Part shown: positions 1-64,000 of the stretch, piece after piece
Numbering within the stretch: position 1 is the first letter of the stretch
Layout of the letters: the number at the start of each line of letters is the position of its first letter
DNA from: Sedimentisphaerales bacterium
GTDB lineage: Bacteria; Planctomycetota; Phycisphaerae; Sedimentisphaerales; SM23-30
Direction: 5' to 3' (one strand)
DNA length: 64,000 nt
Assembly: GCA_963666285.1 (NCBI GenBank)
Contig: OY762711.1
The notes under the pieces: model-generated
Database searches by the model: none
What the model saw: only the letters and a program-made list of their open reading frames with translations
Told to the model about the DNA's origin: nothing
Position numbers and translations under genes: made by a program

Positions 1-2400
1 CCTCTACGCTATCTGCTTTTTCCTGATTTTCCTGCTTCTGCTGCAAATATTTCTTGAGTACAAGTCTTCTCCTGGAAACGTATAACCATCGTAATATCAA
101 CCTGTTAACAAACAATACAGCAAGGAAAAACAGCAAAGATTTTGCCAGGTGATAATGAAGAAGTCTCGCTGCGTTTATATATCCCACCATTGAAATAATA
201 CAGAAAATAAACGGAACAATTATTACCAAAATAAACCACACCCTGATAAGTTTGTGAATTCGTACGCTTGAATTCATTTCCTGCATATTACCAACAATAG
301 AACCATTGGGATTAAAAACAATAAAAAGAAACGCGGTCACAAAAATCTGCTCAACCAAAAATATCGACCTTAAACCGGCATTTTTAATATCCAGGTGTAA
401 TGGCAGACTTTCCAGCGTTGAATACAAAAATGTCAGGACAATAACGCAAACATAAAACCAGAGCAAATGTTTCCGAAAAGCAACCTGAGACTTTTTATCA
501 AATTTCAGGTGAGTACATAATCCACCGGGAATTGTAAACCATCGCAACAGGAAAAACATGAGTGTTATTGTCGTAATGTTCTGTAAACCTGAATACAATT
601 CCGAACCTGAACTAGAAGCCACAATCGATACAGAATATCTCCAGGCCAGAAAAGCCAACAAAAGAGGTACAGGTAATGCTGCAATAGTAGAAAGAAAGGT
701 GGTATTTACAGTGTATAAGAACCTGTCTGTAGCAGCCTGTTTTATTTTTTCAGTATAACTATTGATCCTGGAACGAAACCAGAATCTCGAAGCGGATAAT
801 ATTATAATAACCAACAGCGTCATATAATATGAGACAGAATTAATTTTAAAATCTGTGACATATGAATTAAAGTCACGAACATATATCTTTTTATCAAATA
901 GAGCCTTTAATGCTGATAGTGTATGCTTGATCTGATTCTTCTCGAAAGATGACCTGCTCTTAATCCAGAGAAGATTTTTTTCAATCAACATACTATATTC
1001 CTGAACAATATCGATAAGATCACGTTCTTCAGCATCTAACTGAGCCAGAGAGCTTAAATAATTAATATAATCCCCTGATATCATACTCAGCAATTGCCTT
1101 TCCTGTTCAAGGTACTGCTTCAACTCATCAAGATACCTGCCATATTCAGAATCATTTTTTGTGATATCTACACGGGCGAGCATTTCTTCAGCTCTAGCTT
1201 CAATATTTAACAACTCTGTCCATTTAGCATCAGTAGTATGCCATTCAAGCTGTGCAGATGAAATTAAATCAAATCGTAACTTGATATTCTTTGAATACTG
1301 CTTGATTTCCGGAAGATTATCTTTCTTGGTCTGAAGAAGCATTCCCATTGTACTGGTAACTTTTTCAGTTTTACCGATAAGTTCTTTTGTCTTTGTGAAA
1401 TCACCCTCAGTCTGAGTTTTTAATGATGATATCTGATTTAACTCTTTTGTTACAGACTCGATTTTTTTCAACAAACCAGCTTGAGTTTCCGTCAACCTGC
1501 CTATTTCCTGTGCAACTTCTTTTGCGGCATCATTAGAATATTTCGCCTGCTGAGCAGTAGATTGAGCCTCCTGCTTTACCTGCTGCAGATTTCTTTTGCG
1601 GATTTGATTTACCACACCCTGCCAGTTCTCAACCTTCTTTTCATTAGCCGCCAAAATTTTAGCAGCCAGTTCTCTACGAAGCGGAAGCACAGTTTTTGCT
1701 GCTTCGTATGCTTTCATTTCTTCCTGTAAAGTTTCTATCTGGACTCTATTAAGCTGAATCTTTACTTGATTTTTTAAGAAGTCAATATATGCTAAGCCGT
1801 TTTGTGCTGTTATATCTACAGGAGGTTTGAGACTGGTAAGAGATGAAAGAGACTCAGTCGCTTTTGAAATAGCTTCAGGTATTTCAGTAGTTCTTTTTGC
1901 CCTGCGCTGCGGCTCGTTCTCAAATTTAGCACTGATCTGCTTGGCATTATTAAAGTCCAGCTGGACCTGTGCCAGTTTACTCTCCGCTTCAGAAATAGTC
2001 AGTTCTTCACTTACCTTTTCTGCCGGTATCTCTTTTTTAGCATCTGCAATCTGCTTTTCCAGCTGCTCTTTATCAGCCGGAGCGTTTTTTTGCATCTGGA
2101 TATAATTAGTCCTCTGAGCTTCCAGCTCTTTTATCTGCTCCAGATCTTTAATGACCTGATTATATCCTGCCTCAAAACGAGCCAGATCTTCCGGTGACAC
2201 ATTTGCCTGAGCTGTAAAATCTTTTTTAAGCTGATTTACCTGATCAATAGTAACGACTACTACCTCATCGCTTATTCCATTAGCAGCAAGTGAGAGAGTA
2301 TTGCTATTGGCATCAGTATCCTGTCCAAAACTGACAGCAGGATTTATTACCAGCAACAACAACAGACATAGAAACAATGCTGACCTAATTATTTTCACCA
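1..2400 (-). CDS. Partial (C-terminus lies beyond the window start) MscK/KefA-like mechanosensitive channel, N-terminal portion: signal peptide, long periplasmic coiled-coil, then TM helices
   Basis: Minus-strand frame is open from an ATG at 2400 to position 1 (absent from the ORF track, presumably because it has no stop inside the window). The N-terminus MVKIIRSALFLCLLLLLVINPAVSFGQ is a signal peptide, followed by Q/K/E-rich heptad-like sequence and then hydrophobic TM stretches. This is the MscK-type architecture. Confidence 0.5.
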
Positions 2401-2448
2401 TATTACTCCTCGTATAATAAATACCGGAAGGTTAAGAGTACCAAAGAA

Positions 2449-3525
2449 TTAAAACCACTTATTCCTCTTGAAAAGGTATAACATTATAATAGTCATTACA
2501 AACATAATACCCCAGACGGAAGGATATCCCCATTTCCACCCCAGCTCTGGCATATTCACAAAATTCATCCCGTAAATTCCCGCAATGAAAGTCAGTGGAA
2601 TAAATATTGTGGCAATTATTGTAAGAACCTTCATTACTGAATTCATCTTATGACTTACACTAGACAGGTAAAGGTCCAGTAAACTGGAAACCATTTCACG
2701 GAAGGTGTCCACTGAATCTGCAACCCCGTTCGAATGATCAAAAACATCCGACATATATGGCATAACAGTGTCACTGAAAAAATCAGTCTCACTCTTTGCC
2801 AGTGAGCCAAGCATCTCTCGCGATGCCCAGTTCGCCTTTCGTAGAATATGTAAATCACCTTTTATACTATGAATCTTCTGAACTATATCCGGCTGCGGGT
2901 TTACAAAAACCTGGTCTTCGAGCTTTTCGATTAATTCAGCTTCAGTTTCAAGTATTGAGTAATAACTGTCTACAATTGCATCCAGTAAACTGTAGGCCAT
3001 ATAGTCGGTCGAAAGCTTCCTGATCCTTCCTTTATCATTTCTTATCCTGTTTCTGATTGAATCAAAAACATCACCGGGCTGCTCCTGAAAAGTAATAACC
3101 ACATTATCAATAAGAATAATACTTACCTGCTCAGATTTAATAGTTTGATTATCAGTATCATATGACAGCATCTTTAAAACAATAAATAAATAATCACCAA
3201 AATCCTCATACTTAGGCCGCTGTCCGGTATTGACAATATCTTCAAGTACGAGTGGATGAATATTATACTTTTTACCGATCACCTGAATAACTGACACATC
3301 ATGCAGGCCGTCTATATTTATCCAGTTGACACAATCACTTTTGACATAATCTGAAATAGTGTCGATTGTGACATCTTCTTGTTCAAATACACTATCCTTA
3401 TTATAGGATATTGAGGTAATAAAAACTTTTTCAGTTTTCTTTTCTCCAACATGAACCATCGTCCCAGGAGGCATACCTGCTTTTTTTGACTGTCTCGTTA
3501 TTTTCTTGTTCAAATGCCAGTTCAT
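2449..3525 (-). CDS. corA: Magnesium/cobalt transporter CorA
   Basis: 358 aa with two C-terminal TM helices and the CorA signature YGMNF (GMN motif) in ...IAGIYGMNFVNMPEL. Confidence 0.85.
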   Translation of the reverse strand: MNWHLNKKITRQSKKAGMPPGTMVHVGEKKTEKVFITSISYNKDSVFEQEDVTIDTISDYVKSDCVNWINIDGLHDVSVIQVIGKKYNIHPLVLEDIVNTGQRPKYEDFGDYLFIVLKMLSYDTDNQTIKSEQVSIILIDNVVITFQEQPGDVFDSIRNRIRNDKGRIRKLSTDYMAYSLLDAIVDSYYSILETEAELIEKLEDQVFVNPQPDIVQKIHSIKGDLHILRKANWASREMLGSLAKSETDFFSDTVMPYMSDVFDHSNGVADSVDTFREMVSSLLDLYLSSVSHKMNSVMKVLTIIATIFIPLTFIAGIYGMNFVNMPELGWKWGYPSVWGIMFVMTIIMLYLFKRNKWF

Positions 3526-3538
3526 AACAATACCTGTA

Positions 3539-4627
3539 TTAAGCTAATGTTTGTTTTTCCATTTCGACACGCAGCTTTGGAAGTTTATCTGAATGATTTT
3601 CATTTATAAATTTAACAAGCTTTTCTCTCACTTCGCACCTTAAATTCCATGCCGTCGGCCCGTCACAGGCACTCATAAGAGCACGCAGCTCGATTGTCTT
3701 TTCTGTAGTATTAGTAACTTGCAGCACGCAGCACTTTTTATCCCAATACTCCGACCCTTCAAGAATAATCCGCAACTGATCGCGAATATCATCTATAGGT
3801 GCATTATAATCCGCATACACAAATACTGAGCCCAGTAGATCAGCCGATGTCCTGGTCCAGTTTTGAAAAGGTCTTTCAATAAAATATGTTATCGGCACAA
3901 TAAGCCTGCGCAGATCCCAGATTCTCACTACAACGTAAGTTAAATTGATTTCTTCTATCCAACCCCATTCGTTTTCCACAATTACAACATCATCTATCCG
4001 TATTGGCTGGGTAAATGCTATCTGAAGCCCGGCGATAAACGTAGCAATAGTTTTTTGAGCCGCCATACCAACAACAATACTCAATATCCCGGCAGAAGCC
4101 AAAATCGTTGTGCCAAGCTGCCTGACTCTCTCAAAAGTCATCAATATTGTACCAAGAGCAACAATGAAAACTATAACAAGAATAATCCTCCTTGTAACCT
4201 TTAGCTGAGTATGAACTTTCCTGGCTTTCAGATTATCTTTTCGGCCAACATCGAACCGGGCTAATACCACCTCCTCAATAACACTGGTTAACCTGATAAT
4301 CAGCCAGGATATAACTACAATAAGTAGTATTGCAACTAACTGTTTAGCTGCTTTTTCAATATCCTGCGGAAACTTGGCAAGCGTAATAAATAGATTAAAA
4401 GAGAATAGGATAATCATCCACTGCAGCGGCTGCCTGCATTTTCTTAATACAGAATTAGATAAGGCAAAAGTTTCGCTTTTACCAAACTTCTTGAGAATAT
4501 ATGAACTTACAAGCAGGGCTGCTGCTACAAGCCCGGCGAATACTATTACCTGAAACATATACTGACTTAGATATTCATATAAATTTTCCATAGCACCGTC
4601 ACCATCATAATTTCTTTTATTAAACAC
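3539..4627 (-). CDS. MscS-family small-conductance mechanosensitive channel
   Basis: 362 aa, N-terminal TM helices followed by an MscS-like beta domain (..IVPITYFIERPFQNWTR..). Adjacent to the MscK-like gene. Confidence 0.7.
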   Translation of the reverse strand: MFNKRNYDGDGAMENLYEYLSQYMFQVIVFAGLVAAALLVSSYILKKFGKSETFALSNSVLRKCRQPLQWMIILFSFNLFITLAKFPQDIEKAAKQLVAILLIVVISWLIIRLTSVIEEVVLARFDVGRKDNLKARKVHTQLKVTRRIILVIVFIVALGTILMTFERVRQLGTTILASAGILSIVVGMAAQKTIATFIAGLQIAFTQPIRIDDVVIVENEWGWIEEINLTYVVVRIWDLRRLIVPITYFIERPFQNWTRTSADLLGSVFVYADYNAPIDDIRDQLRIILEGSEYWDKKCCVLQVTNTTEKTIELRALMSACDGPTAWNLRCEVREKLVKFINENHSDKLPKLRVEMEKQTLA

Positions 4628-4779
4628 ACTTACCTGCTGGAAAGCGGACAGTTGCTTCTAATAATTATATGCCTCTGATAAAATGATAAGCAAATAAAAA
4701 CGGCTCTGCAAGAGTTAACTTAAAACGCTTGAAAAAACTGACAAAACCAGAAATTGCAGGATAATTCCATCATAATCAT

Positions 4780-6924
4780 CTACAAAGACCTGATCAGCAT
4801 TGCCAGAAGCAGGCTGCGGTCTATTATGCTCGCACGCACAATCTTTTCTTTCCTGCTTTCATCCCATTCACCAAGCGGCCCCATCCCGCCAATTCGCGGT
4901 TTATCTCCTTTTACATTACATAACTCAGATGACGACCAGCGATGCTCCGGTTTTACCCTTACATCAATAGACTTGGCAACAGATTTAGTAGCCTCAAATA
5001 AAGCGTCATTTTTGTCACATTGCGGCATAGGTAACCGATGTATGCCGCCATCAAAAATTACCTCTATATCTTTCTTAAGTTTACCGGGAGAAGCCAGCTT
5101 ACGGACACGTTTATCAATACTGTCGAAAGATTCCAGGCAGTTAAACCTTACACTCAACCCGGCAGAGCCGAAAGCCGTAGCCCGAAAAATATTTGACTTA
5201 AACGAGATATCATATGGTGATATCACAACCGTATCATCATTTTGCGATAGTTCACTGATATTCATCAAAGTTTTATTGAACAGAGTTGAAACAGAGACAA
5301 CTTTTTCCGGTTCGATATTATTTTTTAACCTGATTGTATATCGATATGAAGCAGAACCCGAACGCGATGTTACAATACCTCCATCCATTGTGCCTCCGTG
5401 CATACCAATAATATAGTTTGCATTTAATGACTTAGCATCTATTGCCGGGCCGGAATATTTCCCGTTCAGGGTATCATCTGTCGATAGCATAATGCCAACT
5501 TTTTTCTTCTTTAAGCTGCGAGCAAATTTAAGAGCCTGAAGAGCCGCTACACAAACAGCAATTCCACCTTTATTGTCCCAGATACCGGTGCCGGAAATAT
5601 ACCTGTCAGATTCAGAGTAATACAAATGATTGGAAATCCCTACCCTGGTATCAAGAGAAAGCATAATAAGTACATCCAGATGTTCATCATAAGAATTGGT
5701 AAAAAACATAGGATTACCAACTTCAATCTGCGGGTATACCTGATATGTAAAACCAAGCTGGCTAAGCTCTGACTGTACCATCTGGGAACATTTATTTACA
5801 CCTTCTGTATTACGGACATATGTATTAATATTTACAAGCTTCTTTAAAAATTTCTCTGTCTGCGGCTGCCGACCTCGCAGGAAAGTTCTCAACCTGCTGT
5901 GCAGCGGTGTCTTTACTGATTTGGGGCTTGGTGTTTCAGCCGGAAAGTCTGTAAAATAGCGAATCGTCGCGACATCAAGCATTTTTGTCACCATCGACTG
6001 ATAATCATAACCGGCAACCTGGGCAGCATTGAAATACGAGCCTGTCAGGCCAAGACTGGCCATCGAGTTAATCTCCAGCAAGAAAATGTTATCCTGTTGG
6101 TCCATACGAATATCTACCCTGGCGAAATCACGGAGGTCAAGAGCCTTAAACGCATCCCTACTTAATTTAGCCATCTTTTCAGCTATCTCTTCGGATATAT
6201 TCGCAGGACATATTTTATTGCGAGGTCGCTGTTTCTTATCACCCTCGGTCTGGATAGCATCGGGGTCATTTTCAAGATCTATTTCAAGAACCGGAAAGGT
6301 CTCAACCGGTGAGTTCCCCAATATCCCGACGCAAAATTCCCTACCTCTGATAAATTGTTCAACCAGGGCCTGCTGTTGAAACTCAGTAATAATAAAATGG
6401 ACAGCCTCCTTCAAATCCTGCTCGTTATAAACAACCTTCAAGCCAAAAGAAACGCTCTCCATCTTGGGCTTTACTATCACAGGATACTTAACCGACGACA
6501 TATCATCATTAGGCGTGCTGAATACCCAATAGTCAGGAGTAGGTAATCCGTTATTTTTCCAGATAACTTTGGTCAAAACTTTATCAAGGGCAAGTGCATG
6601 TCCGGCAGGTGAGGAACCGACGTAAGGTATTCCCAGCATTTCCAGTAGTGACGGGATATGCGTGTATCTGCATTCTCCCTGGATACCATAAGCCATATTA
6701 AAGACCATACCCATTTGTTCGCCTTCGATCACTCTGGGCATAAATTCTTCGAGCCTCTCGATAATATATTTATTACCGTCAAGAACCGCGACATTATGCC
6801 CAACATTCTCCAGGCATTTCGCAACCCTGAGTACAGTTTTTTCTGAATAAGTTTCCTTATTCTGCATTCCAAGCTGGTTAATAACACCACTCATATCCTT
6901 GTTGTGAATGATAGCGACTTTCAT
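4780..6924 (-). CDS. Fusion protein: N-terminal D-alanine--D-alanine ligase-like ATP-grasp domain plus C-terminal M20-family metallopeptidase (DapE/ArgE-like) domain
   Basis: The N-terminal 330 aa carry Ddl hallmarks (VFNMAYGIQGECRY..LLEMLGIPYVGSSPAGHALALDK, ..LLEINSMASLG..). The C-terminal 380 aa carry M20 hallmarks (..GIWDNKGGIAVCVAALQALK.., GMHGGTMDGG). Confidence 0.6.
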   Translation of the reverse strand: MKVAIIHNKDMSGVINQLGMQNKETYSEKTVLRVAKCLENVGHNVAVLDGNKYIIERLEEFMPRVIEGEQMGMVFNMAYGIQGECRYTHIPSLLEMLGIPYVGSSPAGHALALDKVLTKVIWKNNGLPTPDYWVFSTPNDDMSSVKYPVIVKPKMESVSFGLKVVYNEQDLKEAVHFIITEFQQQALVEQFIRGREFCVGILGNSPVETFPVLEIDLENDPDAIQTEGDKKQRPRNKICPANISEEIAEKMAKLSRDAFKALDLRDFARVDIRMDQQDNIFLLEINSMASLGLTGSYFNAAQVAGYDYQSMVTKMLDVATIRYFTDFPAETPSPKSVKTPLHSRLRTFLRGRQPQTEKFLKKLVNINTYVRNTEGVNKCSQMVQSELSQLGFTYQVYPQIEVGNPMFFTNSYDEHLDVLIMLSLDTRVGISNHLYYSESDRYISGTGIWDNKGGIAVCVAALQALKFARSLKKKKVGIMLSTDDTLNGKYSGPAIDAKSLNANYIIGMHGGTMDGGIVTSRSGSASYRYTIRLKNNIEPEKVVSVSTLFNKTLMNISELSQNDDTVVISPYDISFKSNIFRATAFGSAGLSVRFNCLESFDSIDKRVRKLASPGKLKKDIEVIFDGGIHRLPMPQCDKNDALFEATKSVAKSIDVRVKPEHRWSSSELCNVKGDKPRIGGMGPLGEWDESRKEKIVRASIIDRSLLLAMLIRSL

Positions 6925-6985
6925 AATTCACCTTTACTATTTGACTTCGCCCGGTCGAGCTTAAAACCTCTTTCCAAAGACATCT

Positions 6986-7594
6986 CTAAACTGAATTTTC
7001 ATCAATAAGCCCGCAAATATTCAAAAAATTCTGCATTATTTTTATACCATCCTTACCGGAAACTTCCGGATGTGACTGGAAACCATAAACAGGTTTATCC
7101 TTATGTTTGAATATTTCGATCGGACAAGCCTGGGAATATCCCAACAGCTCAAAACCTATCGGCATTTTACTCACACAATGATGATGCTTTTCCCGAAGCA
7201 TAATTTCAGTCTTATCAATGCCGGCAAATATTGGATCATCCGGCCTGGTTATTGTTACTTTTTCCATCTTCTGCTGGGGAACAGCCATTCTCTTTACCCG
7301 GCCCTGCCAGGCAACCGCAAGAATCTCAAAACCAAGACAAAAACCTATTATAGGAACATCATAGTTCATAATAGCGACAAAATTTGCCGTCAAATTCAGC
7401 GGTTCCCAAGGGGTACCTTTTCCACCGGAAAGAATTATACCTTGCACCTGTGTATTTTGAGGCACAATAACAGGCTGGTTGTGGTCAAAAAACATAACAT
7501 CAAAATCATGCTCACTTAGAAAGTTACGCTTGAATTTCTTTATAAAGCTGCTCTGATTGTCTATTACGATAAGCATAACCATACCATCTTTCAA
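6986..7594 (-). CDS. Class I glutamine amidotransferase-like protein (GATase1)
   Basis: 202 aa with ..ILSGGKGTPWE.. and the catalytic Cys context GFCLGFEILA, typical of GMP-synthase-type GATase domains. Confidence 0.6.
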   Translation of the reverse strand: MKDGMVMLIVIDNQSSFIKKFKRNFLSEHDFDVMFFDHNQPVIVPQNTQVQGIILSGGKGTPWEPLNLTANFVAIMNYDVPIIGFCLGFEILAVAWQGRVKRMAVPQQKMEKVTITRPDDPIFAGIDKTEIMLREKHHHCVSKMPIGFELLGYSQACPIEIFKHKDKPVYGFQSHPEVSGKDGIKIMQNFLNICGLIDENSV

Positions 7595-7796
7595 TAGAGG
7601 TAAATCGATTAACTATAGACAGATTACTATATCCAGTCGGAATTCTAGTCTTTTTGATCGGCATGTCTATAGTAATATTTGTTTTTTTGAAAAACGATAA
7701 AGCAATATTTCTATTACATTATACTTTAAGCTAGAATCATTCCAACATGAAGTAAAACGATAAAAATCTGTTTTGGTTCAGCAGCTTTGATAAATG

Positions 7797-8909
7797 CTAA
7801 CCTTTAGGTTCAATCGTCTTGCCTGTATATTCCAATATGCCAATAAGAACCAGAATCATGATAGTCTGGACGAAAATGAGTATCATTCCAAATGTTGATA
7901 CCTGATGCAAAATCGTAGCCCCCAATCCGGTAACAGCGGTCGTAAGATAAATAGTCAGAACCGCAGTTCTCTGGCTCATGCCGTGATTTGTCAACCTGTG
8001 TGAAAAATGCTGCTTGTCACCAACAAATGGACTTTTACCCTGCAGCAGGCGAATAACCACAACAACAAAAAAGTCATATAACGGTACAGCCAATACTATC
8101 AGCGGCATAAGGGCGGCATAGCGTGGAGATGAACCTTCAGCTGAGTAATAAGTTGTCTTGACTGAGGCAACCGCCATAAACAACCCAACCAGCAGCGAAC
8201 CGGCATCACCCATAAATATCGATGCCGGGTTGAAGTTATAAAAAAGGAATCCTATCAGTGAACCAACCACCATAGCAATAAAGCAACCCACAAATACCTG
8301 GCCGCTGGCTATCGCGGCAAAAAGTATTATACTCCCCGCAATTGCAGCAATACCGGCAGACAAACCATCCATATTATCCAGAAAGTTAAACGAGTTTATT
8401 ATTATTACTATCCATACCACAGACAGCAAAACCCGTAGAGCATAACTTTCTATAAAGAAGTCAAAACGAATATTTCCCGCAGTAGCCAGTAGTAATGCTG
8501 CCAGCAGTTGAACTGCCAGTTTGACTTTTGGACCCAATGCTTTTCTGTCATCAATCAAACCTGTAATGTGCAGAATTGTTGCTGCCAGAACAAATATCAG
8601 TAATTGAGGAGCTCGCTCTTTTAGACCGGGTAAATGAGACGCAAAAGTGCCTCCAAGAAGTTTTTCTGCAACATCTGGAGTCATCGCCAAAACAGATACA
8701 CATAATATCCCCAGCGGAGCTACCACCGTCAGAAAAATTGCTATCCCGCCGCCAAGTGCAATCGGCCTGGTATGCACCTTTCGATGGCCGGGCATATCAG
8801 CAAAACCACTTGCTATTGCCAGCTTGCGGACAACTGCTGTTAATACGGCAGAAGCGATAAGAGCGAAAACTCCTGCTGATATTATAAATGTCAGTTCTGT
8901 TATATTCAT
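7797..8909 (-). CDS. MraY/WecA-family polyprenyl-phosphate sugar-1-phosphate transferase (glycosyltransferase family 4)
   Basis: 370 aa polytopic membrane protein with the family motif NSFNFLDNMDGLSAGIA and an Asp-rich cytoplasmic loop (GLIDDRKALGPK). Confidence 0.7.
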   Translation of the reverse strand: MNITELTFIISAGVFALIASAVLTAVVRKLAIASGFADMPGHRKVHTRPIALGGGIAIFLTVVAPLGILCVSVLAMTPDVAEKLLGGTFASHLPGLKERAPQLLIFVLAATILHITGLIDDRKALGPKVKLAVQLLAALLLATAGNIRFDFFIESYALRVLLSVVWIVIIINSFNFLDNMDGLSAGIAAIAGSIILFAAIASGQVFVGCFIAMVVGSLIGFLFYNFNPASIFMGDAGSLLVGLFMAVASVKTTYYSAEGSSPRYAALMPLIVLAVPLYDFFVVVVIRLLQGKSPFVGDKQHFSHRLTNHGMSQRTAVLTIYLTTAVTGLGATILHQVSTFGMILIFVQTIMILVLIGILEYTGKTIEPKG

Positions 8910-8973
8910 AACTCTATCTGTTATTCAGCCAGAATATTTATAATTTGTCAAACAATCTTGAATCGCAATTCGA

Positions 8974-9537
8974 TTACCAGACATCTGGCCTGTCTTTTGT
9001 AGCCTCGATATATGACTCTCGAGCTGCATTCAAAAACGGGTCATAGTCACCAGATCCATAGTCAGGATAAGTATAAGGCCAGGAATTCCATTTTTCATAG
9101 CAATAATGAAGGGTAGCCTCTGCATACATATCATTACCTATATAAACCCGATGAGAATAGTCTTTTGTCGTTACCAGTACCAGTTTACTGCTGTTAATAT
9201 ACCCCGGGTCGAGATTAACTGCCCGCTTTACCGCGAGCGACTGTGCAGCAGGCACTTCCTGCAAGTCCAGCTCAAGCTTATTGGATTGATGTTTTATGCC
9301 GGAAATATCCTCGGGCAAAATCAGCTTTTCAAAGGCAACAAATTTTCGCAGCAGACCTTCACCCATTGCTTTATTGTAATATCGGGTATAGATAAACGGC
9401 ATTACCTCTGACCTGACATCTATCCGGCCCCAAAGTTCTGCCATAAACTGCTCAGCCAGATCAAACAATTGCTCATTCAGGCTCAACATGCCTACAATAA
9501 GCTTAACCGGTTTTTGTGGATATAATTTTTGAGTCAC
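8974..9537 (-). CDS. Hypothetical protein of unknown function (first gene of the Ddl-fusion cluster)
   Basis: 187-aa ORF with no recognisable motifs. Reads as coding and is co-oriented with the downstream cluster. Confidence 0.4.
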   Translation of the reverse strand: MTQKLYPQKPVKLIVGMLSLNEQLFDLAEQFMAELWGRIDVRSEVMPFIYTRYYNKAMGEGLLRKFVAFEKLILPEDISGIKHQSNKLELDLQEVPAAQSLAVKRAVNLDPGYINSSKLVLVTTKDYSHRVYIGNDMYAEATLHYCYEKWNSWPYTYPDYGSGDYDPFLNAARESYIEATKDRPDVW

Positions 9538-9640
9538 GATAATCCAAAATATTGAAAAAATGCCATATTAAAAAAGGCACAAGGACTCTTCGCCGTCCAT
9601 GTGCCCTTTATATTTATTATAATAATTGTGATTAAATCAC

Positions 9641-11077
9641 TTAATTCTCTGCCTGCTTATCAGAGTATCCAATAAAGCGGAAGAATCGCTTCATATTAAA
9701 TGTTGGAACTCCAAGCCTTGACCCTTCATCGATTGCTGCCTTATACTGTTCAACTCTTTTCATTGCTTTTTCTGCTGCGTCAGTGGCATCCTGACTACCG
9801 CCAATTACATTTTGCGGTGCTATCGGCTCGTATCCATATACCAGGAAGTCAGTGTCAACACCAACTGTATTTACGACCTTACCACCCCAGCCTTTAATCA
9901 AGGTTACAATCCTGTCGTAACCATCAATATCAATTTCTTCGTTCATATCAAAATCAAAATCACCTACAACACAGAAATTGAATTCTTTTTCCTTATCCCA
10001 AACCAGGTTGGCAATAATATCACCTTTTATAATCGGGTTCGTGCTTTTCGTTTCCACAACACGACATTTTGATATACTATCAAGAATCTCTACAACTTCA
10101 ATGGTGGCTTTACCCTGACCGTTAGTCGGAACTGTTTTATCAAGACCATCATAAACACTGAAAGTCAAGCCGCGATATATTTTATCGTTGGCAGCAAGGT
10201 TGATATAAACCATTCTCTCACGAGCGTCAACTGATATAATTGTACCATCAGGATCAAGAGCTTCCAAGCCCTCTGTAGGATTCGGACGAATAATTTTTAC
10301 TATTTCTTCAAGATCTTCAGCTTTCTTGGTCAGACTTTCGACAACTTCCTGCTTCTGATCCAGTTCCTGCTTCATTGTATCAGTCTGTTTCTGGATCTCG
10401 TCTTTTTCTTTCTGCAGGGCCTGGACATGATTTTCAAATCTTCCCTGGATATCTTCAATACTGTCATTAGTCTGATTTTTCATATTCGCCACTGTCATAC
10501 CAAGCGAATCAATCTGGGTCTGAAGTTCTTCGATTTGTTTTTTATAAGTATCGTTCTGCTGTGCACTGGAGTCAAGCTGCTGACTGGCTTCTTGTGCCAG
10601 CTGATTCATCTGGCCATTTAACTCATCAAGCAATCCGATTAGATCTCCAATGATACCTGCCAAACCTTTCTCTTTTGCCTCTTCTTCGGTAATCCCTAAG
10701 ATTCCAGAAACATCCAGCCATACTGATTCCAGACGGTTATCAATATTTGCCTTGGCAGTCGATAAACTGTAATTCACCTGGTTTTTACCTATTAGTGAAT
10801 TACTGAAATCCCTTACAACAGCATCAAGCTTCTTAAAAGTGGTACCACCACCTTGAACGCTGGCACTTTCAGCCAGTTTTTTAACTTCATTAATTTCACT
10901 TGCATTTCCAAGCTGATCAAGTTGCGATTTCGCATCTTTTGCCTGCTTGTTATACTTTTCAATATTCACATATAATGTTATTGCCAGACCGGCGGTAATG
11001 AGAAACAAAACGATGAATATCACCATTACTATTACGGCTGTATTGCCACTATCAGAGCCGCCTTTGGGAGCTGCCAT
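9641..11077 (-). CDS. Membrane-anchored long coiled-coil protein with a C-terminal globular domain (hypothetical)
   Basis: N-terminal TM (VIVMVIFIVLFLITAGLAITLYV), about 230 aa of Q/E/K-rich coiled coil, then a 200-aa C-terminal domain. Confidence 0.45.
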   Translation of the reverse strand: MAAPKGGSDSGNTAVIVMVIFIVLFLITAGLAITLYVNIEKYNKQAKDAKSQLDQLGNASEINEVKKLAESASVQGGGTTFKKLDAVVRDFSNSLIGKNQVNYSLSTAKANIDNRLESVWLDVSGILGITEEEAKEKGLAGIIGDLIGLLDELNGQMNQLAQEASQQLDSSAQQNDTYKKQIEELQTQIDSLGMTVANMKNQTNDSIEDIQGRFENHVQALQKEKDEIQKQTDTMKQELDQKQEVVESLTKKAEDLEEIVKIIRPNPTEGLEALDPDGTIISVDARERMVYINLAANDKIYRGLTFSVYDGLDKTVPTNGQGKATIEVVEILDSISKCRVVETKSTNPIIKGDIIANLVWDKEKEFNFCVVGDFDFDMNEEIDIDGYDRIVTLIKGWGGKVVNTVGVDTDFLVYGYEPIAPQNVIGGSQDATDAAEKAMKRVEQYKAAIDEGSRLGVPTFNMKRFFRFIGYSDKQAEN

Positions 11078-11313
11078 AAGTTATTTCTCCTAAATACGTT
11101 AAGGTGTGAAACATGGTTGGTTTATGTATCATTGACGCCGGATAGCAATATATCAGCGTATTGAACAGTAACGTAATATATCTAAAATATAGTAACAGGT
11201 CAAGAATAATTCATAAATGGCTAGATTAACAAAAGGATAGCCCAAAGCACGCCAACCTCTTGGGCCAACCAAAACTGCACACCCTTTTTTATCGCTAAGA
11301 AGCTATTTATTTC

Positions 11314-11341
11314 TTGACTAACAGGGCGTTAACACTATAAT
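11314..11341 (+). promoter_or_regulatory. Near-consensus sigma70-type promoter (TTGACT, 16-bp spacer, TATAAT) about 370 nt upstream of the 11715 gene
   Basis: TTGACT at 11314-11319 and TATAAT at 11336-11341, inside a 630-bp AT-rich divergent intergenic region. Confidence 0.4.
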
Positions 11342-11714
11342 GAAATTCTGCGTTTTTGGAATTAATTACATCTAAAAATGCGTAACAGACAGTATAGCAA
11401 ATTGTTAGATTACTTTGATTTGACTATTTGCTTAACACGCCTGAGTTATTGCAGTTTTGGACTTTAATGGCCAAACGCAAACCTTACCTGATTTATCAAA
11501 CAGATAACATTGTGTAATTTATTCTACAAAATCAGTGTATTATGTTGTAGAATAAAGACTTACAAGCATTAGCATGCAGGTAAAATTGAAAAATCTCATG
11601 CAAGTTTTGGCTTTCAGGTATGATTGATTACTAAAAAATAAATATTAAGTTTAAAAGCAATCAGATATTATTATACACAATAGTGTAGTATAGCCCTGCT
11701 TAAGGAGTAATAAC

Positions 11715-12581
11715 TTGAGTACCATAACAAAAGTATTTGCCGTATTAGTCTCTCTTTTATCAATCTTCCTCTGTGGTGTTGTTATAGCATTCATGGGAAA
11801 AGTTCAGGATTACAAAGAGCTTTATGAAGACCAGAAAGTTTTGGCTGATGCCGCTCAGGTTATGGCATACAGTGCCGAACAGAGACTCGAAAAAGCCAAC
11901 CTTACCTATGGCAAAGCTGCAGAACTTACCAGCGAAAGGCTCAAAGATCTGCGTGATCAATACAACACCATGAGTGTTGACCTTGCTCAAGCCGAACAGG
12001 AAAGTGTTTTGGAAAGCAGTAAAGCTGACTCTGCTGTTAAGCTGGTCACTGCTATGCGTACTACTATTCAAGACATGCAAAATGCATATGAAACCCTTTG
12101 GTCTGATTTTGACGACAACAGATCTCAGATGCTTCAGGCTCAAACTCAGGTTACTGAGCTTACCCGCCAGCTAAACAATGAAATGGCACGCACAAAACAG
12201 ATGGAAGATACCAACCGTCGTCGTGCTGAACAGATTGCCGGACTGGAAGAGCAGATTGCTAAACTTAACCAGCAGCTGGATAAATACAACATCGCCCAGA
12301 AAGAGTTCGATAGCGACACCGCTGTTGCTCAGGTACTGCCTGAAATGACTGGCGTTCCAATAATGGGTGAAATTACTGAGATGGATGATAACATTGTTGC
12401 TATCTCTGTTGGCAGCACTTCCGGTGTTCGTGAAAACATGAGATTCTGGATTGTTCGCGGTGATAAATTCCTGGGTAATCTGGACATTATCTATGTTGAA
12501 GCTGACGAAGCTGCCGGACGCTTAAGTAACAAACAGGATGTTATCGTTGAAGGCGATATGGTTACTACTGACTTTAACTAA
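11715..12581 (+). CDS. Membrane-anchored coiled-coil protein (hypothetical)
   Basis: TTG start preceded by AAGGAG. N-terminal TM (VFAVLVSLLSIFLCGVVIAF), then Q/E-rich coiled coil, then a small C-terminal domain. Confidence 0.5.
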   Translation: MSTITKVFAVLVSLLSIFLCGVVIAFMGKVQDYKELYEDQKVLADAAQVMAYSAEQRLEKANLTYGKAAELTSERLKDLRDQYNTMSVDLAQAEQESVLESSKADSAVKLVTAMRTTIQDMQNAYETLWSDFDDNRSQMLQAQTQVTELTRQLNNEMARTKQMEDTNRRRAEQIAGLEEQIAKLNQQLDKYNIAQKEFDSDTAVAQVLPEMTGVPIMGEITEMDDNIVAISVGSTSGVRENMRFWIVRGDKFLGNLDIIYVEADEAAGRLSNKQDVIVEGDMVTTDFN

Positions 12582-12615
12582 ACCAGGCTATTAACTGCTT
12601 ATTTGAGGATAGAAA

Positions 12616-12783
12616 ATGGCTAAGAAGAAACCAGATGCCGTTAAGAAAAAAGTACCTAAAGGTGGACCGGCCGCTGAGATGGACGTATATACCGGCCTGC
12701 TCGGCATAACCCTGATGGCTATGATTGGCACCACTGTATGGGTTTGCTTGAAGAGCATGGCGTTCTTTGATACCCTATTCTAG
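12616..12783 (+). CDS. Small (55 aa) single-TM protein
   Basis: ATG at 12616. Lys-rich N-terminus (MAKKKPDAVKKKVPKGG) then a TM segment LLGITLMAMIGTTVWVCL. Not in the ORF track because it is under 60 aa. Confidence 0.35.
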   Translation: MAKKKPDAVKKKVPKGGPAAEMDVYTGLLGITLMAMIGTTVWVCLKSMAFFDTLF

Positions 12784-12958
12784 TCCTGGCTGGTTTATTG
12801 AAAAATTAAATGCCGTTAGGATATCTTCTAACGGCAATTTTATTGATTCGCGTAATTTAGAATAACAATTTGGGCATACCGTATTTTTATCAGCTCTGGT
12901 TGTTATAAACATTATACAGAAAATTCTCTACATATTGGTACGAAAGGATTGACTTTTT

Positions 12959-13126
12959 ATGCTAGAATATGAAAACCTAAAAAAACTGGTAGCTGAAGTT
13001 GAAGAAGATGTAATTAAAGCAGAAGGTGGTAACAAAGCTGCCGGTACACGTGTTCGTAAATCTATGCAGGATATTAAAGCCGCTGCTCAGGAAGTAAGAG
13101 TAAAGATTTTGGAAGGTCGTGAATAA
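12959..13126 (+). CDS. Histone H1-like nucleoid protein, Hc1 family (short form)
   Basis: The 55-aa sequence MLEYENLKKLVAEVEEDVIKAEGGNKAAGTRVRKSMQDIKAAAQEVRVKILEGRE matches the conserved N-terminal core of chlamydial Hc1 (..KAEKGNKAAAQRVRTESIKLEKIAKVYRKES..). Followed by a terminator. Confidence 0.55.
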   Translation: MLEYENLKKLVAEVEEDVIKAEGGNKAAGTRVRKSMQDIKAAAQEVRVKILEGRE

Positions 13127-13193
13127 TTTTTACAGCTGCTAAAATTGTGGGCCGGAGCTGAGACAGTTCTCGCTCACAGCTAAGAGAAAAAGG

Positions 13194-13228
13194 GCCGCAA
13201 AGAGAATATTGCTTTTTGCGGTTTTTTT
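13194..13228 (+). terminator. Rho-independent terminator after the Hc1-like gene
   Basis: GCCGCAAAG..CTTTTTGCGG hairpin followed by a run of 7 T. Confidence 0.4.
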
Positions 13229-13325
13229 ATGGATTATTTTTCACTATTAAACAGTTCTTGTACTAGATAATAGTATAACCTTCTTTATTTTGCGGATTAA
13301 CCGCTCAAAAACTTCAGGAGTTAAT

Positions 13326-13799
13326 ATGCCGCCGAAATGGTTATTCGATATTAGTGATATTGATTTTGAAAATGTTGTTATGGATGTTGATAAAATCGAA
13401 TCTATAAACCCGCATAGATTTGAAATGCGGCAAATAGACGCAATCATTTATCACGCACCGGAAAAAGATGAAATTATTGCCCTTAAAGAAGTTAAAGACG
13501 ATGAATTCTGGGTCAGAGGACATATCCCGGGTCGCCCTATTTATCCTGGAGTACTGATGGTAGAAGCCGCTGCCCAAATGGCAAGTATTGCAGCTATCAG
13601 TGAAACCGGCGAAAAACGCTTTGTTGGTTTCGGCGGCATTCAGGACGTCAAATTCCGCCAGCAGGTAGGACCGGGTGATAAGCTGTACATTCTGGGAAAA
13701 TTCCTGCAAAAATCTCCTAGAAAATTTACTATGGCCGTTCAGGGAATTGTTGACGGCAAGATGGTATTTGAGGCACAGGTTATCGGAATGCCTCTGTAA
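13326..13799 (+). CDS. fabZ: 3-hydroxyacyl-ACP dehydratase FabZ/FabA-like (hotdog fold)
   Basis: Motif GHIPGRPIYPGVLMVEAAAQ. AGGAG Shine-Dalgarno 6 nt before the ATG at 13326 (the ORF track starts it at an upstream TTG). Confidence 0.75.
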   Translation: MPPKWLFDISDIDFENVVMDVDKIESINPHRFEMRQIDAIIYHAPEKDEIIALKEVKDDEFWVRGHIPGRPIYPGVLMVEAAAQMASIAAISETGEKRFVGFGGIQDVKFRQQVGPGDKLYILGKFLQKSPRKFTMAVQGIVDGKMVFEAQVIGMPL

Positions 13800-13893
13800 G
13801 TGGCACTTCATATCTCTGGAAATTTCAATTAATACGCCGAAATTTGAGTTGAATTTACTTTTGAGCCGTGATATAATGCGGGTCTGTATCGCT

Positions 13894-13967
13894 GGCTGGA
13901 TAGCTCAGATGGTTAGAGCGGCGGATTCATAGCCCGCAGGTCCCCGGTTCAATTCCGGGTCCAGCTA
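13894..13967 (+). tRNA. tRNA with CAT anticodon (Met elongator/initiator or Ile2-lysidine)
   Basis: Hand-folded cloverleaf: acceptor GGCTGGA/TCCAGCT, D-arm GCTCAGATGGTTAGAGC, anticodon loop TTCATAG, T-arm CCCGGTTCAATTCCGGG, discriminator A. One A31-C39 mismatch. Confidence 0.8.
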
Positions 13968-13980
13968 CTTACATTATAAA

Positions 13981-14013
13981 CCTCATTATTGAATTAATAA
14001 TGGGGTTTTTTTA
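13981..14013 (+). terminator. Terminator hairpin after the tRNA(CAT)
   Basis: CCTCATTATT-GAATT-AATAATGGGG followed by TTTTTTT. Confidence 0.5.
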
Positions 14014-14070
14014 CGGTCTTTTTTTGACAAACTACTATATACAATATACAACCAACATCCATAATACCTT

Positions 14071-15129
14071 TCATTTCTGTTCTGAAAAACAAGGCATTAC
14101 GTCCTGCTCAAAATAAGGTTCCTGATTTACCCAAAACATATATTGTACTTTAAGAAAGTCTTTTGCAAATGCCTGAAGTAAAGGAACCATATTGTTCCTA
14201 TTCTCCAATACTTTTTCAGAGTTCGTTTCACCTATATAATTCCCATCCTGTATTGCTATTCCTAACGGCACAGTATATTCGCTCTCATGCATCATAGCAA
14301 TCGCATGGTTAAGTTGTCCTTTTCTATGAACCATTAAATCAGGAGCTCCCAAACCTACCCCTATTTCTTCACCATACTGATAAATAGATTTCAAATACCC
14401 TTTATCATCCCATGGCAACCATTCTCCGGGCATAAAATTCGCATACTGCATAGTCGTTGATCTTGGAAAAGCCTTCTTTAGAGCAAGCATATTTACCTTA
14501 ACTGCTTCAGCGTAACCTGAGCCAGAAAATGACGCATCATCTTTACCGGAAACTTCAATTACAGTCTCCTGTAAATTTATTCCTTCAATCTTACCATCGA
14601 ATTCCTTACCAAGTGCCATAAGCAAACTAGCAAACCTTACTTGAACGTTTTTATCCCATCTTCTGGCAGTCCATCCATATGGAGTTCCATTTTCTGATCG
14701 CTGATAAATAACTCCGCCACCATATTCCCCCGACATTAAATAGTTCGGAACCCCTTTGTACTTTGTCGAAAAAGTTGCATCCTGTAATTGAATAAAGAGC
14801 ATTTTCTTCTTTAATTTAAGATATTTATAATCTTCTAAAATGATTGAAAAATCATATTGATCTTTCTTTGGCTCAAGCTGCCGCCAAGAGTACATAATTT
14901 GAGCTCCCCTAAACCTAGAGTTGCTCAAAAAAGGATGATCATGTATGAGTTCTCTATCCCTGGCAAAGTATACAAAATGTTTAATACCATCCTCTTCAAT
15001 AGGACATTTAGCATCTAAATACTTTTTATAGGCATTTACATATTTTTCGCCTGGGTTAGTTGGCTCTTTAGCATAGATGCATGCTATAAAACTACTAAAT
15101 AGAATAACACAAATAACATATTTATTCAT
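14071..15129 (-). CDS. Secreted TIM-barrel glycoside hydrolase-like protein
   Basis: Signal peptide MNKYVICVILFSSFIACIYA. The motif ..YSWRQLEPKKDQYDF.. resembles the W-x-x-LEP-x-x-G-x-YDF signature of GH42/GH35/GH5-type hydrolases. Confidence 0.45.
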   Translation of the reverse strand: MNKYVICVILFSSFIACIYAKEPTNPGEKYVNAYKKYLDAKCPIEEDGIKHFVYFARDRELIHDHPFLSNSRFRGAQIMYSWRQLEPKKDQYDFSIILEDYKYLKLKKKMLFIQLQDATFSTKYKGVPNYLMSGEYGGGVIYQRSENGTPYGWTARRWDKNVQVRFASLLMALGKEFDGKIEGINLQETVIEVSGKDDASFSGSGYAEAVKVNMLALKKAFPRSTTMQYANFMPGEWLPWDDKGYLKSIYQYGEEIGVGLGAPDLMVHRKGQLNHAIAMMHESEYTVPLGIAIQDGNYIGETNSEKVLENRNNMVPLLQAFAKDFLKVQYMFWVNQEPYFEQDVMPCFSEQK

Positions 15130-15398
15130 TTAGAAACACTCCATAGATAATAAAACAAACAATTAGACCTTTTCTTACTGCCAGTAGAGTATATTATAAA
15201 TGGAAATATTTCAATTATCCTTATAATTAATATTTTCCAGATAATTACGTTTCAGATAACTGTGTATTCAACATCTTTTTCAGTGATTCCCTGATTTTAA
15301 CCGGACATACCAGAATTGTTCGAGTGTTGTTTGGAATCTGTAATAAAAACTGTCTATATGTTGTATATATTGCTTTCACGCAATGACTTATGGAAATC

Positions 15399-15440
15399 CA
15401 TAGCCGCAAGCTCACGATTCAATTCCAGGTCCAGTTACTT
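15399..15440 (+). repeat. Degenerate direct repeat of the 3' half of the tRNA(CAT) gene (att-like remnant)
   Basis: ATCCATAGCCGCAAGCTCACGATTCAATTCCAGGTCCAGTTACTTACA aligns with the tRNA 3' half ATTCATAGCCCGCAGGTCCCCGGTTCAATTCCGGGTCCAGCTACTTACA, including 8 nt past the tRNA end. Followed by its own terminator hairpin (15450-15481). Confidence 0.5.
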
Positions 15441-15651
15441 ACAAATTACCCCTTGTACATATTTAAGTTCAAGGGTTTTTTATTTTCAGTTTTTGATAGT
15501 AACATAGCATTAAATCCTTCTATCCTTACCCTTCAAAAAATATTGTAAAATTGCATACAGCTATTTTATGCCAGCTTACCTGTCACTCTTTTTCTATTCA
15601 TGTTTTGATAAAAACTTACCGATAAACAATGCAATCGATAAGGATAAAACT

Positions 15652-16890
15652 ATGCCAATAACATTACCAGTAAGCCAGCTTGAGCCAGGTATGTGTCTTT
15701 CTAAAAGTATTGAGAATAAGTATAACATACTTCTGTCTCAGGGACGTATACTTACCCAAGAAGACATAGAAGCGTTAACCAAGAGGTTTCCTGCAGAGTT
15801 AGTCCAGATTGGCAACCCCATACTTGATGACCTGGTTGAGTTTGACGACACATCCTCATCTGATAAGATTTCAAAAGAAGTACGCAAAGCTGTTTCAAAA
15901 ATTACAGAAAAAATAAGTTGTTCTGTTAGAAATGGTGTTGTACTTAATGCCAATAATGTTACCGGCCTGAAAACCATAGTCAACAACCTTATGGCCTATA
16001 TGTCCAAAAACCCTGTCGCTCAGGCATTAGTCGAACAGAGCAATGGCTGGGATGACTATATCAAAGAACATAATGCTAATGTCTTTTATCTCAGTATGGT
16101 AATCGGCAACACTATCAGGAACTATGTAAAAACTGAACGCCACCGCCAGACAGCAGCTTCCAAAGTAAAAAATGCAATGGATCTTACTCCTCTTGCATTT
16201 GCTGCATTATTAAAAGATATCGCACTTGCAGATAAAGCACATTTGCTGACAAAGACCAAACCTCTTACTCCTTCTGAAATCGCTATGATCAGGATGCACC
16301 CTCTTGAAGGAGCCCGACTTATCCCCAACGAACTTCACCCAATGGTAAAGAGTGTTGTGCGTACTCATCACGAAAACATGAACGGAACCGGCTATCCGGA
16401 AGGCGTAAGTGGAAACAAAATATCAATCTTTGCCCGAATTATTCGAATAGCCGATGCTTATAGCGCTGCAATCTCCACCAACACATTCAAAAAAGCTAAA
16501 CCAACTGTCCAAGTTTTATATGATATGATTTATGGCAGCTACAAAACATATTATGACCCATTATTGTTGAAAGTACTGGCCAGTATAATATCACCTTTCC
16601 CTTGCGGTGCTAAACTGGAACTTTCTGATGGACAATTCGCTGTAGTAACTAAACATAATCCGAAAAATCCATTTAAACCTCAAGTCATAATTGCCTTTGA
16701 TAAGAATAATGAACCCATTATCAAAGCTAAACTGGAAGAGCCTTTTTACCTGAACGAAAGAAAAGAAATTGAAGTTTTTTATTATAACGACCAGGACATT
16801 TCGTTTATTAATAATTGCAATCAAGGCTACGATTCTCTGGAGATTGCCTCAACCGACTGCTCGCAAATATTTAACCTTACCTATCCTTGA
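15652..16890 (+). CDS. HD-GYP domain cyclic-di-GMP phosphodiesterase-type protein
   Basis: HD-GYP signature HHENMNGTGYPEG and upstream MIRMHPLEGARL. ATG at 15652 with AAGGA Shine-Dalgarno (the track ORF starts earlier). Confidence 0.7.
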   Translation: MPITLPVSQLEPGMCLSKSIENKYNILLSQGRILTQEDIEALTKRFPAELVQIGNPILDDLVEFDDTSSSDKISKEVRKAVSKITEKISCSVRNGVVLNANNVTGLKTIVNNLMAYMSKNPVAQALVEQSNGWDDYIKEHNANVFYLSMVIGNTIRNYVKTERHRQTAASKVKNAMDLTPLAFAALLKDIALADKAHLLTKTKPLTPSEIAMIRMHPLEGARLIPNELHPMVKSVVRTHHENMNGTGYPEGVSGNKISIFARIIRIADAYSAAISTNTFKKAKPTVQVLYDMIYGSYKTYYDPLLLKVLASIISPFPCGAKLELSDGQFAVVTKHNPKNPFKPQVIIAFDKNNEPIIKAKLEEPFYLNERKEIEVFYYNDQDISFINNCNQGYDSLEIASTDCSQIFNLTYP

Positions 16891-16904
16891 TAAATCAGAC
16901 TTCA

Positions 16905-17034
16905 CATATAGTTAACTCTCGAGTTTTTAAGTTGCAAAAGCCTTCTTGCAGCACTTTCTGTCAAAAAGAAGCATAAGACGCAATGTTGAGCTCTCAAAAG
17001 TGTGCCATGCTATGATGCGAAGCATAAACCGCAC
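16905..17034 (+). repeat. R-family intergenic repeat, copy R1 (short form: head of module A + tail of module B)
   Basis: AGTTAACTCTC..GTTTTTAAGTTGCAA... ...GTGCGCCATGC.ATGATGCGAAGCATAAACCGCAC shared with R3, R5 and R6. Confidence 0.55.
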
Positions 17035-17080
17035 AACATATTCTCTTTCCCTTATCGATCCAACTCACTATAATATACAA

Positions 17081-18244
17081 ATGCAACCTGCCAGAGTAAT
17101 ACTTCATATAGACATGGACGCTTTCTACGCTTCTGTTGAACAATTGGATTTTCCTAACCTGAAAGGAAAACCGGTTCTTGTAGGAGGTTCACCTCAACAA
17201 AGAGGAGTTGTTGCAGCCTGTTCATACGAAGCTCGAAAGTTTAACGTCCGCTCTGCAATGCCAATGTCTCAGGCAATTAAGCTTTGTCCAAGTGCTATTA
17301 TGCAGCCGGTGAGAATGGACCGGTATATCGAAATCTCCAGGCAAATCCACAATATATTCCATCAATATACTCCGGATGTCGAAAAGCTGTCAATTGACGA
17401 AGCTTTCCTGGATGTTACCGGATGCCAAAAACTTTTTGGCAATGCCGAATCAATCGGAAAACAGATAAAGTCGGATATTAAAAATACAGTCGGCCTTACC
17501 GCCTCTGTTGGTATTGCTCCTAATAAATTCCTGGCCAAACTCGCATCTGACCTTGACAAACCTGATGGCTTTGTTGTGATTACCGAAGATAATAAACAAA
17601 AAATACTGGACCCGCTTCCGGTATCAAAAATATGGGGGATCGGCAAAGTCACAAACGATGCCTTAAATCGTTTAGGTATCCAAACCGTAGAACAACTCAG
17701 AACCACTCCACCAAATACCCTGGCTTTGGTATTCAAAAACAGAGTTGACAAAATACTAAAATTAGCCCATGGCATAGATAACAGACCGGTTGAAACTTAT
17801 TCAGAGGCAAAAAGCTTCTCTGCCGAAGAAACTTTTGCCGCAGACATAATGGACAAAGATACCCTGCTCTCTATTTTACATAATCAGGTGGAAGAAGTAT
17901 CACAAAGACTTCGAGCCGAAAAACTACAGGCGCGGACAGTAACGCTAAAACTCAGATACAGCGACTTTAAAACTATTACTCGCAGTTCAACCCTGGAGTC
18001 GCCAACAAACGTAACACAGCTTTTTCTGCTTGAAGCTAAAACCCTTTTCTCAAACTGGTATACTAAATCCGCTGCTCCACTTAGACTCATCGGGTTCGGA
18101 GCCTCTGGAATTTCTCCGCAAGGTTCCGGTCAGATGATGCTGTTTAACGACCCTGAACAGGAAAAACAGAAGAAAGTCGACAATATCCTCGACAAGATAA
18201 AAGAAAAATTCGGCACAGACAGCCTGAAGAGAGGCGATTTCTAA
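17081..18244 (+). CDS. dinB: DNA polymerase IV (Y-family translesion polymerase)
   Basis: ILHIDMDAFYASVEQ..KPVLVGG...IDEAFLDV motifs. The start is probably MQPARVILHID at 17081; the track ORF extends upstream through repeat-derived sequence. Confidence 0.8.
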   Translation: MQPARVILHIDMDAFYASVEQLDFPNLKGKPVLVGGSPQQRGVVAACSYEARKFNVRSAMPMSQAIKLCPSAIMQPVRMDRYIEISRQIHNIFHQYTPDVEKLSIDEAFLDVTGCQKLFGNAESIGKQIKSDIKNTVGLTASVGIAPNKFLAKLASDLDKPDGFVVITEDNKQKILDPLPVSKIWGIGKVTNDALNRLGIQTVEQLRTTPPNTLALVFKNRVDKILKLAHGIDNRPVETYSEAKSFSAEETFAADIMDKDTLLSILHNQVEEVSQRLRAEKLQARTVTLKLRYSDFKTITRSSTLESPTNVTQLFLLEAKTLFSNWYTKSAAPLRLIGFGASGISPQGSGQMMLFNDPEQEKQKKVDNILDKIKEKFGTDSLKRGDF

Positions 18245-18307
18245 AACACCTTTCTTCAAACTATCCTTGCTCATTCATACATACGCTCATCTCTCCTCTT
18301 TCATTAA

Positions 18308-18651
18308 TTACTCAAAGTGACCGATTTTACACTTTTTATTGCTGTTTACTTTCGCATTTTTCAAGTTGCAATGAACGCCTAAAAGAGCCTTCTTGTTATA
18401 GTTTGAATTAAATATACTTTCGAGATTTAACCTCGAAAATGATAAAAATAATCCAATCTTCATTCACAAGGCCCTGTTCTGACCTTTGCGGATAACGTTG
18501 AACAGTCAAAAGTACGAAAGCGTACTTGCTGTAACACAATTTAATGCAAAATTGTTACATTAATGATTTAATTAGCTTGCCGCTTTGCGGCATTCCTGTC
18601 AAGTCCTGATTAAAAGTTGTCACTTTCCGTTTCTATTTCCTATTGTATTTT
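18308..18651 (+). repeat. R-family repeat, copy R2 (modules A+B+C), truncated by the IS3 insertion
   Basis: TTTACTTTCGCATTTTTCAAGTTGCAA.., ..CACAAGGCCCTGTTCTGACCTTTGCG..GTTGAACAGTCAAAAG.., ..CTGTAACACAATTTAATGCAAAATTGTTACATTAATGATTTAATTAGCTTGCCGCTTTGCGGCA. Confidence 0.55.
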
Positions 18652-18707
18652 GGTGATATATTCCGTAGTGAAGGGAGCCCGGAGGGCGACCGGAACGGAG
18701 GAATATA

Positions 18708-19493
18708 TCACGCCGCGGCATGCACTTCCGCAGGTATACGATACTTCAACGCAACATGCGGTCTACGAGTGTTGTAAAGCTCAATTGCCTGCCTTACTGC
18801 TGCATATACATGAGCCTTTTCCTTAAACGTTTCTTTTAATCCATATTCATATTTCAATATACCATTTAGCCGTTCCGCCTTGGCATTCTCATAGCAATGG
18901 TTCTCTTCGGTCATGCTTATCTGTAATCCATTTCTCTGCAACTTATCAATATATCTGTGACAGCAATACTGACAGCCTCTATCCGAATGGTGAATCGCTT
19001 TACTCCCTTTCGGCAGCTGCTTTATCGCCATCGACAATGCCCTTAAACAACCTTCGGCTTCCAAGCTATCACTACAATCATAACCTACTATCTTGCGGCT
19101 ATAAGCATCCATTACCAATGCCAGATACATAAAACCTTCATTTGTACGTATATATGTTATATCACTTACCAGAGCCTGATTAGCTCCTGTCAGTTCTGCA
19201 TCTTTCAACAAATTATTATAAACCTTAAAACTATGACGACTATTTGTAGTTGTAACATATCGTCTTTTACGCTTTATCAGCTTATCATACTTATCCATAA
19301 GCTCAAAAAAGCGATCACGGCCTATTTCTATACCAACAAGCTCCAGTACTGGACTTATCAACTCCAAAACCTTACGACAGCCTAACTCTGGTTGCAATCT
19401 GCGCTCTGCCTCAACCAGTTCTATAATCAAAGCTTCATCTATAGATTTCTTCTTACGTTCCTTGCGTGCTTTATAGTAGTTTTGCCTGCTCAT
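18708..19493 (-). CDS. IS3-family transposase OrfB (DDE/rve integrase core)
   Basis: 261 aa with rve-type catalytic region ..SDITYIRT..HHSDRGCQY...NAKAERLNG.. Confidence 0.7.
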   Translation of the reverse strand: MSRQNYYKARKERKKKSIDEALIIELVEAERRLQPELGCRKVLELISPVLELVGIEIGRDRFFELMDKYDKLIKRKRRYVTTTNSRHSFKVYNNLLKDAELTGANQALVSDITYIRTNEGFMYLALVMDAYSRKIVGYDCSDSLEAEGCLRALSMAIKQLPKGSKAIHHSDRGCQYCCHRYIDKLQRNGLQISMTEENHCYENAKAERLNGILKYEYGLKETFKEKAHVYAAVRQAIELYNTRRPHVALKYRIPAEVHAAA

Positions 19494-19516
19494 ACCTACA
19501 AGACGACAAAAGCCTG

Positions 19517-19942
19517 CTATCGTCGCCTTTTGGGAACTACCTTCCTGCGGCTTCTGCGAGGCACGTTCAACTGCTGTGTGCTTACTTTTTTTTTGAAAGC
19601 TTCTGGATCGACGCTAACTTCCTCACATAGCTCCTCAAATACTGCTTCATTCAACAAACTCTGCATATGAGTATCTGCTAATGCCTCTTTCAGCTGCTTA
19701 ATCTCAGACTTTAGCTTCTTTATCTGATTCTGCTCTTCTGGTTTTTCCACGCGTATAACCTTTGGTACTAAGTGGTTACGGCCATATTTAATTAGCCATT
19801 TCTTTACTGTCTCGCCACCTGGTATCCCATAATGACGATTAGCTTCCGATATACTACCCAGCTTACCAGATTCCAGATCATTTACAACTTGTAACTTAAA
19901 TGCCTCACTATATCTATTGTTTGCCTTCTTAATTATTGCCAT
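19517..19942 (-). CDS. IS3-family transposase OrfA (HTH)
   Basis: 141 aa, helix-turn-helix N-terminus, leucine-zipper-like middle, basic C-terminus. Confidence 0.7.
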   Translation of the reverse strand: MAIIKKANNRYSEAFKLQVVNDLESGKLGSISEANRHYGIPGGETVKKWLIKYGRNHLVPKVIRVEKPEEQNQIKKLKSEIKQLKEALADTHMQSLLNEAVFEELCEEVSVDPEAFKKKVSTQQLNVPRRSRRKVVPKRRR

Positions 19943-20044
19943 TGCTGTCTCCTGAAAAAGTTACTACATTATTTCTATAATGTGACAACTTATCACAGGA
20001 CCAGACATCCTCCCCTTATGCCTTATCCCTTATCTCTTATGCCT

Positions 20045-20072
20045 CTCAAACCAACCATCGGTCAGTTTGAGT
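20045..20072. terminator. Palindromic hairpin motif (CTCAAAC..ATCGGTCAGTTTGAG) abutting the stop codon of the convergent 20072 gene, preceded by CCTTATG-type heptamer repeats (20014..20041)
   Basis: One of three copies (also 33029..33055 and 44293..44317); probably a bidirectional terminator. Confidence 0.4.
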
Positions 20073-23000
20073 TATTTATTAACCTGATTCATCCATTCAC
20101 TAACCATAAACTCAAAGTCAGCAATAGTAACAAAACAGTCATCGCCGGCAAGCTCCGCTGACAACAGGCAGTTGTCTGGCTCATCTGAAAGCTGCCATTG
20201 CATTGCCAGGATCGCAAAATCGTCCAGCCGAACAAAGCCGTCACCATTCAGGTCTGATGCTATCCTGTTATTGACGTCAATCACACCCTGGCCTGAAAGC
20301 TGCATGACCACACCGTCCCACTCTGCCGTATAAGTATGTGATACTCGAGATTCGATCAGTTCAATATATACTGACGCTATACCGGCATCATCTGTCACTG
20401 CTGTAAATTCCTCTACTGCCCCATCACCATCAGTATCGATACTAAAGATAATTGTCTGGCCGACAATACCGATATTACTATTGGTTAGAACTGCTTCAAG
20501 AACTCCTCCAGCCACATTCGGCGACCAGTTGAATTCTACATTTGCAGCAACCAGAACTGCACCATCAATCACATCTCCAATACCATCATGATCAGAATCC
20601 GCCTGATCTGCATTTGATACTGTCGGGGCATTGTCAAACGCCATTGCCAGCGAATAATCGCCCAGGGTCATCGGCTGACCAACAGAGTTAACATACTCCA
20701 GCAGGGTCATCCACTTTTCCCAACGCTCCAGGTCAACCATATTATTTTCCCTGTTTAACGCATCGGAAACATCACAATATTCCAGCCTATCCAAATCATT
20801 GCAATATCTGGTAGACCACTCGACCTCCTCGATCAGCCAGGTATTCAGCTCTCCTGCCTGAGTAATAGACTGAAGATATTCCAGATAAGTTGCATACCCG
20901 TAATTCTCCGGGTTAACCTGCATATCGGCACTCGCATGAAAAATACCAAAATCATCGAACATCTCGTGATGAGTACCTTCCGGGGTAAACTTGATGCTAT
21001 TCTCCTCGTATGTACTGGCAGAAAAACCGGTAAAATACAACCTTGATACAGCATCACGACTAATCGTATCCGAGGCATTATACGGCGGTACATAAGATAT
21101 GAATGGATTGGCAGCATTGGTCCAGTCAACCTTTGGACTGTTATCAGGATCGGCACCCGAATCTATTATCCACATATCTCCATAATCACCCAACATAGTT
21201 CGCTGGCCGATTCTTAGATATTGATACATCTCTTCGAGGGTAAAACCGCAAGTCTCACATGAGTAGTTATTCAAACTCGAATCATCTGACCAGTCACCAT
21301 TCAAAGTATTATTGGCATGATAAGTGCCATGCTGACCTAACTCAAGTTTTGGGTTAGATATCCTGGCATTCATCCAGCGTATCGGGTCATCATCACCATA
21401 TGCATTCCAGATCTTTCGTGGTATTACCGCCAGAGAGATAGGGGTATTCTTTCCACCTGGTAAATCTAACGGAACCTGGTAACCTGCGGCTGCAGGTTCA
21501 TCTCCAACTCCATTATAACTGTAATTCCTGTTGAGCTCCCATTCTTCCGGACTCAAAATTGCCGCATCAGTCATCGTCTGGGTAAACTCATTCTGAAATA
21601 CTCTGCCAAGTGCATCAATTCGTATTATAAAATGCGTATCGCTATTTGACCAGACAGCCTTTGCCTGCATTGCCTTTCCATATAAATACGGATCAAGCGG
21701 CCCATCAAATATGCCGTCACTATCTGTATCAGTATTATTCAGCGGATCGGAAACATCTCCTCTCCCGTCCTGATCAAAATCCAACTGTTCAAAATTGGGG
21801 ACAAACGGACTGTTATCGTTAACATCCGGTATCCCGTCATTATCATCATCGTCATCTGCCGGGTCACCCACACCGTCCTGATCGTTATCCAGCTGGTCGA
21901 GATAGTTAATACCGCCATCATCGTTCATATCCAGTCGCGGAGCGTTCGGATGAAGCGGTGCATTATCAAAAAGATCAATAATACCGTCCATATCACTGTC
22001 ACCCCGATTTGTAAACAAACCTGAGACTACCGCTTCCTTATTGCCAAATGCAATATCAAGAAAATCATCTTCCAGAGAATTCAGCTGGCCGATCGCCAGA
22101 CCACGAGCCTCGGTACCCTCTGATCCGATAGTACCGGCATACAAAAATTCTGGTGCTCCATTCACATTACCGGTATTAAGCCATAGGTCAACTGTACCGC
22201 TCCATATCCCGGCACTGCCGCCGACCGCAAAATCGGTCATGCCGTCTCCGTTAAGATCGCCGCAATCTATGCTTAGCTGGGTTGTAAATGTTTCTTGACA
22301 GCGGGCATAGGCAAAAGGACGGGTGCCGGTACTGATTTTATTATAAAGCACCGGGCTGAATACGCCGCTGCCGTCATTCAAATATACATATACATAACTG
22401 GCTGCATCGGTCAGCATCAGGTCAACATCTTCATCACCATCCATATCTGCCAGTGCCAGACCGTAGCCGTCAATATTCGAGCTTGACTTAGGCGGATAAT
22501 ACGGCGGAAGCTCAGGATTCGGGGAATAGCCCAGATCCTGCCCGGAGATAAGTATTTCAGGCGTATCCCATATCGGATTACCATAAGCATCATTTCCCAA
22601 ATTACGAAACAGAACAACATCTGCCAATGAATTTTCCGAAGCGGTTATATCACCCGCTATAATATCTATGTCATTATCACCATCAACATCTCCCGCTGCT
22701 ACGGCACAGGATGCCGTACCTGCATCACCAACAAGCAAACCAACTTGAGGAAATCCTGTCGACTGAAAGCTGCCGTCTCCATTGCCCAGGTAAAGATACA
22801 CTTCACCGCTTAGTATCGGCGGACTGGTCAGGGTATAGTCATCACGCATAGTCAAAACAAAGTCTGCATTACCATCATTATTAAAATCAGCTGACGCAAG
22901 ACCGTAAGCATTATGATATGCCTGGTTTATCACAATGCCATTATCTGTAAACGTACCATCGCCATTTCCGGCAAACAGGTGAATATCGCCATATGTATCA

Positions 23001-23194
23001 CCACTGAGTATATCTGGTATGGTATCGTTATTAAAGTCAGCGATATCCATACCAAAAGCCCGGCTTCTACCAGCGATTTCAGCCAGCCGATACTGGTAAA
23101 AACCAGGCTGTAATATATCTGCTGTAACAACAGTACTTGTCATAGCAAACAATAATAACGATATTAAACTGGCATACAAAGACTTCATAGCCAT
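20072..23194 (-). CDS. Large secreted FG-GAP/VCBS-repeat protein with thrombospondin type-3-like Asp-rich repeats and a C-terminal dockerin domain
   Basis: Signal peptide. Repeated ..ADFNNDGNADFV.. FG-GAP motifs, DNDQDGVGDPADDDDDNDGIPD calcium-binding repeats, and a C-terminal dockerin-like DLNGDGFVRLDDFAILAMQW. Confidence 0.6.
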   Translation of the reverse strand: MAMKSLYASLISLLLFAMTSTVVTADILQPGFYQYRLAEIAGRSRAFGMDIADFNNDTIPDILSGDTYGDIHLFAGNGDGTFTDNGIVINQAYHNAYGLASADFNNDGNADFVLTMRDDYTLTSPPILSGEVYLYLGNGDGSFQSTGFPQVGLLVGDAGTASCAVAAGDVDGDNDIDIIAGDITASENSLADVVLFRNLGNDAYGNPIWDTPEILISGQDLGYSPNPELPPYYPPKSSSNIDGYGLALADMDGDEDVDLMLTDAASYVYVYLNDGSGVFSPVLYNKISTGTRPFAYARCQETFTTQLSIDCGDLNGDGMTDFAVGGSAGIWSGTVDLWLNTGNVNGAPEFLYAGTIGSEGTEARGLAIGQLNSLEDDFLDIAFGNKEAVVSGLFTNRGDSDMDGIIDLFDNAPLHPNAPRLDMNDDGGINYLDQLDNDQDGVGDPADDDDDNDGIPDVNDNSPFVPNFEQLDFDQDGRGDVSDPLNNTDTDSDGIFDGPLDPYLYGKAMQAKAVWSNSDTHFIIRIDALGRVFQNEFTQTMTDAAILSPEEWELNRNYSYNGVGDEPAAAGYQVPLDLPGGKNTPISLAVIPRKIWNAYGDDDPIRWMNARISNPKLELGQHGTYHANNTLNGDWSDDSSLNNYSCETCGFTLEEMYQYLRIGQRTMLGDYGDMWIIDSGADPDNSPKVDWTNAANPFISYVPPYNASDTISRDAVSRLYFTGFSASTYEENSIKFTPEGTHHEMFDDFGIFHASADMQVNPENYGYATYLEYLQSITQAGELNTWLIEEVEWSTRYCNDLDRLEYCDVSDALNRENNMVDLERWEKWMTLLEYVNSVGQPMTLGDYSLAMAFDNAPTVSNADQADSDHDGIGDVIDGAVLVAANVEFNWSPNVAGGVLEAVLTNSNIGIVGQTIIFSIDTDGDGAVEEFTAVTDDAGIASVYIELIESRVSHTYTAEWDGVVMQLSGQGVIDVNNRIASDLNGDGFVRLDDFAILAMQWQLSDEPDNCLLSAELAGDDCFVTIADFEFMVSEWMNQVNK

Positions 23195-23260
23195 ACCCTT
23201 TCTGATAAAATCAGCATTCTCTTTTTTAATCTCTCACAAATAATTCGACAGCATTTATTA

Positions 23261-23965
23261 TTAGCGGCGTTTCAGCAGCAATCCGCCAAAACCAAGTAAT
23301 ATCAGAGTCATAGGTTCAGGAACCGGGGAAACATATTCCCACATTACACCGGCAGAACGCATTGATACCCAGCTGCCGTCACTGGAAATTTGTGATACTG
23401 TGTACGTCTGCCCTTCAGTAAGAAGAACTTCCTTGCCTATCAACAGCCAGGCATTATTAGCACCAAGAAAAACTGTACCAACCGGCGGATTCTCTACTGC
23501 TGCCATAGCCATCGCGACTGTTCCGCCATTATTCATATCCACACCTGTATGTACGATCGTATCACCATCATTTTCAACTTCTATGGTACATGTTGTTGAT
23601 AGCGGAGTTGTATCTGGCCAGGTTATATATACGTTATAATACCCTGACTGGCCGCCATCCAGATTTGTTGAATATATACCATTTCCAAAATATCGACCGG
23701 AATCTTCCGGCACATCCCAGTTGTCAACATCCGATCCTGGCGTATAAGAAAAAGTATAAACATCAACCGGATCAGCTACAGTACTTCCATAAGCACTTTG
23801 GCTTGCGGTTAAGCCGGGAGCTGTTCCGGCAGTAGTCGAAAATCGCGGCGTACCGGTAAAATTCGTACTACCCCTGCCGTCACTATACGGCTCGACAATA
23901 AACGCGGCATGAATACTACCAAAAAGAAATAATACCAAAAGTACAACACAAACATAATTTTTCAT
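23261..23965 (-). CDS. PEP-CTERM-anchored secreted protein
   Basis: Signal peptide plus the C-terminal sorting signal VPEPMTLILLGFGGLLLKRR (PEP motif, TM helix, basic tail). Confidence 0.7.
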   Translation of the reverse strand: MKNYVCVVLLVLFLFGSIHAAFIVEPYSDGRGSTNFTGTPRFSTTAGTAPGLTASQSAYGSTVADPVDVYTFSYTPGSDVDNWDVPEDSGRYFGNGIYSTNLDGGQSGYYNVYITWPDTTPLSTTCTIEVENDGDTIVHTGVDMNNGGTVAMAMAAVENPPVGTVFLGANNAWLLIGKEVLLTEGQTYTVSQISSDGSWVSMRSAGVMWEYVSPVPEPMTLILLGFGGLLLKRR

Positions 23966-23998
23966 TTCAAACCTCCAAATTTTTAATAAATATACAAA

Positions 23999-24236
23999 AG
24001 TTAACTCTCATAGTTTTTAAGTTGCAATAACGAAGTGCCTCTGGTAAATCGCCTAAAAGGGCCTTCCTGCAACACTTATGTTTTAAACAAAGCGTGAGAC
24101 GATAGTGAATTATTCCTGATGTCAACGTACATCGGGACACCTTAATTTTTCAATTTTCACTATTCGTTTTTCACTTAATTGGCCCTGTTCAGGCCTTTGT
24201 GTATAATGCTGAACAGTCATAAGTGCGATACCGCAC
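23999..24236 (+). repeat. R-family repeat, copy R3 (modules A+B) with a near-consensus promoter (TTGGCC, 17-bp spacer, TGnTATAAT)
   Basis: ..TTAATTGGCCCTGTTCAGGCCTTTGTGTATAATGCTGAACAGTC.. The flanking CTGTTCAG/CTGAACAG stem shows compensatory changes relative to R5/R6. Confidence 0.55.
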
Positions 24237-24474
24237 AAGAAACTAGGCCAACATATAATATATGTCCGACAAAATAACCTTTTTATAACGGTTATTATTC
24301 TAAATATTTTATTTTTTGATCTGATGAGTGACAAACTAACACTTAATGTCAAGATAGGAATTATAGAGAGAGTGGTGAAATATACTATGACCTAAAACCA
24401 ACAAACTAGTTAATAAGACTTGAAATATTGCCAAAAAACTCAATTTCATTCTTACGGCATTCCTCAACTGTCTG

Positions 24475-24900
24475 CTATTTGGGAAATATCCCTGTCGGCT
24501 CCAGGTTAAATTTCGAAAATGACCTCAGTACAGCCTTTCCCATTCTTTTAAGATATGATACTAGAAGCGGCTGACTGTAATCATGATGGCTTAGCAGACT
24601 CAACGCAAATGCAAGCTGAGTCAGTGAAACATTATAAAATGGCGGATCACATACGATAATATCGAATCTTTCAGTTATCCATTCCGGCTTGAGCAGGTCA
24701 TACCTCCGGTAGCCTCGCAGATCGCTAAACCTTTCATCAATATCGAGTACGGTAACATCAACAGACCTCTCACCTAGCTTCTTACCCAGCATCGGACAGC
24801 AGATACAGCATGGCCTTTCCCAGTTTAACAATAAATCCGCTAATAGTTCCAGTGATTCATCATCGAAAAAGTATTGTTCATTTTTATGATTTTCGTCCAT
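24475..24900 (-). CDS. Compact RsmD/N6-methylase-like putative SAM-dependent methyltransferase (DPPF motif)
   Basis: 141 aa. ..CCICCPMLGKKLG..VTVLDID..FDIIVCDPPFYNV parallels RsmD motif I (DCFAGSGALG), motif II (LIEMD) and motif IV (FVDPPF). Lies 3 nt downstream of the prfH stop. Confidence 0.35.
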   Translation of the reverse strand: MDENHKNEQYFFDDESLELLADLLLNWERPCCICCPMLGKKLGERSVDVTVLDIDERFSDLRGYRRYDLLKPEWITERFDIIVCDPPFYNVSLTQLAFALSLLSHHDYSQPLLVSYLKRMGKAVLRSFSKFNLEPTGIFPK

Positions 24901-24903
24901 AAC

Positions 24904-25530
24904 CTACCTGACCTCTTTAAATTTCTCGCCCCTGAAAACTCGAACCGGGTTACCTCGTTCAAGATTTCCATGCCCGGCCCACCTGCTCTGCTGATTTTCT
25001 GCTTTCATATTATAATTATGCTCTTCCAGCTTTTCATTCAAATTTCGCAAAGCCAGCTTACGGTTCATATGCTGACAGCGGCTACCACTTGCCATTGTCG
25101 AAATTCCAGTCGGCACATGAGTCACCCGTATCGCCGATTCGGTTTTATTAACATGCTGTCCGCCCGGCCCTGATGACCGCATTGTCTCAAATCGAAGGTC
25201 TTTACTGTTCAACTCCAACTCATCCGGCACCTGGCATAACTCAACACCGACAAACCAGTTTTTCCTTTTATGGTTAGGTCGATATTGACTTTGCCCGGTC
25301 CACTGCACTGTACCGGTCCAGCTGTCGATAAGACCAGTAAGCCCCTCCCCTTTAATAGAGATCAAGGCTGACTTAAAAATTTCCGACCGGTTTCCCGGCA
25401 CAAATTCCAATACCTCCGCATTGCCGCCTATCGCCAATACTTCTCTGCAAATAGCTTCAACAATTCTTGCAACAACCCAGCAGCATTCGTCCGGCCCACG
25501 ACCGGATGTAACCTGTAACCAGTATTCCAC
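24904..25530 (-). CDS. prfH: Peptide chain release factor H-like protein (RF-H)
   Basis: 208 aa. GGQ motif SGPGGQHVNKTESAIRVTHVPTGI. The N-terminus LQVTSGRGPDECCWVV resembles E. coli PrfH (LQLSSAQGPEECCLAV). No codon-recognition domain, which is the PrfH architecture. Confidence 0.75.
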   Translation of the reverse strand: MEYWLQVTSGRGPDECCWVVARIVEAICREVLAIGGNAEVLEFVPGNRSEIFKSALISIKGEGLTGLIDSWTGTVQWTGQSQYRPNHKRKNWFVGVELCQVPDELELNSKDLRFETMRSSGPGGQHVNKTESAIRVTHVPTGISTMASGSRCQHMNRKLALRNLNEKLEEHNYNMKAENQQSRWAGHGNLERGNPVRVFRGEKFKEVR

Positions 25531-25551
25531 TAGTATCTCCTCGTAACTGTA

Positions 25552-27327
25552 TCAATGCCGTCTGGCATAATATAAATCCTCATTTTCAGCCCACCGTCTA
25601 ATTATAGCTTTTTCTTCATCTTTGGCAAACCTGTTATACAAACCTCTCACCTGGCATATTTCCTTTTTTGAAATATATACTTCAATCGTCAGGCATTTTT
25701 TCCGCTCGGATTCGGTTTCCAGCTCCATCGACCATATCGAACTCTTTCCCTTATTACATGAGTGAGCATATGTTGCTACACAATGACGAAGCTTTCGACC
25801 CTCAGTTATCAGTTCCCGGCTGGTGACCAGCTCTGAGATTCGCCAGACTCTCATATTATTATGTTCGCATTCTCCTTCTATATAATTAAACGGAGCTATA
25901 CCACTAAACTCCCATTTCAAATCGCTTACACCTGACTCTTTACCAAGTCTGTTATGCCAGTTCTTCACCGCTCTTAACAGCCTGCCAACTGTACGGCCCT
26001 TCATCGAAAATTCAGGCTGCGCCGGGCCGCGATTTTCCGCCACACCCCTATCAACAAACACTATCTGGTCTTCATATTTCTGATTCCAGATATAGTCTAT
26101 TACCGGCCCGACATAAACAACATCCAGCATAGGGTTACGAGCGAGAAATTCGATAACCTTAACCCAGAACTCATCATCTCTGAAATCATCTTTCAAGCGA
26201 GTTTCTACTATAGCATCTGCCAGCCTCTCATCCCCTCCGGCCGCCATAACCTGGCCCCATCGAAAAGCCTCTTCAATAGAATAACTATCAGGAGCGGTAA
26301 GAAAATAATGTGCCGTTTTCTTTGTCATTTTAATCGGCAATGATTTATTATTACGTATATTCTTACCAATCCCAATCTGCTTATACACTTCCTGGTATAA
26401 TTCATTGCCTGTAAGCCATGCCTTATCCATAAATTCCGGCACATCATACCTGGCCCACAAATGCCTCAACAAAGAGCAGAACTGCTTATTTCGATTATGT
26501 GTAGTAACCTTCCATTCATTAAGCGGCCTGATCCAGCTGTCCCTGCCTTTAACAATTTCAAAAATAGCCTTTACGTACAAAGGATCATGACAAACCTTAC
26601 TCCTTGCATCAATATACCTGAATATATCATATATATTTTTTCGATTGGCTGAGTTTGCAAAACCTTCATAAATTACTTTTGCAATTTCAGATTTCAAACT
26701 CTGCTCGTTTAATTTATTTTCCCGCGCAGCTGCTATCAGCTTTTTAAAGTTTCGTACCCGCTTATCCTTTGCCAGTAATTTACCACTGTCTTTCTCTCCG
26801 CTGTCAATCCCTGATATTATTTTCTTAAATGCTCCATCACGCTCTTTTGCCAGGTTCAGGTTGCCGCCCATATCAACACCTTCGGCACTACAGCGTAAAC
26901 AATACATATGCTTTACTATAAGGTGCTCATTTGCAACGGTTATCGTTTTAAGACGACGTTTCCCTATTCGCCCATCAAGCATACCGACAGCTTTTATGAT
27001 CAGGTTTCTCGACCGCAATATTTCATCTATACCAAGGGTTAGATATTCTTCCAACGACCTGGCCAGCCTCAAATTCGTAAAGCTTGGCGTTTCATATCGA
27101 AAGTTATCCTGTCCCGAATAATACCACTCTACTTCTTCAGAATAACATTCATAGTCGCTGACATATACCGCAGCTGAACTTCTCTTCGGGCCTCTTTTAT
27201 CAATTGCAATCCACGCCTTATTCCAGTAACTGGAATAGTAATGATTATCAATTCCAAAACTTATTCGACCTCTTACCGATCCGGCCAAACAGCCGTATAT
27301 TCTTTTTTGTATCTGATTCCATTTCAT
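25552..27327 (-). CDS. Large uncharacterised protein with a C-terminal PcfJ-like domain
   Basis: 591 aa. C-terminal ..LRHCVATYAHSCNKGKSSIWSM.. fits the PcfJ-like signature (HCV..Y...C..G..I.S). The N-terminal 400 aa are unassigned. Sits between rtcB and prfH in the same orientation. Confidence 0.5.
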   Translation of the reverse strand: MKWNQIQKRIYGCLAGSVRGRISFGIDNHYYSSYWNKAWIAIDKRGPKRSSAAVYVSDYECYSEEVEWYYSGQDNFRYETPSFTNLRLARSLEEYLTLGIDEILRSRNLIIKAVGMLDGRIGKRRLKTITVANEHLIVKHMYCLRCSAEGVDMGGNLNLAKERDGAFKKIISGIDSGEKDSGKLLAKDKRVRNFKKLIAAARENKLNEQSLKSEIAKVIYEGFANSANRKNIYDIFRYIDARSKVCHDPLYVKAIFEIVKGRDSWIRPLNEWKVTTHNRNKQFCSLLRHLWARYDVPEFMDKAWLTGNELYQEVYKQIGIGKNIRNNKSLPIKMTKKTAHYFLTAPDSYSIEEAFRWGQVMAAGGDERLADAIVETRLKDDFRDDEFWVKVIEFLARNPMLDVVYVGPVIDYIWNQKYEDQIVFVDRGVAENRGPAQPEFSMKGRTVGRLLRAVKNWHNRLGKESGVSDLKWEFSGIAPFNYIEGECEHNNMRVWRISELVTSRELITEGRKLRHCVATYAHSCNKGKSSIWSMELETESERKKCLTIEVYISKKEICQVRGLYNRFAKDEEKAIIRRWAENEDLYYARRH

Positions 27328-27446
27328 TTTTTGATCTTCTATATATATAAAAAGGATAAATTTCTTTGTTATTTACAAGCCATAATTTTATTAATACTTT
27401 TTGCATATTAAACTCCTGTTACACCCTGGGCTTAAACCCAATATTT

Positions 27447-27480
27447 GTTTTGAAATCTATTATCTTATACTGACTCAAAT
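27447..27480. promoter_or_regulatory. Perfect 12-bp inverted repeat with a 10-nt spacer between rtcB and the PcfJ-like gene (operator or intra-operon hairpin)
   Basis: TATCTTATACTG-ACTCAAATGC-CAGTATAAGATA, in the 171-nt gap inside the minus-strand operon. Confidence 0.3.
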
Positions 27481-27498
27481 GCCAGTATAAGATATACA

Positions 27499-28908
27499 CT
27501 AATCTTCCGGCCGTTCACCTGCCGGTGCCATCTTAACGATCTTTGGGTCAAACCTGGCAATCTTCTCTACCAGGTCACTCTGGGCCGACATTACCTCATC
27601 GATATTCTTATACGCCATCGGCACCTCGTCAAGCCCGGCAGTTAATACTCGCACACCATTGGCTTCCAGGAACTTCTTCGCATCATGCCAGGTATAAGTT
27701 TCCTTCGCCTTCTTACGGCTCATCCGGCGACCTGCACCATGTGACGCCGAGTTCAGCGACTTCGGATTACCTTTACCACGCACTACATAACCCGGCGTTG
27801 CCATCGAACCGGGAATAATACCCAACGCACCGACACCGGCCGGGGTCGCTCCTTTACGATGTACAATCACTTCCTTGTCATCATGCTCTTCCTTCCAGGC
27901 AAAGTTATGATGGTTTTCGACATCCAGCAAAACCTTAACACCAAGATTCCTGGCAATATGCTTATGCACCAGTTCATGGTTGGCCGCGGCATAACGACCC
28001 ATCAGCTCCATCGCACGCCAGTATTCCTGACCTTCATCGCTGTCAATATCCAGCCATGCCAGGTGCATCAGTTCCTTTGGCAGTTCAAGATGTCGTTTCA
28101 TCGCAAGTTTACTATAATACGTAGCTATCTCGTTACCAGTACCGCGGCTGCCGCTATGGCTCAACAATGCCAGGTAGGTGCCGGCTTCCAGTCCGAGATC
28201 ATACTTTTCAAGCGTCAAAGTACCAAACTCGACAAAATGATTTCCGCTGCCGCTGGTACCCAGCTGGCTCCAGGCCTTATCCTTCAAACTCTTGACAGTT
28301 GAGCTGAATGTCCAATCTTCATCCATGACATCATGCTCACGTCTGCGCTTAAAAGTCGCTCCTACACCAAAACGAGTCTCCATTTCTAACGCATTCTTCA
28401 GCAAACCAAACTGGCCGTTAATCGCTGATACCGGCATATCCAAAACCGTCATCTTCATCCGGCAGGCAATATCAACTCCAACTGCATAAGGAATCACTGC
28501 CCCTTCCGTTGCCAGTACCCCGCCGATAGGCAGGCCATATCCGGTATGAGCGTCCGGCATCAACGCACCTCGCACCGAAATCGGAAGCTTACACGCATTC
28601 TCCATCTGCTCAATCGCAGAATCTTCCATGTCATCACCCCAGCGTTTATAATACGCCGGACTCTGACGAGGTACATACATGGCTTGTGCTGCTTTGGTCC
28701 GATTCAATACCTGTGCCGTTGCACCAAAAATCTCATCGTTAAAATATTTCTCTGCATTTGCCACTAAATCCGCAACCTTCTCACGCAGGACACTCTTGTT
28801 CTTACCGCGGCCTTCGTCGGAACGAACCCACCGCATGATCGCCTTTTTGATAAGGTCCATCGCCTCACCCTTCGGCACTCCAAGATTTAATAATTCTCTG
28901 GTCTTCAT
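27499..28908 (-). CDS. rtcB: RNA-splicing ligase RtcB (3'-phosphate/5'-OH RNA ligase)
   Basis: Conserved blocks ..AVGVDIAC.., SGNHFVEFG, HNFAW..HRKGATPAG..IIPGSM..SASHGAGR, PMAYKNIDEVM. The start is taken at MKTRELL (GGGAAA Shine-Dalgarno); the track begins at an upstream GTG. Confidence 0.85.
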   Translation of the reverse strand: MKTRELLNLGVPKGEAMDLIKKAIMRWVRSDEGRGKNKSVLREKVADLVANAEKYFNDEIFGATAQVLNRTKAAQAMYVPRQSPAYYKRWGDDMEDSAIEQMENACKLPISVRGALMPDAHTGYGLPIGGVLATEGAVIPYAVGVDIACRMKMTVLDMPVSAINGQFGLLKNALEMETRFGVGATFKRRREHDVMDEDWTFSSTVKSLKDKAWSQLGTSGSGNHFVEFGTLTLEKYDLGLEAGTYLALLSHSGSRGTGNEIATYYSKLAMKRHLELPKELMHLAWLDIDSDEGQEYWRAMELMGRYAAANHELVHKHIARNLGVKVLLDVENHHNFAWKEEHDDKEVIVHRKGATPAGVGALGIIPGSMATPGYVVRGKGNPKSLNSASHGAGRRMSRKKAKETYTWHDAKKFLEANGVRVLTAGLDEVPMAYKNIDEVMSAQSDLVEKIARFDPKIVKMAPAGERPED

Positions 28909-29116
28909 AATATCAATTTCCCTTATCTCAAACATCTGTAAAATTATTGTCTTTAATAAAAATAGTATCACCTCGCGAAGCGATCATTATCCACCCTCGC
29001 CGTAGGCGTATCCTTTACTGTTGCCTCATCACTTCTGTCCACTGCCTTTTTTTTAGAGTTGACACAACTCTCTGGAACTCATCCAAAAGTCTTTTGGATA
29101 CATTCGACATTCAGTT

Positions 29117-29554
29117 TCATGTTCCACTCACATCACGCGGCAGATTCCTGTCGGCATAAGCCCATTCAACCTCACGCTCCGTCCAGGTATGACAGCTCGG
29201 CTTTACCAGCTCAGGATTATCCAGGCTGCCGGCCTTTATAAATATGTGGTCCGGACATTTCTCGGCACGGGTAAACAACGGCGAACCGCAATCCGGGCAA
29301 AAATCACGCGTTATATCTCGACCGCTGTCTGCTTTTGAGGTATAACTCTTCACCTGCCCGCTCAATATCTTCAGCTTGCTCTTTTCCGAAACAATACCAA
29401 CTGTAAACGGACCGCCCGTCGCTTTCTTGCAGTCATCGCAATGACAATAGCTCGATTCACCAACTTCACCATCATACTCATAGCGAATCCCGCCGCATAA
29501 ACAACCACCTGTAAACTTACTGTCCATACCTGCTCCTTCTAATAATCCAGCCAC
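29117..29554 (-). CDS. GFA-family (glutathione-dependent formaldehyde-activating / CENP-V-like) zinc-binding protein
   Basis: 145 aa with the CxC..C..CxxC cysteine pattern (GGCLCGGIRYEY..SYCHCDDCKKATGG..FCPDCGSPL). Confidence 0.6.
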   Translation of the reverse strand: MAGLLEGAGMDSKFTGGCLCGGIRYEYDGEVGESSYCHCDDCKKATGGPFTVGIVSEKSKLKILSGQVKSYTSKADSGRDITRDFCPDCGSPLFTRAEKCPDHIFIKAGSLDNPELVKPSCHTWTEREVEWAYADRNLPRDVSGT

Positions 29555-29581
29555 GGTAAAACCGTAACATTAGCTTGCCAT

Positions 29582-37664: not shown

Positions 37665-37824
37665 GTGAGCTCTGGAAATTGCTTTTGATGCGATAGTTTA
37701 AGATTTTGGTTGCTGACAAGGAATATAAAATCGTGCATATTGGGCTATATTCACTGTTTTATATGACGCATGTTAGCAGGCAAAAGAAAAACTAGTCGCT
37801 CAAAATGAATTTTCAGAGGTTGCC
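37665..37824 (+). repeat. S-family intergenic repeat, copy 1 (~160 bp), candidate small RNA or MITE
   Basis: About 92% identical to 42776..42934. Differences include paired substitutions in TTGCTGACAAGG / CATGTTAGCAGG (copy 1) versus TTGCTGGCAAGG / CATGTCAGCAAG (copy 2), consistent with a conserved stem. Confidence 0.6.
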
Positions 37825-37939
37825 TTAATACTCATATTTACTCACTTTCTAATTTATGCGAAGCATAATTTAAACGCCTGATACCGAATGGCATCAAACC
37901 TCAGCTTGTATCTTATTACTTGTATCTTATTACTTTCTT

Positions 37940-38737
37940 CTACATATATCCCAACGCTCTCAGCTTCTGCATAGTAAATGTATCTTCCTTATCCTGGGCT
38001 CGACCGGCACGCTCGGAAGTATTAGTATGCTTCAACTCATAGATTATCTCATCTACATTGCTCGCATTAGATTCGATCGGACTGCAGCAAGGCACACAAC
38101 CGATACTGCGGAAACGCTTGCCTTCTTTACTGAAGTACAGTTCTGTTATCGGGATATTTTCTCGTTTGATATATTCCCAGATATCCAGCTCTGTCCAGCC
38201 CAGTAGCGGATGAACGCGGATATGCGTTTTCTCTTCAGCCTGGTTCTTATATTGATCCCAAAGCTCCGGCGGCTGATCCTGGTAGTTCCACTTAAACTCT
38301 TCGTTACGAGGCGAGAAAAATCTTTCCTTCGCCCGCACACCATGTTCGTCACGACGGATACCAAGCAGCAACGCCTCAAAACCATGCTTTGCTATCGCCT
38401 GCTTTAACCCTTCGGTCTTAAGAGCATTACAGCAATCCAGCTTCTTTTCATTACTCATACCAGCCGCAATTGCTTCTTCATTTCGGCTCACTACCAGGTC
38501 AAAACCCCATTTCTTGGAATATTCATCACGGAACCGATACATCTCCGGGAACTTATAACTTGTATCGATATGCAAAGCCTTAAACGGAACCTTACCGAAA
38601 AACGCCTTGCGAGTCAGCCACGCCAATGTTGTCGAATCTTTACCTATCGACCACAGCAGCGCTACGTTCTTATAATGATAATAAGCTTCTCGAATAATAT
38701 AAATACTCTGAGCTTCCAGTGCATCCAATCTGTCCAT
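37940..38737 (-). CDS. cysD: Sulfate adenylyltransferase subunit 2
   Basis: ..ALLWSIGKDSTTLAWL.. PP-loop; strong end-to-end similarity to E. coli CysD. Start taken at MDRLDALEAQSIYIIRE (AGGAG Shine-Dalgarno); the track starts at an upstream GTG. Confidence 0.8.
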   Translation of the reverse strand: MDRLDALEAQSIYIIREAYYHYKNVALLWSIGKDSTTLAWLTRKAFFGKVPFKALHIDTSYKFPEMYRFRDEYSKKWGFDLVVSRNEEAIAAGMSNEKKLDCCNALKTEGLKQAIAKHGFEALLLGIRRDEHGVRAKERFFSPRNEEFKWNYQDQPPELWDQYKNQAEEKTHIRVHPLLGWTELDIWEYIKRENIPITELYFSKEGKRFRSIGCVPCCSPIESNASNVDEIIYELKHTNTSERAGRAQDKEDTFTMQKLRALGYM

Positions 38738-38815
38738 TACTATCTCCTGTTTAATTATAGTTGCGAGCGGAGCGAGCTCCACCCCTTATGTCTTATGCCA
38801 TATCCCTTATCCCTG

Positions 38816-40144
38816 CTATGACAAAACTTTATTCATTATCGGCCCGGCCAGATTCGTTATTTCTAACTCTTCATCCAGCTCAATACCACGCGCCACCATA
38901 AACGCATCCGGATATGTGTGCATTCCTTCCAATTCCGTCTTGACGAATACCTCGTTACCGGCAATACCAAGTTTCAGATCATAGCCATCTTTCGGCACCG
39001 CTATCAGATCCGCCGCCCGGCCAAACGGCCCGGGATGTGTCGCCACCTTAACCGGGTTCATCACCGCCGCACCAGGTTGATCTTCCGGCCAGTAGATATC
39101 TTCCTTCATAATAACCTTATCCATTACCTGGTTACCTTCCGGATCTTTCATTTCCATCAGCTGCTTGATCAACTCATAACGTACACTCTGATAATCTTCC
39201 GGCGATACAATCCCGCCCGGCTCACGTCCCTGAACGTTCACAAACACCCTGCCTGGTATCAGGCAATACGCCTTGGTGCCTGACGGGTCTATACTCAACG
39301 GATGACGAACCTCTGCCGCCGTTTTCGTCCAGCCGTTCTCGACCATCCATCGGCTAAGCTGAACCTCATATTTGATCCGACAGAAACCGTGATCGCTAAA
39401 CACCATCAGTGGCACATCGTCACCGATCTTCTCCAGCAGCTGACCGATATAATTATCAATTCGGTTATAAAACTTAAAGAATGCCGGTGCAAACTCCGGA
39501 TCGTTATCTTCCATCTTTCCCCATAGAAAATGATTGATCCTGTCACTACCCATTACGTGAGTATGGAAGAAATCCCACTCCTCACGGTCAAGATAATGGA
39601 ACAATGCCTCAAACCTCTTATCCAGGGTATAATCCAGATTCGCCAGCATAGCTCTCTTATCCTGACGGGCCAATGCAGCATCACTGTCAAGCTGATAATC
39701 GATAGACTTTAGATACTCAGATTCATTCGACGGAAATACCGCCTTATCAACATTCGGTGCCAGAAATCCGCCGATCAACACACCATTAATGGGCTTGGGC
39801 GGATATGTAGAAGGCACATTCATACCAAACACACGCTTACCCTTGGCTGATAGCTTCTGCCAGATATGGTCAGCGGTCATTGTTGCATTATTCGGAAACT
39901 GAAGACCCCATGTACCGGGCTCACGATCAATAAAACCATAATTACTGTGAATGCCGGGATTAACACCTGTAGCATAGCTCGCCCACGCAACCGACGATAC
40001 TGTCGGCTGCACTGACTTCATTGCACTAAATCGGTTAGCCTTTGCTATAGCTGCCAGGTTCGGCATAGTTCCATCATTGAACATACGCTCCATCAAACCG
40101 TACGGCACACCATCAATACTCAATACCATAAATTTGGTAGACAT
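38816..40144 (-). CDS. Alkaline-phosphatase-superfamily protein (type I phosphodiesterase / nucleotide pyrophosphatase-like)
   Basis: 442 aa; N-terminal ..LSIDGVPYGL.. metal-site region typical of the NPP/AlkP core. No sulfatase CxPxR motif. Confidence 0.5.
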   Translation of the reverse strand: MSTKFMVLSIDGVPYGLMERMFNDGTMPNLAAIAKANRFSAMKSVQPTVSSVAWASYATGVNPGIHSNYGFIDREPGTWGLQFPNNATMTADHIWQKLSAKGKRVFGMNVPSTYPPKPINGVLIGGFLAPNVDKAVFPSNESEYLKSIDYQLDSDAALARQDKRAMLANLDYTLDKRFEALFHYLDREEWDFFHTHVMGSDRINHFLWGKMEDNDPEFAPAFFKFYNRIDNYIGQLLEKIGDDVPLMVFSDHGFCRIKYEVQLSRWMVENGWTKTAAEVRHPLSIDPSGTKAYCLIPGRVFVNVQGREPGGIVSPEDYQSVRYELIKQLMEMKDPEGNQVMDKVIMKEDIYWPEDQPGAAVMNPVKVATHPGPFGRAADLIAVPKDGYDLKLGIAGNEVFVKTELEGMHTYPDAFMVARGIELDEELEITNLAGPIMNKVLS

Positions 40145-40267
40145 TATCTCATACCTTTCTATTTGTAGTATTATTGCTCATTAATATTTGCGTCAGCTTA
40201 TAATCTATGTCACGATAGCGACACCAAGTCTTATATCTTCTAACTTAAAACATGCTGACAACTTTTT

Positions 40268-40501
40268 TTACAGATACCCCAAAGCCTTCAGACGATCTTT
40301 CACATCTGACATCTCCTTATTGGATATCTCGCCTCTAACCTCACTGCCCCGGCTTGCCACCAGGTCACGCAAAACATAGGTCACAAAATCTGTTACAGAA
40401 TTATAGCCACTACCTTCTATAGTAGTAGCTAATTTATCATATAATGGCCTTGGTATCTTAATTGTTACTTTATTATGGCCGTTTTTCTTTTCTTCTGACA
40501 T
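40268..40501 (-). CDS. Ribbon-helix-helix (CopG/Arc-family) DNA-binding protein
   Basis: 77 aa; N-terminal beta-strand plus two helices (KVTIKIPRPLYDKLATTIEGSGYNSVTDFVTYVLRDL). Confidence 0.55.
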   Translation of the reverse strand: MSEEKKNGHNKVTIKIPRPLYDKLATTIEGSGYNSVTDFVTYVLRDLVASRGSEVRGEISNKEMSDVKDRLKALGYL

Positions 40502-40644
40502 ATTTTCTCCTGGGAACGCTGAGCTTTAGCTCGGCATATTCGCCGCCAGGCGATTGTAAATAGTGACGAGCGTAAGCGAGTACCGCAATTCTTCACCCGC
40601 TTTAGCGACATGCGAAGCATACATCGCTCTTCACTCTTAACTCA

Positions 40645-40675
40645 CTCTTATTTTCTATATTATAGAAAATAAGAG
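40645..40675. promoter_or_regulatory. Perfect 15-bp-arm palindrome upstream of the RHH gene (candidate operator)
   Basis: CTCTTATTTTCTATA-T-TATAGAAAATAAGAG, about 145 bp upstream of the RHH start codon. Confidence 0.35.
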
Positions 40676-40875
40676 TGCTATAACACTCTCATTAGAGTCC
40701 AAAATGCTCAAAAAATCAAGAAAAATTCAATATTCACAGATTTTCAGTAACAATCAACCTCTATACCCGTCTATACTTATAACATAATTTAAGGATTATT
40801 CTGGATATATGGATTATTCCGACATACAATCTAACCGGTTGTTATATATATGGTTATTTCACAAGGAGATAAAAA

Positions 40876-41322
40876 ATGCTTAAAAACGCAATCCTTCTAC
40901 TGGCTATCACACTCACTCTTCTGGCATGCGGCTGTAAATCTCAGCAGCAATTGGAACACGAGCGGGAATTAATGAAAATGACCTGCGAACAAAATAACGC
41001 CACCATGACTAAATTAATGGAATATTCCCAGGAGTCAAAAGCTCAATCCAAGGCCTCAGTAAAACCCAATCACTTTCTTGAAGGTGCAGAATTAGTTGGC
41101 GGCGGCCTTCTGATCGAATGGAAAGTACCGGCTGAAGGCACATGCTATTACACCTGGAACAGTAAAATCATCCAAACCAAATCTGTTGATTTAGGTGAAT
41201 ATTTTGAGATCAACATTTCGCCTGATGAAACTGAAAATATTATATCAGCCAAAAATATGTTCGGCATCGAACCTGATGAACCTATCATCGCCGAACTTTG
41301 GTTCAAACCAAAACAACAATAA
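40876..41322 (+). CDS. Lipoprotein (hypothetical)
   Basis: Lipobox LLAITLTLLACGCKS; 148 aa. Confidence 0.45.
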   Translation: MLKNAILLLAITLTLLACGCKSQQQLEHERELMKMTCEQNNATMTKLMEYSQESKAQSKASVKPNHFLEGAELVGGGLLIEWKVPAEGTCYYTWNSKIIQTKSVDLGEYFEINISPDETENIISAKNMFGIEPDEPIIAELWFKPKQQ

Positions 41323-41447
41323 CTTATATGTTAACTAATAATAAATCAGCATCCCGATTGTTGAGCGTAGCGAAATCCCGGTATATCGGGACACCTTCCC
41401 TAATACCTGATAACAAATACCTTCTAGTTCCTATTATTGAGGTCATC

Positions 41448-42767
41448 ATGAAAAAAACAATATTTGCATTCTTGATACTACTATCTCTTGTCATTACCGG
41501 TTGTGTTATTGTCCATAGCGACGGAAAATCTTTCCAATACCACAAAAACAATCCCGAACATATCCAGATTGTCGCCAACCAGATAGAATTCTCAGAAGAA
41601 GGACAGGCTCTATTCAAAGGCAAATGGTCCGCCAGCGGCAACTGGAAAAATGTTAACCACATCACACTCATGATAGAAAACTTCTCAAATGAGACCGGCC
41701 AGAGCACCTGGGCTACAACTCTAAACACCGACCAGATCGAAGGGCTGCCGTTGCTTACCTCAGAAGAGTTCAACCCGGAATTCTCTTTTAAAATCATTCG
41801 CAGCTATGGCACAATGACCTTCACTGGCAAACGCAAAAACAAAGATGCTGCCGGTGAAATATCTCTTGAAATTGATAGTGCCTACCTGGCAAAGATCAAG
41901 GAACTTACCGGCAGTGACATCACCAACAGCCAGGTCATCGAGCTATGGTGCTACCAGGTCAGCCCTGAATATATCCAGAAAATATCAACTGCATTCAATA
42001 ATAAGATTTCCATCAACGACATTATCAACCTGTCTCGCTATAATGTCAAATCGGAATTCGTTACCGCATACAAGGAAGCCGGCTACAACTTCACTCCGGC
42101 TAACTATATCAAGCTCGACCGCTACAACGTCAAGCCCTCTTATGCCGCCGCCTACAAAAAAGGTGAATTCGATTTCAATACCGACCAGCTCATCCAGTTG
42201 GACCGCTACAACGTTAAGCCAGCAGAAATGATCGAATTCAAAAAACTCGGATATAACTTTGATATCGAATCCATGATCAAGGCAGACAGGTACAACGTCC
42301 ACCCTTCTTACGCTAAAAAGTTCCAGGATGCTGGCTATCAGTTCAACCTCGAACAGCTCATCAAGGCCGATCGATACAACATCAAACCCGAAGATATGGC
42401 CGTCTTCAGAAACGCCGGTTATGATTTCAATATCGAGACAATGATCAAGGCTGACCGCTATAACATCAACCCGGAATACGCCCAACAGTTCAAACACGCC
42501 GGCTGCGAATTCACACTCGACCAGCTTATCGACCTCGACCGGTACAACATCAAGCCAGGCTATGTCGTACCGCTCAAAGAACTCGGCTACAACTTCTCTA
42601 TCGATGAACTGAAGAACCTTAAACGATACAATGTCTCTGTTGACTACATTACAACCATACACAACCCAGACTACGAAAACTTTTCAGCCCAGGAAATTAT
42701 CGAATTCAAAAAATCCAATATGTCAGCCGAAACCATCAAAAAAATACGCAGCAAAAAAGCTAAATAA
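41448..42767 (+). CDS. Lipoprotein with about ten tandem 28-residue repeats (consensus DRYN[VI]KP.Y...[FY]..AGY.F......LI.A)
   Basis: ATG at 41448 after GAGG; lipobox LLSLVITGCV. Repeats such as DRYNVHPSYAKKFQDAGYQFNLEQLIKA / DRYNIKPEDMAVFRNAGYDFNIETMIKA recur with an 84-nt period from about 42000 to 42650. Confidence 0.55.
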   Translation: MKKTIFAFLILLSLVITGCVIVHSDGKSFQYHKNNPEHIQIVANQIEFSEEGQALFKGKWSASGNWKNVNHITLMIENFSNETGQSTWATTLNTDQIEGLPLLTSEEFNPEFSFKIIRSYGTMTFTGKRKNKDAAGEISLEIDSAYLAKIKELTGSDITNSQVIELWCYQVSPEYIQKISTAFNNKISINDIINLSRYNVKSEFVTAYKEAGYNFTPANYIKLDRYNVKPSYAAAYKKGEFDFNTDQLIQLDRYNVKPAEMIEFKKLGYNFDIESMIKADRYNVHPSYAKKFQDAGYQFNLEQLIKADRYNIKPEDMAVFRNAGYDFNIETMIKADRYNINPEYAQQFKHAGCEFTLDQLIDLDRYNIKPGYVVPLKELGYNFSIDELKNLKRYNVSVDYITTIHNPDYENFSAQEIIEFKKSNMSAETIKKIRSKKAK

Positions 42768-42775
42768 TATTATAG

Positions 42776-42934
42776 GTGACCTCTGGAAATTGCTTTTGAT
42801 GCGATAGTTTAAGATTTTGGTTGCTGGCAAGGAACATAAAATCGTGCATATTGGCTATATTCACTGTTTTATGTGACACATGTCAGCAAGTAAAAGAAAA
42901 ACTTGTCGCTCAAAATTAATTTTCAGAGATTGCC
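42776..42934 (+). repeat. S-family intergenic repeat, copy 2
   Basis: See copy 1. Same orientation; lies between the repeat lipoprotein and a small zinc-ribbon membrane protein. Confidence 0.6.
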
Positions 42935-42963
42935 TATAAGTTTACTTTCGCACTATAATAAAT

Positions 42964-43290
42964 ATGCAAATCATAGAAGACACTAAATTTGGAAGACGCT
43001 ATCTAATAGGAAATTTTCTATATTTAATTCCTGGCATAATTGCATTTTACTTTGCTGTTAGAAATTGGGAAGAATTTAATTCAACCTGCAAAATCAGCAT
43101 TGGCATTTTCATCGGATGTATCCTATTTGGAATTGGCCTTGATATATTCCGATTCAGAACCTACAAATGCCCCAAATGCAAAACACACATACCACAGAAA
43201 ATTGTAGATGAAAATAATGGACGCATCTTTTATTACTGCGAAAGATGTGATATAAAATGGGACACAACACTAAGCATAGATAACCATTAA
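42964..43290 (+). CDS. Small membrane protein with a C-terminal zinc-ribbon (CPKC..CERC)
   Basis: 108 aa; two TM segments then CPKCKTH...YCERCD. Confidence 0.4.
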   Translation: MQIIEDTKFGRRYLIGNFLYLIPGIIAFYFAVRNWEEFNSTCKISIGIFIGCILFGIGLDIFRFRTYKCPKCKTHIPQKIVDENNGRIFYYCERCDIKWDTTLSIDNH

Positions 43291-43313
43291 ATTATTAAAA
43301 ACAAGGACCGACC

Positions 43314-44207
43314 ATGCGAACAGTATTATTTATTTCTATCGTATTGTTCTTTATTTCTGGTTGTTCCCAACCAGGCAAATCCACTTCACTGCCGGTACCA
43401 TACCGCAACTGGGAATCGAACTCCGTCACAGCCAATGGCATCATGATCCATTACTGGCGCACTGGCGGCCAGAATAAACCCGTTATCATTATGGCCCACG
43501 GCATAACTGACTATGGACTTAACTGGGCTTCGCTCGCCGCCAGGCTTCAAAATGATTATGATATCATCATGTACGATGCCAGGGGGCATGGTTTCTCTCA
43601 GAAACCGGACGAGCCATACTCCCTCAATGCTCACATGCTGGATCTCGTCGGCCTTATAGAAGCTCTAAAAATCCAAAAGCCTATCCTGATCGGCCATTCG
43701 ATGGGCGGCTCTACCGTAGCACTCACCGCCGCCACTTACCCAAACCTGCCCGCAGCTGTCATCATGGAAGACCCGCCCATGGAAGAAGCCCTGGAACATC
43801 TTTCCCCCGACATACATAGCGATTGGAAAAACTCCGTTGAAAAAATGAACATCACCCCAAAATTGCAGCTCATGAAAGACGCAGAAACTAAATATCATCC
43901 CGGCTGGTCTAAATTCGAATACGACCTCTGGGCTGAGTCCAAACATCTGGTGCACCCAAACGTTATAGATATCCTCCTGCAAGGCGGTTTCGGAAACCCA
44001 AGAACTATCTTTACTAAAATTATTGCACCCACTCTAATTCTAAAAGCTGACACCGACAACCCTGATTACCGCCAGAGACACCTCGACGCCACCGGACTTA
44101 TTCACAACGGCAGACTCATACATATCAAAGGTGCAAGCCACCTTATCAGAAAAGACAAGCCGATACAAACAGAACAGGAAATCCGTAAATTCCTTAACAA
44201 ACTCTAA
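43314..44207 (+). CDS. Alpha/beta-hydrolase-fold lipoprotein (esterase/lipase-like)
   Basis: Lipobox FISGCS; HG oxyanion motif (MAHGITDYG) and nucleophile elbow GHSMGG. Confidence 0.75.
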   Translation: MRTVLFISIVLFFISGCSQPGKSTSLPVPYRNWESNSVTANGIMIHYWRTGGQNKPVIIMAHGITDYGLNWASLAARLQNDYDIIMYDARGHGFSQKPDEPYSLNAHMLDLVGLIEALKIQKPILIGHSMGGSTVALTAATYPNLPAAVIMEDPPMEEALEHLSPDIHSDWKNSVEKMNITPKLQLMKDAETKYHPGWSKFEYDLWAESKHLVHPNVIDILLQGGFGNPRTIFTKIIAPTLILKADTDNPDYRQRHLDATGLIHNGRLIHIKGASHLIRKDKPIQTEQEIRKFLNKL

Positions 44208-44292
44208 ACTTAATAGCGATTGCAATTCTTCTCTACCTGATTACTCAAGGTGAACAATTTCAAACTTTATTCTTTTTAACATCTAACCCCTT

Positions 44293-44317
44293 TCAAACCG
44301 GCTATCGGTCAGTTTGG
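44293..44317. terminator. Hairpin motif, copy 3 (TCAAACCGGCTATCGGTCAGTTTGG), between the convergent hydrolase and ankyrin genes
   Basis: Same ATCGGTCAGTTTG core; abuts the ankyrin gene's stop codon. Confidence 0.35.
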
Positions 44318-45664
44318 TTAATTAATATATTTACCAAACTGCTCGATAACGTATTTGTCATATCCATCGATGCTTTTCTTCTTCTTGTATTTTTCTATCA
44401 GCTCTTGCGGTATTTCAGCTCCGGCCTTTAGCAATTCTTCCAGGACAAATGCTTCTCTCTTGATCGCTACGGTCAGTGCTGTCGCTCCATCTTTCTCCCT
44501 CATAAAATTCACATCAGCTCCGGCTTCAAGCAGCTCTTTAATACAATTTGTGCCACCTTGCTCAACAGCCAGCATCAATGGAGTTTTTTCTGCGATCTTA
44601 TTAAAACTATTCACATCAGCTCCGGCGGCAATATAAGCTTTAACTTTATCGCTCCTGCCGTCGTCAATAGCTTTCCATAATTCACTATCCCGATCTATAC
44701 CCTTTGCTTCTATGATCAACTTGAGAATATCAGCATTCTTACTATTGATTGCACAATCTAAACATGTCATACCATTGAAATATTCAACATCCAGGTCAGG
44801 CTCATAATTTAGCACCAGCTCAACCATTTCAGGCTTACAACTTCTGATAGCCGCAAATAATGGGTCATAACTCAATTTATGACTTAAATGAATATCAGCC
44901 CCAACTTCAAGCAAAAGCTTCACAACTTCTGTTTGTCCTTTATATAGTGCCGCCAGGATTGCTGTGCTAACTTCATCTTTACTTAAAAGGTTAACATCTG
45001 CACCTTTGTCGATTAATGTCTTTACTATTTCAATATGCCCATTCTGTGCTGCATAATACAAAGCACTATGATTATCAACACACACAGTATTTACATTTGC
45101 TCCTTTTTCTATCAGTAAATCTACTATTTCTTTATGACCGTACTCTGCCGCCAACAACAGCGGAGTAGCATCACATTCACCATCTACATCACAACCAAGA
45201 CTCAAAAAATATTTGACTAAATCCATATCACCATTTTGTGCCGCAACATGCATTGCTGTAAATCCATTACATTCTAATATCGCCCCTTCTTCAACCAGCA
45301 TATGAACGATCTTATCACACCTTCTATCAACTGCGACCATCAATAAACTGGAATCTCCAAAGCCTGATTCGTTCTGCTCAAATCCTACTTTATACTCACC
45401 TGCACTATAAATTCCGCCAACTCCACACCAACCGCAGCATCGCACCGATTTGATCTTATAATTGACATCAGCACCGGCATCTAATAATCTTTTTATCTCA
45501 TCATATGATTCGTCCGTCATATTCAATGCTGTGCGATCCAGTTCCTCATTAAGCTCACGCACTCGAATATCATTACACGTTGACCATACGATCCATATTG
45601 TCAGACCTGAAATAGACAACAGCAGCCAGTGATATTTAATTAAATTCTTTAACATAATTACCAA
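44318..45664 (-). CDS. Ankyrin-repeat protein with an N-terminal TM anchor
   Basis: Multiple ..G.TPLH.AA..GH..VV..LL..GADVN.. ankyrin repeats; 448 aa. Confidence 0.75.
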   Translation of the reverse strand: MVIMLKNLIKYHWLLLSISGLTIWIVWSTCNDIRVRELNEELDRTALNMTDESYDEIKRLLDAGADVNYKIKSVRCCGWCGVGGIYSAGEYKVGFEQNESGFGDSSLLMVAVDRRCDKIVHMLVEEGAILECNGFTAMHVAAQNGDMDLVKYFLSLGCDVDGECDATPLLLAAEYGHKEIVDLLIEKGANVNTVCVDNHSALYYAAQNGHIEIVKTLIDKGADVNLLSKDEVSTAILAALYKGQTEVVKLLLEVGADIHLSHKLSYDPLFAAIRSCKPEMVELVLNYEPDLDVEYFNGMTCLDCAINSKNADILKLIIEAKGIDRDSELWKAIDDGRSDKVKAYIAAGADVNSFNKIAEKTPLMLAVEQGGTNCIKELLEAGADVNFMREKDGATALTVAIKREAFVLEELLKAGAEIPQELIEKYKKKKSIDGYDKYVIEQFGKYIN

Positions 45665-46078
45665 CCATTCTGTAACTCAACAATATCGGCAAATAACCAC
45701 TCTTTCGATACCGATTATTATATATCATATTGTTTTCATATCAAGAGTATTAACCTTCGATTTACGCCCATTTTACAGTGCGGCAATATCGTCGGGAAAA
45801 ACTTTTCGCCCGAACTTAAAATATCAACACATTTCTGGCACATGACCAAATTCCACACTAAAGCCTTAACTCTAATTAAACTAACCCTTTATAGAATAAA
45901 ATAACATTCCATCATTATCGATCGATCCTGCTTTTTACATTATTTCCTTGAACTTGAAACGCAATTTCTGGTAACATAAAAGATGTGTTTTATTGTGATT
46001 TTTACGTTTTCAACATCGTTCCACACACTTTAAGTGAAACGATGGACATTTAATCTAAATCATATTGGAGGTTTTAAA

Positions 46079-46756
46079 ATGAGAAAAATTTTAATGGCGA
46101 TTGTTGTTATGGCCCTTTCCATGTCTGCCCATGCCGGATATTACATTGCCGGTGAATATAATGGATGGGATGCCGGTGCAAATGAAATGACCGATAATGG
46201 TGACGGCACTTACTCATACACTGTTACTGGTTTAGACGCCGGCCAGCGACAGGAATTCAAAATCACCGACGGCACATGGGACTGGAATTTCCCAGGACCA
46301 AACAGCTGGTACTATACCGATGCCAACGGTGAAGTCACTATCACTTTCAATACAAACGAAGTTAATGACGGATGGTCAACAAATATCAACCGCATACAGC
46401 TCAGTACAGATCCCGGCACATGGACAATCGCCGGTAGTTTCCAGGGCTGGGACAATGCTAACGCCGCTACCGCTATGACATCAATTGGCGGCGGTATCTA
46501 CTCTCTTTCCCAGACTCTCGATGCTGGTACTTACTATTTTAAGGCTGTCGTTACCGGCACCTGGGATTCTATCAGCTGGGACAACCGCTCTGTCGGTACT
46601 GACAATATTACCCTGGACCTTACCGAAACTCAGGATGTAATTTTCTACGTTGACGCTTTTAGCGGAACAATCAAAACTGAAGTTGTTCCGGAACCGGCTA
46701 CTATGGCTCTTCTCGGCTTTGGCGCTTTCGCTATCCACCGCCGCAGAAAAGCATAA
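46079..46756 (+). CDS. PEP-CTERM-anchored secreted protein
   Basis: GGAGG Shine-Dalgarno 7 nt before the ATG at 46079. Signal peptide MRKILMAIVVMALSMSAHA; C-terminal VPEPATMALLGFGAFAIHRRRKA. Confidence 0.7.
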   Translation: MRKILMAIVVMALSMSAHAGYYIAGEYNGWDAGANEMTDNGDGTYSYTVTGLDAGQRQEFKITDGTWDWNFPGPNSWYYTDANGEVTITFNTNEVNDGWSTNINRIQLSTDPGTWTIAGSFQGWDNANAATAMTSIGGGIYSLSQTLDAGTYYFKAVVTGTWDSISWDNRSVGTDNITLDLTETQDVIFYVDAFSGTIKTEVVPEPATMALLGFGAFAIHRRRKA

Positions 46757-46780
46757 CATAATCATTGTCTAACAAACTTA

Positions 46781-46819
46781 AAGCCGTTTCTGACTCTTGA
46801 TCAGAAGCGGCTTTTTTTT
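46781..46819 (+). terminator. Strong rho-independent terminator
   Basis: AAGCCGTTTCTGA-CTCTTGA-TCAGAAGCGGCTT followed by 8 T. Confidence 0.7.
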
Positions 46820-46833
46820 ATAATCAAAATATC

Positions 46834-47038
46834 AGTTTGCTTTCGCAGTTTTCAAGTTGCAAAAATCGCCTAAAAGGGCCTTCCTGCAACGCTTTGAGTT
46901 AAATATACTTTCGAGAATTAGCTCGGAAATACATTTAAATATAAAGTTTCTCATTCACAAGGCCTTGTTCTGGCCTTTGCGTGTAATGTTGAACAGTCAA
47001 AAGTGCGCCATGCATATGATGCGAAGCATAAACCGCAC
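46834..47038 (+). repeat. R-family repeat, copy R5 (modules A+B)
   Basis: TTTGCTTTCGCAGTTTTCAAGTTGCAAAAATCGCCTAAAAGGGCCTTCCTGCAAC ... CACAAGGCCTTGTTCTGGCCTTTGCGTGTAATGTTGAACAGTCAAAAGTGCGCCATGCATATGATGCGAAGCATAAACCGCAC. Confidence 0.55.
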
Positions 47039-47048
47039 TATCAAACTT

Positions 47049-48983
47049 TCACTTTAACCAGTATCTCAAAATCCAACTCAAATCGCCAACATCAATAACA
47101 CCATCTGCTGCACAATCCATACCACCTTCAAAATAATCACTTCCAGCTCCTGCCAGCCAGCTCTCGGCCAATGCACTAAAATCTATCAGGTCGATCTTAA
47201 CATCACCGTTAACATCACCGCATATCTCCAGGCTGCCAGAAACCTCCAGTTCAAGTATAGTTGTATATGTCTGCGTCCCGCCCGGCCGCCCGACTATACG
47301 AACCTCATCGCCCGTCACCGGTTCAAATGATATCGTTATTACCTGATACATCTTATCCTTATCCAGAAGCTCGGAAAAACTCACTCCCTCAACAGACTTC
47401 TGCTCACCTTCTTGATATATCTCAACATGCATATCTTCAAAATGACCGCCCCGACGCTCGCTTGTTCTATTGTAATCATTAATACTTGCCCAGACTGTAT
47501 CACCTTCATAAAATGTCACCGCATCAAAAACAACTTTCCTCGAAAACTTAACGCCATAATAATCCTCCGCACGACCAATCCCCGCTGAGCTGTAACTGCG
47601 ATACGGCCTCACCCCGCTATAACTGTTATCCTTTATCCCATCAATAATCCCTCCCAGGTTATACAGGTCATTACCCGTATTATAATTCGCCACCATCGCC
47701 ACCGGCACAACTTCCAGACCTGCATCTAATGCTTCTATCACCAATCCATCAGGCCCGGCCGGTTCAACTTTCTCCGGTACATCTGCCGATTCTCCCAAAT
47801 CTGATATTATATAATTATCTCCTTCGACAAACCCGCCGTTCGATGCAATATTTTCCTCTGCAAGATCAGCTATCCGGTTCGCCAGTACCGTTATATCTTC
47901 ATATTGCGGCATGCCCACTTCCGGATCAGGCAAATACCGCCTGTATATATTCTGATATGTATTACTGCAAACATCGCTGCCAAACAAATCCTGCGGCAGA
48001 CCGCTCCGGCCATTCATCACACCAAGTATACCGCCGGCTATTGCCGGGTTACAGTCACAATCCCAGCCTGCCAGCACACCAACTCGCACTGTCTCTTTAT
48101 AATCTCCCTGGCCATACAGCAGACACATAACAGTCGCTCCCAGATTTACCGTCGACTCAATCCAGTTATAATACCGGCCATTAGCATAGCTGCCCCCGCC
48201 GTAATAATCATACAGCTTACGCCTGGTAGCCCGCCAGTCTGCCGCACCATCTGCCATATCTTCTTCATACCAGCTCACAACATCACTTACAACCCGGTAG
48301 CTCCTGCTGCTGACCGGCATAACTTCCATCGCCTTCGCTACCAGCACATTAACATCACTCTCAAAAAATGCATACGAATACATCGCCACCTGAAATTGTG
48401 CCGCATGTACCGCAAAACCATCATTCGATACTCCGGCAAACTTTGCTGCCAGACCTATCGCCTGCTGCGTCATTCCGGGACTTACAACCCCTAAAACTTC
48501 AGTTGTTATCTGGCTGTCAATCGAATACCAGTGCTGGTTATATCCCCGACTGCCGGTCGCTGGCGGCATAAACCCATCGCCCATCAAAAACAATGCCTGG
48601 CGATTTGATATATATATACCGTTGGTCGTTATATGAGTCAGCCATTGAGCCGCTATATCCTCACCACTAACCCCAAAACCGTGTTCTTCCAATATATGCA
48701 ATGCCACATACTCAACATCAGTATCATCATCACCCGGCCAGCTCTCACCCGGAACTTTCAAAATCCATCCAATGCTATCTGAAGGATTCCCTGTTGCTCC
48801 GGAATATTTCCCTTCGGTACTTCGCCCAGCCATATTCGCAACTATCTGGCCCAGCCACATACCTTCCGCCTTATCCACCAGCTCAGCTCTCGTCAGCTCC
48901 TCTTCTGCCAGACAAGACGCACCCAAAATCACCGCTAAAACCAGACCCAAAATTACATTTCTTCTTTCTCTCTTCATAGCCAT
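47049..48983 (-). CDS. Secreted ADP-ribosylglycohydrolase-family-like protein with a C-terminal dockerin domain
   Basis: Signal peptide; ..LAGWDCDCNPAIAGGILG.. resembles the ARH C-terminal metal-site motif (GGDTDTnaAIAGal). C-terminal dockerin-like ..CGDVNGDVKIDLIDFSALAESWL. Confidence 0.45.
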   Translation of the reverse strand: MAMKRERRNVILGLVLAVILGASCLAEEELTRAELVDKAEGMWLGQIVANMAGRSTEGKYSGATGNPSDSIGWILKVPGESWPGDDDTDVEYVALHILEEHGFGVSGEDIAAQWLTHITTNGIYISNRQALFLMGDGFMPPATGSRGYNQHWYSIDSQITTEVLGVVSPGMTQQAIGLAAKFAGVSNDGFAVHAAQFQVAMYSYAFFESDVNVLVAKAMEVMPVSSRSYRVVSDVVSWYEEDMADGAADWRATRRKLYDYYGGGSYANGRYYNWIESTVNLGATVMCLLYGQGDYKETVRVGVLAGWDCDCNPAIAGGILGVMNGRSGLPQDLFGSDVCSNTYQNIYRRYLPDPEVGMPQYEDITVLANRIADLAEENIASNGGFVEGDNYIISDLGESADVPEKVEPAGPDGLVIEALDAGLEVVPVAMVANYNTGNDLYNLGGIIDGIKDNSYSGVRPYRSYSSAGIGRAEDYYGVKFSRKVVFDAVTFYEGDTVWASINDYNRTSERRGGHFEDMHVEIYQEGEQKSVEGVSFSELLDKDKMYQVITISFEPVTGDEVRIVGRPGGTQTYTTILELEVSGSLEICGDVNGDVKIDLIDFSALAESWLAGAGSDYFEGGMDCAADGVIDVGDLSWILRYWLK

Positions 48984-49319
48984 TCATTATACCAAATCTG
49001 AACTTATTATTATAAAACCTTTTCCCAAACTGAGAAGCCATACTGATAACTTACATAACCACAATAACTTAAATCATAAATATTACCGCCATTACTAATA
49101 TACCCAGACTCTATTATCCTTAATAAACCGCCTTGCCGCTAAAAAAATTACATTTATCCAGCATATCATTACTTCTTACTATTGTTTTTTAACAAAATAT
49201 GGCATAAGATTATGAAAAGGTTAGATTTTTAATTGGTAATTTACTGGTAAGCTTTTCAATACATTTGAATATCATCAACTACTAGAAACGTTTAAATATA
49301 CTGTTTATTAGGAATTAAA

Positions 49320-50108
49320 ATGAAGAAAAAAGCTTTTACACTAATAGAGTTACTTGTTGTTATTTCTATCATAGCCCTGCTTGTATCTATCCTTATGCCG
49401 GCTCTTAACAAGGCAAGAAGGCAGGCTCAAACCGTTGTCTGCATGTCAAACCTGAAACAATGGGCCATATGTTACGAATACTATACCAGCGATTGGAACG
49501 ACAATTTCCCAATCTATGATTCTAATAACTCTAACCATAGCTACATCGAGTCTTTAGCTAAATATTATCATAATATCGACGATTTGCGAGTGTGCCCGGC
49601 CGCTAACAAAATTTCCCAACTTAACCCTACCGGCCAACAGCCGGAAAGTTATTTCGGCAGCACATCAAAGGCTTTCCAGATTGACGCGGTCAATGCAGAA
49701 TGGGCCAATTTCTCTGACAATGACCCTTACTATATCGGAAGTTATACCGAAAATTCCTGGATTAGAAAACGCGACGGTTTCACTAATTGCTGGGTAAAAG
49801 CCAACGGACTGAAAAAAGCGTCAACAATACCTCTAATCCTGGACGGTAGATGGCATGACAGTTGGGTCACAGACGAAATCCCGACTGCTCCCAATCCGGC
49901 CAATGAAAAGAGTTTCTACAATCACAGCAACTGGGATTCCATTAGAACTTTCATGATGAGAAGACACAACAGGGGAATACAGGGCGCCATGGCTGACTCA
50001 TCAGTTGCCAATATTGAGGTCGAAGACCTATGGACCTACGACTGGCACAGAAGCTTCGATAAAAACTTCGATGTCGATGAATTCACATGGCTAAAGGACC
50101 CTTTCTAA
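49320..50108 (+). CDS. DUF1559-type protein with a prepilin-like N-terminal cleavage/methylation helix
   Basis: MKKKAFTLIELLVVISIIALLVSILMPAL; this architecture is extremely abundant in Planctomycetes. Confidence 0.75.
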   Translation: MKKKAFTLIELLVVISIIALLVSILMPALNKARRQAQTVVCMSNLKQWAICYEYYTSDWNDNFPIYDSNNSNHSYIESLAKYYHNIDDLRVCPAANKISQLNPTGQQPESYFGSTSKAFQIDAVNAEWANFSDNDPYYIGSYTENSWIRKRDGFTNCWVKANGLKKASTIPLILDGRWHDSWVTDEIPTAPNPANEKSFYNHSNWDSIRTFMMRRHNRGIQGAMADSSVANIEVEDLWTYDWHRSFDKNFDVDEFTWLKDPF

Positions 50109-50278
50109 ATAATTTTAATTCTCACGAACTGAATTAGCCAATACTACAATCTATCTTCACAACAATCTTATTCTTTGCACCGGCTTAAACAAAATATTAG
50201 CCGCAATCCGAAGCATTTAAAAAATCATCTAAGCGGCACCACAAGAAATTCTAACTATTCAGTTAGAGTTTCATTATT

Positions 50279-50510
50279 AGTTTACTTTCGCAGTTTTTAA
50301 GTTGCAATAACAAAGTGCCTCTGGTAAATCGCCTAAAAGGGCCTTCCTGCAACGCTTTGAATTTAAACAAAATGTGAGACGAAAGTCGAACACCTTAATT
50401 TTTCACTATTCATTATTCATTTTTCACTTAATTGGCCCTGTTCTGGCCTTTGCGTGTAATGTTGAACAGTCAAATGTGCGCCATGCATATGATGCAAAGC
50501 ATAAACCACA
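50279..50510 (+). repeat. R-family repeat, copy R6 (modules A+B, about 90% identical to R3)
   Basis: TTTACTTTCGCAGTTTTTAAGTTGCAATAACAAAGTGCCTCTGGTAAATCGCCTAAAAGGGCCTTCCTGCAAC ... TTGGCCCTGTTCTGGCCTTTGCGTGTAATGTTGAACAGTCAAATGTGCGCCATGCATATGATGCAAAGCATAAACCAC. Confidence 0.55.
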
Positions 50511-50582
50511 TTATTACATTCTCTGTTTTTATATCTTGTAGTGTTTTCTTTCTCCAACTCACCTGTTCTACTATCTAGCGGC

Positions 50583-52517
50583 TTACAAGCCACTTAGCCA
50601 GTTCTCCAGTAGAATTGCCAGGTCAAACATATCAACCCTGCCGTCACCGTTGATATCACCAGCATATCTTGTAGCACCAACACCTATATGGAGAATCGGA
50701 TAACCGTAGCTGTCGCTCATTTGCCATGTATCTGCGAAATCCCAGCCGGTGAAATTTGACTCATCTGCCATTTCCTCGCTGGTTAGCCCCGTTCCGCCTC
50801 CAATGCTGTTGCATCCTGATCTGTTTTTATCCCAAAATGATTCTGTAATAGATGTATTATCTGGAATAAGACCAGTCAGGCCACCTGCAACATTTGTACT
50901 GCTATCGTCAATTCCTATAAACTTTCCGGCAAAATGACAATGAATAATCTCCCCATCATATGTGTTGTCTCCGACCAGGCCGCCAGTAAATCTTGGAAAA
51001 GCACAATCTATAGCTTCAATATCCATGGTAGAATAGCTGTCTGTGATAATCCCTTCATAGCCTTCAACACCAATGTTTTGCCCCACCAGTCCGCCAATAC
51101 ACTCAACACTATCTGTCAAGTTGGAAATAAATTTTCCTTGTGTATAACATCTATTGATGCTGCCCAAATTCTTTCCTACCAGTCCTCCAATAGACATATT
51201 TGCTGAATATAAACCACTTGGCGTTTCCAAAGTACCGTTAACGCAACAGTCTTCGATCGTTCCTTCATTCCATCCAACCAAAATGCCGGCTCCTTCATAT
51301 CCCGTTCCCGGAAAATTAAAATTAACATTTTCCAGGTACAGATTCTTTATTACAGCTGACGAAGTTGTCCCATAAAACAAACCATTACTTCCAGTCTTAA
51401 TTCCCATGTTATGAATAGTGTAACCATTTCCATCAAATACTCCCTGAAACCAACCTCCACCATGACCATCTTCCGGAACTCCTATACTCGGCATCGCCAC
51501 TGATACTGGAAAGTAAATATCCTGCGTCATAATGAGATATTTGTCCTTGCTCCAACCGCTATAAAAATATGCCAACTCTATCAGATCATCTACCCTGGAG
51601 ATCTGATAAGGGTCATCGGCAGTTCCGCTGCCGCCGCTGAAAGTACCTGTCGAGCAGACATTACCAACTCCATCTCCATCACTATCTGCCTGGTCCGGAT
51701 TTGGCCTGGAAGGACAATTATCAAGACAATCTATCAGGCCATCACCGTCACTGTCACCACAGGTCTCGGAAATAGTATTATCGCCGCCGTCTGTATAGTC
51801 TCCTGTAATATTTGAAGGAGTATTCTGACAAATAACGCAATCTGTTATTGTTATATTTGTTCCGCTTTCGCAATGGATACCGCCCGCATTAGTATTGGTT
51901 GCTATATTGTCAACAAAAATGCAGCTGGTGATCGTCACCGTTGAGCTGCTCGTATTACGCATCGCGCCGCCATTATTTTCTGATATGTTTGCAGTGAACG
52001 TGCAATTTAAAATAGTCACCACAGCACTGTTTCGATTTAACATTCCACCACCACAGTAAAAAGTATTTTCATTGAAAGTACAGTTAGTGATGGTTACTGA
52101 AGAGCTGTCATTCAATATCCCGCCGCCATAATTGGCTGTATTAGATTCAAAAATACAGTTGGCAATCTCAACGGTAGAGTTGAGATTATACATCCCGCCG
52201 CCCCGATATGCATCACCTTTGGTTATGGTAAATCCTTCCAGCCTTATTCCTTCTGTACAATCCTGACAGAAGATAACTCTATCGGTCCCGTTGCCATCAA
52301 TTATGGTGATATCTTTACCTGCCCCGATAAGCTCAACACCATCTTTCAGGACAATATTCTCGACATACGTTCCCGCTGCCACATTAACCGTATCTCCGCT
52401 AGCTGCGGCATCAATCGCCGTCTGGATAGTTGTATAATCATCGGGTACGTTTATTGTACTGGCATTTAAAATAGGACCGCACAAACATAATATTAAAAGT
52501 ACTTGTGTTAATTTCAT
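50583..52517 (-). CDS. Secreted right-handed parallel beta-helix repeat protein with a TSP3-like Asp-rich segment and a C-terminal dockerin
   Basis: Signal peptide. Periodic ..N.TF..N.A..GGG..N.. beta-helix turns; DSDGDGLIDCLDNCPSRPNPDQADSDGDG; C-terminal GDINGDGRVDMFDLAILLENWL. Confidence 0.6.
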   Translation of the reverse strand: MKLTQVLLILCLCGPILNASTINVPDDYTTIQTAIDAAASGDTVNVAAGTYVENIVLKDGVELIGAGKDITIIDGNGTDRVIFCQDCTEGIRLEGFTITKGDAYRGGGMYNLNSTVEIANCIFESNTANYGGGILNDSSSVTITNCTFNENTFYCGGGMLNRNSAVVTILNCTFTANISENNGGAMRNTSSSTVTITSCIFVDNIATNTNAGGIHCESGTNITITDCVICQNTPSNITGDYTDGGDNTISETCGDSDGDGLIDCLDNCPSRPNPDQADSDGDGVGNVCSTGTFSGGSGTADDPYQISRVDDLIELAYFYSGWSKDKYLIMTQDIYFPVSVAMPSIGVPEDGHGGGWFQGVFDGNGYTIHNMGIKTGSNGLFYGTTSSAVIKNLYLENVNFNFPGTGYEGAGILVGWNEGTIEDCCVNGTLETPSGLYSANMSIGGLVGKNLGSINRCYTQGKFISNLTDSVECIGGLVGQNIGVEGYEGIITDSYSTMDIEAIDCAFPRFTGGLVGDNTYDGEIIHCHFAGKFIGIDDSSTNVAGGLTGLIPDNTSITESFWDKNRSGCNSIGGGTGLTSEEMADESNFTGWDFADTWQMSDSYGYPILHIGVGATRYAGDINGDGRVDMFDLAILLENWLSGL

Positions 52518-52573
52518 TTTTATATCCTTTTGTTTTATCTTTCTTTTATTTTCCTGATCTCAATATCTGTTTC

Positions 52574-55024
52574 TTACAAACCGCTCAGCCAGTTTTCTGC
52601 AAATACCGCAAGGTCTGCCAGATCTACTTTGCCGTCCCCGGAAAAATCGCCGGTGATCTGTTCAGAGCTATGGAATTCATACGCACCCAAGTCAATAGGC
52701 AATATAATTCCAGTTCCATACAATATTAATTCTTGTGGCATTCCTGTATTTTCTACAGTTAGAATATCAATTATGCGAGGGTTACCATAATAGTCATATG
52801 CTGATGCTGTCATATCTAAACCTAAAACAGTGCTGTTGCCGGCATCAATACAAGGCGAAGCGGGTAATAACCTCAAGTCACCATTGTCATCATTAGCTGA
52901 TTCATCTATATCTTCGGTTTCCGGGTCATCTCCCCATCCGTCACCTCCATCATCCGGATTACGCACATACATCGGGTCACAGTCTATATTACCACCGCCA
53001 TTAGTACCCCAGGAATTATCCCATTGGCTGCCGTTTTCGCCGCAGCCGGAGATATTACAATATGAAATAACAGGTATTGAACCTGAATCACTATTATAAA
53101 ATTCGCTGGCGCTGTTAGAATCTGTATCCAAAAATATACAATTAGTTATAGCCGGACTGCTGTCTGTATTATATATCCTGTTGCCATTAGTGCTTGCGGT
53201 ATTGCCGAAAAAGTTACAGTTGGTTACGGTTGGATTAGATGATGAATTATATATTCCGCCGCCGGAATCTGCCATATTACCGGTAAAGATACAGCTGGTT
53301 ACTGCTGGAGAAGATGATGAATTGTATATTCCACTGCCGGAGTCTGACCTGTTGGCGGTAAAGACACAATTGCATACTTCCGGTGTAGATTGGAAATTGT
53401 ATATTCCGCTGCCAGAGTCCGACCTGTTGGCGATAAAGGTGCAATTATTAACTGTCGGGGAGGAGTCTTTATTATACATTCCACTGCCATTATAAGATGC
53501 TGTATTGTTGCTAAAGGTGCATCTGTTAACTGTTGTTGAGCTGGTAGATAAAAAATATATTCCACTACCGTAATATGCGCTATTGCCGCTAAAGATACAA
53601 TTTCCCATCGTAAGAGAAGATTGGTAATTATACATTCCACCGCCGCTATCGTCTGTCACATTGTCTTTGAAAGTGCAGGATTCCATAGTTATAGTGCAAT
53701 TAAAATTGAATACGCCACCCCCATAATAGCTTGCTATGTTGTCTTTGAAAGTGCAGGATTCCATAGTTGGAGTGCTACTAGCATTGTTTACGCCACCACC
53801 ACGATTTGCAGAATTATTAGTGAATGTACAATTTGTAATAGTTGGGCTGGAAAAAATATTAAATATTCCACCGCCATCATAACTTACTGTATTATCCTGG
53901 AATGTACAGTTAGTTATTGTTGGCGATGAATTATTAATGTATATACCGCCACCACAGTAAAGGGTATCGACCATATGGACCGTTCCGGAGCCATTTGTTA
54001 TTACAAAGCCGCTGATTACTGTATTGGAACCCTCTTTGCTATTACAAGTGATAACACTGCCGTTTGCTCCGCCATCTATTATTGTTGCTGCTATTGTATC
54101 TGGATCTTCCGGGGCGCTGCTTTGCAGGGTTATAGCCTTGCCGCTCATATTAAGATTTTCGACATATGTACCAGGCATAACCGTTAAAATATCGCCGTCT
54201 GCCGACGCATTAATTGCTTCCTGGATGCTTCGATAATCAGCCGAATTATTTGTGTCAATATCGATACGGTAATCGAGGTTATTTCCGCCGCCGTCTGTAT
54301 AATCACCTGTGATATTTTGCGGAAAATTGCGAGCCAGCGTACAGCCGGTAATCGTAACACTTGTTCCACCTTCACAAAAGATGCCGCCTGCATTAGTATT
54401 GGTCGCTATATTGTCAGTAAAAATGCAGTCGGTAATCGTAACTGTTGAACTGCTCGTATTGCGTATTGCACCACCGTTATTTTCTGAGGTATTTGCAGTG
54501 AACGTGCAGTTTGAAATAGTAACCTCAGCACTGTTCCGATTTAACATTCCACCGCCGCAGTAATAAGTATTTTCGTTAAAGGTACAGTTAGTAATAGTTG
54601 TAGAAGAGCTGTCATTGAGCATCCCGCCGCCGTATTTGGCAGTATTTGATTCGAAAATGCAGTTTGCAATCTCAATTGAAGAATTAAGATTATACATCCC
54701 GCCGCCCCGATATACATCACCATTTTTTATCGTAAATCCTTCCAGCTTTGTTCCTTCTGTACAATCTTCACAGAAGATAACTCTATCGGTCCCGTTGCCA
54801 TTAATTATGGTGACATCTTCACCTGCTCCGATAAGCTCAACACCATCTTTCAGGACAATATTCTCAATATACGTACCAGCCGCCACATTAATAGTGTCAC
54901 CACTAACCGCGGCATCAACCGCCGCCTGGATGGTCCCATAATCCTCCGGCACATGTATCACAGCAGAAAATAGTGAACTAACACATAAAAGTAAAAACGC
55001 ACAGGTAAATACCGACTTCTTCAT
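52574..55024 (-). CDS. Secreted right-handed parallel beta-helix repeat protein with a C-terminal dockerin (tandem paralog of 50583..52517)
   Basis: N-terminal 250 aa about 80% identical to the neighbouring gene. About 20 beta-helix coils (NCTF.DN.A..GGG..N); C-terminal GDFSGDGKVDLADLAVFAENWL. Confidence 0.6.
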   Translation of the reverse strand: MKKSVFTCAFLLLCVSSLFSAVIHVPEDYGTIQAAVDAAVSGDTINVAAGTYIENIVLKDGVELIGAGEDVTIINGNGTDRVIFCEDCTEGTKLEGFTIKNGDVYRGGGMYNLNSSIEIANCIFESNTAKYGGGMLNDSSSTTITNCTFNENTYYCGGGMLNRNSAEVTISNCTFTANTSENNGGAIRNTSSSTVTITDCIFTDNIATNTNAGGIFCEGGTSVTITGCTLARNFPQNITGDYTDGGGNNLDYRIDIDTNNSADYRSIQEAINASADGDILTVMPGTYVENLNMSGKAITLQSSAPEDPDTIAATIIDGGANGSVITCNSKEGSNTVISGFVITNGSGTVHMVDTLYCGGGIYINNSSPTITNCTFQDNTVSYDGGGIFNIFSSPTITNCTFTNNSANRGGGVNNASSTPTMESCTFKDNIASYYGGGVFNFNCTITMESCTFKDNVTDDSGGGMYNYQSSLTMGNCIFSGNSAYYGSGIYFLSTSSTTVNRCTFSNNTASYNGSGMYNKDSSPTVNNCTFIANRSDSGSGIYNFQSTPEVCNCVFTANRSDSGSGIYNSSSSPAVTSCIFTGNMADSGGGIYNSSSNPTVTNCNFFGNTASTNGNRIYNTDSSPAITNCIFLDTDSNSASEFYNSDSGSIPVISYCNISGCGENGSQWDNSWGTNGGGNIDCDPMYVRNPDDGGDGWGDDPETEDIDESANDDNGDLRLLPASPCIDAGNSTVLGLDMTASAYDYYGNPRIIDILTVENTGMPQELILYGTGIILPIDLGAYEFHSSEQITGDFSGDGKVDLADLAVFAENWLSGL

Positions 55025-55228
55025 AATCCATTCCTCACACTAAACTTACAGCTTCTCATTTTCCTTAAAGCCCAAATTGTTATTCCCAGAACAAGTTATT
55101 ATAACATAATATCGGCATTTTTATAAGACGATTCCAGTTCAATATACCATCGCCGCACTAATACCGAAAAAAAAGAGCCCGCCATTTCTGACGAGCTCTC
55201 ATATACATAAATATTATTATGCTGTCTT

Positions 55229-55288
55229 AGTTTACTTTCGCAGTTTTTAAGTCACATAAATCGCCTAAAATAGCCTTCCTGCAACACC
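55229..55288 (+). repeat. R-family repeat, copy R7 (module A only)
   Basis: TAGTTTACTTTCGCAGTTTTTAAGTCACATAAATCGCCTAAAATAGCCTTCCTGCAAC. Confidence 0.45.
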
Positions 55289-55314
55289 TTTCTTCCTGCT
55301 AAACACGCAAACTA

Positions 55315-57423
55315 CTACTTCGTATTCTCTACCATAAACGCATAAATATCTGCGATCTCATCTATCAGCTTGCTCGTTGGCTTGCCGCTGCCGTGACCGG
55401 CCTTGGTCTCAATTCGGATCAGCATCGGCTCTTCACCCTTATACACATGCTGCAATCTCGCCGCAAACTTGAACGAATGGCCCGGCACAACCCTGTCATC
55501 TGTATCAGCTGTCATCACCATCGTCGCTGGATACGCCACTTCCGGCCTCAGATTATGATACGGCGAATAACTCAGCAGATATTCAAACATCTCCTTACTC
55601 TCTTTTGCACTGCCGTACTCATCCACCCAGAACCGACCCGCGGTAAAATTATCAAACCGCAGCATATCCATTACACCAACCTCCGGCACCGCCGCGCCAT
55701 ACAGCTCAGGCCTTTGAACCATAACAGCTCCTACCAGCAGCCCGCCATTGGAACCGCCCAAAATCGCGATCTTACCGGCACTGGTATACTTCTCCTTGAT
55801 CATATACTCAGCCGCCCCGATAAAATCATCAAATACATTCTGCTTCTTAAACCGCTTACCGGCCTCATGCCAATCCTCGCCATACTCACCGCCGCCCCGC
55901 AGATTAACAGTTGCCACCACAAAACCATTCTCCATCAACACCTGCCTGCCCAAACTATACCCCGGCTGCAGTGATATACTGAAACCACCGTAACCGTACA
56001 GCATCGTCGGGTTACTGCCGTCCCTCTTCATACCCTTCATATAAGAAACAAACATCGGAACCTTTGTACCGTCCTTCGATTCAAAAAATATCTGTTCGGT
56101 CACAAACTTATCCGGATCCATCTTCGCTTTACTCTTCTCCATCAGCGTAGAAGTTCCTGTCTCCATATCATACCTGAAAATTGATGGCGGTATATCATAT
56201 GACGAAAAAGCATAGAACGTCTCCTTATGATATCGCCTGCCGCCGAATCCGCTGCCGGTACCAACCCCCGGCATCTTAATATCCCGTACAAACTCACCTT
56301 CCTTACTATATACCTTCACCTGAGTCGTCACATCCTTCAGATACTTGCACAAAAACTGCTCGTTTACCATATTTACGCCGTCCAGCGTCTCCTTCTCCTC
56401 CGGCACAAGCTCTATCCAGTTCTCCGGCTCCGGATGATTTACATCCATCGCTATCACCCGCCCCATCGGTGCATCCCGGTCAGTCTGAAAATAGAATATA
56501 TTATCATCATTCTCCAGCAAATAATAACTGTTCTCAAACTCACTTACCAGGTAAGTAAACTCGCTATCCGGATTCTGCAGATCCTTATACAACACCCTGT
56601 ACTTATCATCCGTCCCCACACTAATAGTAATCAGTAAATAGCGACCGTCATTTGTCTCACCCGCCCAGAAATTCCATTTCGGATTCTCCGGGTTCTCATA
56701 TACCTGCCTGTCAGCCGACCGCGGCTCGCCCAGCTTATGATACATTATCTTCTCATTCGTATTCAACGATGTAAACTTCTCGCCCTCTGCCGGCGCCGGA
56801 TACTCACCATAATAAAACCCCTCTCCCTTTTGATCCCACGAAGGGCTCGTAAACTTCAGATCCTCCATCACATCCGGCAGATCCTTGCCGCTGGCAACCT
56901 CGCGTATCTTCCATGTCCGCCAGTCAGAACCGGATTCCTGGATACCATAAGCCACATATCTGCCGTCATCACTAAACGACATCCCCGCCAGCGCTACCGT
57001 ACCATCATCCGACCAGGTATTAGGATTAAATAAAACTTCCTTCTCACCATCCAGAGATTTCATTTTATATACAATCGAATGGTTATCCATACTATGACGC
57101 ACCGACTGGATATAATAGTCGCCATGCCGGCTCGGCACACCAACCTTATCATAATCCCACAGCTCGGTCAGCCGCTCTTTTATCTGCTCACGTTCCGGGA
57201 TACCATCCAGGTACGCACGAGTTATCTCGTTCTGATGCTCTACCCATTCACTCACCCGCTCGCTCTCACGCACATCTTCTTCCAGCCAGCGATACGGATC
57301 CGACACCTTTACGCCAAAATATTCATCCACCTGGTCTACCCTCTCTGCCTTCGGATATTCTATCGAAGGCGAACATGAAACACATCCAACTATCAATAAT
57401 AAATATAGACTCTTCTTCAACAC
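55315..57423 (-). CDS. Prolyl oligopeptidase (S9A family serine peptidase)
   Basis: 702 aa; lipoprotein-like start; beta-propeller then peptidase domain with GGSNGGLLVG (catalytic Ser) and DDRV..H. Confidence 0.8.
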   Translation of the reverse strand: MLKKSLYLLLIVGCVSCSPSIEYPKAERVDQVDEYFGVKVSDPYRWLEEDVRESERVSEWVEHQNEITRAYLDGIPEREQIKERLTELWDYDKVGVPSRHGDYYIQSVRHSMDNHSIVYKMKSLDGEKEVLFNPNTWSDDGTVALAGMSFSDDGRYVAYGIQESGSDWRTWKIREVASGKDLPDVMEDLKFTSPSWDQKGEGFYYGEYPAPAEGEKFTSLNTNEKIMYHKLGEPRSADRQVYENPENPKWNFWAGETNDGRYLLITISVGTDDKYRVLYKDLQNPDSEFTYLVSEFENSYYLLENDDNIFYFQTDRDAPMGRVIAMDVNHPEPENWIELVPEEKETLDGVNMVNEQFLCKYLKDVTTQVKVYSKEGEFVRDIKMPGVGTGSGFGGRRYHKETFYAFSSYDIPPSIFRYDMETGTSTLMEKSKAKMDPDKFVTEQIFFESKDGTKVPMFVSYMKGMKRDGSNPTMLYGYGGFSISLQPGYSLGRQVLMENGFVVATVNLRGGGEYGEDWHEAGKRFKKQNVFDDFIGAAEYMIKEKYTSAGKIAILGGSNGGLLVGAVMVQRPELYGAAVPEVGVMDMLRFDNFTAGRFWVDEYGSAKESKEMFEYLLSYSPYHNLRPEVAYPATMVMTADTDDRVVPGHSFKFAARLQHVYKGEEPMLIRIETKAGHGSGKPTSKLIDEIADIYAFMVENTK

Positions 57424-57496
57424 TATCCTATATTCCTTTCGAAATTATCTCATCAATATTCAATCTCGCGTCAGCGACACAAACAACTTCTTACTT

Positions 57497-58696
57497 CTAA
57501 CCTCTAACTTCTAACTTTTTGATCTCTTCATCTGTCAGATAACACGCAGGGTCCGGCTCCCACAAATCGCCGTACTTCGCTTCTGCTCTCACCCGGAAAT
57601 TCCCGTTACACACATCCTGGAACCGGCATACTCCGCAGCGACCCTTCAAAAACTTCTTACGATCTTTCAGCTTCGCCATCAGTTCATCATTGGTATCGGT
57701 CCATATCTCCGAAAATTTACGCTCCCTCACATTGCCAAAAGTATAATGTCGCCAGAACTGGTCCGCATGTACGCTGCCATCCCAGCTAACACAGCCAATA
57801 CCGATACCGGTACTATTGCCGCCGTTCATCTTCAGCAGCTCCATTACCTGCTCCGCCCGCTCGGTCTTACCTTCCGCCAGCAGCCGCAAATAAATATACG
57901 GACCGTCTGTATGGTTATCTACCGTCAGCACTTCCTTCTTCAAACCACGATTATGCAAATCTTCTGTCCGGTCGATTATCAGGTCAACAACTTTGCGACT
58001 CTCCTCCAAGCTCAAGTCTTCCTCCATCAGCTCACTGCCGCGCCCGGCATAAACCAGGTGATAAAAACACACTCGCGGAACATCCTCCTGCTCCAGCAAA
58101 TCAAATATACCCGGAACATCATGCACATTTCGCTTATTAATAGTAAACCGTAAACCAACCTTTACACCCGCCGCCTTACAGTTTCGCATACCCGCCAACG
58201 CCTTATCATAAGCACCGGCTATCCCGCGAAACTTATCATTCGTTTCACGCAGCCCGTCCAGGCTCACACCCACATAGCTCAAACCCAGTTCAGCAAACTG
58301 CTCGGCCTTCTCCGGCGTTATCAGTGTACCATTTGTTGAGATCACAGCACGCAATCCATTCGCCTTCGCCCTCTTTATCAGCTCCGGCAAATCCTTCCTC
58401 GTCAGCGGCTCACCGCCACTAAACAACACCACCGGCACACCAAACTCCGCCAGGTCATCCAAAAGCTTAAAACCCTCTTCGGTCGTCAGCTCATTCTCGT
58501 AATCCATATCATGCGAATGCGAATAGCAATGCACACACTTCAAATTACAACGCCTCGTTGTATTCCAAACCACAACCGGCCGCTTATCCTTAGAAAACTG
58601 TAATAAATGGCTGGGCAGCTTGCCTGAATGGCGATTATACCTCAGTGGATCAGAGGCCTCAACGGTTCCGCAATATAATTTTGATATTCCAATCAT
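57497..58696 (-). CDS. Radical SAM / SPASM-domain protein
   Basis: CNLKCVHCYS (CxxxCxxC) near the N-terminus; C-terminal Cys cluster CGVCRFQDVCNGNF typical of a SPASM/twitch domain. Confidence 0.75.
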   Translation of the reverse strand: MIGISKLYCGTVEASDPLRYNRHSGKLPSHLLQFSKDKRPVVVWNTTRRCNLKCVHCYSHSHDMDYENELTTEEGFKLLDDLAEFGVPVVLFSGGEPLTRKDLPELIKRAKANGLRAVISTNGTLITPEKAEQFAELGLSYVGVSLDGLRETNDKFRGIAGAYDKALAGMRNCKAAGVKVGLRFTINKRNVHDVPGIFDLLEQEDVPRVCFYHLVYAGRGSELMEEDLSLEESRKVVDLIIDRTEDLHNRGLKKEVLTVDNHTDGPYIYLRLLAEGKTERAEQVMELLKMNGGNSTGIGIGCVSWDGSVHADQFWRHYTFGNVRERKFSEIWTDTNDELMAKLKDRKKFLKGRCGVCRFQDVCNGNFRVRAEAKYGDLWEPDPACYLTDEEIKKLEVRG

Positions 58697-59299
58697 TGTT
58701 CTATCTTTCTGGTAACAATACTCTGATTTCTCATGGCTGGTTCTAAGTAAAGTATAGTATTATAGTAATAATTCCGCTCCGGGACTAATAATAAAACGAG
58801 CTTATCTCTATATTATTCATCCATTTGCATCATTTACCCCACTTTAACATCTCAAATTTACTATACCTCAACAATGATCCGAAAAATCCCAATAATACAA
58901 AAGCCTGACCCTTGACTATTTCTCCAGCCGCGGCCGAACCTACGACGGCCTGCTCTTTGTGAAAGATTAATAAATCCCAAGCCGCAACATACAAAAAAAC
59001 ACTATAATTACTCTAAAAACAAAATAATTATGATTACCTCAAGTGAAAATAGGTAAAATATCTCTGCTATTTTAATCTTTATCTGATAGCAAATTCTCTT
59101 ATAAAATCTAATGATGTCTAACCTGTTCTGAAACCATTATTTATATCATCTGCATGAAAATTTAACCGTTACATGTTTATCATCATTTGCAGATTTTGTC
59201 TCAATCGCTATAAGATATTTACAATTGTTTGTATGGGACAAATACATTACCTGCGACTATTCTACCCAAACTGCTTACCCTGTATACACATATAATTCC

Positions 59300-59327
59300 T
59301 TGACAAAATCGGATAATAAAGTAAAAT
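59300..59327 (+). promoter_or_regulatory. Consensus sigma70-type promoter (TTGACA, 16-bp spacer, TAAAAT) at the head of a 560-nt ORF-free leader
   Basis: TTGACA at 59300-59305, TAAAAT at 59322-59327. Confidence 0.45.
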
Positions 59328-59781
59328 ACTTTCTTGCTTCAAGAGTCGACTTTACTGGATGAAATTGATTTAATTTCTTTGTATTTCTTATTTTTATCGT
59401 TTTTGTACTACTATTAAATCTTATTGCGAATTAGTTGAGAATGTTTTTTGCAATTATCCTGGCAAAGTATGACGCGATAGAGTGATTTTATAAGGATCGG
59501 TTGAAAAGAGAATTAGACCAGGATCAAGCCTGGTCTTTAAGTCCCTGGAACGCAGGAGGCGAGGGTTTGTTTGCTTTTATCTTTCTAACTTATTCATATT
59601 AATATATGGATTATATAGGAATTTGTATTCCTGTCGTTTTTTAAAATTGGAACCAATAGTAACATTTTTTGTAAGCATTCACAGGTGCGTTATTTGAGTC
59701 AGATTCTGTGTTTGCGGAGATTTAAAATAGTTCGCGATAAGCGAACCTTAGCTTATTTCTTTTTACTTATATTTTATTACT

Positions 59782-59810
59782 GTAACCGTGTGAACGGTTA
59801 CCATTTTTTT
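59782..59810 (+). terminator. Intrinsic terminator/attenuator hairpin 93 nt upstream of the ACP start codon
   Basis: GTAACCGT-GTGA-ACGGTTAC followed by CATTTTTTTAC. Further hairpin+T-run structures at 59543-59580 and 59620-59645. Confidence 0.55.
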
Positions 59811-59902
59811 ACTTGAAAGATAACCTCTTAACAGATGTTGCCTGAATAAGTAAATTCATTTTTTAGTGTTTGAGAAGATTATCGTTTTATAGGAGTTTTC
59901 AT

Positions 59903-60163
59903 GTGGAGAAAACCAAGTATTACAATATTATTGAAGATTTTATAATTGAGCAGTTTCTATTTGGCAGTAAAGAAGACCTTCAGAGAGATTTTTCTCTTTT
60001 GGAACAGGGAATTATTGATTCCATGGGTGTTCTGGAAATCGCCACTTACCTGGAAGATACCTTCAACATCATTATTCTCGATGATGAAGTTATACCCGAA
60101 AATCTAGACACAATAGATAATATATGTAGATTTTTGGAGACAAAGGTTAAATGTGCGGGATAG
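59903..60163 (+). CDS. Acyl carrier protein
   Basis: GTG start 7 nt after AGGAG. Phosphopantetheine attachment motif ..EQGIIDSMGVLEIATYLE.. (DSM). Confidence 0.6.
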   Translation: MEKTKYYNIIEDFIIEQFLFGSKEDLQRDFSLLEQGIIDSMGVLEIATYLEDTFNIIILDDEVIPENLDTIDNICRFLETKVKCAG

Positions 60164-62118
60164 CTGGTATTTGCTGTATAAATTCTTCCGACCGGTTTGA
60201 TGCTGATACAATATGCTCGATGCTGTCATCTATTCGCCATAGAGGACCGGACGAATCAGGTATATACCTTGACAACCACGCTGCTCTGGGGCACTGCCGA
60301 CTTAGCATTATTGACTTGGCCGGCGGCATCCAGCCGCTGTCCAACGAAAACGAAGACCTGTGGATAACCTATAATGGCGAGATTTTTAATTTCCCTGAAT
60401 TAAAACGCTGCCTCGACAAGCATAATTTTAAAACCAGAACTGATACTGAGGTACTCCTGCACCTTTTCGAAGACCATGGAATAGAATGTCTCGATATGCT
60501 TAACGGGCAGTTCGCCTTCGCTATCTGGAACAGCAGCAAAAAAGAACTATTCCTGGCAAGAGATCGACTCGGAATCAGACCACTTTTTTATACTATTCAA
60601 GATAACAAAATAATTTTTGCTTCTGAAATTAAAGCTGTTTTCCAATATCCCAGGATCGACAGGGAACTCGACTGTATCGCACTCGATCAGATTTTCACAT
60701 TCTGGACTACCCTGCCTGGCTATACAGCGTTTAAAGGTATCAGGGAACTGCCGCCGGGCCATTACCTGCATCTTAAAAATGGTATTATCACAATTAAACA
60801 ATACTGGCAAACTCCTTTATGTCGGGAAGACTCATCTGAATACTCTGATCTGAAGGAAGCATCAGAAAAGCTAAGCTGTTTAATCACCGACTCTATCAAT
60901 ATACGGCTGAGAGCTGATGTGCCGGTTGGCAGCTACCTCAGTGGAGGACTGGACTCTTCCGGAATAACCGCTAAAATCGTTAACAAATTTAATAACCGGT
61001 TAACTACTTTTGGCATCCGGTTTGACGATCCGGATTTCGACGAAACGGCCTACCAGAAACATATGGTTAACCATCTCAAAACTAACCATACCGAACTGTT
61101 AGCATCAAACAATCTCATTGCGGATAACTTCGACAGGGTAATTTACCATAGCGAAAAACCTATGACCAGAACCGCCCCCGCCCCGCTCTTCCTGCTGTCT
61201 AAAGTTGTTAGAGACTCAAACTACAAGGTGGTACTTACCGGAGAAGGGGCTGATGAATTTTTCGGCGGATATAATATATTTCGTGAGGCAAAGATAAGAT
61301 ACTTCTGCGCCCGCCAACCTGAGGCAACCTGGCGAACGGAGCTTTTTGGCCGCATCTATCCATATATCTTTAATAACCCAAGGATGAAAAAATCTTTACA
61401 GGCTTTTTTCACCAGGGGTATGCTCGATTTTGAAAACCCGTACTATTCGCATTGCTTGCGATGGGCTAATACCTGCCGGATTAAATCTTTCTGGGATAAA
61501 CCTTTTCAGAAATCCGTCGGACAATACGATGCTATCGGCGAACTTGACAGCTTCTTACCTGGCGGTTTCGGTAAATGGGATATCCTTTCCAGGGCTCAAT
61601 TCCTGGAAAGCAGCCTGTTCATGAGCAATTACCTGCTCTCCAGCCAGGGAGACCGGGTGGCTATGGCTCACTCACTGGAAATCCGGCTCCCATTCCTGGA
61701 CTACAGACTCCTGGAGGCTCTTGCCGCTTTACCAAGACGATGGAAAATCTCAGGCATAAAAGAAAAATTTATTCTTAGAAAAATTTTTGAAAACGATCTG
61801 CCCGCTGACATACTAAACCGCACCAAACAACCTTACAGGGCGCCCGTTATCAATGCCTTAACTGCCGATAGCAGCAGCTATTCTTCAAATATGGTCAGCG
61901 AAGATATGGTCAAAAAATCCGGCATATTTGACTATAACAAAGTATCGCTTCTGTTGAAAAAAATCAAAAACAATCGACAGCCATCTGAAATTGACAATAT
62001 GGCCTTGTGCCTGATTGTGTCAACCCAGATGCTCATAGACCAGTTTATTTGCAACCCGGTTAAAATTCCTGAACCTTATCAGGTCGATATGGTTATCGAT
62101 AAAAGAAACAAAAACTGA
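60151..62118 (+). CDS. Asparagine synthetase B-family glutamine-hydrolysing amidotransferase
   Basis: N-terminal MCGIAGI (Cys2 nucleophile) and PP-loop SGGLDSS; 655 aa. Overlaps the ACP stop. Confidence 0.8.
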   Translation: MCGIAGICCINSSDRFDADTICSMLSSIRHRGPDESGIYLDNHAALGHCRLSIIDLAGGIQPLSNENEDLWITYNGEIFNFPELKRCLDKHNFKTRTDTEVLLHLFEDHGIECLDMLNGQFAFAIWNSSKKELFLARDRLGIRPLFYTIQDNKIIFASEIKAVFQYPRIDRELDCIALDQIFTFWTTLPGYTAFKGIRELPPGHYLHLKNGIITIKQYWQTPLCREDSSEYSDLKEASEKLSCLITDSINIRLRADVPVGSYLSGGLDSSGITAKIVNKFNNRLTTFGIRFDDPDFDETAYQKHMVNHLKTNHTELLASNNLIADNFDRVIYHSEKPMTRTAPAPLFLLSKVVRDSNYKVVLTGEGADEFFGGYNIFREAKIRYFCARQPEATWRTELFGRIYPYIFNNPRMKKSLQAFFTRGMLDFENPYYSHCLRWANTCRIKSFWDKPFQKSVGQYDAIGELDSFLPGGFGKWDILSRAQFLESSLFMSNYLLSSQGDRVAMAHSLEIRLPFLDYRLLEALAALPRRWKISGIKEKFILRKIFENDLPADILNRTKQPYRAPVINALTADSSSYSSNMVSEDMVKKSGIFDYNKVSLLLKKIKNNRQPSEIDNMALCLIVSTQMLIDQFICNPVKIPEPYQVDMVIDKRNKN

Positions 62119-62143
62119 CAAGATAAATAATTATGGAATTAGT

Positions 62144-63721
62144 ATGTATGATAAATATCCAATATTAGTACATCAATGGCTCGAAAAAACTGCGTCAGAA
62201 TTTCCCGACAAAACCGCACTGGTATGCGGTAAAGAAAGCATTACTTACCGGGAACTTAATGAAAAATCTGATAATATGGCCGCAGCACTCAGACTTAATG
62301 GAATCTCTCATCAGGACAGGGTGGTTATTTTTCTCGAAAATTCTATCGAAACAGTTATATCTCTTTACGCTGTTGCAAAGGCCGGCGCCATCTTTGTTAT
62401 TGTTAACGAACAGCTCAAGGCTGCCAAGCTGGCCTATATCATCAATAACTCACAGGCGAAATTCCTGGTCTCTTCCGGCCCCAAAATCAAGACCGTCTCT
62501 CTCGCTGTAAATGAATGCCACGGCAAACCAAAACTTATTTTCACCCGGATAAATAAGAAAGTAACCGATCAGTTCAACGATAGCCTGGCATTCGAAGAAC
62601 TTACATCATCCAAACCTGATACCGCCGGAATTTCTACTGTTGTCGAAATCATTGATCAGGATCTGGCCGCTCTTATCTACACCTCCGGGTCAACTGGTGA
62701 ACCAAAAGGAGTTATGTCTTCTCATCTCAATATGATTTCAGCGGCACGAAGCATCATTCAATATACCAAACAATGCTCCGGCGATATCATCCTGAACGTA
62801 TTGCCGCTGTCTTTTGACTATGGACTGTACCAGGTGATTATGAGTGTTATGTTTGGCGGCACTGTTATTCTTGAAAAATCTTTTGCCTACTTCCACCAGG
62901 TACTGTTAAAAATCAGTGAATATAAAGTCACCGGTTTCCCCATTGTGCCTACTATTGTTGCTATGATGCTAAATTTGCAGGATCTTTCCAAATACGACTT
63001 CTCCTCTCTTCGTTTTATTACCAATACCGGTGCCGCACTGCCGGTCGAACATATCAGGCGGTTCAGAAAACTCTTTCCCCGCTTGGAAATATACTCGATG
63101 TACGGCCTGACTGAATGCAAGCGGGTCAGCTATCTTCCTGTAGAACAAATTGATATCAGACCAGATTCCGTCGGAATAGCTATGCCCAACTGCAGGGTTC
63201 TTATCGTTGACAACGATGGCAAACCGGTGAATACCGGTGAGATCGGCGAACTCATTATACAAGGTTCCAATGTTATGCCCGGCTACTGGCAGGATCCGCA
63301 ACTATCAGCTAAAGTATATAAAACCGGTTACCTCAACCTGCGATATCTCTATTCCGGAGATTTCTTCAAACAGGATAAAGATGGATATCTCTATTTCCTC
63401 GGGAGAAAAGATGATATGATAAAGACCAGGGGAGAACGAGTCAGCCCAAAGGAAATTGAAAATATTATCAGCCAATACCCGGGTGTCGCTGAAGTCGCTG
63501 TGATTGGCATACCAGAACCGATTATGAGCCAGGTTCCCAAAGCGTTTATCGTTAAAGCAAATGGATATAATCTAAACACAGATGATATACTCAAATATTC
63601 TATCGAAAATATGGAAAGGTTCATGGTGCCTGGAGCCGTTGAATTCATAGACGCTTTACCTAAAACACCAAATGGTAAAATTGACAAAAACAAGCTTAAA
63701 GAGCAGGAACTACAAATATGA
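62144..63721 (+). CDS. AMP-forming acyl-CoA/acyl-ACP ligase (adenylate-forming enzyme)
   Basis: Core motifs YTSGSTGEPKGV, ..YGLTE.., GDF..DKDGYLYFLGRKDDMIK. Confidence 0.8.
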   Translation: MYDKYPILVHQWLEKTASEFPDKTALVCGKESITYRELNEKSDNMAAALRLNGISHQDRVVIFLENSIETVISLYAVAKAGAIFVIVNEQLKAAKLAYIINNSQAKFLVSSGPKIKTVSLAVNECHGKPKLIFTRINKKVTDQFNDSLAFEELTSSKPDTAGISTVVEIIDQDLAALIYTSGSTGEPKGVMSSHLNMISAARSIIQYTKQCSGDIILNVLPLSFDYGLYQVIMSVMFGGTVILEKSFAYFHQVLLKISEYKVTGFPIVPTIVAMMLNLQDLSKYDFSSLRFITNTGAALPVEHIRRFRKLFPRLEIYSMYGLTECKRVSYLPVEQIDIRPDSVGIAMPNCRVLIVDNDGKPVNTGEIGELIIQGSNVMPGYWQDPQLSAKVYKTGYLNLRYLYSGDFFKQDKDGYLYFLGRKDDMIKTRGERVSPKEIENIISQYPGVAEVAVIGIPEPIMSQVPKAFIVKANGYNLNTDDILKYSIENMERFMVPGAVEFIDALPKTPNGKIDKNKLKEQELQI

Positions 63722-64000
63722 CAAATCAAAAACCATTTAGCCCGGACGTACTGAATATTGATTATGACCGGGAAGTTGAAAAAATCTCGGAGTATATTCG
63801 TCATTCTCTTCAGAAAGTCTTAAAGAGAAAAGGGATCGTTCTAGGCGTATCCGGTGGTATTGACAGTAGTACAACCGCGGCACTTTGTGTAAATGCTATT
63901 GGAAAGGAACGGGTATTCGGCATACTTATGCCCGAACAGGATTCAGCCGAGGAGTCCGAACAGTTCGGCAAACTGCTATGCTGCCATTTAGGAATTAAAT
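63718..64000 (+). CDS. NAD synthetase-like PP-loop ATPase (partial; continues past the window end)
   Basis: Start overlaps the ligase stop (ATGA). SGGIDSS PP-loop (GIVLGVSGGIDSSTTAALC). Confidence 0.5.
   Translation, partial: MTNQKPFSPDVLNIDYDREVEKISEYIRHSLQKVLKRKGIVLGVSGGIDSSTTAALCVNAIGKERVFGILMPEQDSAEESEQFGKLLCCHLGIK

Follow-up and report, generated by a model that had tools for sequence, protein, structure and literature searches.

The A+B unit that recurs between genes in the window, a 64,000-nucleotide stretch of contig OY762711.1 from a Sedimentisphaerales bacterium, is probably a MITE, that is, a non-autonomous DNA transposon and an ordinary kind of bacterial repeat (we put the probability at roughly 0.8). 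Among the candidates listed in an earlier note on this DNA, the MITE is the one favored by target-site duplications (TSDs), weak and imperfect terminal inverted repeats (TIRs), the comparison of a filled with an empty site, and the absence of the element from syntenic loci of relatives.

Repeat search, blastn, and nhmmer (E-values of 1e-10 to 1e-24 for the window copies) located intergenic repeats at 16.9, 18.3, 24.0, 32.7, 46.8, 50.3, and 55.2 kb, all on the plus strand, bearing out the seven positions and the single orientation described previously; nhmmer over the window returned no further copies and none on the minus strand. Their description as one modular element, A-B-C, proved wrong, because it covers two things: a discrete A+B unit and a separate C-type repeat, associated with tRNA genes and gene ends, with the A-B unit nested in a C-type unit in R2. 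The 32.7-kb locus, formerly counted as an A-B-C copy, carries neither A nor B and consists of two copies of the different repeat (32651-32780 and 32894-33062). The A+B unit is short (copies of 85-237 bp; threshold, <~500 bp), has no coding capacity, and extends from 5'-GTTWAC to CGYAC-3', the 5' end being GTT(T/A)AC TTTCGCAG TTTTYAAGTTGCAA and the 3' end TTGAACAGTCAAAAGT(G/A)CG-loop-CG(C/T)AC-3'. Copies are 84-96% identical (blastn) and fall into two subfamilies; the ends are conserved and the interiors variable, also in copies of four other assemblies (L001, L003, L008, and L009). Neither Rfam nor phage, plasmid, viral, and metagenome collections yielded a match for the A+B element.

With element boundaries set by multiple alignment of the copies, perfect 5-bp duplications were found at homologous positions around R2 (18344..18525, plus strand, 182 bp; TTGCT at 18339-18343 and 18526-18530), R5 (46835..47038, plus strand, 204 bp; TATCA at 46830-46834 and 47039-47043), R6 (50280..50511, plus strand, 232 bp, of the R3 subfamily; TATTA at 50275-50279 and 50512-50516), and the 85-bp copy of the relative L008 (TATTA); the earlier proposal to look for TSDs was thus answered in the affirmative. 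The duplication is 4/5 in L003 and 3/5 (CAAAA/AAGAA) in R3 (24000..24236, plus strand, 237 bp, with the "link2" interior and an 18-nt insert in A). R1 (16911..17034, plus strand) is a degenerate copy of 124 bp with internal deletions and both ends kept; its TSD has been lost, with 1/5 matches where the homologous boundaries fall and CATAT at offsets -1/+2. R7 (55230..55290, plus strand) is a fragment, a solo left end with module A only. Under the null, in which the left flank of one copy was paired with the right flank of another, the mean was 1.7/5 matches and 0 of 30 pairings was perfect. The chance probability of at least four perfect TSDs among seven copies is 1.6e-10, or 1.2e-6 with one base of slack per boundary. 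The duplicated targets are AT-rich and intergenic, and their sequence varies (TATCA, TATTA, TTGCT); the left flanks are variable too (…ATCA, …ATTA, …TGCT, …AATA, …AAAA), with no conserved 5' target.

Insertion of R2 is also visible against a paralogous locus. Its left flank matches 32894-32931 (97% identity, blastn) and its right flank matches 32925-32990 (95.5% identity); these matches share 7 nt, TTGCTGT, which is what a single copy of the target should give. Because of this overlap, the 32894-33000 locus, with contiguous flanks and a single TTGCT, is a paralogous empty site for R2. It belongs to the C-type unit R4b (32894..33062, plus strand), in which mod0 is joined directly to C (…TTATTGCTGTAACAC…) and followed by the heptamer array and hairpin, the full order of a C-type unit being mod0, C, heptamer array, and hairpin. 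The unit that hosts R2 comprises mod0 as its left part (18308..18343, plus strand), module C (18526..18596, plus strand; the region found by nhmmer and blastn) with two hairpins, TGTAACAC..GTTACA and TGCCGC-TTT-GCGGCA, and a remainder at 20008..20078 (plus strand) with the heptamer array and hairpin CTCAAACC..GGTCAGTTTGAG, which abuts the stop codon of the minus-strand gene 20072-23194. Module C is truncated on its right side by an IS3-family IS (18597..20007, minus strand) with rve and HTH_Tnp_1 domains, TG...CA ends, 26-27-bp inverted repeats, and a 3-bp TSD, TCC. The apparent A/B/C mosaic is thus accounted for by nested insertion, of the MITE inside another repeat and then of the IS3-family IS. 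R4a (32651..32780, plus strand), a diverged C-type copy (74%) without a MITE, lies upstream of a Band_7 gene when read on the minus strand, and R4b, read likewise, lies upstream of the tRNA gene at 32794-32866.

R1, whose right-end hairpin has a long loop, lies between an HD-domain gene and the dinB promoter, and the deposited dinB start sits inside it. A 432-aa ORF (16946..18244) spans the 3' half of R1; because its Pfam domain starts at residue 55 and a conserved ATG is present at 17081, we regard the overlap as a start-codon artefact. The minus-strand gene 23261-23965 has the left end of R3 34 nt upstream of its ATG. R5 and R6 are both in convergent intergenic regions; R5 follows the terminator of gene 46034-46756 by 20 nt, and its other end is 10 nt from the stop codon of the minus-strand gene 47049-48983. 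R7 lies between the stop codon of a prolyl-oligopeptidase gene (55315-57423, minus strand) and the conserved terminator of that gene (55173-55200).

Comparison with relatives places the window copies in gene blocks that the relatives lack. The locus of the closest relative (L006), syntenic with 7.8-37 kb of the window, holds no copy of A, B, or C, and L005, syntenic with 46-57 kb, is without R5-R7 while keeping the flanking terminator and promoter; in the L005 spacer orthologous to that of R7, the terminator and downstream promoter are kept and module A is absent. These spacers of L005 and L006 are too diverged to serve as base-level empty sites. Two contigs, those of L001 and L009, break off within the element, a frequent effect of repeats on assemblies. 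The inverted repeats were assessed by ungapped, end-anchored comparison against 2000 shuffles. The ends of R2 match at 18/28 positions (0/2000 shuffles as good; p<0.0005), those of R3 at 13/28 (p=0.0125), and those of L003 at 12/28 (p=0.08). The TIR is weak, reaching no more than ~64%; in the long-loop subfamily it is interrupted and, with the comparison anchored at the tips, not significant. Its weakness, together with the absence of clean TSDs from R1 and R3, counts against a MITE, as does the fact that a cut-and-paste MITE alone does not predict one orientation for all six window copies.

Given the TSDs and the TIRs, we infer that a DDE-type transposase, with its gene elsewhere in the genome, would bind the ends and move the element in trans with a 5-bp staggered cut. 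Insertion duplicated 5 bp of AT-rich intergenic target. R2 landed inside a mod0-C unit and the IS3-family IS later in that same unit; copies then decayed, R1 through internal deletions and R7 to a solo left end, and the interiors diversified while the ends were kept. The GCGAAGC motif, like the hairpins and the hexamers that resemble promoters, would be a by-product of inverted-repeat ends and subfamily-specific inserts rather than a conserved functional RNA or promoter module. Individual copies may nevertheless affect neighboring genes: R3 could serve as a putative promoter on the plus strand, and the hairpin of the right end, with the TTTTGAC after it, as a putative weak terminator for minus-strand transcripts. 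Among the ISs seen in the window, L006, and L009, there is neither an autonomous element nor a transposase whose ends match those of the A+B unit; as parents, the IS3 of the window, the IS1380-like IS of L006, and the IS4/5-like IS of L009 were rejected, their inverted repeats being unrelated.

Known bacterial MITEs include Correia/NEMIS of Neisseria and RUP of Streptococcus pneumoniae. Like these, the present element is short (~100-250 bp), non-coding, and multi-copy, lies between genes, has a TSD and putative TIRs, and combines conserved ends with variable interiors, promoter-like hexamers in some copies, and decayed or truncated copies. Unlike Correia and RUP, which duplicate TA, it has a TSD that is 5 bp long, variable, and AT-rich; its ends (GTTWACTTTCGCAG...) show no sequence similarity to Correia/NEMIS or RUP, its TIRs are much less perfect, and its host is an uncultured PVC-type (Phycisphaerae-like) bacterium. 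A 5-bp TSD is shared with Tn3-derived TIMEs, the IS1380 family (ISEcp1), the IS2 group of IS3, and IS1634. However, Tn3 and TIME ends are 38 bp long and begin GGGG, IS3-family ends are TG...CA, and IS1380 ends begin CCTAG, as do those of the IS1380-like IS of L006, whereas the GTTWAC.../...CGYAC ends resemble none of these, which precludes assignment to an IS family. The modular A/B/C look, the richness in hairpins, and the location in transcribed intergenic spacers recall BOX of S. pneumoniae and BIMEs of E. coli. Unlike these two, which are not known to have TSDs, the present element has them and owes its mosaic to nested insertion; the building blocks of BIMEs, moreover, are REP palindromes, with RAYTs as partners.

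A replication-linked strand bias would be explained if the unit were a hairpin element of the REP/BIME-like or IS200/IS605-derived (PATE) kind, transferred in single-stranded form by a RAYT or an HUH (Y1) transposase, and 9 of the 10 copies across five assemblies do place one and the same strand of the element on the C-rich (lagging-sequence) side. The terminal hairpin at one end carries a compensatory change (GTGCG/CGCAC versus GTACG/CGTAC), copies, like REPs, occupy the 3' ends of genes and convergent spacers, and the IS3-family IS inserted into the neighboring repeat brings to mind IS1397, an IS3-family element that targets BIMEs. Against this reading, which we consider highly improbable, the copy in L003 is placed the other way, on the G-rich strand, and no Y1 transposase was detected among the 30 window proteins scanned. 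Elements of the IS200/IS605-derived PATE or REP/RAYT kind have no TSD, a fixed short 5' target, and subterminal hairpins at both ends, and REPs carry a GTAG or CGTC tag (PMC3733652). HUH/Y1 elements insert 3' of a fixed tetra- or pentanucleotide, whereas here variable 5-bp TSDs occur without a conserved 5' target, the hairpin is confined to the right end, and the tag is absent; membership in these groups was rejected. An integron cassette array was likewise rejected: attC sites are imperfect palindromes (R''-L''...L'-R') with a GTTRRRY core that follow each co-oriented single-gene cassette, but the copies here are 1.4-23 kb apart, with several genes on both strands between them, and the element ends have no GTTRRRY/RYYYAAC pair. 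The least probable of the readings weighed is that regulatory spacers, as promoter/terminator cassettes, were copied along with neighboring genes by recombination or gene conversion. The location of the window copies in gene blocks lacking from relatives would suit it, as would the C-type unit, which stands upstream of a tRNA gene and of the minus-strand Band_7 gene and is tandemly duplicated together with the tRNA gene; this unit may well be a duplicated regulatory spacer. The A-B unit, by contrast, has flanking genes unrelated to one another and base-sharp boundaries with TSDs, and one of its copies (R2) interrupts another repeat.

Even less probable than the single-stranded route is a family of small-RNA or antisense-RNA genes, in which module B would serve as a sigma-70 promoter for plus-strand transcription, giving an RNA that opens with the terminal hairpin and extends, in antisense, into the convergent minus-strand gene from its 3' end. 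The B end does face the stop codon of an opposite-strand gene, 10-110 nt off, in R2, R5, R6, and L003, and three imperfect stems (in R1 the A stem and the terminal hairpin, in R5 the link hairpin) stay paired by way of G-U only on the plus strand, as read from the sequence. Of the promoters ascribed to module B, that of R3 stands as the only one to pass the sigma-70 scan (TTGGCC-17-TATAAT, 10/12, no TG extension), although matches of this quality are common (29 found versus 19.3 expected by chance in 7.8 kb) and native promoters here resemble TGnTATAAT; that of R6 fails the scan, in which R5 and R6 (TGTAAT, no A at position 2) and R2 (GATAAC) were not called. The -10 is thus not conserved and is absent in R1, L003, and L008, and with a good -10 in only one copy, outward promoters are not a family feature. 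No plus-strand terminator follows module B. The change in CTGTTC..GAACAG, described earlier as coordinated, consists in R3 of two one-sided changes by which a 6-bp helix grows to 8 bp; none of the pairs is altered on both sides, and 206/500 shuffles reach the observed covariation score. The compensatory pair of the terminal hairpin is likewise not significant (61/500 shuffles), and the RNAalifold covariation term, +0.4 on both strands, lends no support. Fold z-scores are inconsistent (-2.6 and -3.4 for R5; -0.3 and -1.0 for R6). The GCGAAGC mini-hairpin is present in R1, R5, and L009 and missing from R2, R3, and L003, with GCAAAGC in R6, and sits in a 22-nt insertion in the terminal-hairpin loop of one subfamily. 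Together with the lack of an Rfam match, these results speak against small-RNA genes, and genes spread by duplication would not be expected to show TSDs or an empty site.

For the MITE, the common orientation on the C-rich strand is suggestive. In L008, the neighboring dinB locus is inverted relative to the window, yet the orientation of the element relative to GC skew is kept. The proposal of a replication-oriented architecture element is weakened by the L003 copy, although nine of the ten copies still share one strand. A TSD-forming MITE with strand-specific insertion or retention is an unlikely elaboration, though less so than any of the rivals above. Some consequences of the family are practical: it breaks short-read assemblies, as in L001 and L009, misleads gene callers, as at dinB, and flags parts of this genome that were rearranged recently. 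For a poorly studied, uncultured PVC/Phycisphaerae-like lineage, it is an additional MITE family, and the 5-bp TSD with a defined pair of ends provides a handle to search for the parent transposase. No new kind of biology is opened unless the strand bias proves genome-wide; in that case, it would point to replication-coupled targeting of, or strong transcription-linked selection on, a DDE-type MITE in a PVC bacterium or, alternatively, to an unrecognised transposition chemistry that is strand-specific yet makes TSDs.

The repeats that an earlier note had placed at 16.9 (R1), 18.3 (R2), 24.0 (R3), 32.7 (R4a and R4b), 46.8 (R5), 50.3 (R6) and 55.2 kb (R7) were all recovered by repeat search, by module HMMs and by blastn comparison of the individual copies with the window. 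Module A occurs six times in the window and in shortened form in R1, module B four times and as a 3′ remnant in R1, and module C three times. The same searches returned no further copies elsewhere in the 64 kb or on the minus strand, and the co-orientation seen earlier holds, every copy lying on the plus strand. The E-values of the module matches, 1e-10 to 1e-24, rule out chance, and the repeats are thus real and non-random, with a copy density of ~1 per 9 kb. The window itself has a G + C content of ~42% and a plus-strand GC skew that is strongly negative, and most of its genes lie on the minus strand. Its Pfam content is of the PVC type (PEP-CTERM, prepilin N-methyl, dockerin, beta-helix, and FG-GAP, together with rtcR/rtcA/rtcB and a tRNA array), and the dinB homologues that carry taxon names belong to Planctomycetota, Phycisphaerae, and Anaerohalosphaeraceae.

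The best explanation of the A-B unit is a miniature inverted-repeat transposable element (MITE), one of the candidates raised from the sequence and the right one in light of target-site duplications (TSDs), filled and empty sites, and conserved ends. To look for TSDs, we took the boundaries from the alignment (first base, the G of GTTWAC; last base, the final C of the terminal hairpin ...CGYAC) and compared the 5 nt on each side in seven copies, including two from relatives, L003 (ERZ21869602) and L008 (ERZ21831251). The 5-bp duplication is perfect in R2 (TTGCT/TTGCT), R5 (TATCA/TATCA), R6 (TATTA/TATTA), and the 85-bp mini copy of L008 (TATTA/TATTA); it matches at 4/5 positions in L003 (GAATA/GTATA) and 3/5 in R3 (CAAAA/AAGAA), and is not intact in R1 (1/5). 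When the left flank of one copy was paired with the right flank of another, the mean was 1.7/5 and none of 30 pairings was perfect. A 5-mer matches perfectly by chance with a probability of 0.0015, and the probability of at least four perfect matches in seven is 1.6e-10, or 1.2e-6 with one base of slack at each boundary.

Comparison of the R2 flanks with the 32.9-kb locus shows that A, B, and C do not form a single modular unit, as had been proposed, but a nested insertion. R2 positions 9–46 correspond to 32894–32931 (97% identity, blastn) and positions 227–293 to 32925–32990 (95.5%), the two matches sharing 7 nt (TTGCTGT) on the 32.9-kb side. There, the segment mod0 runs straight into C (...TTATTGCTGTAACAC...), whereas in R2 the same sequence is interrupted by a 182-bp A-B unit with TTGCT on each side; hence, 32894–33000 represents the empty site and R2 the filled one. 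The C-type unit belongs to a repeat family separate from the A-B unit: mod0 and C are followed by a 7-nt repeat array and the hairpin CTCAAACTGGCCATCGGTCAGTTTGAG. Three copies are present, one on each side of a tRNA gene (32794–32866), at 32651–32780 and 32894–33062, and one interrupted (18308–18343, 18526–18596, and 20008–20078). The hairpin is also found at 44290–44320 and immediately adjoins the stop codons of minus-strand genes at 20072 and 44318; the C-type unit may serve as a minus-strand promoter/terminator cassette. The interrupted copy also carries, within its module C and adjoining R2, a complete IS3-family insertion sequence (18597–20007, minus strand; orfA HTH_Tnp_1, orfB rve) with TG..CA ends, inverted repeats of 26–27 bp (TGTCAAGTCCTG... 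/ ...CAGGACCAGACA) and a 3-bp TSD, TCC. Short 7-nt arrays lie at 20011–20045, 32745–32780, 32993–33030, 41393–41425, and 44277–44295, and in the related loci L005 (12113–12145) and L004 (12110–12130). On the coding strand they are rich in purines (GGTATTA, GCATAAG, GGTTAGA); they are located just 3′ of stop codons or hairpins and might serve as binding sites for proteins or RNA in 3′ untranslated regions.

The A-B unit begins with GTTWACTTTCGCAGTTTTYAAGTTGCAA and ends with TTGAACAGTCAAAAGTRCG...CGYAC. In R2, the left end (GTTTACTTTCGCAGTTTTTAAGTTGCAA) and the reverse complement of the right end (GTACGCTTTCGTACTTTTGACTGTTCAA) agree at 18/28 ungapped positions, a score equaled by none of 2000 shuffles; the corresponding values are 13/28 (p = 0.0125) for R3 and 12/28 (p = 0.08) for L003. 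A 22-nt insert in the terminal-hairpin loop of R1, R5, R6, and L009 (a relative's contig) resembles the left end (GTTTATGCTTCGCA vs GTTTACTTTCGCA) and contains GCGAAGC. The GCGAAGC mini-hairpin noted previously is thus present, but as a feature of one subfamily rather than of the core element. In the 232-bp L003 copy the ends are recognizable and the interior is different, and such retention of ends with a variable interior is the pattern of an element recognized by a transposase. A putative DDE transposase would move the A-B unit in trans, cutting AT-rich intergenic sites with a 5-bp stagger. Mobilization by HUH/Y1 mechanisms (REP/RAYT, IS200/IS605) is disfavored, since these leave no TSD and require a fixed target, neither of which is true of the A-B unit; its flanks carry no conserved tetranucleotide of the kind expected from IS200/IS605-type targeting. 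No parent insertion sequence was found in the window or the relatives' loci, where the three elements seen (the window IS3, an IS1380-like element in L006, and an IS4/5-like element in L009) have inverted repeats unrelated to the MITE ends. A literature search on MITEs in Planctomycetes and on MITEs with 5-bp TSDs returned nothing specific.

The alternative readings, in which the repeats are small-RNA genes or conserved promoters with covarying stems, are not supported. A sigma-70 scan did call the promoter described in module B of R3 (TTGGCC-17-TATAAT, 10/12, no TG), but in no other copy, and the R3 region contains 29 such matches vs 19.3 expected by chance. The −10 hexamers of R5 and R6 (TGTAAT) and of R2 and L009 (GATAAC) fail at the two most critical positions, and the promoters conserved between the window and its relatives have a different form (TGnTATAAT, then 0–10 nt, then ATG). 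Module B does not, therefore, represent a conserved promoter; that of R3 may be accidental. Three further signals were discarded: a sigma-54 promoter in module A (GGCAC...TTGCA), with a spacing judged by reading to be 2 nt too long; a minus-strand module A match to sigma-70 promoters (TTGCAA-17-TAAACT), which scored 8/12, too low to pass the scan, and has a non-conserved −10 position 2; and the right-end hairpin followed by TTTTGAC as a minus-strand intrinsic terminator, not called by the terminator scan. A terminator effect of the last on minus-strand genes is possible as a side effect. The coordinated change reported for CTGTTC/GAACAG involves no double-sided substitution: two one-sided changes in R3 lengthen the helix from 6 to 8 bp, and 206/500 shuffles reach the observed score. 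The right end forms two small hairpins, TTGA-ACAG-TCAA and GTGCG-loop-CGCAC, with one compensatory pair each (A-U to G-C in L003; G-C to A-U in R2 and L003), a covariation that is not significant among six sequences (61/500 shuffles). RNAalifold gave a covariation term of +0.4 for each strand. R5 had fold z-scores of −2.6 and −3.4, R6 of −0.3 and −1.0, and Rfam searches at gathering and E-value thresholds returned tRNAs and noise only. The hairpins are real and adequately explained as components of an inverted-repeat terminus.

As to a link with replication, all six window copies lie on the plus, C-rich strand, and the same element strand is C-rich in L008, L009, and L001, the skews of L001 and L009 resting on 1–5 kb only; the L003 copy, on the G-rich strand, is a counter-example. 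Nine of ten copies on the C-rich strand corresponds to a two-sided binomial p of ~0.02, six of them sharing one neighborhood, and gene direction is confounded with replication direction in this count. The L008 copy is informative, as it lies on the C-rich strand even though the dinB locus there has the opposite orientation to that of the window.

Several other features of the region were recorded. At 17000–17081, the deposited DinB protein P0121 (414 aa) starts within R1, whereas relatives share a conserved start at the ATG of position 17081 (387 aa). This ATG is preceded by TATAAT and 6 nt, suggesting that the dinB mRNA is leaderless or nearly so. An RNA-repair neighborhood (27499–35801) comprises rtcB, a GFA-domain gene, rtcA, a Band_7 gene, the sigma-54 activator gene rtcR, and ten minus-strand tRNA genes in two clusters; the tRNA match at 33784–33848 spans model positions 4–67 only. 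A direct repeat of ~160 bp (37663–37825 and 42774–42935; 90–96% identity, 5.1 kb apart) brackets PAPS-reductase and phosphodiesterase genes and adjoins a 23S-rRNA-IVP/bAvd-like four-helix-bundle gene (37296–37646). Either a duplication or the termini of a mobile segment may explain it; a DGR TR/VR pair seems unlikely, the differences between the copies not being adenine-specific. Two adjacent genes for beta-helix surface proteins share 300 bp at 82% identity (51776–52143 vs 54280–54647), the larger with 75-nt tandem coding repeats (53195–53881), and look like a paralogous, repeat-rich adhesin-like pair. Compared with the closest genome (L006 9884–10000 and 11134–11136), the window has two additional gene blocks: one of ~3 kb, following tRNA-Met (13968–17060), and one of ~9.2 kb between dinB and rtcB (18245–27498), the latter with genes for FG-GAP, N6-adenine methyltransferase, PrfH-like, and PcfJ-like proteins. 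R1–R3 all lie within these blocks or at their edges. The 9.8-kb L009 contig is dense in mobile genes at 2580–6756, where a group II intron reverse transcriptase (RVT_1 + GIIM) is apparently split by IS630-like and IS1380-like insertions; its IS4/5-like element occupies 8040–9560.

Beyond the window, the exact module A pattern had a single match among genome contigs, L001, at one extremity of a 1.1-kb ‘Opitutales’ MAG contig, where it abuts the ATG of an opposite-strand lpxD-like gene. The lone metagenome match (L002) was a chance one inside an ORF; exact module B gave none in metagenome contigs, viral contigs had neither module, and blastn against plasmid and phage collections found no match. 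The A-B copy of L009 (ERZ22147072), the only contig returned when relatives' loci were sought with an IS transposase, is cut off by the contig end. L006 is collinear with 7.8–37 kb of the window, with dinB abutting rtcB and no copy of A, B, or C. L005, collinear with 46–57 kb, has nothing at the positions equivalent to R5 and R6. It retains the POP terminator and, for the next gene, the TGnTATAAT promoter, but lacks module A, the only module present in R7, a solo left end. In all, ~108 kb of long-contig sequence from relatives (L003–L006, L008) holds two copies (L003, L008). These syntenic loci without the window copies, and the density of the window compared with that of its relatives, indicate that the MITE family is probably lineage-specific, with an expansion in the source genome.

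What the first reader, a model, noticed from the sequence alone, without database searches (positions are those of the whole stretch)
24475..24900. Minimal DPPF-motif methyltransferase-like gene translationally coupled to prfH
Class-I release factors need N5-glutamine methylation of GGQ by an NPPY/DPPY-motif methylase (PrmC). Here a 141-aa ORF follows the GGQ-containing PrfH after a 3-nt gap. It carries RsmD-like motifs (degenerate G-loop CCICCPMLGKKLG, acidic motif II VLDID, motif IV CDPPFYN). That is much shorter than any characterised Rossmann methylase. It could be a dedicated PrfH-GGQ or rRNA methylase, or a degenerate non-catalytic binder.
Basis: partly seen in the sequence, partly recalled or inferred. 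Interest (0 to 1): 0.55.

Follow-up and report, generated by a model that had tools for sequence, protein, structure and literature searches.

The report
Truncated methyltransferase in RNA-repair operon
The small gene after prfH is a copy, cut short by a stop codon, of a ~170-residue bacterial methyltransferase family (Pfam PF10237) that recurs in Rtc RNA-repair operons in several phyla, so it is not a special minimal enzyme for PrfH.

Summary
The ORF is real: minus strand, 24475-24900, 141 aa, ATG 3 nt after the prfH stop. It is a clear member of Pfam PF10237, the family of the eEF1A-Lys79 methylase EFM5/EEF1AKMT1; the 28S rRNA m6A methylase ZCCHC4 is its closest solved structure.

The "minimal" size is an artefact. 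An in-frame TAG replaces a Tyr that is invariant in 75/75 homologous loci (TAC/TAT in the two nearest relatives). The frame then continues for 22 conserved codons. Homologues are 159-183 aa. The truncated product keeps the SAM-binding half (strands 1-5) but loses strands 6-7.

PrfH linkage is narrow. It holds in only 3 of 79 other family loci, and in 0 of 16 other RtcB-PrfH loci. The recurrent partners are Rtc RNA-repair genes:
- rtcA, rtcB or rtcR in 17 of 79 loci, across at least five phyla
- YrlA Y-RNA-like genes and Ro60
- a fusion to the RNA 2'-phosphotransferase Tpt1 next to rtcB

Best reading: an uncharacterised DPPF N-methyltransferase that accompanies Rtc RNA repair. Its target is probably an RNA base but is untested. 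This copy is probably inactive. Moderately interesting as a family lead; ordinary as a locus.

The parts
24475..24900 (-). Annotated 141-aa ORF: the N-terminal 141 codons of a PF10237 (DPPF) SAM-dependent methyltransferase, ending at an in-frame TAG (24475-24477)
24406..24474 (-). In-frame continuation after the TAG: 22 codons (QTVEECRKNEIEFFGNISSLIN) plus a stop. It encodes the conserved family C-terminus, including strand 7. No indels relative to L078 or L001
24904..25530 (-). prfH (208 aa, GGQ present); stop TAG, 3-nt gap, then the ATG of the methyltransferase
25552..27327 (-). 591-aa SF0329 / PcfJ-like gene lying between rtcB and prfH. Absent from relatives L001 and L078 and from 16 other RtcB-PrfH loci, so probably a lineage-specific insertion
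27499..28971 (-). rtcB RNA ligase (the ORF as listed; the true start is probably the ATG at 28908, since relatives align from residue 22)
29117..29554 (-). GFA-domain gene between rtcA and rtcB (also present in L078)
29582..30622 (-). rtcA RNA 3'-phosphate cyclase
30893..31390 (-). Array of 5 tRNA genes inside the operon (Leu-tag, Met, Pro, His, Leu-taa)
31449..32552 (-). Band 7 / SPFH gene
32793..33927 (-). Array of 4 tRNA genes at the head of the operon (Leu-aag, Lys, Gln, Glu)
34049..34064 (-). Sigma-54-like -24/-12 element, TGGCACggcggTTGT, between rtcR and the first tRNA. The consensus is not enriched in the window as a whole; only the position is suggestive
34209..35801 (+). rtcR, the divergently transcribed sigma-54 activator of the rtc operon

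Best explanation
The ORF is a nonsense-truncated copy of a small (about 170 aa), single-domain bacterial clade of Pfam PF10237, a class-I SAM-dependent N-methyltransferase with an Asp-Pro-Pro-Phe catalytic motif. In this genome it is the last gene of an RtcR/sigma-54-type RNA-repair operon: tRNA array, band7, tRNA array, rtcA, GFA, rtcB, PcfJ-like, prfH, MT. It is translationally coupled to prfH. At family level the gene is a recurrent accessory of Rtc RNA repair, not of PrfH. Proposed mechanism (inferred): the full-length enzyme binds SAM through motif I (C34-x-P36-x-L38-G39), Asp53 at the end of strand 2, and the N-terminal NEQYFFD loop. It transfers the methyl group to an exocyclic or side-chain nitrogen held by Asp85 and Phe88 of DPPF. 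The target is most likely a base of a tRNA or rRNA that the Rtc system heals and seals. That would mark or protect repaired RNA, by functional analogy with Hen1 in Pnkp-Hen1 repair. In this window a TAY-to-TAG change at invariant Tyr142 removes strands 6 and 7 and six nearly invariant residues, so this copy is probably inactive unless the TAG is a sequencing error or is read through. Shown: family membership, truncation, operon structure, Rtc linkage. Inferred: the RNA substrate, the protective role, the inactivity.
Against: No substrate has been tested for any bacterial member. The family has no RNA-binding accessory domain, whereas ZCCHC4 needs three zinc-finger domains to bind RNA (PMC6834594). 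Most members are acidic to neutral (pI 4.8-7.8 in 21 of 23). One of the two characterised PF10237-type enzymes is a protein-lysine methylase, and Pinto et al. (PMC6954407) state that the target cannot be predicted from sequence or structure. About 62 of 79 loci show no RNA-repair neighbour, and the immediate upstream genes are otherwise variable. A base N-methyl group does not chemically block re-cleavage as Hen1's 2'-O-methyl does. Inactivity of the window copy is inferred, not shown. The sequence after the stop shows no decay, so the mutation is recent, an assembly error, or tolerated.
Confidence: 0.55

Rival explanations
1. The family is a protein N-methyltransferase (Lys or Gln), like its eukaryotic relative EFM5/EEF1AKMT1. 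It would modify a translation or repair protein such as EF-Tu, RtcB, RtcA or a ribosomal protein, and is co-expressed with Rtc when translation is damaged.
For: PF10237 includes the eEF1A-Lys79 trimethylase (PMC10238732). NCBI names a 249-aa Syntrophus homologue 'protein-lysine N-methyltransferase'. The family has no RNA-binding domain and mostly acidic or neutral pI.
Against: The closest solved structures are RNA base methylases, although no EFM5 structure appeared among the matches for comparison. The recurrent partners all act on RNA ends: RtcA, RtcB, a Tpt1 fusion, Y RNA and Ro60. No EF-Tu-like gene recurs near the family; the CysN-like neighbour is only synteny with L078.
Confidence: 0.25
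2. One reading: a dedicated methylase for the GGQ glutamine of PrfH.
For: A 3-nt gap after prfH, conserved in L078, and the same gene order in L001. The (D/N)PP(F/Y) motif class includes the glutamine methylases PrmC and Mtq2.
Confidence: 0.05
3. The TAG is not a real truncation. It is an assembly or sequencing error, or it is read through at a useful level, so a full-length 164-aa enzyme is made in this organism.
For: The 22 codons after the TAG are in frame, free of indels and as similar to relatives as the rest of the gene. A single third-position change separates TAG from TAC/TAT.
Against: The 141-aa product is the form held in public protein collections (P0001, sources ncbi and ena). TAG is a normal stop in this window. 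No tRNA with a CUA anticodon is present among the window's 10 tRNAs. A substitution is not the typical long-read error.
Confidence: 0.2
4. The 141-aa product is itself functional as a minimal or non-catalytic SAM-binding module.
For: The truncated model keeps strands 1-5 and all SAM-binding motifs at pLDDT 87.4.
Against: None of the homologues listed as complete genes shares this truncation. The lost segment holds invariant Tyr142 and nearly invariant T144, N151, I153, E154 and N158 (P0003 numbering). AlphaFold confidence does not measure the stability of a truncated fold.
Confidence: 0.05

Closest known systems
ZCCHC4 methyltransferase domain (human 28S rRNA m6A4220 methylase; PDB 6UCA)
   Different: ZCCHC4 is about 513 aa, with GRF, C2H2 and CCHC zinc-finger domains that form the RNA-binding platform. 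The bacterial proteins are the bare 165-175-aa catalytic domain. Sequence similarity is marginal (profile against PDB E 0.31). ZCCHC4 is eukaryotic and acts in ribosome biogenesis, not in a repair operon.
EFM5 / EEF1AKMT1 (N6AMT2), the eEF1A Lys79 trimethylase
   Same: Same Pfam family, PF10237, with a DPP(F/Y) motif. It shares the N-terminal Q-[FY]-[FW]-[YF] motif, the degenerate motif I and the D-x-R-F motif II.
   Different: The eukaryotic proteins are 214-250 aa, with an N-terminal extension and a different C-terminal half; only the first 89 columns aligned (human sequence recalled from memory). Their substrate eEF1A does not exist in bacteria. There is no RNA-repair context.
Hen1 of the bacterial Pnkp-Hen1 RNA repair system
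   Same: A SAM-dependent methyltransferase encoded in an operon with RNA end-healing and sealing enzymes. This is the precedent for 'repair plus methyl mark' that protects the repaired RNA (established knowledge, not tested here).
   Different: Hen1 is a 2'-O-ribose methylase of a different family, without a DPPF motif, and works with Pnkp rather than RtcB/RtcA. No sequence or specific structural relation was found here.
PrmC (HemK) and Mtq2, the N5-glutamine methylases of release-factor GGQ
   Same: Class-I fold and a (N/D)PP(Y/F)-type motif; the target is a nitrogen atom.
RtcR-regulated Rtc / Rsr-Y RNA RNA-repair operons (E. coli rtcBA, Salmonella rsr-yrlBA-rtcBA) and the rtcB2-prfH module
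   Same: The window carries rtcR, rtcA, rtcB and prfH. Related MT-containing operons carry YrlA-like RNAs and Ro60.
   Different: The described operons and the accessory genes listed for RtcB-PrfH (TPR, Pol-beta NTase, ZnR proteins; PMC6514570) do not include a methyltransferase. The tRNA arrays, band7, GFA and PcfJ-like genes are additional here.

Membership tests
Pfam PF10237 (N6-adenineMlase; EFM5/EEF1AKMT1-type methyltransferases) | Score above the curated gathering threshold of the family HMM | tested here: met
   67.6 bits against a cut-off of 23.2, E 1.4e-18, profile positions 1-141 of 166. All homologues carry PF10237.
Pfam PF10237 (N6-adenineMlase; EFM5/EEF1AKMT1-type methyltransferases) | D-P-P-[FY] motif directly after strand 4, plus an acidic residue at the end of strand 2 and a glycine-containing loop after strand 1 | tested here: met
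   D85-P86-P87-F88, D53/D55 and G39 are invariant in 23 sequences. Their positions relative to the strands were read from the model.
Pfam PF10237 (N6-adenineMlase; EFM5/EEF1AKMT1-type methyltransferases) | Complete seven-strand class-I methyltransferase domain | tested here: not met
   The family fold is complete in orthologue P0003. The window product stops at residue 141 and its model has strands 1-5 only. The Pfam match ends at profile position 141 of 166.
EFM5 / EEF1AKMT1 orthologue (eEF1A-Lys79 methylase) | End-to-end similarity to EFM5 proteins and presence of the eEF1A substrate | tested here: inconclusive
The substrate is absent from bacteria (established knowledge). Activity is not testable here.
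ZCCHC4-type rRNA m6A methylase | Methyltransferase domain flanked by GRF, C2H2 and CCHC zinc fingers that bind the rRNA | tested here: not met
   The protein has a single domain. No other Pfam family passes threshold and homologues are 159-183 aa. The catalytic domain alone is structurally closest.
PrmC/HemK release-factor glutamine methylase | NPPY motif, PrmC N-terminal domain, specific similarity to PrmC | tested here: not met
PrmC/HemK release-factor glutamine methylase | If dedicated to PrfH: consistent co-occurrence with prfH | tested here: not met
   PrfH is present in 3 of 79 other family loci. The methylase is present in 0 of 16 other RtcB-PrfH loci.
RsmD (PF03602, 16S rRNA m2G966 methylase) | Score above the family threshold | tested here: not met
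   13.4 bits against a cut-off of 24, E 0.063. The RsmD-like HI0767 protein scores E 0.19-0.32 in PDB sequence searches.
Accessory gene of Rtc RNA-repair operons (proposed here, not an established family) | Recurrent same-strand adjacency to rtcA, rtcB or rtcR in unrelated lineages | tested here: met
   17 of 79 loci, in at least 6 clades of the family tree and at least 5 higher taxa. There is a gene fusion with Tpt1 beside rtcB. Caveats: no formal background model was run, and 62 loci show no such link.
Hen1-type repair methylase | Hen1 2'-O-methyltransferase domain; partner Pnkp | tested here: not met
   No Hen1 or Pnkp family hit for the protein or its neighbours. The resemblance is functional analogy only.

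The most novel reading that the evidence does not exclude
The bacterial PF10237 clade is the missing methylase arm of RtcB/RtcA RNA repair. It would be a bare-domain N-methyltransferase, induced by RtcR on tRNA or rRNA damage, that writes a base methyl mark (for example m6A) on repaired or operon-encoded tRNAs or on rRNA. The mark would make them refractory to the ribotoxin, a Hen1-like 'repair and immunise' logic that evolved independently. In Sedimentisphaerales it would have been attached to the PrfH ribosome-rescue module.
Probability: 0.25. Interest if true: 0.65.

Novelty: new member of a known kind. Interest (0 to 1): 0.38.

Why it matters
As a locus it matters little. It is a recognised Pfam family member, already held in public databases as a 141-aa protein, and probably disabled by a nonsense codon. 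The family-level pattern has more value. A rare (448 representatives in 1.84 billion proteins), very small DPPF methyltransferase recurs inside RtcR/RtcB/RtcA/Y-RNA operons and is fused to Tpt1. I found no paper that lists a methyltransferase among Rtc or RtcB-PrfH accessories. The physiological substrates of bacterial Rtc systems are still debated, so an operon-encoded methylase offers a direct biochemical handle: find what it methylates and you learn what the operon repairs. It would also add a third substrate class to a family that already has one protein-lysine and one rRNA-adenine enzyme.

Tried and rejected
- Weak thioredoxin hits in PDB sequence searches (E 0.07-2) and in NCBIfam: chance similarity around W-x-x-C-C-x-C-x-P, not significant.
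- Known anti-phage defence membership: PADLOC returned nothing meaningful for the methylase, PrfH, the PcfJ-like protein, RtcB, GFA or Band7.
- A suppressor tRNA in the operon's own arrays that could read the TAG: none of the 10 tRNAs has a CUA anticodon.
- TAG recoding in this genome: rejected. TAG ends 11 of 40 long ORFs, including prfH.
- A link to the neighbouring eEF1A-like GTPase (CysN-like, 35926-37167), tempting because EFM5 methylates eEF1A: it is only shared synteny with L078.
- A conserved operon partner across the whole family: the immediate upstream genes are highly variable, with RtcB among the most frequent Pfam families.
- The Nostoc megaplasmid homologue (H9/L160): no rtc genes or tRNAs nearby.
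- Naming the longer, weaker hits through cluster look-ups: mostly unnamed metagenomic proteins.
- The AlphaFold-database fold library was unavailable.
- Burroughs & Aravind 2016 (NAR 44:8525, PMC5062991) is not held, so I could not check whether that survey already noted this methylase.
- An exact look-up of the window protein's contig found nothing on record.

Full report
**Observation**

The ORF is real but lies on the minus strand: 24475-24900, 141 aa.
- It follows prfH (24904-25530, minus; TIGR03072 255 bits; GGQ present).
- The junction reads AGG TAG GTT ATG, which is a 3-nt gap, with a GAGG about 10 nt upstream of the ATG.
- In the AlphaFold model of a 67%-identical orthologue they sit where class-I methyltransferase motifs I, II and IV should:
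  - strand 1 plus the CCICCPMLG loop
  - VLDID at the end of strand 2
  - strand 4 followed by DPPF

**Family**

- The protein matches Pfam PF10237 ("Probable N6-adenine methyltransferase") at 67.6 bits, E 1.4e-18, against a cut-off of 23.2.
- RsmD's family PF03602 scores only 13.4 bits, below its threshold.
- PF10237 is the family of EFM5/EEF1AKMT1 (N6AMT2), the eEF1A-Lys79 trimethylase (PMC10238732).
- Pinto et al. call N6AMT2 the human enzyme most similar to the 28S rRNA m6A methylase ZCCHC4. They note that the target therefore cannot be predicted from sequence (PMC6954407).
- The bacterial clade is small and uncharacterised:
  - 775 clusters at 90% identity
  - 448 representatives among 1.84 billion proteins
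  - names such as "hypothetical protein" or "probable N6-adenine methyltransferase"

**Why the ORF is "minimal"**

Every homologue extends about 25-35 residues beyond the window protein, with a conserved P-x-Y-x-T-V...N-E-I-E-F-F-G-N tail.
- Translating through the window's stop gives ...PTGIFPK*QTVEECRKNEIEFFGNISSLIN*.
- The TAG at 24475-24477 therefore sits in frame at a position that is Tyr in 75 of 75 other loci.
- That codon is TAC in L078 and TAT in L001.
- No indel follows the TAG.
- Other loci encode 159-183 aa, median 171.
- TAG is a normal stop here: 11 of 40 long ORFs, and prfH itself.
- None of the window's 10 tRNAs has a CUA anticodon.

The 141-aa size is therefore a one-base nonsense change, or possibly an assembly error, and not a minimal architecture.

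**Structure**

- Full-length P0003 folds confidently (pLDDT 88.6, pTM 0.86). The last strand is at residues 153-157, and short strands at 134-135 and 142-143 lie around the mutated position.
- The window's 141-aa product, modelled with the same alignment, keeps strands 1-5 and the SAM-binding half. It has no strand after residue 114.
The seven-strand domain is nevertheless incomplete.
- ZCCHC4 is well ahead of METTL5 (12.8) and a long generic tail.
- Foldseek agrees: ZCCHC4 at E 4e-9, then TrmM, NodS, RsmC and TrmN.
- In ZCCHC4 a loop C-terminal to DPPF carries Tyr340, which hydrogen-bonds the catalytic Asp and is needed for activity (PMC6834594).
- The family's invariant Tyr142 lies at a similar spacing. 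I could not verify the equivalence residue by residue.

**Genomic context in the window**

Pfam assigns the following:

| Gene | Coordinates | Strand |
|---|---|---|
| rtcR | 34209-35801 | + |
| Band7 | 31449-32552 | - |
| rtcA | 29582-30622 | - |
| GFA | 29117-29554 | - |

- On the minus strand, four tRNAs precede Band7 and five lie between Band7 and rtcA.
- After GFA come rtcB, a 591-aa SF0329/PcfJ-like gene, prfH and the methylase.
- A near-consensus sigma-54 element, TGGCAC-N5-TTGT, lies between rtcR and the first tRNA. The consensus is not enriched window-wide, so only its position is suggestive.
- The closest relatives have the same operon without the PcfJ-like gene: L078 (rtcR | band7, rtcA, GFA, rtcB, prfH, MT) and L001.

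**Is PrfH the partner?**

A scan of one genome per species returned 77 loci encoding the family, in many phyla. With L078 and L079 added, that makes 79 other loci.

| Neighbour | Loci with it nearby |
|---|---|
| PrfH | 3 (L001, L078, and L076 at 4 kb) |
| rtcA | 12 |
| rtcB | 12 |
| rtcR | 9 |
| any rtc gene | 17 |

- Several Planctomycetota loci carry rtcR | ... rtcB-MT-rtcA, confirmed by Pfam.
- Rfam YrlA (Y RNA-like) lies immediately upstream of rtcB in L041, L046 and L055.
- L065 has a Ro60/TROVE gene.
- In Bacteroidota the methylase is fused to the RNA 2'-phosphotransferase Tpt1 (P0028). That fusion gene lies two genes after rtcB and downstream of a 10-tRNA array (L079).
- Rtc-linked members fall in at least six separate clades of a neighbour-joining tree.
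- Conversely, a metagenome scan with the window's PrfH gave 16 genuine RtcB-PrfH loci, and none carries the methylase.
- The remaining ~62 family loci have variable neighbours.

The family is therefore an occasional but recurrent accessory of Rtc RNA repair. The prfH adjacency is a feature of one Sedimentisphaerales-like lineage.

**Mechanism**

What is shown:
- an intact, invariant SAM-binding and DPPF catalytic apparatus in the family
- expression context within RtcR-type operons
- physical fusion to an RNA end-processing enzyme

What is inferred: the enzyme methylates a nitrogen on an RNA handled by the repair system, either tRNA or rRNA. This could mark or protect the RNA, by analogy with Hen1 in Pnkp-Hen1.

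Evidence against an RNA target:
- the family has no RNA-binding domain
- pI is mostly acidic to neutral
- one characterised family member is a lysine methylase

I put RNA base methylation at roughly 0.45, a protein target at 0.25, and PrfH-GGQ specifically at 0.05. In this window the enzyme is probably inactive, because six nearly invariant residues and strands 6-7 are lost. The undecayed downstream frame leaves about 0.2 for a sequencing error or read-through.

**Literature**

- Burroughs & Aravind (PMC6514570) list TPR, Pol-beta nucleotidyltransferase and zinc-ribbon proteins as accessories of RtcB-PrfH, but no methylase.
- The PrfH papers mention only PrmC, used to methylate GGQ in recombinant PrfH (PMC12829566).
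- Searches combining RtcB, RtcA or PrfH with this family's names found nothing.
- The 2016 survey of RNA repair systems is not held, so prior mention there cannot be excluded.

**Verdict**

The gene is a new member of a known family, truncated here. The Rtc linkage of the family is a modest but testable lead.

Noticed in passing
window 30893-31390 and 32793-33927 (minus); L001 2401-4831; L078 3580-4005; L079 68-1513; L065 4747-5069; L067 5933-6372; L055 3118-3190; L032 717-791: tRNA gene arrays lie inside or at the head of rtc operons: nine in the window, between the sigma-54-like promoter and rtcA. This recurs in relatives and in a Bacteroidota rtcB locus. The tRNA sets differ between close relatives. 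tRNA-Arg(acg) recurs in five loci: L001, L055, L065, L067 and L079. A precedent exists: cyanobacterial tRNA L-arrays are co-regulated with rtcB and HNH genes (PMC8421152), and L032 has HNH, tRNA-Val, rtcB and the methylase in that order.
   Followed up: partly
window 30893-30966, 31315-31390, 33855-33927 (minus); L001 4573-4648: The three 'tRNA-Leu' of the window arrays are 73-76 nt and lack the long variable arm of bacterial tRNA-Leu. One has the unusual anticodon AAG. Window Leu-taa and Leu-tag share one scaffold (GGCYCYGTAGCCCAA...GGTTCGA.TCC) with L001 Leu-tag, Gln-ttg and Arg-acg, but with different anticodons. This suggests anticodon-swapped paralogues or decoys.
   Followed up: partly
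window 25552-27327 (minus): A 591-aa gene with an N-terminal SF0329 domain and a C-terminal PcfJ-like domain sits between rtcB and prfH. It is absent from L001, L078 and 16 other RtcB-PrfH loci. The only plasmid matches are to the N-terminal domain, in Priestia and Bacillus plasmids. Its function is unknown and it looks like a lineage-specific insertion.
   Followed up: partly
window 24406-25530 versus L078: PrfH and the methylase are only 65-67% identical to L078. The rest of the shared locus is 82-93% identical: RtcR 86, Band7 83, RtcA 82, GFA 82, RtcB 88, CysN-like 93. The distal end of the operon evolves much faster, or was exchanged.
   Followed up: no
window 29117-29554 (minus); L078 7469-7909; L030 7545-7922: A GFA-domain (PF04828) gene lies between rtcA and rtcB in the window and in L078. 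A GFA gene also sits immediately upstream of the methylase in a Myxococcales locus that has no rtc genes.
   Followed up: no
L041 5479-5616, L046 5799-5922, L055 3483-3623; L065 about 5100-6686: Rfam YrlA (Y RNA-like) matches above the gathering score lie just upstream of rtcB in methylase-containing Planctomycetota operons. L065 carries a Ro60/TROVE gene.
   Followed up: partly
P0028 / L079 6846-7928; P0094; P0054: Three domain fusions of the family were seen. MT::Tpt1 (360 aa, three cluster members) is one. A PF10237 domain at the C-terminus of a 3673-aa NRPS, after its thioesterase domain, is another. The third is MT plus the start of RtcA in one 310-aa call, which is probably a merged gene call.
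   Followed up: partly
P0141, P0174, P0175 (Plectus sambesii, UniRef): Three nematode-assembly proteins of 238-248 aa align end to end with the bacterial clade (hhalign E 1e-22), including its C-terminal region. This could be horizontal transfer or bacterial contamination.
   Followed up: no
window 18708-19942 (minus); 20072-23965 (minus): An IS3-type transposase pair (HTH_Tnp_1 plus rve) lies near the locus. A 1040-aa FG-GAP/TSP3 protein and a 234-aa protein ending in a PEP-CTERM-like tail lie downstream of the operon; a 1040-aa FG-GAP gene preceded by a 231-aa gene occupies the corresponding place in L078. L078 has three extra genes (SBP, PAS-histidine kinase, Hpt) between the methylase and this pair.
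   Followed up: no

Follow-up and report, generated by a model that had tools for sequence, protein, structure and literature searches.

The locus examined here raises the question of why a gene of the PcfJ family should stand between rtcB and prfH. To our knowledge, RtcB-PrfH is the sole pathway by which nuclease damage in the decoding centre of the ribosome is undone, and we know of no function for any PcfJ protein. According to the published rule, rtcB directly precedes prfH and the two are translationally coupled (Baranov 2006, PMC1586002). The window, that is, the whole 64,000-nt stretch of Sedimentisphaerales bacterium DNA that was analysed, carries the following features from rtcR to a small methyltransferase gene:

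34209..35801, plus strand: rtcR, with a CARF-type RtcR domain (PF06956, E = 1.3e-78) and a sigma54 activator domain (PF00158, E = 6e-51)
34049..34064, minus strand: sigma54-type promoter-like motif TGGCACGGCGGTTGTT, facing the tRNA/repair cluster
32793..33927, minus strand: four tRNA genes (Leu-aag, Lys-ttt, Gln-ttg, Glu-ttc)
31449..32552, minus strand: SPFH/Band-7 protein gene (PF01145, E = 1.8e-30)
30893..31390, minus strand: five tRNA genes (Leu-tag, Met, Pro, His, Leu-taa), between the SPFH gene and rtcA
29582..30622, minus strand: rtcA, RNA 3'-phosphate cyclase (PF01137, E = 2.7e-81)
29117..29554, minus strand: GFA/CENP-V-type zinc-domain protein gene, between rtcA and rtcB (PF04828, E = 3.3e-34)
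27499..28971, minus strand: rtcB, long subfamily (PF01139, E = 6.9e-89, 299 bits)
27461..27494, minus strand: 12-bp inverted repeat with a 10-nt loop, directly past the rtcB stop codon
27248..27406, minus strand: putative upstream ORF of 52 codons with an AGGAG Shine-Dalgarno sequence, from a reading of the sequence only
25552..27327, minus strand: PcfJ-family target ORF, 591 aa, with an SF0329 N-domain, a conserved helical core and a PcfJ C-domain
26890..27324, minus strand: SF0329-family domain of the target, aa 2-146 (PF25753, NF049912)
26077..26775, minus strand: all-helical core of the target, aa ~185-417 (homologue alignments and AF2 model)
25567..26070, minus strand: alpha/beta PcfJ region of the target, aa ~420-587, with an apparently GNAT-like fold
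25603-25842, minus strand: Pfam PcfJ match of the target, aa 496-575 (PF14284)
24904..25530, minus strand: prfH, encoding release factor H; GGQ motif present (TIGR03072: 255 bits, cut-off 166.65)
24475..24900, minus strand: DPPF-motif methyltransferase gene, 141 aa (PF10237), beginning 3 nt past the prfH stop codon

The target ORF is 1776 nt long and opens with an ATG. Its N-terminus, MKWNQIQKRI, aligns with the homologue N-termini MKWNQIKKRI and MKWSQLKKRI, so the annotated start is correct. The initial annotation had described a giant protein wedged between rtcB and prfH. The position is borne out, with rtcB upstream and a true prfH downstream, but "giant" overstates a length of 591 aa, and the distance to prfH is 21 nt rather than the 20 nt given. 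This 21-nt gap holds a GAGGAG Shine-Dalgarno sequence ahead of the prfH GTG start. On the rtcB side, both the 171-nt gap (27328..27498) and the perfect 12-bp inverted repeat that had been seen in it (TATCTTATACTG at 27461-27472 and CAGTATAAGATA at 27483-27494) are real. We estimate the chance expectation for such repeats in a 171-nt gap at about 3e-4, and the RNA fold of the gap was better than 200 of 200 shuffles (z = -4.0); the stem is A/U-rich and has no U-tract. No second copy of the repeat was found within the window, and it was absent from the closest relative (L164) and two other loci. In L164, the rtcB stop codon and the ATG of the homologue are ~21 nt apart. Spacer and hairpin were considered as a conserved feature and rejected, as L164 has neither; being lineage-specific, the inverted repeat falls outside the conserved system. 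The 52-codon upstream ORF is out of frame with the target and overlaps its start codon, and the target's own Shine-Dalgarno sequence is weak.

The start of rtcB is probably M22, at nt 28908; the N-terminus of the window RtcB aligns with that of the RtcB of locus L086. No entry identical to the 490-aa rtcB product was found in the sequence collection. The window RtcB scored below the RtcB2 cut-offs (TIGR03073, 141.7 against 271.8 bits; PRK09588, 175.9 against 407 bits); for comparison, the RtcB of locus L081 scored 448.6 and 504.2 bits, respectively. At the other end of the cluster, the motif TGGCACGGCGGTTGTT lies in the rtcR-tRNA intergenic region on the correct strand, with one mismatch. Motifs of this type are not above chance in number across the window, so that position alone argues for this one. 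The tRNA Glu-ttc gene, 240 nt upstream of the SPFH gene, has an atypical T-loop, and the SPFH gene itself is homologous, by tblastn and clustering, to those found upstream of PcfJ-RtcB elsewhere. The 141-aa DPPF methyltransferase had no homologue among 160 related loci.

A word-index search recovered 244 homologues of the target ORF. Among representatives at 50% identity, relatives of the target formed 2186 clusters at E<=1e-30, and the PcfJ family overall ~10,000 clusters at E<=1e-3. In ten longer homologues, no extra fused domain was found besides PcfJ or SF0329. The initial annotation held that the N-terminal 400 aa resembled nothing recognisable. This does not hold for aa 2-146, where the SF0329 profile PF25753 matched with 72.3 bits against a cut-off of 27 (E = 6.7e-20) and NF049912 (NCBIfam) with 69.2 bits against a cut-off of 60, the SF0329 profile being covered in full. 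By these matches, the target begins with a domain of SF0329, a family that is known but uncharacterised. When only the first 152 aa were used, a word-index search gave no match; relatives of the N-domain were reached by a profile built from 13 N-domains. The SF0329 domain also occurs as stand-alone proteins of 160-230 aa in unrelated contexts, and in the 4 such contexts examined no RtcB or PrfH gene was nearby. For the helical core the earlier statement stands, as no Pfam model covers aa ~185-417. A search of the family profile against all PDB chains found no solved-structure relative by sequence (best E, 2.1), and Foldseek gave no PDB match at E<=0.001. The AF2 model of the core has pLDDT values mostly above 90. 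Across the homologue alignments W272, R288, G319-x-G321, H340, R356, Q359, D402 and D411 are invariant, and N323-I324-R325 is kept in >=90% of sequences.

The PcfJ-like C-terminal domain that had been proposed was confirmed by the Pfam search: PF14284 matched with 53.6 bits (cut-off, 25; E = 2.8e-14), the alignment being limited to profile positions 67-146 of 147. All 33 homologous C-terminal domains that were scanned matched PF14284 as well. The target reads H515-C516-V517..Y520...C524..G527...I531-W532-S533 at the motif HC..Y...C..G..IW, which we take to be the PcfJ-like signature, and H515, C516, V517, C524 and I531 are invariant among 85 homologues. Q559, R561-G562 and R566 are further invariants of the region, and T547, E549 and N565 are present in >=90% of sequences. 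The domain and its motif are shared with PcfJ of the Enterococcus plasmid pCF10 (PF14284). The alignment, however, extends over no more than the C-terminal half of that profile, and the target subfamily is set apart by its 200-residue helical core and its SF0329 domain.

The apparent similarity of the alpha/beta region to the GNAT acyl-CoA N-acyltransferase fold is partial. The beta5-alpha4-beta6 half of that fold is missing from the target, and motif A is incomplete. At its position the target has Q559-V-R-G562-L-Y (family consensus, QVRGKR); read against Q/R-x-x-G-x-G/A, the Q and the G match and the final G/A is absent. The beta4-alpha3 loop is ~8 residues longer than the GNAT motif A loop. 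A Pfam scan of the 33 C-terminal domains at E<=10 returned PcfJ and scattered noise, with no acetyltransferase family, so that no sequence profile links the two; in its working the target would resemble a GNAT at most through a similar pocket. The many polar residues that are invariant in this GNAT-like domain suit binding of a ligand or catalysis no less well than the candidate roles of the initial annotation, a damage sensor or a ribosome/RNA adaptor.

The initial annotation had proposed an accessory factor for RtcB/PrfH-mediated repair and staked it on homologues not being randomly distributed around these genes. They are not: RtcB and/or PrfH lay within 6 kb of the PcfJ-family gene in 27 of 118 non-redundant homologue clusters, against ~1 expected by chance (p = 6e-25 under a deliberately generous chance model). 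The genes were on the same strand in all 27, with a median gap of 308 nt to RtcB and 77 nt to PrfH, and stop and start codons of neighbouring genes overlapped at several loci. The order RtcB-PcfJ-PrfH is found in the window and its closest relatives (L164/L087). RtcB-PrfH-PcfJ occurs with 4-nt gene overlaps in L081/L082; P0017, P0024 and P0038 have this order too, and L083 and L090 have PcfJ-RtcB-PrfH. In ~15 gammaproteobacterial clusters, as well as L086/L093, the order is SPFH-PcfJ-RtcB, and HNH and/or RlaP lie close by. In P0046 (L165), PcfJ-PrfH is retained beside an IS element. At least three RtcB subfamilies serve as partners, namely true RtcB2 (L081) and the 484-490-aa and 398-aa types, both of which score below the TIGR03073 cut-off.

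RtcB is the partner that the linked loci all share, and PrfH goes specifically with the long, SF0329-bearing form of the family: PrfH was associated with 8 of 20 long-form clusters, as against 2 of 99 short-form clusters (Fisher p = 5.9e-6). The proposal of an accessory factor thus agrees with the PcfJ HMM match and with the non-random linkage, but has to be recentred from the RtcB/PrfH pair to RtcB. Short forms, which begin with lysine-rich tails such as MAKKKKK, associate with SPFH/Band-7, HNH, RlaP and same-strand arrays of 7-25 tRNA genes (25 in L065; 20 each in L075, L114 and L115); RlaP (PF10127), SPFH and HNH are established RNA-repair parts. The majority of the family has no link to repair genes. 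No RtcB or PrfH was found within 6-8 kb in 30 Poribacteria clusters or in several other short-form clades, and solitary long forms without repair-gene neighbours also occur (L001-L005, P0042). Since large clades have no repair-gene neighbours, the repair link is clade-specific.

These loci resemble several described systems. Like the RtcB2-PrfH operon (PMC1586002; Tian 2022, PMC9304027; PMC9223846), the window encodes a true PrfH (TIGR03072) and an RtcB ligase on one strand, and many long-form relatives directly follow a canonical RtcB2-PrfH pair. In the window, however, a 1.8-kb gene and a 171-nt spacer split rtcB from prfH, and the RtcB is outside the RtcB2 subfamily. The described system has two components, to which the window's version adds a conserved third. 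In vitro, RtcB2 and PrfH from E. coli can repair ribosomes damaged by colicin E3 with no third protein (PMC9304027, PMC13166195), so a PcfJ-family factor is dispensable for the core chemistry. The main text of Burroughs and Aravind (2019, PMC6514570) describes genes accreted to RFH-RtcB: a TPR protein, a Pol-beta nucleotidyltransferase, a Zn-ribbon and charged-helix protein, and a charged-helix protein. The concept is the same, that of sporadic additions to a two-gene core, but the target, judged on that main text, has no TPR, Pol-beta or Zn-ribbon and fits none of the four classes; it differs from those genes, as presented there, in having detectable homologues.

A link of Band-7, b7a-tRNA and RtcB (Burroughs and Aravind 2016, as cited in 10.1101/312249) and one of long tRNA arrays to HNH and rtcB (accessible text of Santamaria-Gomez 2021, PMC8421152) have also been described. 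The window and ~15 related clusters share with these systems an SPFH gene, an adjoining tRNA-like gene and RtcB, together with tRNA arrays and often HNH and RlaP. The window has what the Band-7/b7a-tRNA/RtcB definition, as relayed in 10.1101/312249, calls for, namely SPFH, a tRNA-Glu-like gene and RtcB 2.5 kb downstream of SPFH. Its 9 tRNA genes in 3 kb, with the SPFH gene between them, are fewer than the at least 20 genes, at 2 or more per kb, of a tRNA array unit as defined by Tran (2016, PMC4758250). Most of these loci differ from the described systems in having a PcfJ-family gene between SPFH and RtcB, a gene that the accessible texts on either system do not mention. Among the papers searched, none linked PcfJ to RtcB. 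The window also brings together RtcR (CARF-type domain and sigma54 AAA+), rtcA and rtcB, as does the RtcR-regulated rtcBA operon of E. coli and Salmonella (PMC7790460, PMC9650030), with rtcR divergent and a sigma54-like motif as a candidate promoter; it is extended, relative to that operon, by tRNA genes, SPFH, GFA, the PcfJ-family gene, prfH and the methyltransferase gene.

Given that its relatives turn up time and again beside these repair genes, in numerous bacteria that are unrelated to one another, the target is probably an undescribed third component of the RtcB/PrfH machinery for mending damaged ribosomes and tRNAs. Our favoured reading, held with some confidence, is that the product of the PcfJ-family gene serves as a conserved accessory subunit in modules, centred on RtcB, that repair the translation apparatus. 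Dedicated protein cofactors of RtcB ligases have precedents in archease and, for eukaryotic RTCB, PYROXD1; the comparison with the target is by analogy only. The tRNA genes, SPFH, the second set of tRNA genes, rtcA, GFA, rtcB, the target, prfH and the methyltransferase gene would form one apparent unit controlled by RtcR and sigma54, in which the target would be co-transcribed, and probably co-translated, with RtcB and PrfH. The protein is modular: its core, made up of the helical domain and the PcfJ alpha/beta domain, accompanies RtcB ligases irrespective of subfamily, and the SF0329 module is added in lineages whose ligase would act together with PrfH on stalled ribosomes damaged by nucleases. 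The core may bind damaged RNA (cleaved tRNA, or 16S rRNA in the rescued subunit) or RtcB itself, through a pocket that the conserved H-C...C, T/E and Q-x-R-G-x-x-N-R residues would line in its GNAT-like domain, and would prepare or present the break for ligation by RtcB after peptide release by PrfH.

A purely structural adaptor or scaffold, which would anchor RtcB (and PrfH) on ribosomes or tRNA with neither catalysis nor a small-molecule ligand, is possible, and we hold it as the less probable account; it is essentially the "adaptor" idea of the initial annotation. The large helical domain of the target and the lysine-rich starts of the short forms would suit it, as would a GNAT-like domain that has neither the canonical CoA motif nor the C-terminal half of the fold, and the main text of Burroughs and Aravind (PMC6514570) proposes such roles for TPR and charged helical proteins around RFH-RtcB. 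It is the H-C...C, T/E, Q-x-R-G..N-R cluster that speaks against a scaffold: these residues are conserved in all or nearly all sequences and would map to the GNAT cofactor/substrate site, and such clustering is seen more often in ligand or active sites than on docking surfaces.

It is improbable, in our judgement, that the gene is mobile-element cargo, such as a plasmid or phage anti-defence gene, lying beside repair genes or travelling with them on horizontally transferred islands and having no part in repair. PcfJ domains are indeed common in phages and plasmids: four PHROG families, all of "unknown function", have a C-terminal PcfJ domain, PcfJ matches were found in 105 phage records and a Paenibacillus plasmid, and one 595-kb phage has a homologue of the core family. 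The G+C of the target gene (0.38-0.44) is somewhat lower than that of rtcB (0.49), the window's 171-nt spacer is absent in relatives, Poribacteria homologues lie near toxin-antitoxin and methyltransferase genes, and IS elements flank one relative. Mere cargo is hard to reconcile with same-strand adjacency that recurs in four or more gene orders and beside three or more RtcB subfamilies, at times with overlapping stop and start codons. Moreover, just one IMG/VR viral contig carries a core-family member, the PADLOC defence models did not match the target protein, and no integrase or IS element adjoins the gene in the window. A mainly viral family was likewise rejected, a single IMG/VR locus and one huge-phage homologue having been found. 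We consider it very unlikely that the target is itself a damaging or regulatory agent, for instance a GNAT-type enzyme that modifies aminoacyl-tRNA, peptidyl-tRNA or a ribosomal protein, with PrfH and RtcB reversing or buffering its effects in a toxin-plus-repair or stress-switch cassette. The protein has no sequence relation to GNAT-type modifier families and no antitoxin-like partner, it is far larger than GNAT toxins, and the operon is apparently induced by RNA damage via RtcR.

Within the favoured reading of an accessory subunit, a third gene that has stayed with RtcB despite several rearrangements, and with three different ligase subfamilies, suggests that a step or cofactor used in vivo has been overlooked. 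We put forward, tentatively and as a possibility on the unlikely side, that the PcfJ-core family is an unrecognised enzyme of bacterial RNA/ribosome repair, whose truncated GNAT-like domain, with its invariant Cys/His site, would carry out a distinct chemical step that is required in vivo beside RtcB, with SF0329 coupling it to PrfH-rescued ribosomes. The substrate could be damaged tRNA, rRNA, peptidyl-tRNA or RtcB itself, and candidate steps are acyl transfer, end modification, and metal or nucleotide loading of the ligase. PrfH ribosome rescue, Band-7/b7a-tRNA/RtcB and stress-induced tRNA arrays, which have separate literatures, are joined here in one RtcR-flanked cluster. A first functional foothold would follow for two large orphan families, PcfJ and SF0329. 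If the enzymatic reading were true, it would also provide a first function for the PcfJ proteins of conjugative plasmids and phages, which would be to protect translation from RNA-targeting defences.

The PcfJ-family gene belongs to a long same-strand gene run, in the order of four tRNA genes, an SPFH/Band-7 gene, five tRNA genes, rtcA, a GFA gene, rtcB, the PcfJ-family gene, prfH and a DPPF methyltransferase gene.

Features of the gene cluster
34209..35801, divergent from the cluster: rtcR, with RtcR/CARF-type and sigma54 activator domains
34064..34049, directed into the cluster: sigma54-like motif TGGCACGGCGGTTGTT
30893-33927, minus strand: nine tRNA genes in the rtcR-rtcA interval, on both sides of the SPFH gene
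31449..32552, same strand as the cluster: SPFH/Band-7 gene
29117-29554, minus strand: GFA/CENP-V-type zinc-domain gene between rtcA and rtcB
27499..28971, minus strand: rtcB, upstream of the PcfJ-family gene
27461-27472 and 27483-27494: perfect 12-bp inverted repeat in the 171-nt spacer
25552..27327, minus strand: PcfJ-family ORF, ATG start, 591 aa
24904..25530, minus strand: prfH, downstream (TIGR03072, 255 bits vs cut-off 166.65)
24475-24900, minus strand: DPPF-motif methyltransferase, 141 aa, PF10237 (eEF1A-lysine/N6AMT2-like family), starting 3 nt past the prfH stop

The initial annotation had placed the ORF inside the rtcB-prfH pair; this position, on the shared strand, and the 171-nt gap to rtcB were confirmed, but the gap to prfH is 21 nt, not 20 nt. 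The ATG start was judged correct because the N-terminus aligns with those of the homologues. The proposed C-terminal PcfJ-like domain was borne out by Pfam, with PF14284 (PcfJ) matching aa 496-575 (E 2.8e-14; 53.6 bits vs a cut-off of 25), and the HCV..Y...C..G..IWS motif is present and mostly invariant across 85 homologues. The N-terminal 400 aa had been thought to match nothing; however, residues 2-146 belong to the SF0329 family (PF25753, E 6.7e-20; NF049912 also exceeds its cut-off). A word-index search gave 244 homologues of two architectures, a long form (~590 aa, SF0329 plus PcfJ) and a short form (~480 aa, without SF0329 and frequently with a lysine-rich start, MAKKKK), and an exhaustive profile search returned 9961 clusters at E<=1e-3 and 2186 at E<=1e-30 (50% identity representatives). 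Common to the family are the PcfJ domain and a ~200-residue helical region without any Pfam model, in which W272, R288, G319-x-G321, H340, R356, Q359, D402 and D411 are invariant and N323, I324 and R325 recur in 90% or more of the sequences.

The gene neighbourhoods of relatives were assessed in 80 loci from genomes, 79 from metagenomes and 10 with DNA from exact-protein look-up (an eleventh look-up place provided a gene table only). As queries for the scan we used RtcB, PrfH and SPFH from the window, together with representatives of HNH, RlaP and further RtcB proteins; tRNA genes were called by ARAGORN, and the homologues were collapsed at 90% identity into 118 non-redundant clusters. Within 6 kb, RtcB was found in 24/118 clusters, PrfH in 9/118, either of them in 27/118, SPFH in 14/118, HNH in 10/118 and RlaP in 6/118; at least five tRNA genes were present in 11 clusters, the tRNA count extending over a wider range, 8 kb from the PcfJ gene. 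The RtcB/PrfH partners shared the strand of the PcfJ gene in 27/27 clusters, at median distances of 308 nt (RtcB) and 77 nt (PrfH). About one cluster with RtcB/PrfH is expected under a deliberately generous chance model (p = 6e-25). This non-random linkage supports the core of the initial proposal of an accessory factor for RtcB/PrfH repair.

The order RtcB-PcfJ-PrfH is shared by the window and loci L164/L087, and L165 (P0046) retains PcfJ-PrfH next to an IS element. Elsewhere we found RtcB2-PrfH-PcfJ with 4-nt overlaps (L081/L082; same order for relatives P0017, P0024 and P0038), PcfJ-RtcB-PrfH (L083, L090) and, in Gammaproteobacteria as well as in L086/L093, SPFH-PcfJ-RtcB with HNH and/or RlaP close by; the partner RtcB proteins fall into at least three subfamilies. 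In L081/L082, a Fic-domain gene (5191-6240) of one lineage stops 1 nt ahead of the operon; some toxin systems use Fic enzymes to AMPylate translation factors. In one lineage, that of the P0017 contigs (L166-L169), the RtcB upstream of PrfH-PcfJ is a 132-aa fragment, with PrfH (188 aa) and the PcfJ-family protein (603 aa) intact; this state was seen in 4/4 contigs shown, six contigs carrying P0017.

PrfH neighboured 8/20 long-form vs 2/99 short-form clusters (p = 5.9e-6): the long form associates with PrfH. Stand-alone SF0329 proteins had no repair genes nearby in four contexts examined, and RtcB, PrfH, SPFH, HNH, RlaP or tRNA neighbours were found in none of 30 Poribacteria clusters nor in several other short-form clades. 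The repair-gene link of the PcfJ family is clade-specific. The Poribacteria genes (L006-L072) adjoin an ABC sugar-transporter operon, a PIN-domain toxin gene preceded by a small ORF (VapBC-like pair) and a very large (~1000-aa) DNA methyltransferase. A homologue in a 595-kb uncultured phage (L174, LR756511.1, 8428-10975; 40% identity over the core) has an HNH-like ORF directly before it, and its 10-kb surroundings lack both RtcB and tRNA genes.

In SPFH-type loci, large same-strand tRNA arrays (7 to 25 genes) occur together with a separate tRNA-like gene immediately upstream of SPFH; tRNA-array SPFH-PcfJ-RtcB loci are L051, L058, L059, L063, L065, L075, L086, L106, L114 and L115. The window's SPFH-adjoining gene (32793-32867, minus strand; called Glu-ttc) has an atypical T-loop, GGATCGTAACC. 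Its gammaproteobacterial counterpart has a constant acceptor stem (GAAAGAT/CTCTTTC; alignment A5) and a variable anticodon (CAT, GAT and, in L074, the stop-codon reader TTA). The L058 array includes a CTA-anticodon gene. Across tRNA-Lys and tRNA-Leu (33798-33900, minus strand), the Rfam YrlA (Y RNA-like) model matches below threshold (34.5 bits vs gathering score 69), probably through tRNA resemblance alone; the rsr-rtcBA operons of Salmonella have Y RNAs as their known RNA partners. Band-7/b7a-tRNA/RtcB systems are credited to Burroughs and Aravind 2016 in 10.1101/312249, and in cyanobacteria long tRNA arrays induced by translational stress are tied to HNH and rtcB (PMC8421152). SPFH-PcfJ-RtcB loci unite the two observations in one locus type. 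RlaP is a characterised RNA-repair nucleotidyltransferase (PMC12776372).

Within the window, RtcB scores below the RtcB2 model (TIGR03073, 141.7 bits vs cut-off 271.8) and, judged by sequence, is not the PrfH-associated RtcB2 type. Its true start is probably M22 (nt 28908), the mechanical ORF (GTG at 28971) being probably too long; M22 is where the N-terminus of an RtcB with 49% identity begins to align, and the exact mechanical product was absent from the protein collection searched. The GFA/CENP-V-type protein was not seen in related loci, nor the methyltransferase in 160 related loci checked; the latter might methylate a translation factor, either PrfH (on its GGQ glutamine) or a different one. 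The inverted repeat reported in the spacer was verified, without further copies of its arms elsewhere within the window, and the spacer RNA folds better than 200/200 shuffles (z = -4.0). In the closest relative, ~21 nt separate the rtcB stop from the homologue's ATG, with no inverted repeat. A 52-codon ORF (27248-27406, minus strand) has a strong AGGAG Shine-Dalgarno and covers the PcfJ-family start codon in another reading frame, the PcfJ-family gene's own Shine-Dalgarno being weak; this arrangement could serve translational coupling or attenuation, or could have arisen by chance, the spacer being AT-rich. Spacer, hairpin and upstream ORF are lineage-specific.

In an AlphaFold2 model from 85 sequences (mean pLDDT 82.6), a small N-domain, disordered in part, is followed by a linker without order (aa 163-182), an all-helical domain modelled with confidence (aa ~185-417) and an alpha/beta domain (aa ~420-587). 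By secondary-structure order, Q559-x-R561-G562-x-x-N565-R566 would map to the beta4-alpha3 loop of a GNAT-like domain, and H515-C516 and C524 to either side of alpha2; in GNATs, the former loop binds the CoA pyrophosphate and alpha2 is the acceptor-site wall. Against GNAT membership, Z was <8, Foldseek returned nothing significant, no acetyltransferase profile matched even at E<=10, motif A is incomplete and the beta5-alpha4-beta6 half is missing; the domain is therefore termed GNAT-like and not filed as GNAT. That the protein is a GNAT-type modifier, its effects buffered by PrfH and RtcB, seems highly improbable. A non-catalytic scaffold is a more credible, still unlikely, reading. We consider it improbable that the gene is hitch-hiking mobile cargo.

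The best-supported reading makes the protein a conserved accessory subunit in repair modules built around RtcB. The core would pair with the RtcB ligase and the SF0329 N-module with PrfH-type ribosome rescue; the GNAT-like pocket may bind substrate or ligase, and a break would thereby be prepared or presented for ligation. Published accounts present RtcB2-PrfH as a module of two genes for the rescue and religation of ribosomes cut in the decoding centre (PMC9304027, PMC9223846, PMC13166195, PMC12829566), with rtcB reportedly always immediately upstream of prfH (PMC1586002). The protein fits none of the four accessory-gene classes around RFH-RtcB in the available portion of Burroughs and Aravind 2019 (PMC6514570), and our literature search found no relevant co-mention of PcfJ with RtcB and no function for PcfJ. 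RtcB/PrfH and Band-7/tRNA/RtcB repair are known; the added conserved component was not found described. We regard the finding as of moderately high interest, since the PcfJ-family protein offers an active field a specific candidate that can be tested, and two orphan families gain their first functional context.

What the first reader, a model, noticed from the sequence alone, without database searches (positions are those of the whole stretch)
59300..64000. ACP / AsnB-like amidotransferase / AMP-ligase / NadE-like cluster behind a 560-nt structured leader (promoter plus three hairpin terminators)
The four co-directional, overlapping genes (acyl carrier protein, class-II glutamine amidotransferase of the asparagine-synthase family, adenylate-forming ligase, PP-loop NAD-synthetase-like ATPase) match the gene set described next to exosortase/PEP-CTERM polysaccharide loci. 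Two PEP-CTERM proteins are encoded in this window. Upstream, a 1.2-kb ORF-free region carries a consensus promoter (59300) and then successive hairpin+U-run structures at about 59545, 59620 and 59782. The last one ends 93 nt before the ACP start. That layout is typical of a riboswitch or attenuator, or of a small RNA.
Basis: partly seen in the sequence, partly recalled or inferred. Interest (0 to 1): 0.55.

Follow-up and report, generated by a model that had tools for sequence, protein, structure and literature searches.

The report
Amidation gene cassette behind unconserved spacer
The four genes are a real, widely shared but uncharacterised cassette that probably loads an amino acid on a carrier protein and amidates it, while the "structured leader" in front of it is an unconserved AT-rich spacer with one good promoter match and one proper terminator, not a recognisable riboswitch.

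Summary
**Genes.** All four calls hold: a carrier protein, an AsnB-type amidotransferase, an NRPS-type adenylating ligase and a NadE-like PP-loop enzyme cut by the window end. Two PEP-CTERM proteins exist but lie 13 and 36 kb away.

**Exosortase link.** The amidotransferase and ligase hit the XrtA-associated NCBIfam families best, but well below their cut-offs. No PEP-CTERM gene lies near any of 74 homologous loci. The cassette recurs across many phyla, mostly inside polysaccharide loci. In its two nearest homologues it follows a C-PCP-TE gene.

**Leader.**
- The 1206-nt ORF-free spacer and the 11/12 promoter match at 59300 are real.
- Only 59782-59810 is a canonical plus-strand terminator.
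- The "59620" site is weak and the "59545" site is not a terminator.
- No Rfam family matches, and no antiterminator alternative folds.

**Conservation.** Two close relatives (79-84% nucleotide identity across ahbC and the peptidase gene) lose all similarity 14 nt upstream of ahbC and lack the cassette. One hairpin belongs to a short dispersed repeat.

**Verdict.** This is an ordinary spacer at a synteny breakpoint. A riboswitch or attenuator is unsupported, but cannot be excluded without transcript data.

The parts
57497..58696 (-). ahbC (12,18-didecarboxysiroheme deacetylase). It is the divergent core gene that bounds the spacer on the left.
   Evidence: TIGR04546 scores 719 bits against a cut-off of 650. 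It is 94% and 91% identical at the protein level to the genes in L076 and L077.
58711..59902 (.). AT-rich spacer (about 32% G+C) with no counterpart in close relatives. It marks a synteny breakpoint.
   Evidence: Similarity to L076 and L077 stops at 58710. No ORF exceeds 54 aa. Composition is given.
59300..59327 (+). Near-consensus sigma-70-type promoter match, TTGACA-16-TAAAAT. The inferred transcription start is near 59334.
   Evidence: The match is 11 of 12, and the chance of such a site in a shuffled spacer is 0.10.
59515..59536 (.). Stable 8-bp hairpin with 5 G-C pairs and no U-run on the plus strand. The scan calls it terminator-like on the minus strand only.
   Evidence: Pairing probability is about 0.8-1.0.
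59541..59585 (+). Bulged 7-bp hairpin followed by an interrupted U-rich run.
   Evidence: fold of 59505-59585. It was not picked up.
59613..59642 (+). Weak terminator-like site: AGGAAT/ATTCCT stem with 2 G-C pairs, then GTCG and T6.
   Evidence: -8.4 kcal/mol with the extended stem. It falls below the scan criteria.
59719..59781 (.). Copy of a short dispersed repeat. It consists of the hairpin 59729-59747 followed by AACCTTAGCTTATTTCTT... On the minus strand it reads as a purine-rich repeat, then the hairpin, then TATTTTAAAT.
   Evidence: It matches L077 532-583 at 81% over 53 nt, E = 7e-6. It also matches L076 9816-9890 (E = 0.005) and window 37894-37934 (E = 0.01).
59782..59810 (+). Canonical intrinsic terminator: GTAACCGT-GTGA-ACGGTTAC, then CA and T7.
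   Evidence: Pairing probability is at least 0.94.
59828..59856 (+). Weak promoter-like match, TTAACA-17-TAAATT (9 of 12), between the terminator and the ACP gene. It is a possible own promoter for the operon, but sits at chance level.
   Evidence: About 7.6 sites of this quality are expected in shuffles.
59903..60163 (+). Small carrier protein (ACP/PCP type). It starts at GTG, has an AGGAG ribosome-binding site at 59892-59896, and carries a GIIDSMG phosphopantetheine-site motif.
   Evidence: PF00550 scores 20.0 bits against a cut-off of 20.8. NCBIfam ACP families match. It is 59% identical to the L002 ACP.
60151..62118 (+). AsnB-family glutamine-dependent amidotransferase with an N-terminal MCGIAG nucleophile.
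   Evidence: TIGR01536 scores 496 bits against a cut-off of 267. TIGR03108 scores 436 against 817. The best PDB hits are 7ylz and 1ct9.
62144..63721 (+). Stand-alone adenylating enzyme of the NRPS A-domain type. Its SFDYGLYQ segment aligns with the FD of the A4 motif.
   Evidence: PF00501 and PF13193 match. TIGR03098 scores 468 bits against 592. The best PDB hits are the LgrA A domains at 292 bits, then 3wvn and 7dq5.
63718..64000 (+). NadE-like PP-loop ATP pyrophosphatase. Only the first 94 residues lie inside the window.
   Evidence: PF02540 scores 67 bits, and NF002048 (PRK00876) scores 113 bits on the fragment. The full-length L002 orthologue scores 505 bits against a cut-off of 313.

Best explanation
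**The operon (shown and inferred).** The four genes are the visible start of an operon for a carrier-protein-dependent amidation pathway. The stand-alone NRPS-type adenylating enzyme loads an amino acid or dicarboxylic acid onto the small carrier protein. The AsnB-type enzyme uses glutamine-derived ammonia, after ATP activation, to amidate a free carboxylate. The NadE-like PP-loop enzyme performs a second ATP-dependent amidation or adenylation. These steps are inferred from family chemistry, not shown.

The product is probably handed on in one of two ways. In most other phyla the partner would be a hexapeptide acyltransferase inside a polysaccharide locus. In the two nearest homologous clusters it would be a C-PCP-TE protein.

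**The location (shown).** In this genome the cassette sits on the variable side of a synteny breakpoint next to ahbC.

**The spacer (inferred).** The 1.2-kb upstream spacer is lineage-specific AT-rich DNA, not a dedicated sensor. It holds:
- one near-consensus promoter at 59300;
- several modest hairpins, one of them a copy of a short dispersed repeat;
- one canonical plus-strand terminator at 59782-59810.

The most likely working is plain insulation or constitutive attenuation. Transcripts from the 59300 promoter mostly stop at 59810. The operon is then expressed by residual read-through, or from a weak promoter at 59828-59856 that would leave a normal 5' UTR of about 40 nt.
For: **Genes**
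- The ligase aligns with NRPS A domains, including the FD of motif A4.

**Cassette distribution**
- Among 42 homologous loci with at least 4 kb on both sides, a NadE-like gene lies within 4 kb in 36, a ligase in 35 and an ACP in 32. All three accompany the AsnB-like gene in 25, with varying gene order.
- The recurrent neighbours are a hexapeptide acyltransferase (26 loci), Poly_export, GT1/GT4 glycosyltransferases and a FemAB-type GNAT by Pfam, plus a Wzz/kinase-like protein judged by eye from its sequence.
- The nearest clusters, L002 and L075 at 65-66% identity, carry C-PCP-TE upstream and an unknown gene of about 290 aa downstream.

**Breakpoint**
- L076 and L077 keep ahbC and the prolyl oligopeptidase gene at 79-84% nucleotide identity.
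- Similarity ends at window position 58710, and each genome has a different upstream neighbour.
- No AsnB homologue between 66% and 100% identity exists among 5.8 billion proteins.

**Leader**
- No Rfam family matches.
- There is only one canonical plus-strand terminator.
- The terminator forms with probability at least 0.94. Leaving its 3' arm unpaired costs 7.6 kcal/mol, and no alternative helix appears.
- The hairpin at 59729-59747 is part of a dispersed repeat.
- The leaders of the two nearest clusters share neither sequence nor layout.
Against: - The promoter match at 59300 is better than chance (P about 0.1) and points at the operon, which fits a real leader of about 570 nt.
- The leader folds more stably than shuffles (z = -2.9).
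- This one spacer holds 3 of about 10 strong intergenic terminator-like hairpins in the window, in under 9% of the intergenic DNA.
- G/C and A/T skew both switch sign near 59300, as expected if transcription diverges from there.
- The promoter downstream of the terminator is only a 9-of-12, chance-level match.
- Protein-mediated or NusG-paralogue-mediated antitermination leaves no signature that these tools can see.
- No relative carrying both the cassette and a comparable spacer exists in the searched data. Non-conservation is therefore shown by absence, not by divergence of an orthologous leader.
Confidence: 0.55

Rival explanations
1. **Regulated leader.** The 59300 promoter drives the operon through a 5' UTR of about 570 nt. 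Its terminators (59642, 59810) would be overridden on demand by a protein, a specialised NusG paralogue (processive antitermination, as in many polysaccharide operons) or an unknown ligand-binding RNA.
For: - The promoter match is 11 of 12 and correctly oriented.
- A canonical terminator lies 92 nt before the start codon.
- The leader folds with z = -2.9.
- A protein that looks NusG-like by eye (not scanned against any family library) occurs in 5 of the homologous polysaccharide loci.
- Composition skew switches sign near 59300.
Against: - No Rfam family matches, including EAR, JUMPstart and the riboswitch classes.
- No antiterminator alternative appears in the folding ensemble.
- No NusG paralogue or RNA-binding regulator was seen in the annotated parts of the window.
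- Neither the nearest clusters nor the nearest genomes have any leader counterpart.
- The upstream "terminators" are weak or lack U-runs.
Confidence: 0.2
2. **Independent small RNA.** The 59300 promoter and the terminator at 59642 or 59810 delimit a non-coding RNA of about 305 or 475 nt. It would be unrelated to the operon, which has its own promoter downstream.
For: - The promoter-plus-terminator geometry fits.
- The segment 59647-59808 has an sRNA-like layout: hairpin, G/U-rich single strand, hairpin, terminator. It gives a sub-threshold GcvB match (23.3 bits against 42, E = 0.011 in a 1.3-kb search).
- A possible operon promoter lies at 59828-59856.
Against: - The GcvB score is far below the gathering score, and the match is carried largely by the terminator hairpin and a G/U-rich single-stranded stretch.
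- There is no conservation in relatives.
- The first 180 nt are 22-30% G+C, U-rich and without a significant fold.
- Part of the segment is a dispersed repeat.
Confidence: 0.18
3. **Exosortase accessory set.** The cluster would be the canonical XrtA/PEP-CTERM amidotransferase, ligase and ACP set, serving the two PEP-CTERM proteins of the window.
For: - The best NCBIfam names are TIGR03108 for the amidotransferase and TIGR03098 for the ligase.
- The genome encodes PEP-CTERM proteins.
Against: - Both scores are far below the family cut-offs: 436 against 817, and 468 against 592.
- The PEP-CTERM genes lie 13 and 36 kb away, among unrelated genes.
- None of 74 homologous loci has a PEP-CTERM-tailed protein within 10 kb, although the same test detects both window proteins.
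- The nearest clusters look NRPS-like, with a C-PCP-TE gene.
Confidence: 0.1

Closest known systems
XrtA/PEP-CTERM-system accessory enzymes (NCBIfam TIGR03108 amidotransferase, TIGR03098 AMP-forming ligase)
   Same: The domain architectures are the same, and these are the best-named family hits for two of the four proteins. Homologous cassettes elsewhere lie in polysaccharide loci.
   Different: Scores are 53% and 79% of the family cut-offs. No exosortase or PEP-CTERM gene is adjacent here or in 74 homologous loci. The cassette also has a tightly linked NadE-like gene that carries no exosortase-associated family name (best match is the generic PRK00876 NAD synthase subfamily).
Stand-alone adenylation enzyme plus small carrier protein pairs, such as DltA/DltC in D-alanylation and the VinN-type or beta-aminoacyl-ACP synthetases (PDB 3wvn, 7dq5)
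   Same: A free A-domain enzyme with the amino-group-binding FD motif sits next to a carrier protein of about 86 aa. The carrier gives weak hits to DltC and AsbD-type carriers.
   Different: No DltB or DltD partners are present. Two amidotransferases are linked instead. The substrate is unknown.
AsnB-like amidotransferases of secondary metabolism: TsnB9 hydroxyamidotransferase (PDB 7ylz) and, from memory, OxyD, which makes the malonamyl starter unit of oxytetracycline
   Same: 7ylz is the best solved-structure hit, at 216 bits, ahead of E. coli AsnB at 186 bits. The logic of amidating a carboxylate in a carrier-protein pathway is the same.
   Different: The relationship is distant. The 7ylz alignment covers only residues 1-394. 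No polyketide synthase context is present. The OxyD comparison rests on recall and was not tested.
Leaders of polysaccharide operons under processive antitermination (RfaH/ops-JUMPstart, LoaP, Bacteroides UpxY, Bacillus EAR RNA)
   Same: A long leader with terminator-like hairpins lies upstream of a cassette that elsewhere belongs to polysaccharide loci. A protein that looks NusG-like by eye occurs in 5 homologous loci.
   Different: There is no Rfam match to EAR, JUMPstart or any other family. No NusG paralogue was seen in the annotated parts of the window. The leader is not conserved.
Ordinary intrinsic (Rho-independent) terminators
   Same: 59782-59810 has an 8-bp G+C-containing stem, a tetraloop and a T7 tract.
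   Different: It lies in a divergent spacer with no upstream plus-strand gene to terminate. It is also weaker than most of the window's gene-end terminators, most of which are -12 to -20 kcal/mol.

Membership tests
XrtA/PEP-CTERM system amidotransferase (TIGR03108) | Score at or above the curated cut-off of 816.9 bits | tested here: not met
   436.1 bits. The L002 orthologue scores 448.8 bits.
Exosortase A-associated acyl-CoA ligase (TIGR03098) | Score at or above the curated cut-off of 592.35 bits | tested here: not met
   468.2 bits. The L002 orthologue scores 486.6 bits.
XrtA/PEP-CTERM accessory set | Location in or next to an exosortase/EPS locus | tested here: inconclusive
   There is none upstream within the window. 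DNA downstream of 64000 is not available. No PEP-CTERM-tailed protein lies within 10 kb in 74 homologous loci. The exosortase gene itself was not searched for.
Asparagine synthase, glutamine-hydrolysing (TIGR01536 / PF00733 with a class-II GATase domain) | Score above cut-off and an N-terminal Cys nucleophile | tested here: met
   496.3 bits against a cut-off of 267.1. PF00733, PF13537 and PF13522 all match. The sequence starts MCGIAG. Family membership does not establish that asparagine is the product.
NRPS-type adenylation domain (TIGR01733) | Score at or above 317.4 bits, and an A4 FD motif | tested here: inconclusive
   277.2 bits, below the cut-off. However, the best PDB hits are NRPS A domains, and SFDYGLYQ aligns with the FD of both LgrA A domains.
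Phosphopantetheine carrier protein (PF00550) | Pfam gathering score, and a DS(x) attachment-site serine | tested here: inconclusive
   20.0 bits against a cut-off of 20.8. The GIIDSMG motif is present. It is 59% identical to the L002 ACP. A homologue lies within 4 kb of the AsnB-like gene in 32 of 42 loci.
NAD synthase subfamily PRK00876 (NF002048) | Score at or above 313 bits over the full length | tested here: inconclusive
   Only 94 residues lie in the window, scoring 113 bits. The 73%-identical L002 orthologue scores 504.9 bits.
Any described riboswitch, leader or sRNA family (Rfam 15) | Covariance-model score at or above the gathering threshold | tested here: not met
   Nothing in the spacer reaches a gathering score. 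At E up to 10 the best hits are STnc480 (26.8 against 72), GcvB (23.3 against 42) and Trp_leader (18.8 against 41).
Transcription attenuator or riboswitch expression platform | Mutually exclusive terminator and antiterminator helices | tested here: not met
   Terminator pairing probability is 0.94-1.0 in both the nascent and the full leader. Leaving the 3' arm unpaired costs 7.6 kcal/mol, with no alternative helix for the 5' arm.
Transcription attenuator or riboswitch | Conservation of the leader in related genomes | tested here: not met
   There is no similarity to the L002 or L075 leaders. L076 and L077 lose similarity at 58710.
Intrinsic terminator | G+C-containing stem-loop directly followed by a U-tract | tested here: met
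   Met by 59782-59810. Not met on the plus strand by 59515-59536, 59541-59560 or 59729-59747. Marginal for 59617-59642.
Sigma-54 / PrsR-type PEP-CTERM promoter | A -24 GG / -12 GC element close to TGGCACG-N4-TTGCW | tested here: not met
   The best site in the spacer scores 8 of 12 (59546). There are 49 equally good sites in the window.

The most novel reading that the evidence does not exclude
The spacer could encode a lineage-specific regulatory RNA of a new kind. It would be a leader of about 570 nt whose serial hairpins and terminators are overridden by an unknown factor, switching on a horizontally acquired cassette. The cassette (A-domain enzyme, carrier protein, AsnB-like and NadE-like amidotransferases) would itself be a widespread, uncharacterised pathway that installs an amidated aminoacyl or dicarboxyl group on a polysaccharide or small molecule.
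Probability: 0.07. Interest if true: 0.5.

Novelty: new member of a known kind. Interest (0 to 1): 0.25.

Why it matters
**The leader.** If it were a real sensor, it would be a new riboregulator tied to cell-surface chemistry. The evidence points the other way.

**The cassette.** The more useful result is a four-gene module: an NRPS-type adenylating enzyme, a small carrier protein, an AsnB-type amidotransferase and a PRK00876-type NadE-like enzyme.
- It recurs across Ignavibacteria, Bacteroidota, Planctomycetota, Verrucomicrobiota, Desulfobacterota-type lineages, Acidobacteriota, Chloroflexota and others.
- It mostly sits inside polysaccharide loci.
- I found no described function for it in the NCBIfam family names or in the literature searched.

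Working out its product would explain a common, unannotated surface-polymer decoration or small amide metabolite.

Tried and rejected
1. **Rfam.** I scanned the whole window at gathering scores and the spacer at E up to 10. Nothing credible appeared.
2. **Decayed C-PCP-TE gene.** I tested whether the spacer is a remnant of the gene that precedes the cassette in the nearest clusters. tblastn found nothing.
3. **Similarity to the L002 leader.** blastn found none. The promoter and terminator layout of the L002 and L075 leaders is also not shared.
4. **Sigma-54 promoter of the PEP-CTERM type.** No site better than chance was found.
5. **Antiterminator alternative.** None was found.
6. **Small ORFs or leader peptides.**
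   - All ORFs in the spacer are 54 aa or shorter.
   - By eye, none has a convincing Shine-Dalgarno sequence.
   - The G+C island at 58850-58999 shows no significant fold on either strand.
7. **Invertible promoter.** The best inverted repeat around 59300 is 25 nt at 72%. No recombinase was seen nearby in the annotated parts of the window.
8. **Source genome.** I tried to retrieve it for the DNA beyond 64000. The exact proteins are in the protein collection, but their contig is not on record. It was also not among the genome-contig hits.
9. **Metagenome scan for the dispersed repeat.** The pattern AACCTYAGCTTRTWWCTTNTTWCTTRT gave 0 hits.
10. **Literature.**
    - No paper in the library describes the four-gene set.
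    - Haft 2006 (PMC1569441) does not mention these enzymes.
    - The OlsH ornithine-lipid pathway (PMC12493201) uses a GH3-like enzyme. I judged it unrelated from its title and abstract.
    - Craig et al. 2011 (PMC3187218) is not held.
11. **Homology to 23S-rRNA-IVP genes.** tblastn found no match in the spacer.

Full report
**1. What is in the sequence**

The region holds four co-directional genes.
- A small carrier protein starts at GTG 59903 and ends at 60163. An AGGAG ribosome-binding site lies at 59892-59896. The start was fixed by alignment to the Ca. Electrothrix YB6 orthologue.
- An AsnB-type glutamine amidotransferase runs from 60151 to 62118, overlapping the carrier gene by 13 nt. 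It matches TIGR01536 at 496 bits against a cut-off of 267 and begins MCGIAG.
- An AMP-binding enzyme runs from 62144 to 63721.
- A NadE-like PP-loop enzyme starts at 63718 in an ATGA overlap and is cut by the window end.

The gene to the left is ahbC, on the minus strand at 57497-58696 (TIGR04546, 719 bits against 650). The spacer 58697-59902 is therefore a 1206-nt divergent intergenic region. It holds no ORF above 54 aa and is about 32% G+C, against 42% for the window.

Two PEP-CTERM proteins are indeed encoded in the window, at 23261-23965(-) and 46034-46756(+). They lie 36 and 13 kb from the cluster. The genes in between include beta-helix proteins, a pilin-like protein, an ADP-ribosylglycohydrolase and a prolyl oligopeptidase.

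**2. The gene set**

The two largest proteins hit the XrtA/PEP-CTERM-associated NCBIfam families best. Both fall well below the curated cut-offs: TIGR03108 scores 436 against 817, and TIGR03098 scores 468 against 592. They are therefore paralogues of that set, not members.

The ligase looks like an amino-acid-activating NRPS adenylation domain.
- Its best solved relatives are the two A domains of LgrA (292 bits), a stand-alone NRPS-type enzyme (3wvn) and a beta-aminoacyl-ACP synthetase (7dq5).
- Its SFDYGLYQ segment aligns with the FD of the A4 core motif in both LgrA domains. From general knowledge of A domains, that aspartate binds the substrate amino group.

The AsnB-like protein is closest to the hydroxyamidotransferase 7ylz (216 bits), ahead of E. 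coli AsnB (186 bits). The NadE-like fragment belongs with subfamily PRK00876. Its 73%-identical full-length orthologue in L002 scores 505 bits against a cut-off of 313.

**3. The cassette elsewhere**

A scan of one genome per species returned 72 loci with an AsnB-like orthologue. Most are 45-54% identical, and they come from many phyla.

Among 42 loci with at least 4 kb on both sides, a NadE-like gene lies within 4 kb in 36, a ligase in 35 and an ACP in 32. All three accompany the AsnB-like gene in 25, in varying order. That pattern marks a functional module.

The recurrent neighbours are:
- by Pfam: a hexapeptide acyltransferase (26 loci), Poly_export, GT1/GT4 glycosyltransferases, a FemAB-type GNAT and a polysaccharide deacetylase;
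- by eye from their sequences, not scanned: an NAD-dependent epimerase-like protein, a DegT-type aminotransferase-like protein and a Wzz/kinase-like protein;
- in 5 loci, a protein that looks NusG-like by eye.

None of the 74 loci encodes a PEP-CTERM-tailed protein within 10 kb. The same test detects both window proteins.

The two nearest clusters are Ca. Electrothrix YB6 (L002, 66%) and a Logan contig (L075, 65%). Both read C-PCP-TE, ACP, AsnB-like, ligase, NadE-like, then an unknown gene of about 290 aa. The window has no trace of the C-PCP-TE gene upstream.

**4. The nearest genomes and the breakpoint**

No AsnB homologue between 66% and 100% identity exists in the 5.8-billion-protein collection. 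ahbC does have close relatives, at 94% and 91% protein identity. Their contigs, L076 and L077, keep ahbC and the prolyl oligopeptidase gene at 84% and 79% nucleotide identity. L077 also keeps the beta-helix and ADP-ribosylglycohydrolase genes further left.

Similarity to both stops at window position 58710, 14 nt upstream of the ahbC start. Upstream of ahbC, L076 has a 1876-aa surface protein and L077 has a ClC channel. So the cassette and the whole spacer lie on the variable side of a synteny breakpoint, and the spacer has no counterpart in the closest available genomes.

**5. Anatomy of the "leader"**

*Promoter.* TTGACA-16-TAAAAT at 59300-59327 matches 11 of 12 positions. Seven sites this good exist in the window, and four sit correctly upstream of genes. 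A shuffled spacer gives at least one such site 10% of the time. It is a plausible promoter. A start near 59334 would give a leader of about 570 nt.

*Hairpins*:
- 59515-59536 has 8 bp with 5 G-C pairs but no plus-strand U-run.
- 59541-59560 is bulged and is followed by GAGGG and an interrupted U-rich run.
- 59617-59632 has 6 bp with 2 G-C pairs, then GTCG and T6.
- 59729-59747 has 6-7 bp.
- 59782-59801 plus T7 is the only canonical plus-strand terminator (-11.2 kcal/mol, z = -3.4).

The scan scores 59515-59536 and 59729-59747 as terminator-like on the minus strand only. Most gene-end terminators in this window are stronger, at -12 to -20 kcal/mol.

*Tests for a regulatory RNA:*
- The whole leader folds with z = -2.9.
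- No Rfam family reaches its gathering score. The best sub-threshold hits are STnc480, GcvB and Trp_leader, at about a third to just over half of their thresholds.
- The terminator forms with probability at least 0.94. No competing helix appears when its 3' arm is kept free, at a cost of 7.6 kcal/mol.
- No sigma-54 site better than chance is present.
- A 9-of-12 promoter-like match at 59828-59856 lies between the terminator and the ACP gene. It would give a normal 5' UTR of about 40 nt, but sites of that quality are expected by chance.
- G/C and A/T skew change sign near 59300. This is compatible with divergent transcription from there, but is weak evidence.

**6. A dispersed repeat inside the leader**

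The segment 59719-59781 consists of the hairpin 59729-59747 followed by AACCTTAGCTTATTTCTT... It matches three other places:
- L077 532-583, at 81% over 53 nt (E = 7e-6), in an unrelated long spacer;
- L076 9816-9890, about 110-185 nt upstream of ahbC and in the same orientation relative to ahbC as in the window (E = 0.005);
- window 37894-37934, directly after a minus-strand gene.

On the minus strand the element reads as purine-rich AAGTAATAAG-type repeats, then a hairpin, then TATTTTAAAT. That makes it terminator-like. At least one "leader hairpin" is therefore a copy of a mobile or recurrent short element, not a part of a dedicated leader.

**7. Most likely working**

*Shown:* the gene identities, the module's recurrence, the breakpoint, one promoter match and one canonical terminator.

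*Inferred:* the adenylating enzyme loads an amino acid or dicarboxylate on the carrier. The AsnB-like enzyme amidates a free carboxylate with glutamine-derived ammonia. The NadE-like enzyme performs a second ATP-dependent amidation. The unit is then passed to a polysaccharide acceptor through a hexapeptide acyltransferase (in other phyla) or to a C-PCP-TE protein (in the nearest clusters).

For the spacer I favour plain insulation or constitutive attenuation (0.55). Transcripts from the 59300 promoter would end mostly at 59810, and the operon would be expressed by read-through or from a weak proximal promoter.

The rivals are:
- a regulated antitermination leader (0.2);
- an independent sRNA (0.18);
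- the canonical exosortase accessory set (0.1). This rival concerns the genes rather than the leader, so it is not exclusive of the other three.

**8. Comparison with what is known**

- The cassette works like other stand-alone A-domain and carrier-protein pairs, such as DltA/DltC and beta-aminoacyl-ACP synthetases, combined with AsnB-type amidation.
- It resembles the XrtA-associated enzyme set but fails its membership tests.
- The leader resembles the leaders of polysaccharide operons under processive antitermination only in being long and hairpin-rich. Every testable defining feature was not met: family match, alternative helices and conservation.

**9. Verdict**

The cassette is a new member of a known kind of carrier-protein and amidotransferase gene set, with an undescribed product. 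The leader is most likely ordinary, and its interest is low. What cannot be settled here is transcription itself, and what lies beyond position 64000.

Noticed in passing
window 27499-35801: The sigma-54 activator gene rtcR (34209-35801, +) is divergent from a minus-strand unit with nine tRNA genes and one SPFH/Band-7 gene (31449-32552). The tRNAs are Leu-AAG, Lys-UUU, Gln-UUG, Glu-UUC, Leu-UAG, Met-CAU, Pro-UGG, His-GUG and Leu-UAA. Next come rtcA (29582-30622), a GFA-domain gene and rtcB (27499-28971). This is a tRNA array embedded in an Rtc RNA-repair locus.
   Followed up: partly
window 37663-37828 and 42774-42935: Two copies, 92.6% identical, of a ~165-nt near-perfect palindrome that folds into one long hairpin (-74 kcal/mol, z = -10.8). 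It looks like a MITE-like or long-hairpin interspersed repeat. One copy lies next to a 23S-rRNA-intervening-sequence-protein gene at 37296-37646.
   Followed up: partly
window 59719-59781 and 37876-37940; L077 522-603; L076 9806-9900: A short dispersed repeat: a hairpin followed by AACCTYAGCTTRT..CTTATTACTT. On the other strand it reads as AAGTAATAAG repeats, a hairpin and a T-rich tail. It was found four times in about 106 kb of this lineage's DNA and was absent from the JGI metagenome scan.
   Followed up: partly
window 58697-58710; L076 8921-10000; L077 9610-10000: The region upstream of ahbC is a rearrangement hot spot. Three related genomes have three different neighbours: this cassette, a 1876-aa CotH/LTD protein, and a ClC channel. 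Even the ahbC promoter region is not conserved beyond 14 nt.
   Followed up: yes
L076 about 9140-9362 (minus strand of the locus): An uncalled small ORF (MKKTVYLKYLNLLLFLSLTIQ...), apparently a membrane protein, lies in the 1080-nt spacer upstream of ahbC in the relative L076.
   Followed up: no
window 11314-11341: A second near-consensus promoter match, TTGACT-16-TATAAT (11 of 12), lies 374 nt upstream of the next gene. That gene is at 11715-12581 and has a weak, below-cut-off match to an HBM sensor domain. This may be another long leader in this genome.
   Followed up: no
window 18708-19942: An IS3-type transposase pair (HTH_Tnp_1 plus rve integrase core) lies on the minus strand, next to a 1040-aa FG-GAP/TSP3 protein and the PEP-CTERM gene at 23261-23965.
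   Followed up: no
window 46034-46814: This PEP-CTERM protein carries pullulanase X25 carbohydrate-binding domains. It is a single-gene unit preceded by a 369-nt spacer. It is followed by the strongest terminator in the window (46780-46814, 14 bp, -20.4 kcal/mol).
   Followed up: no
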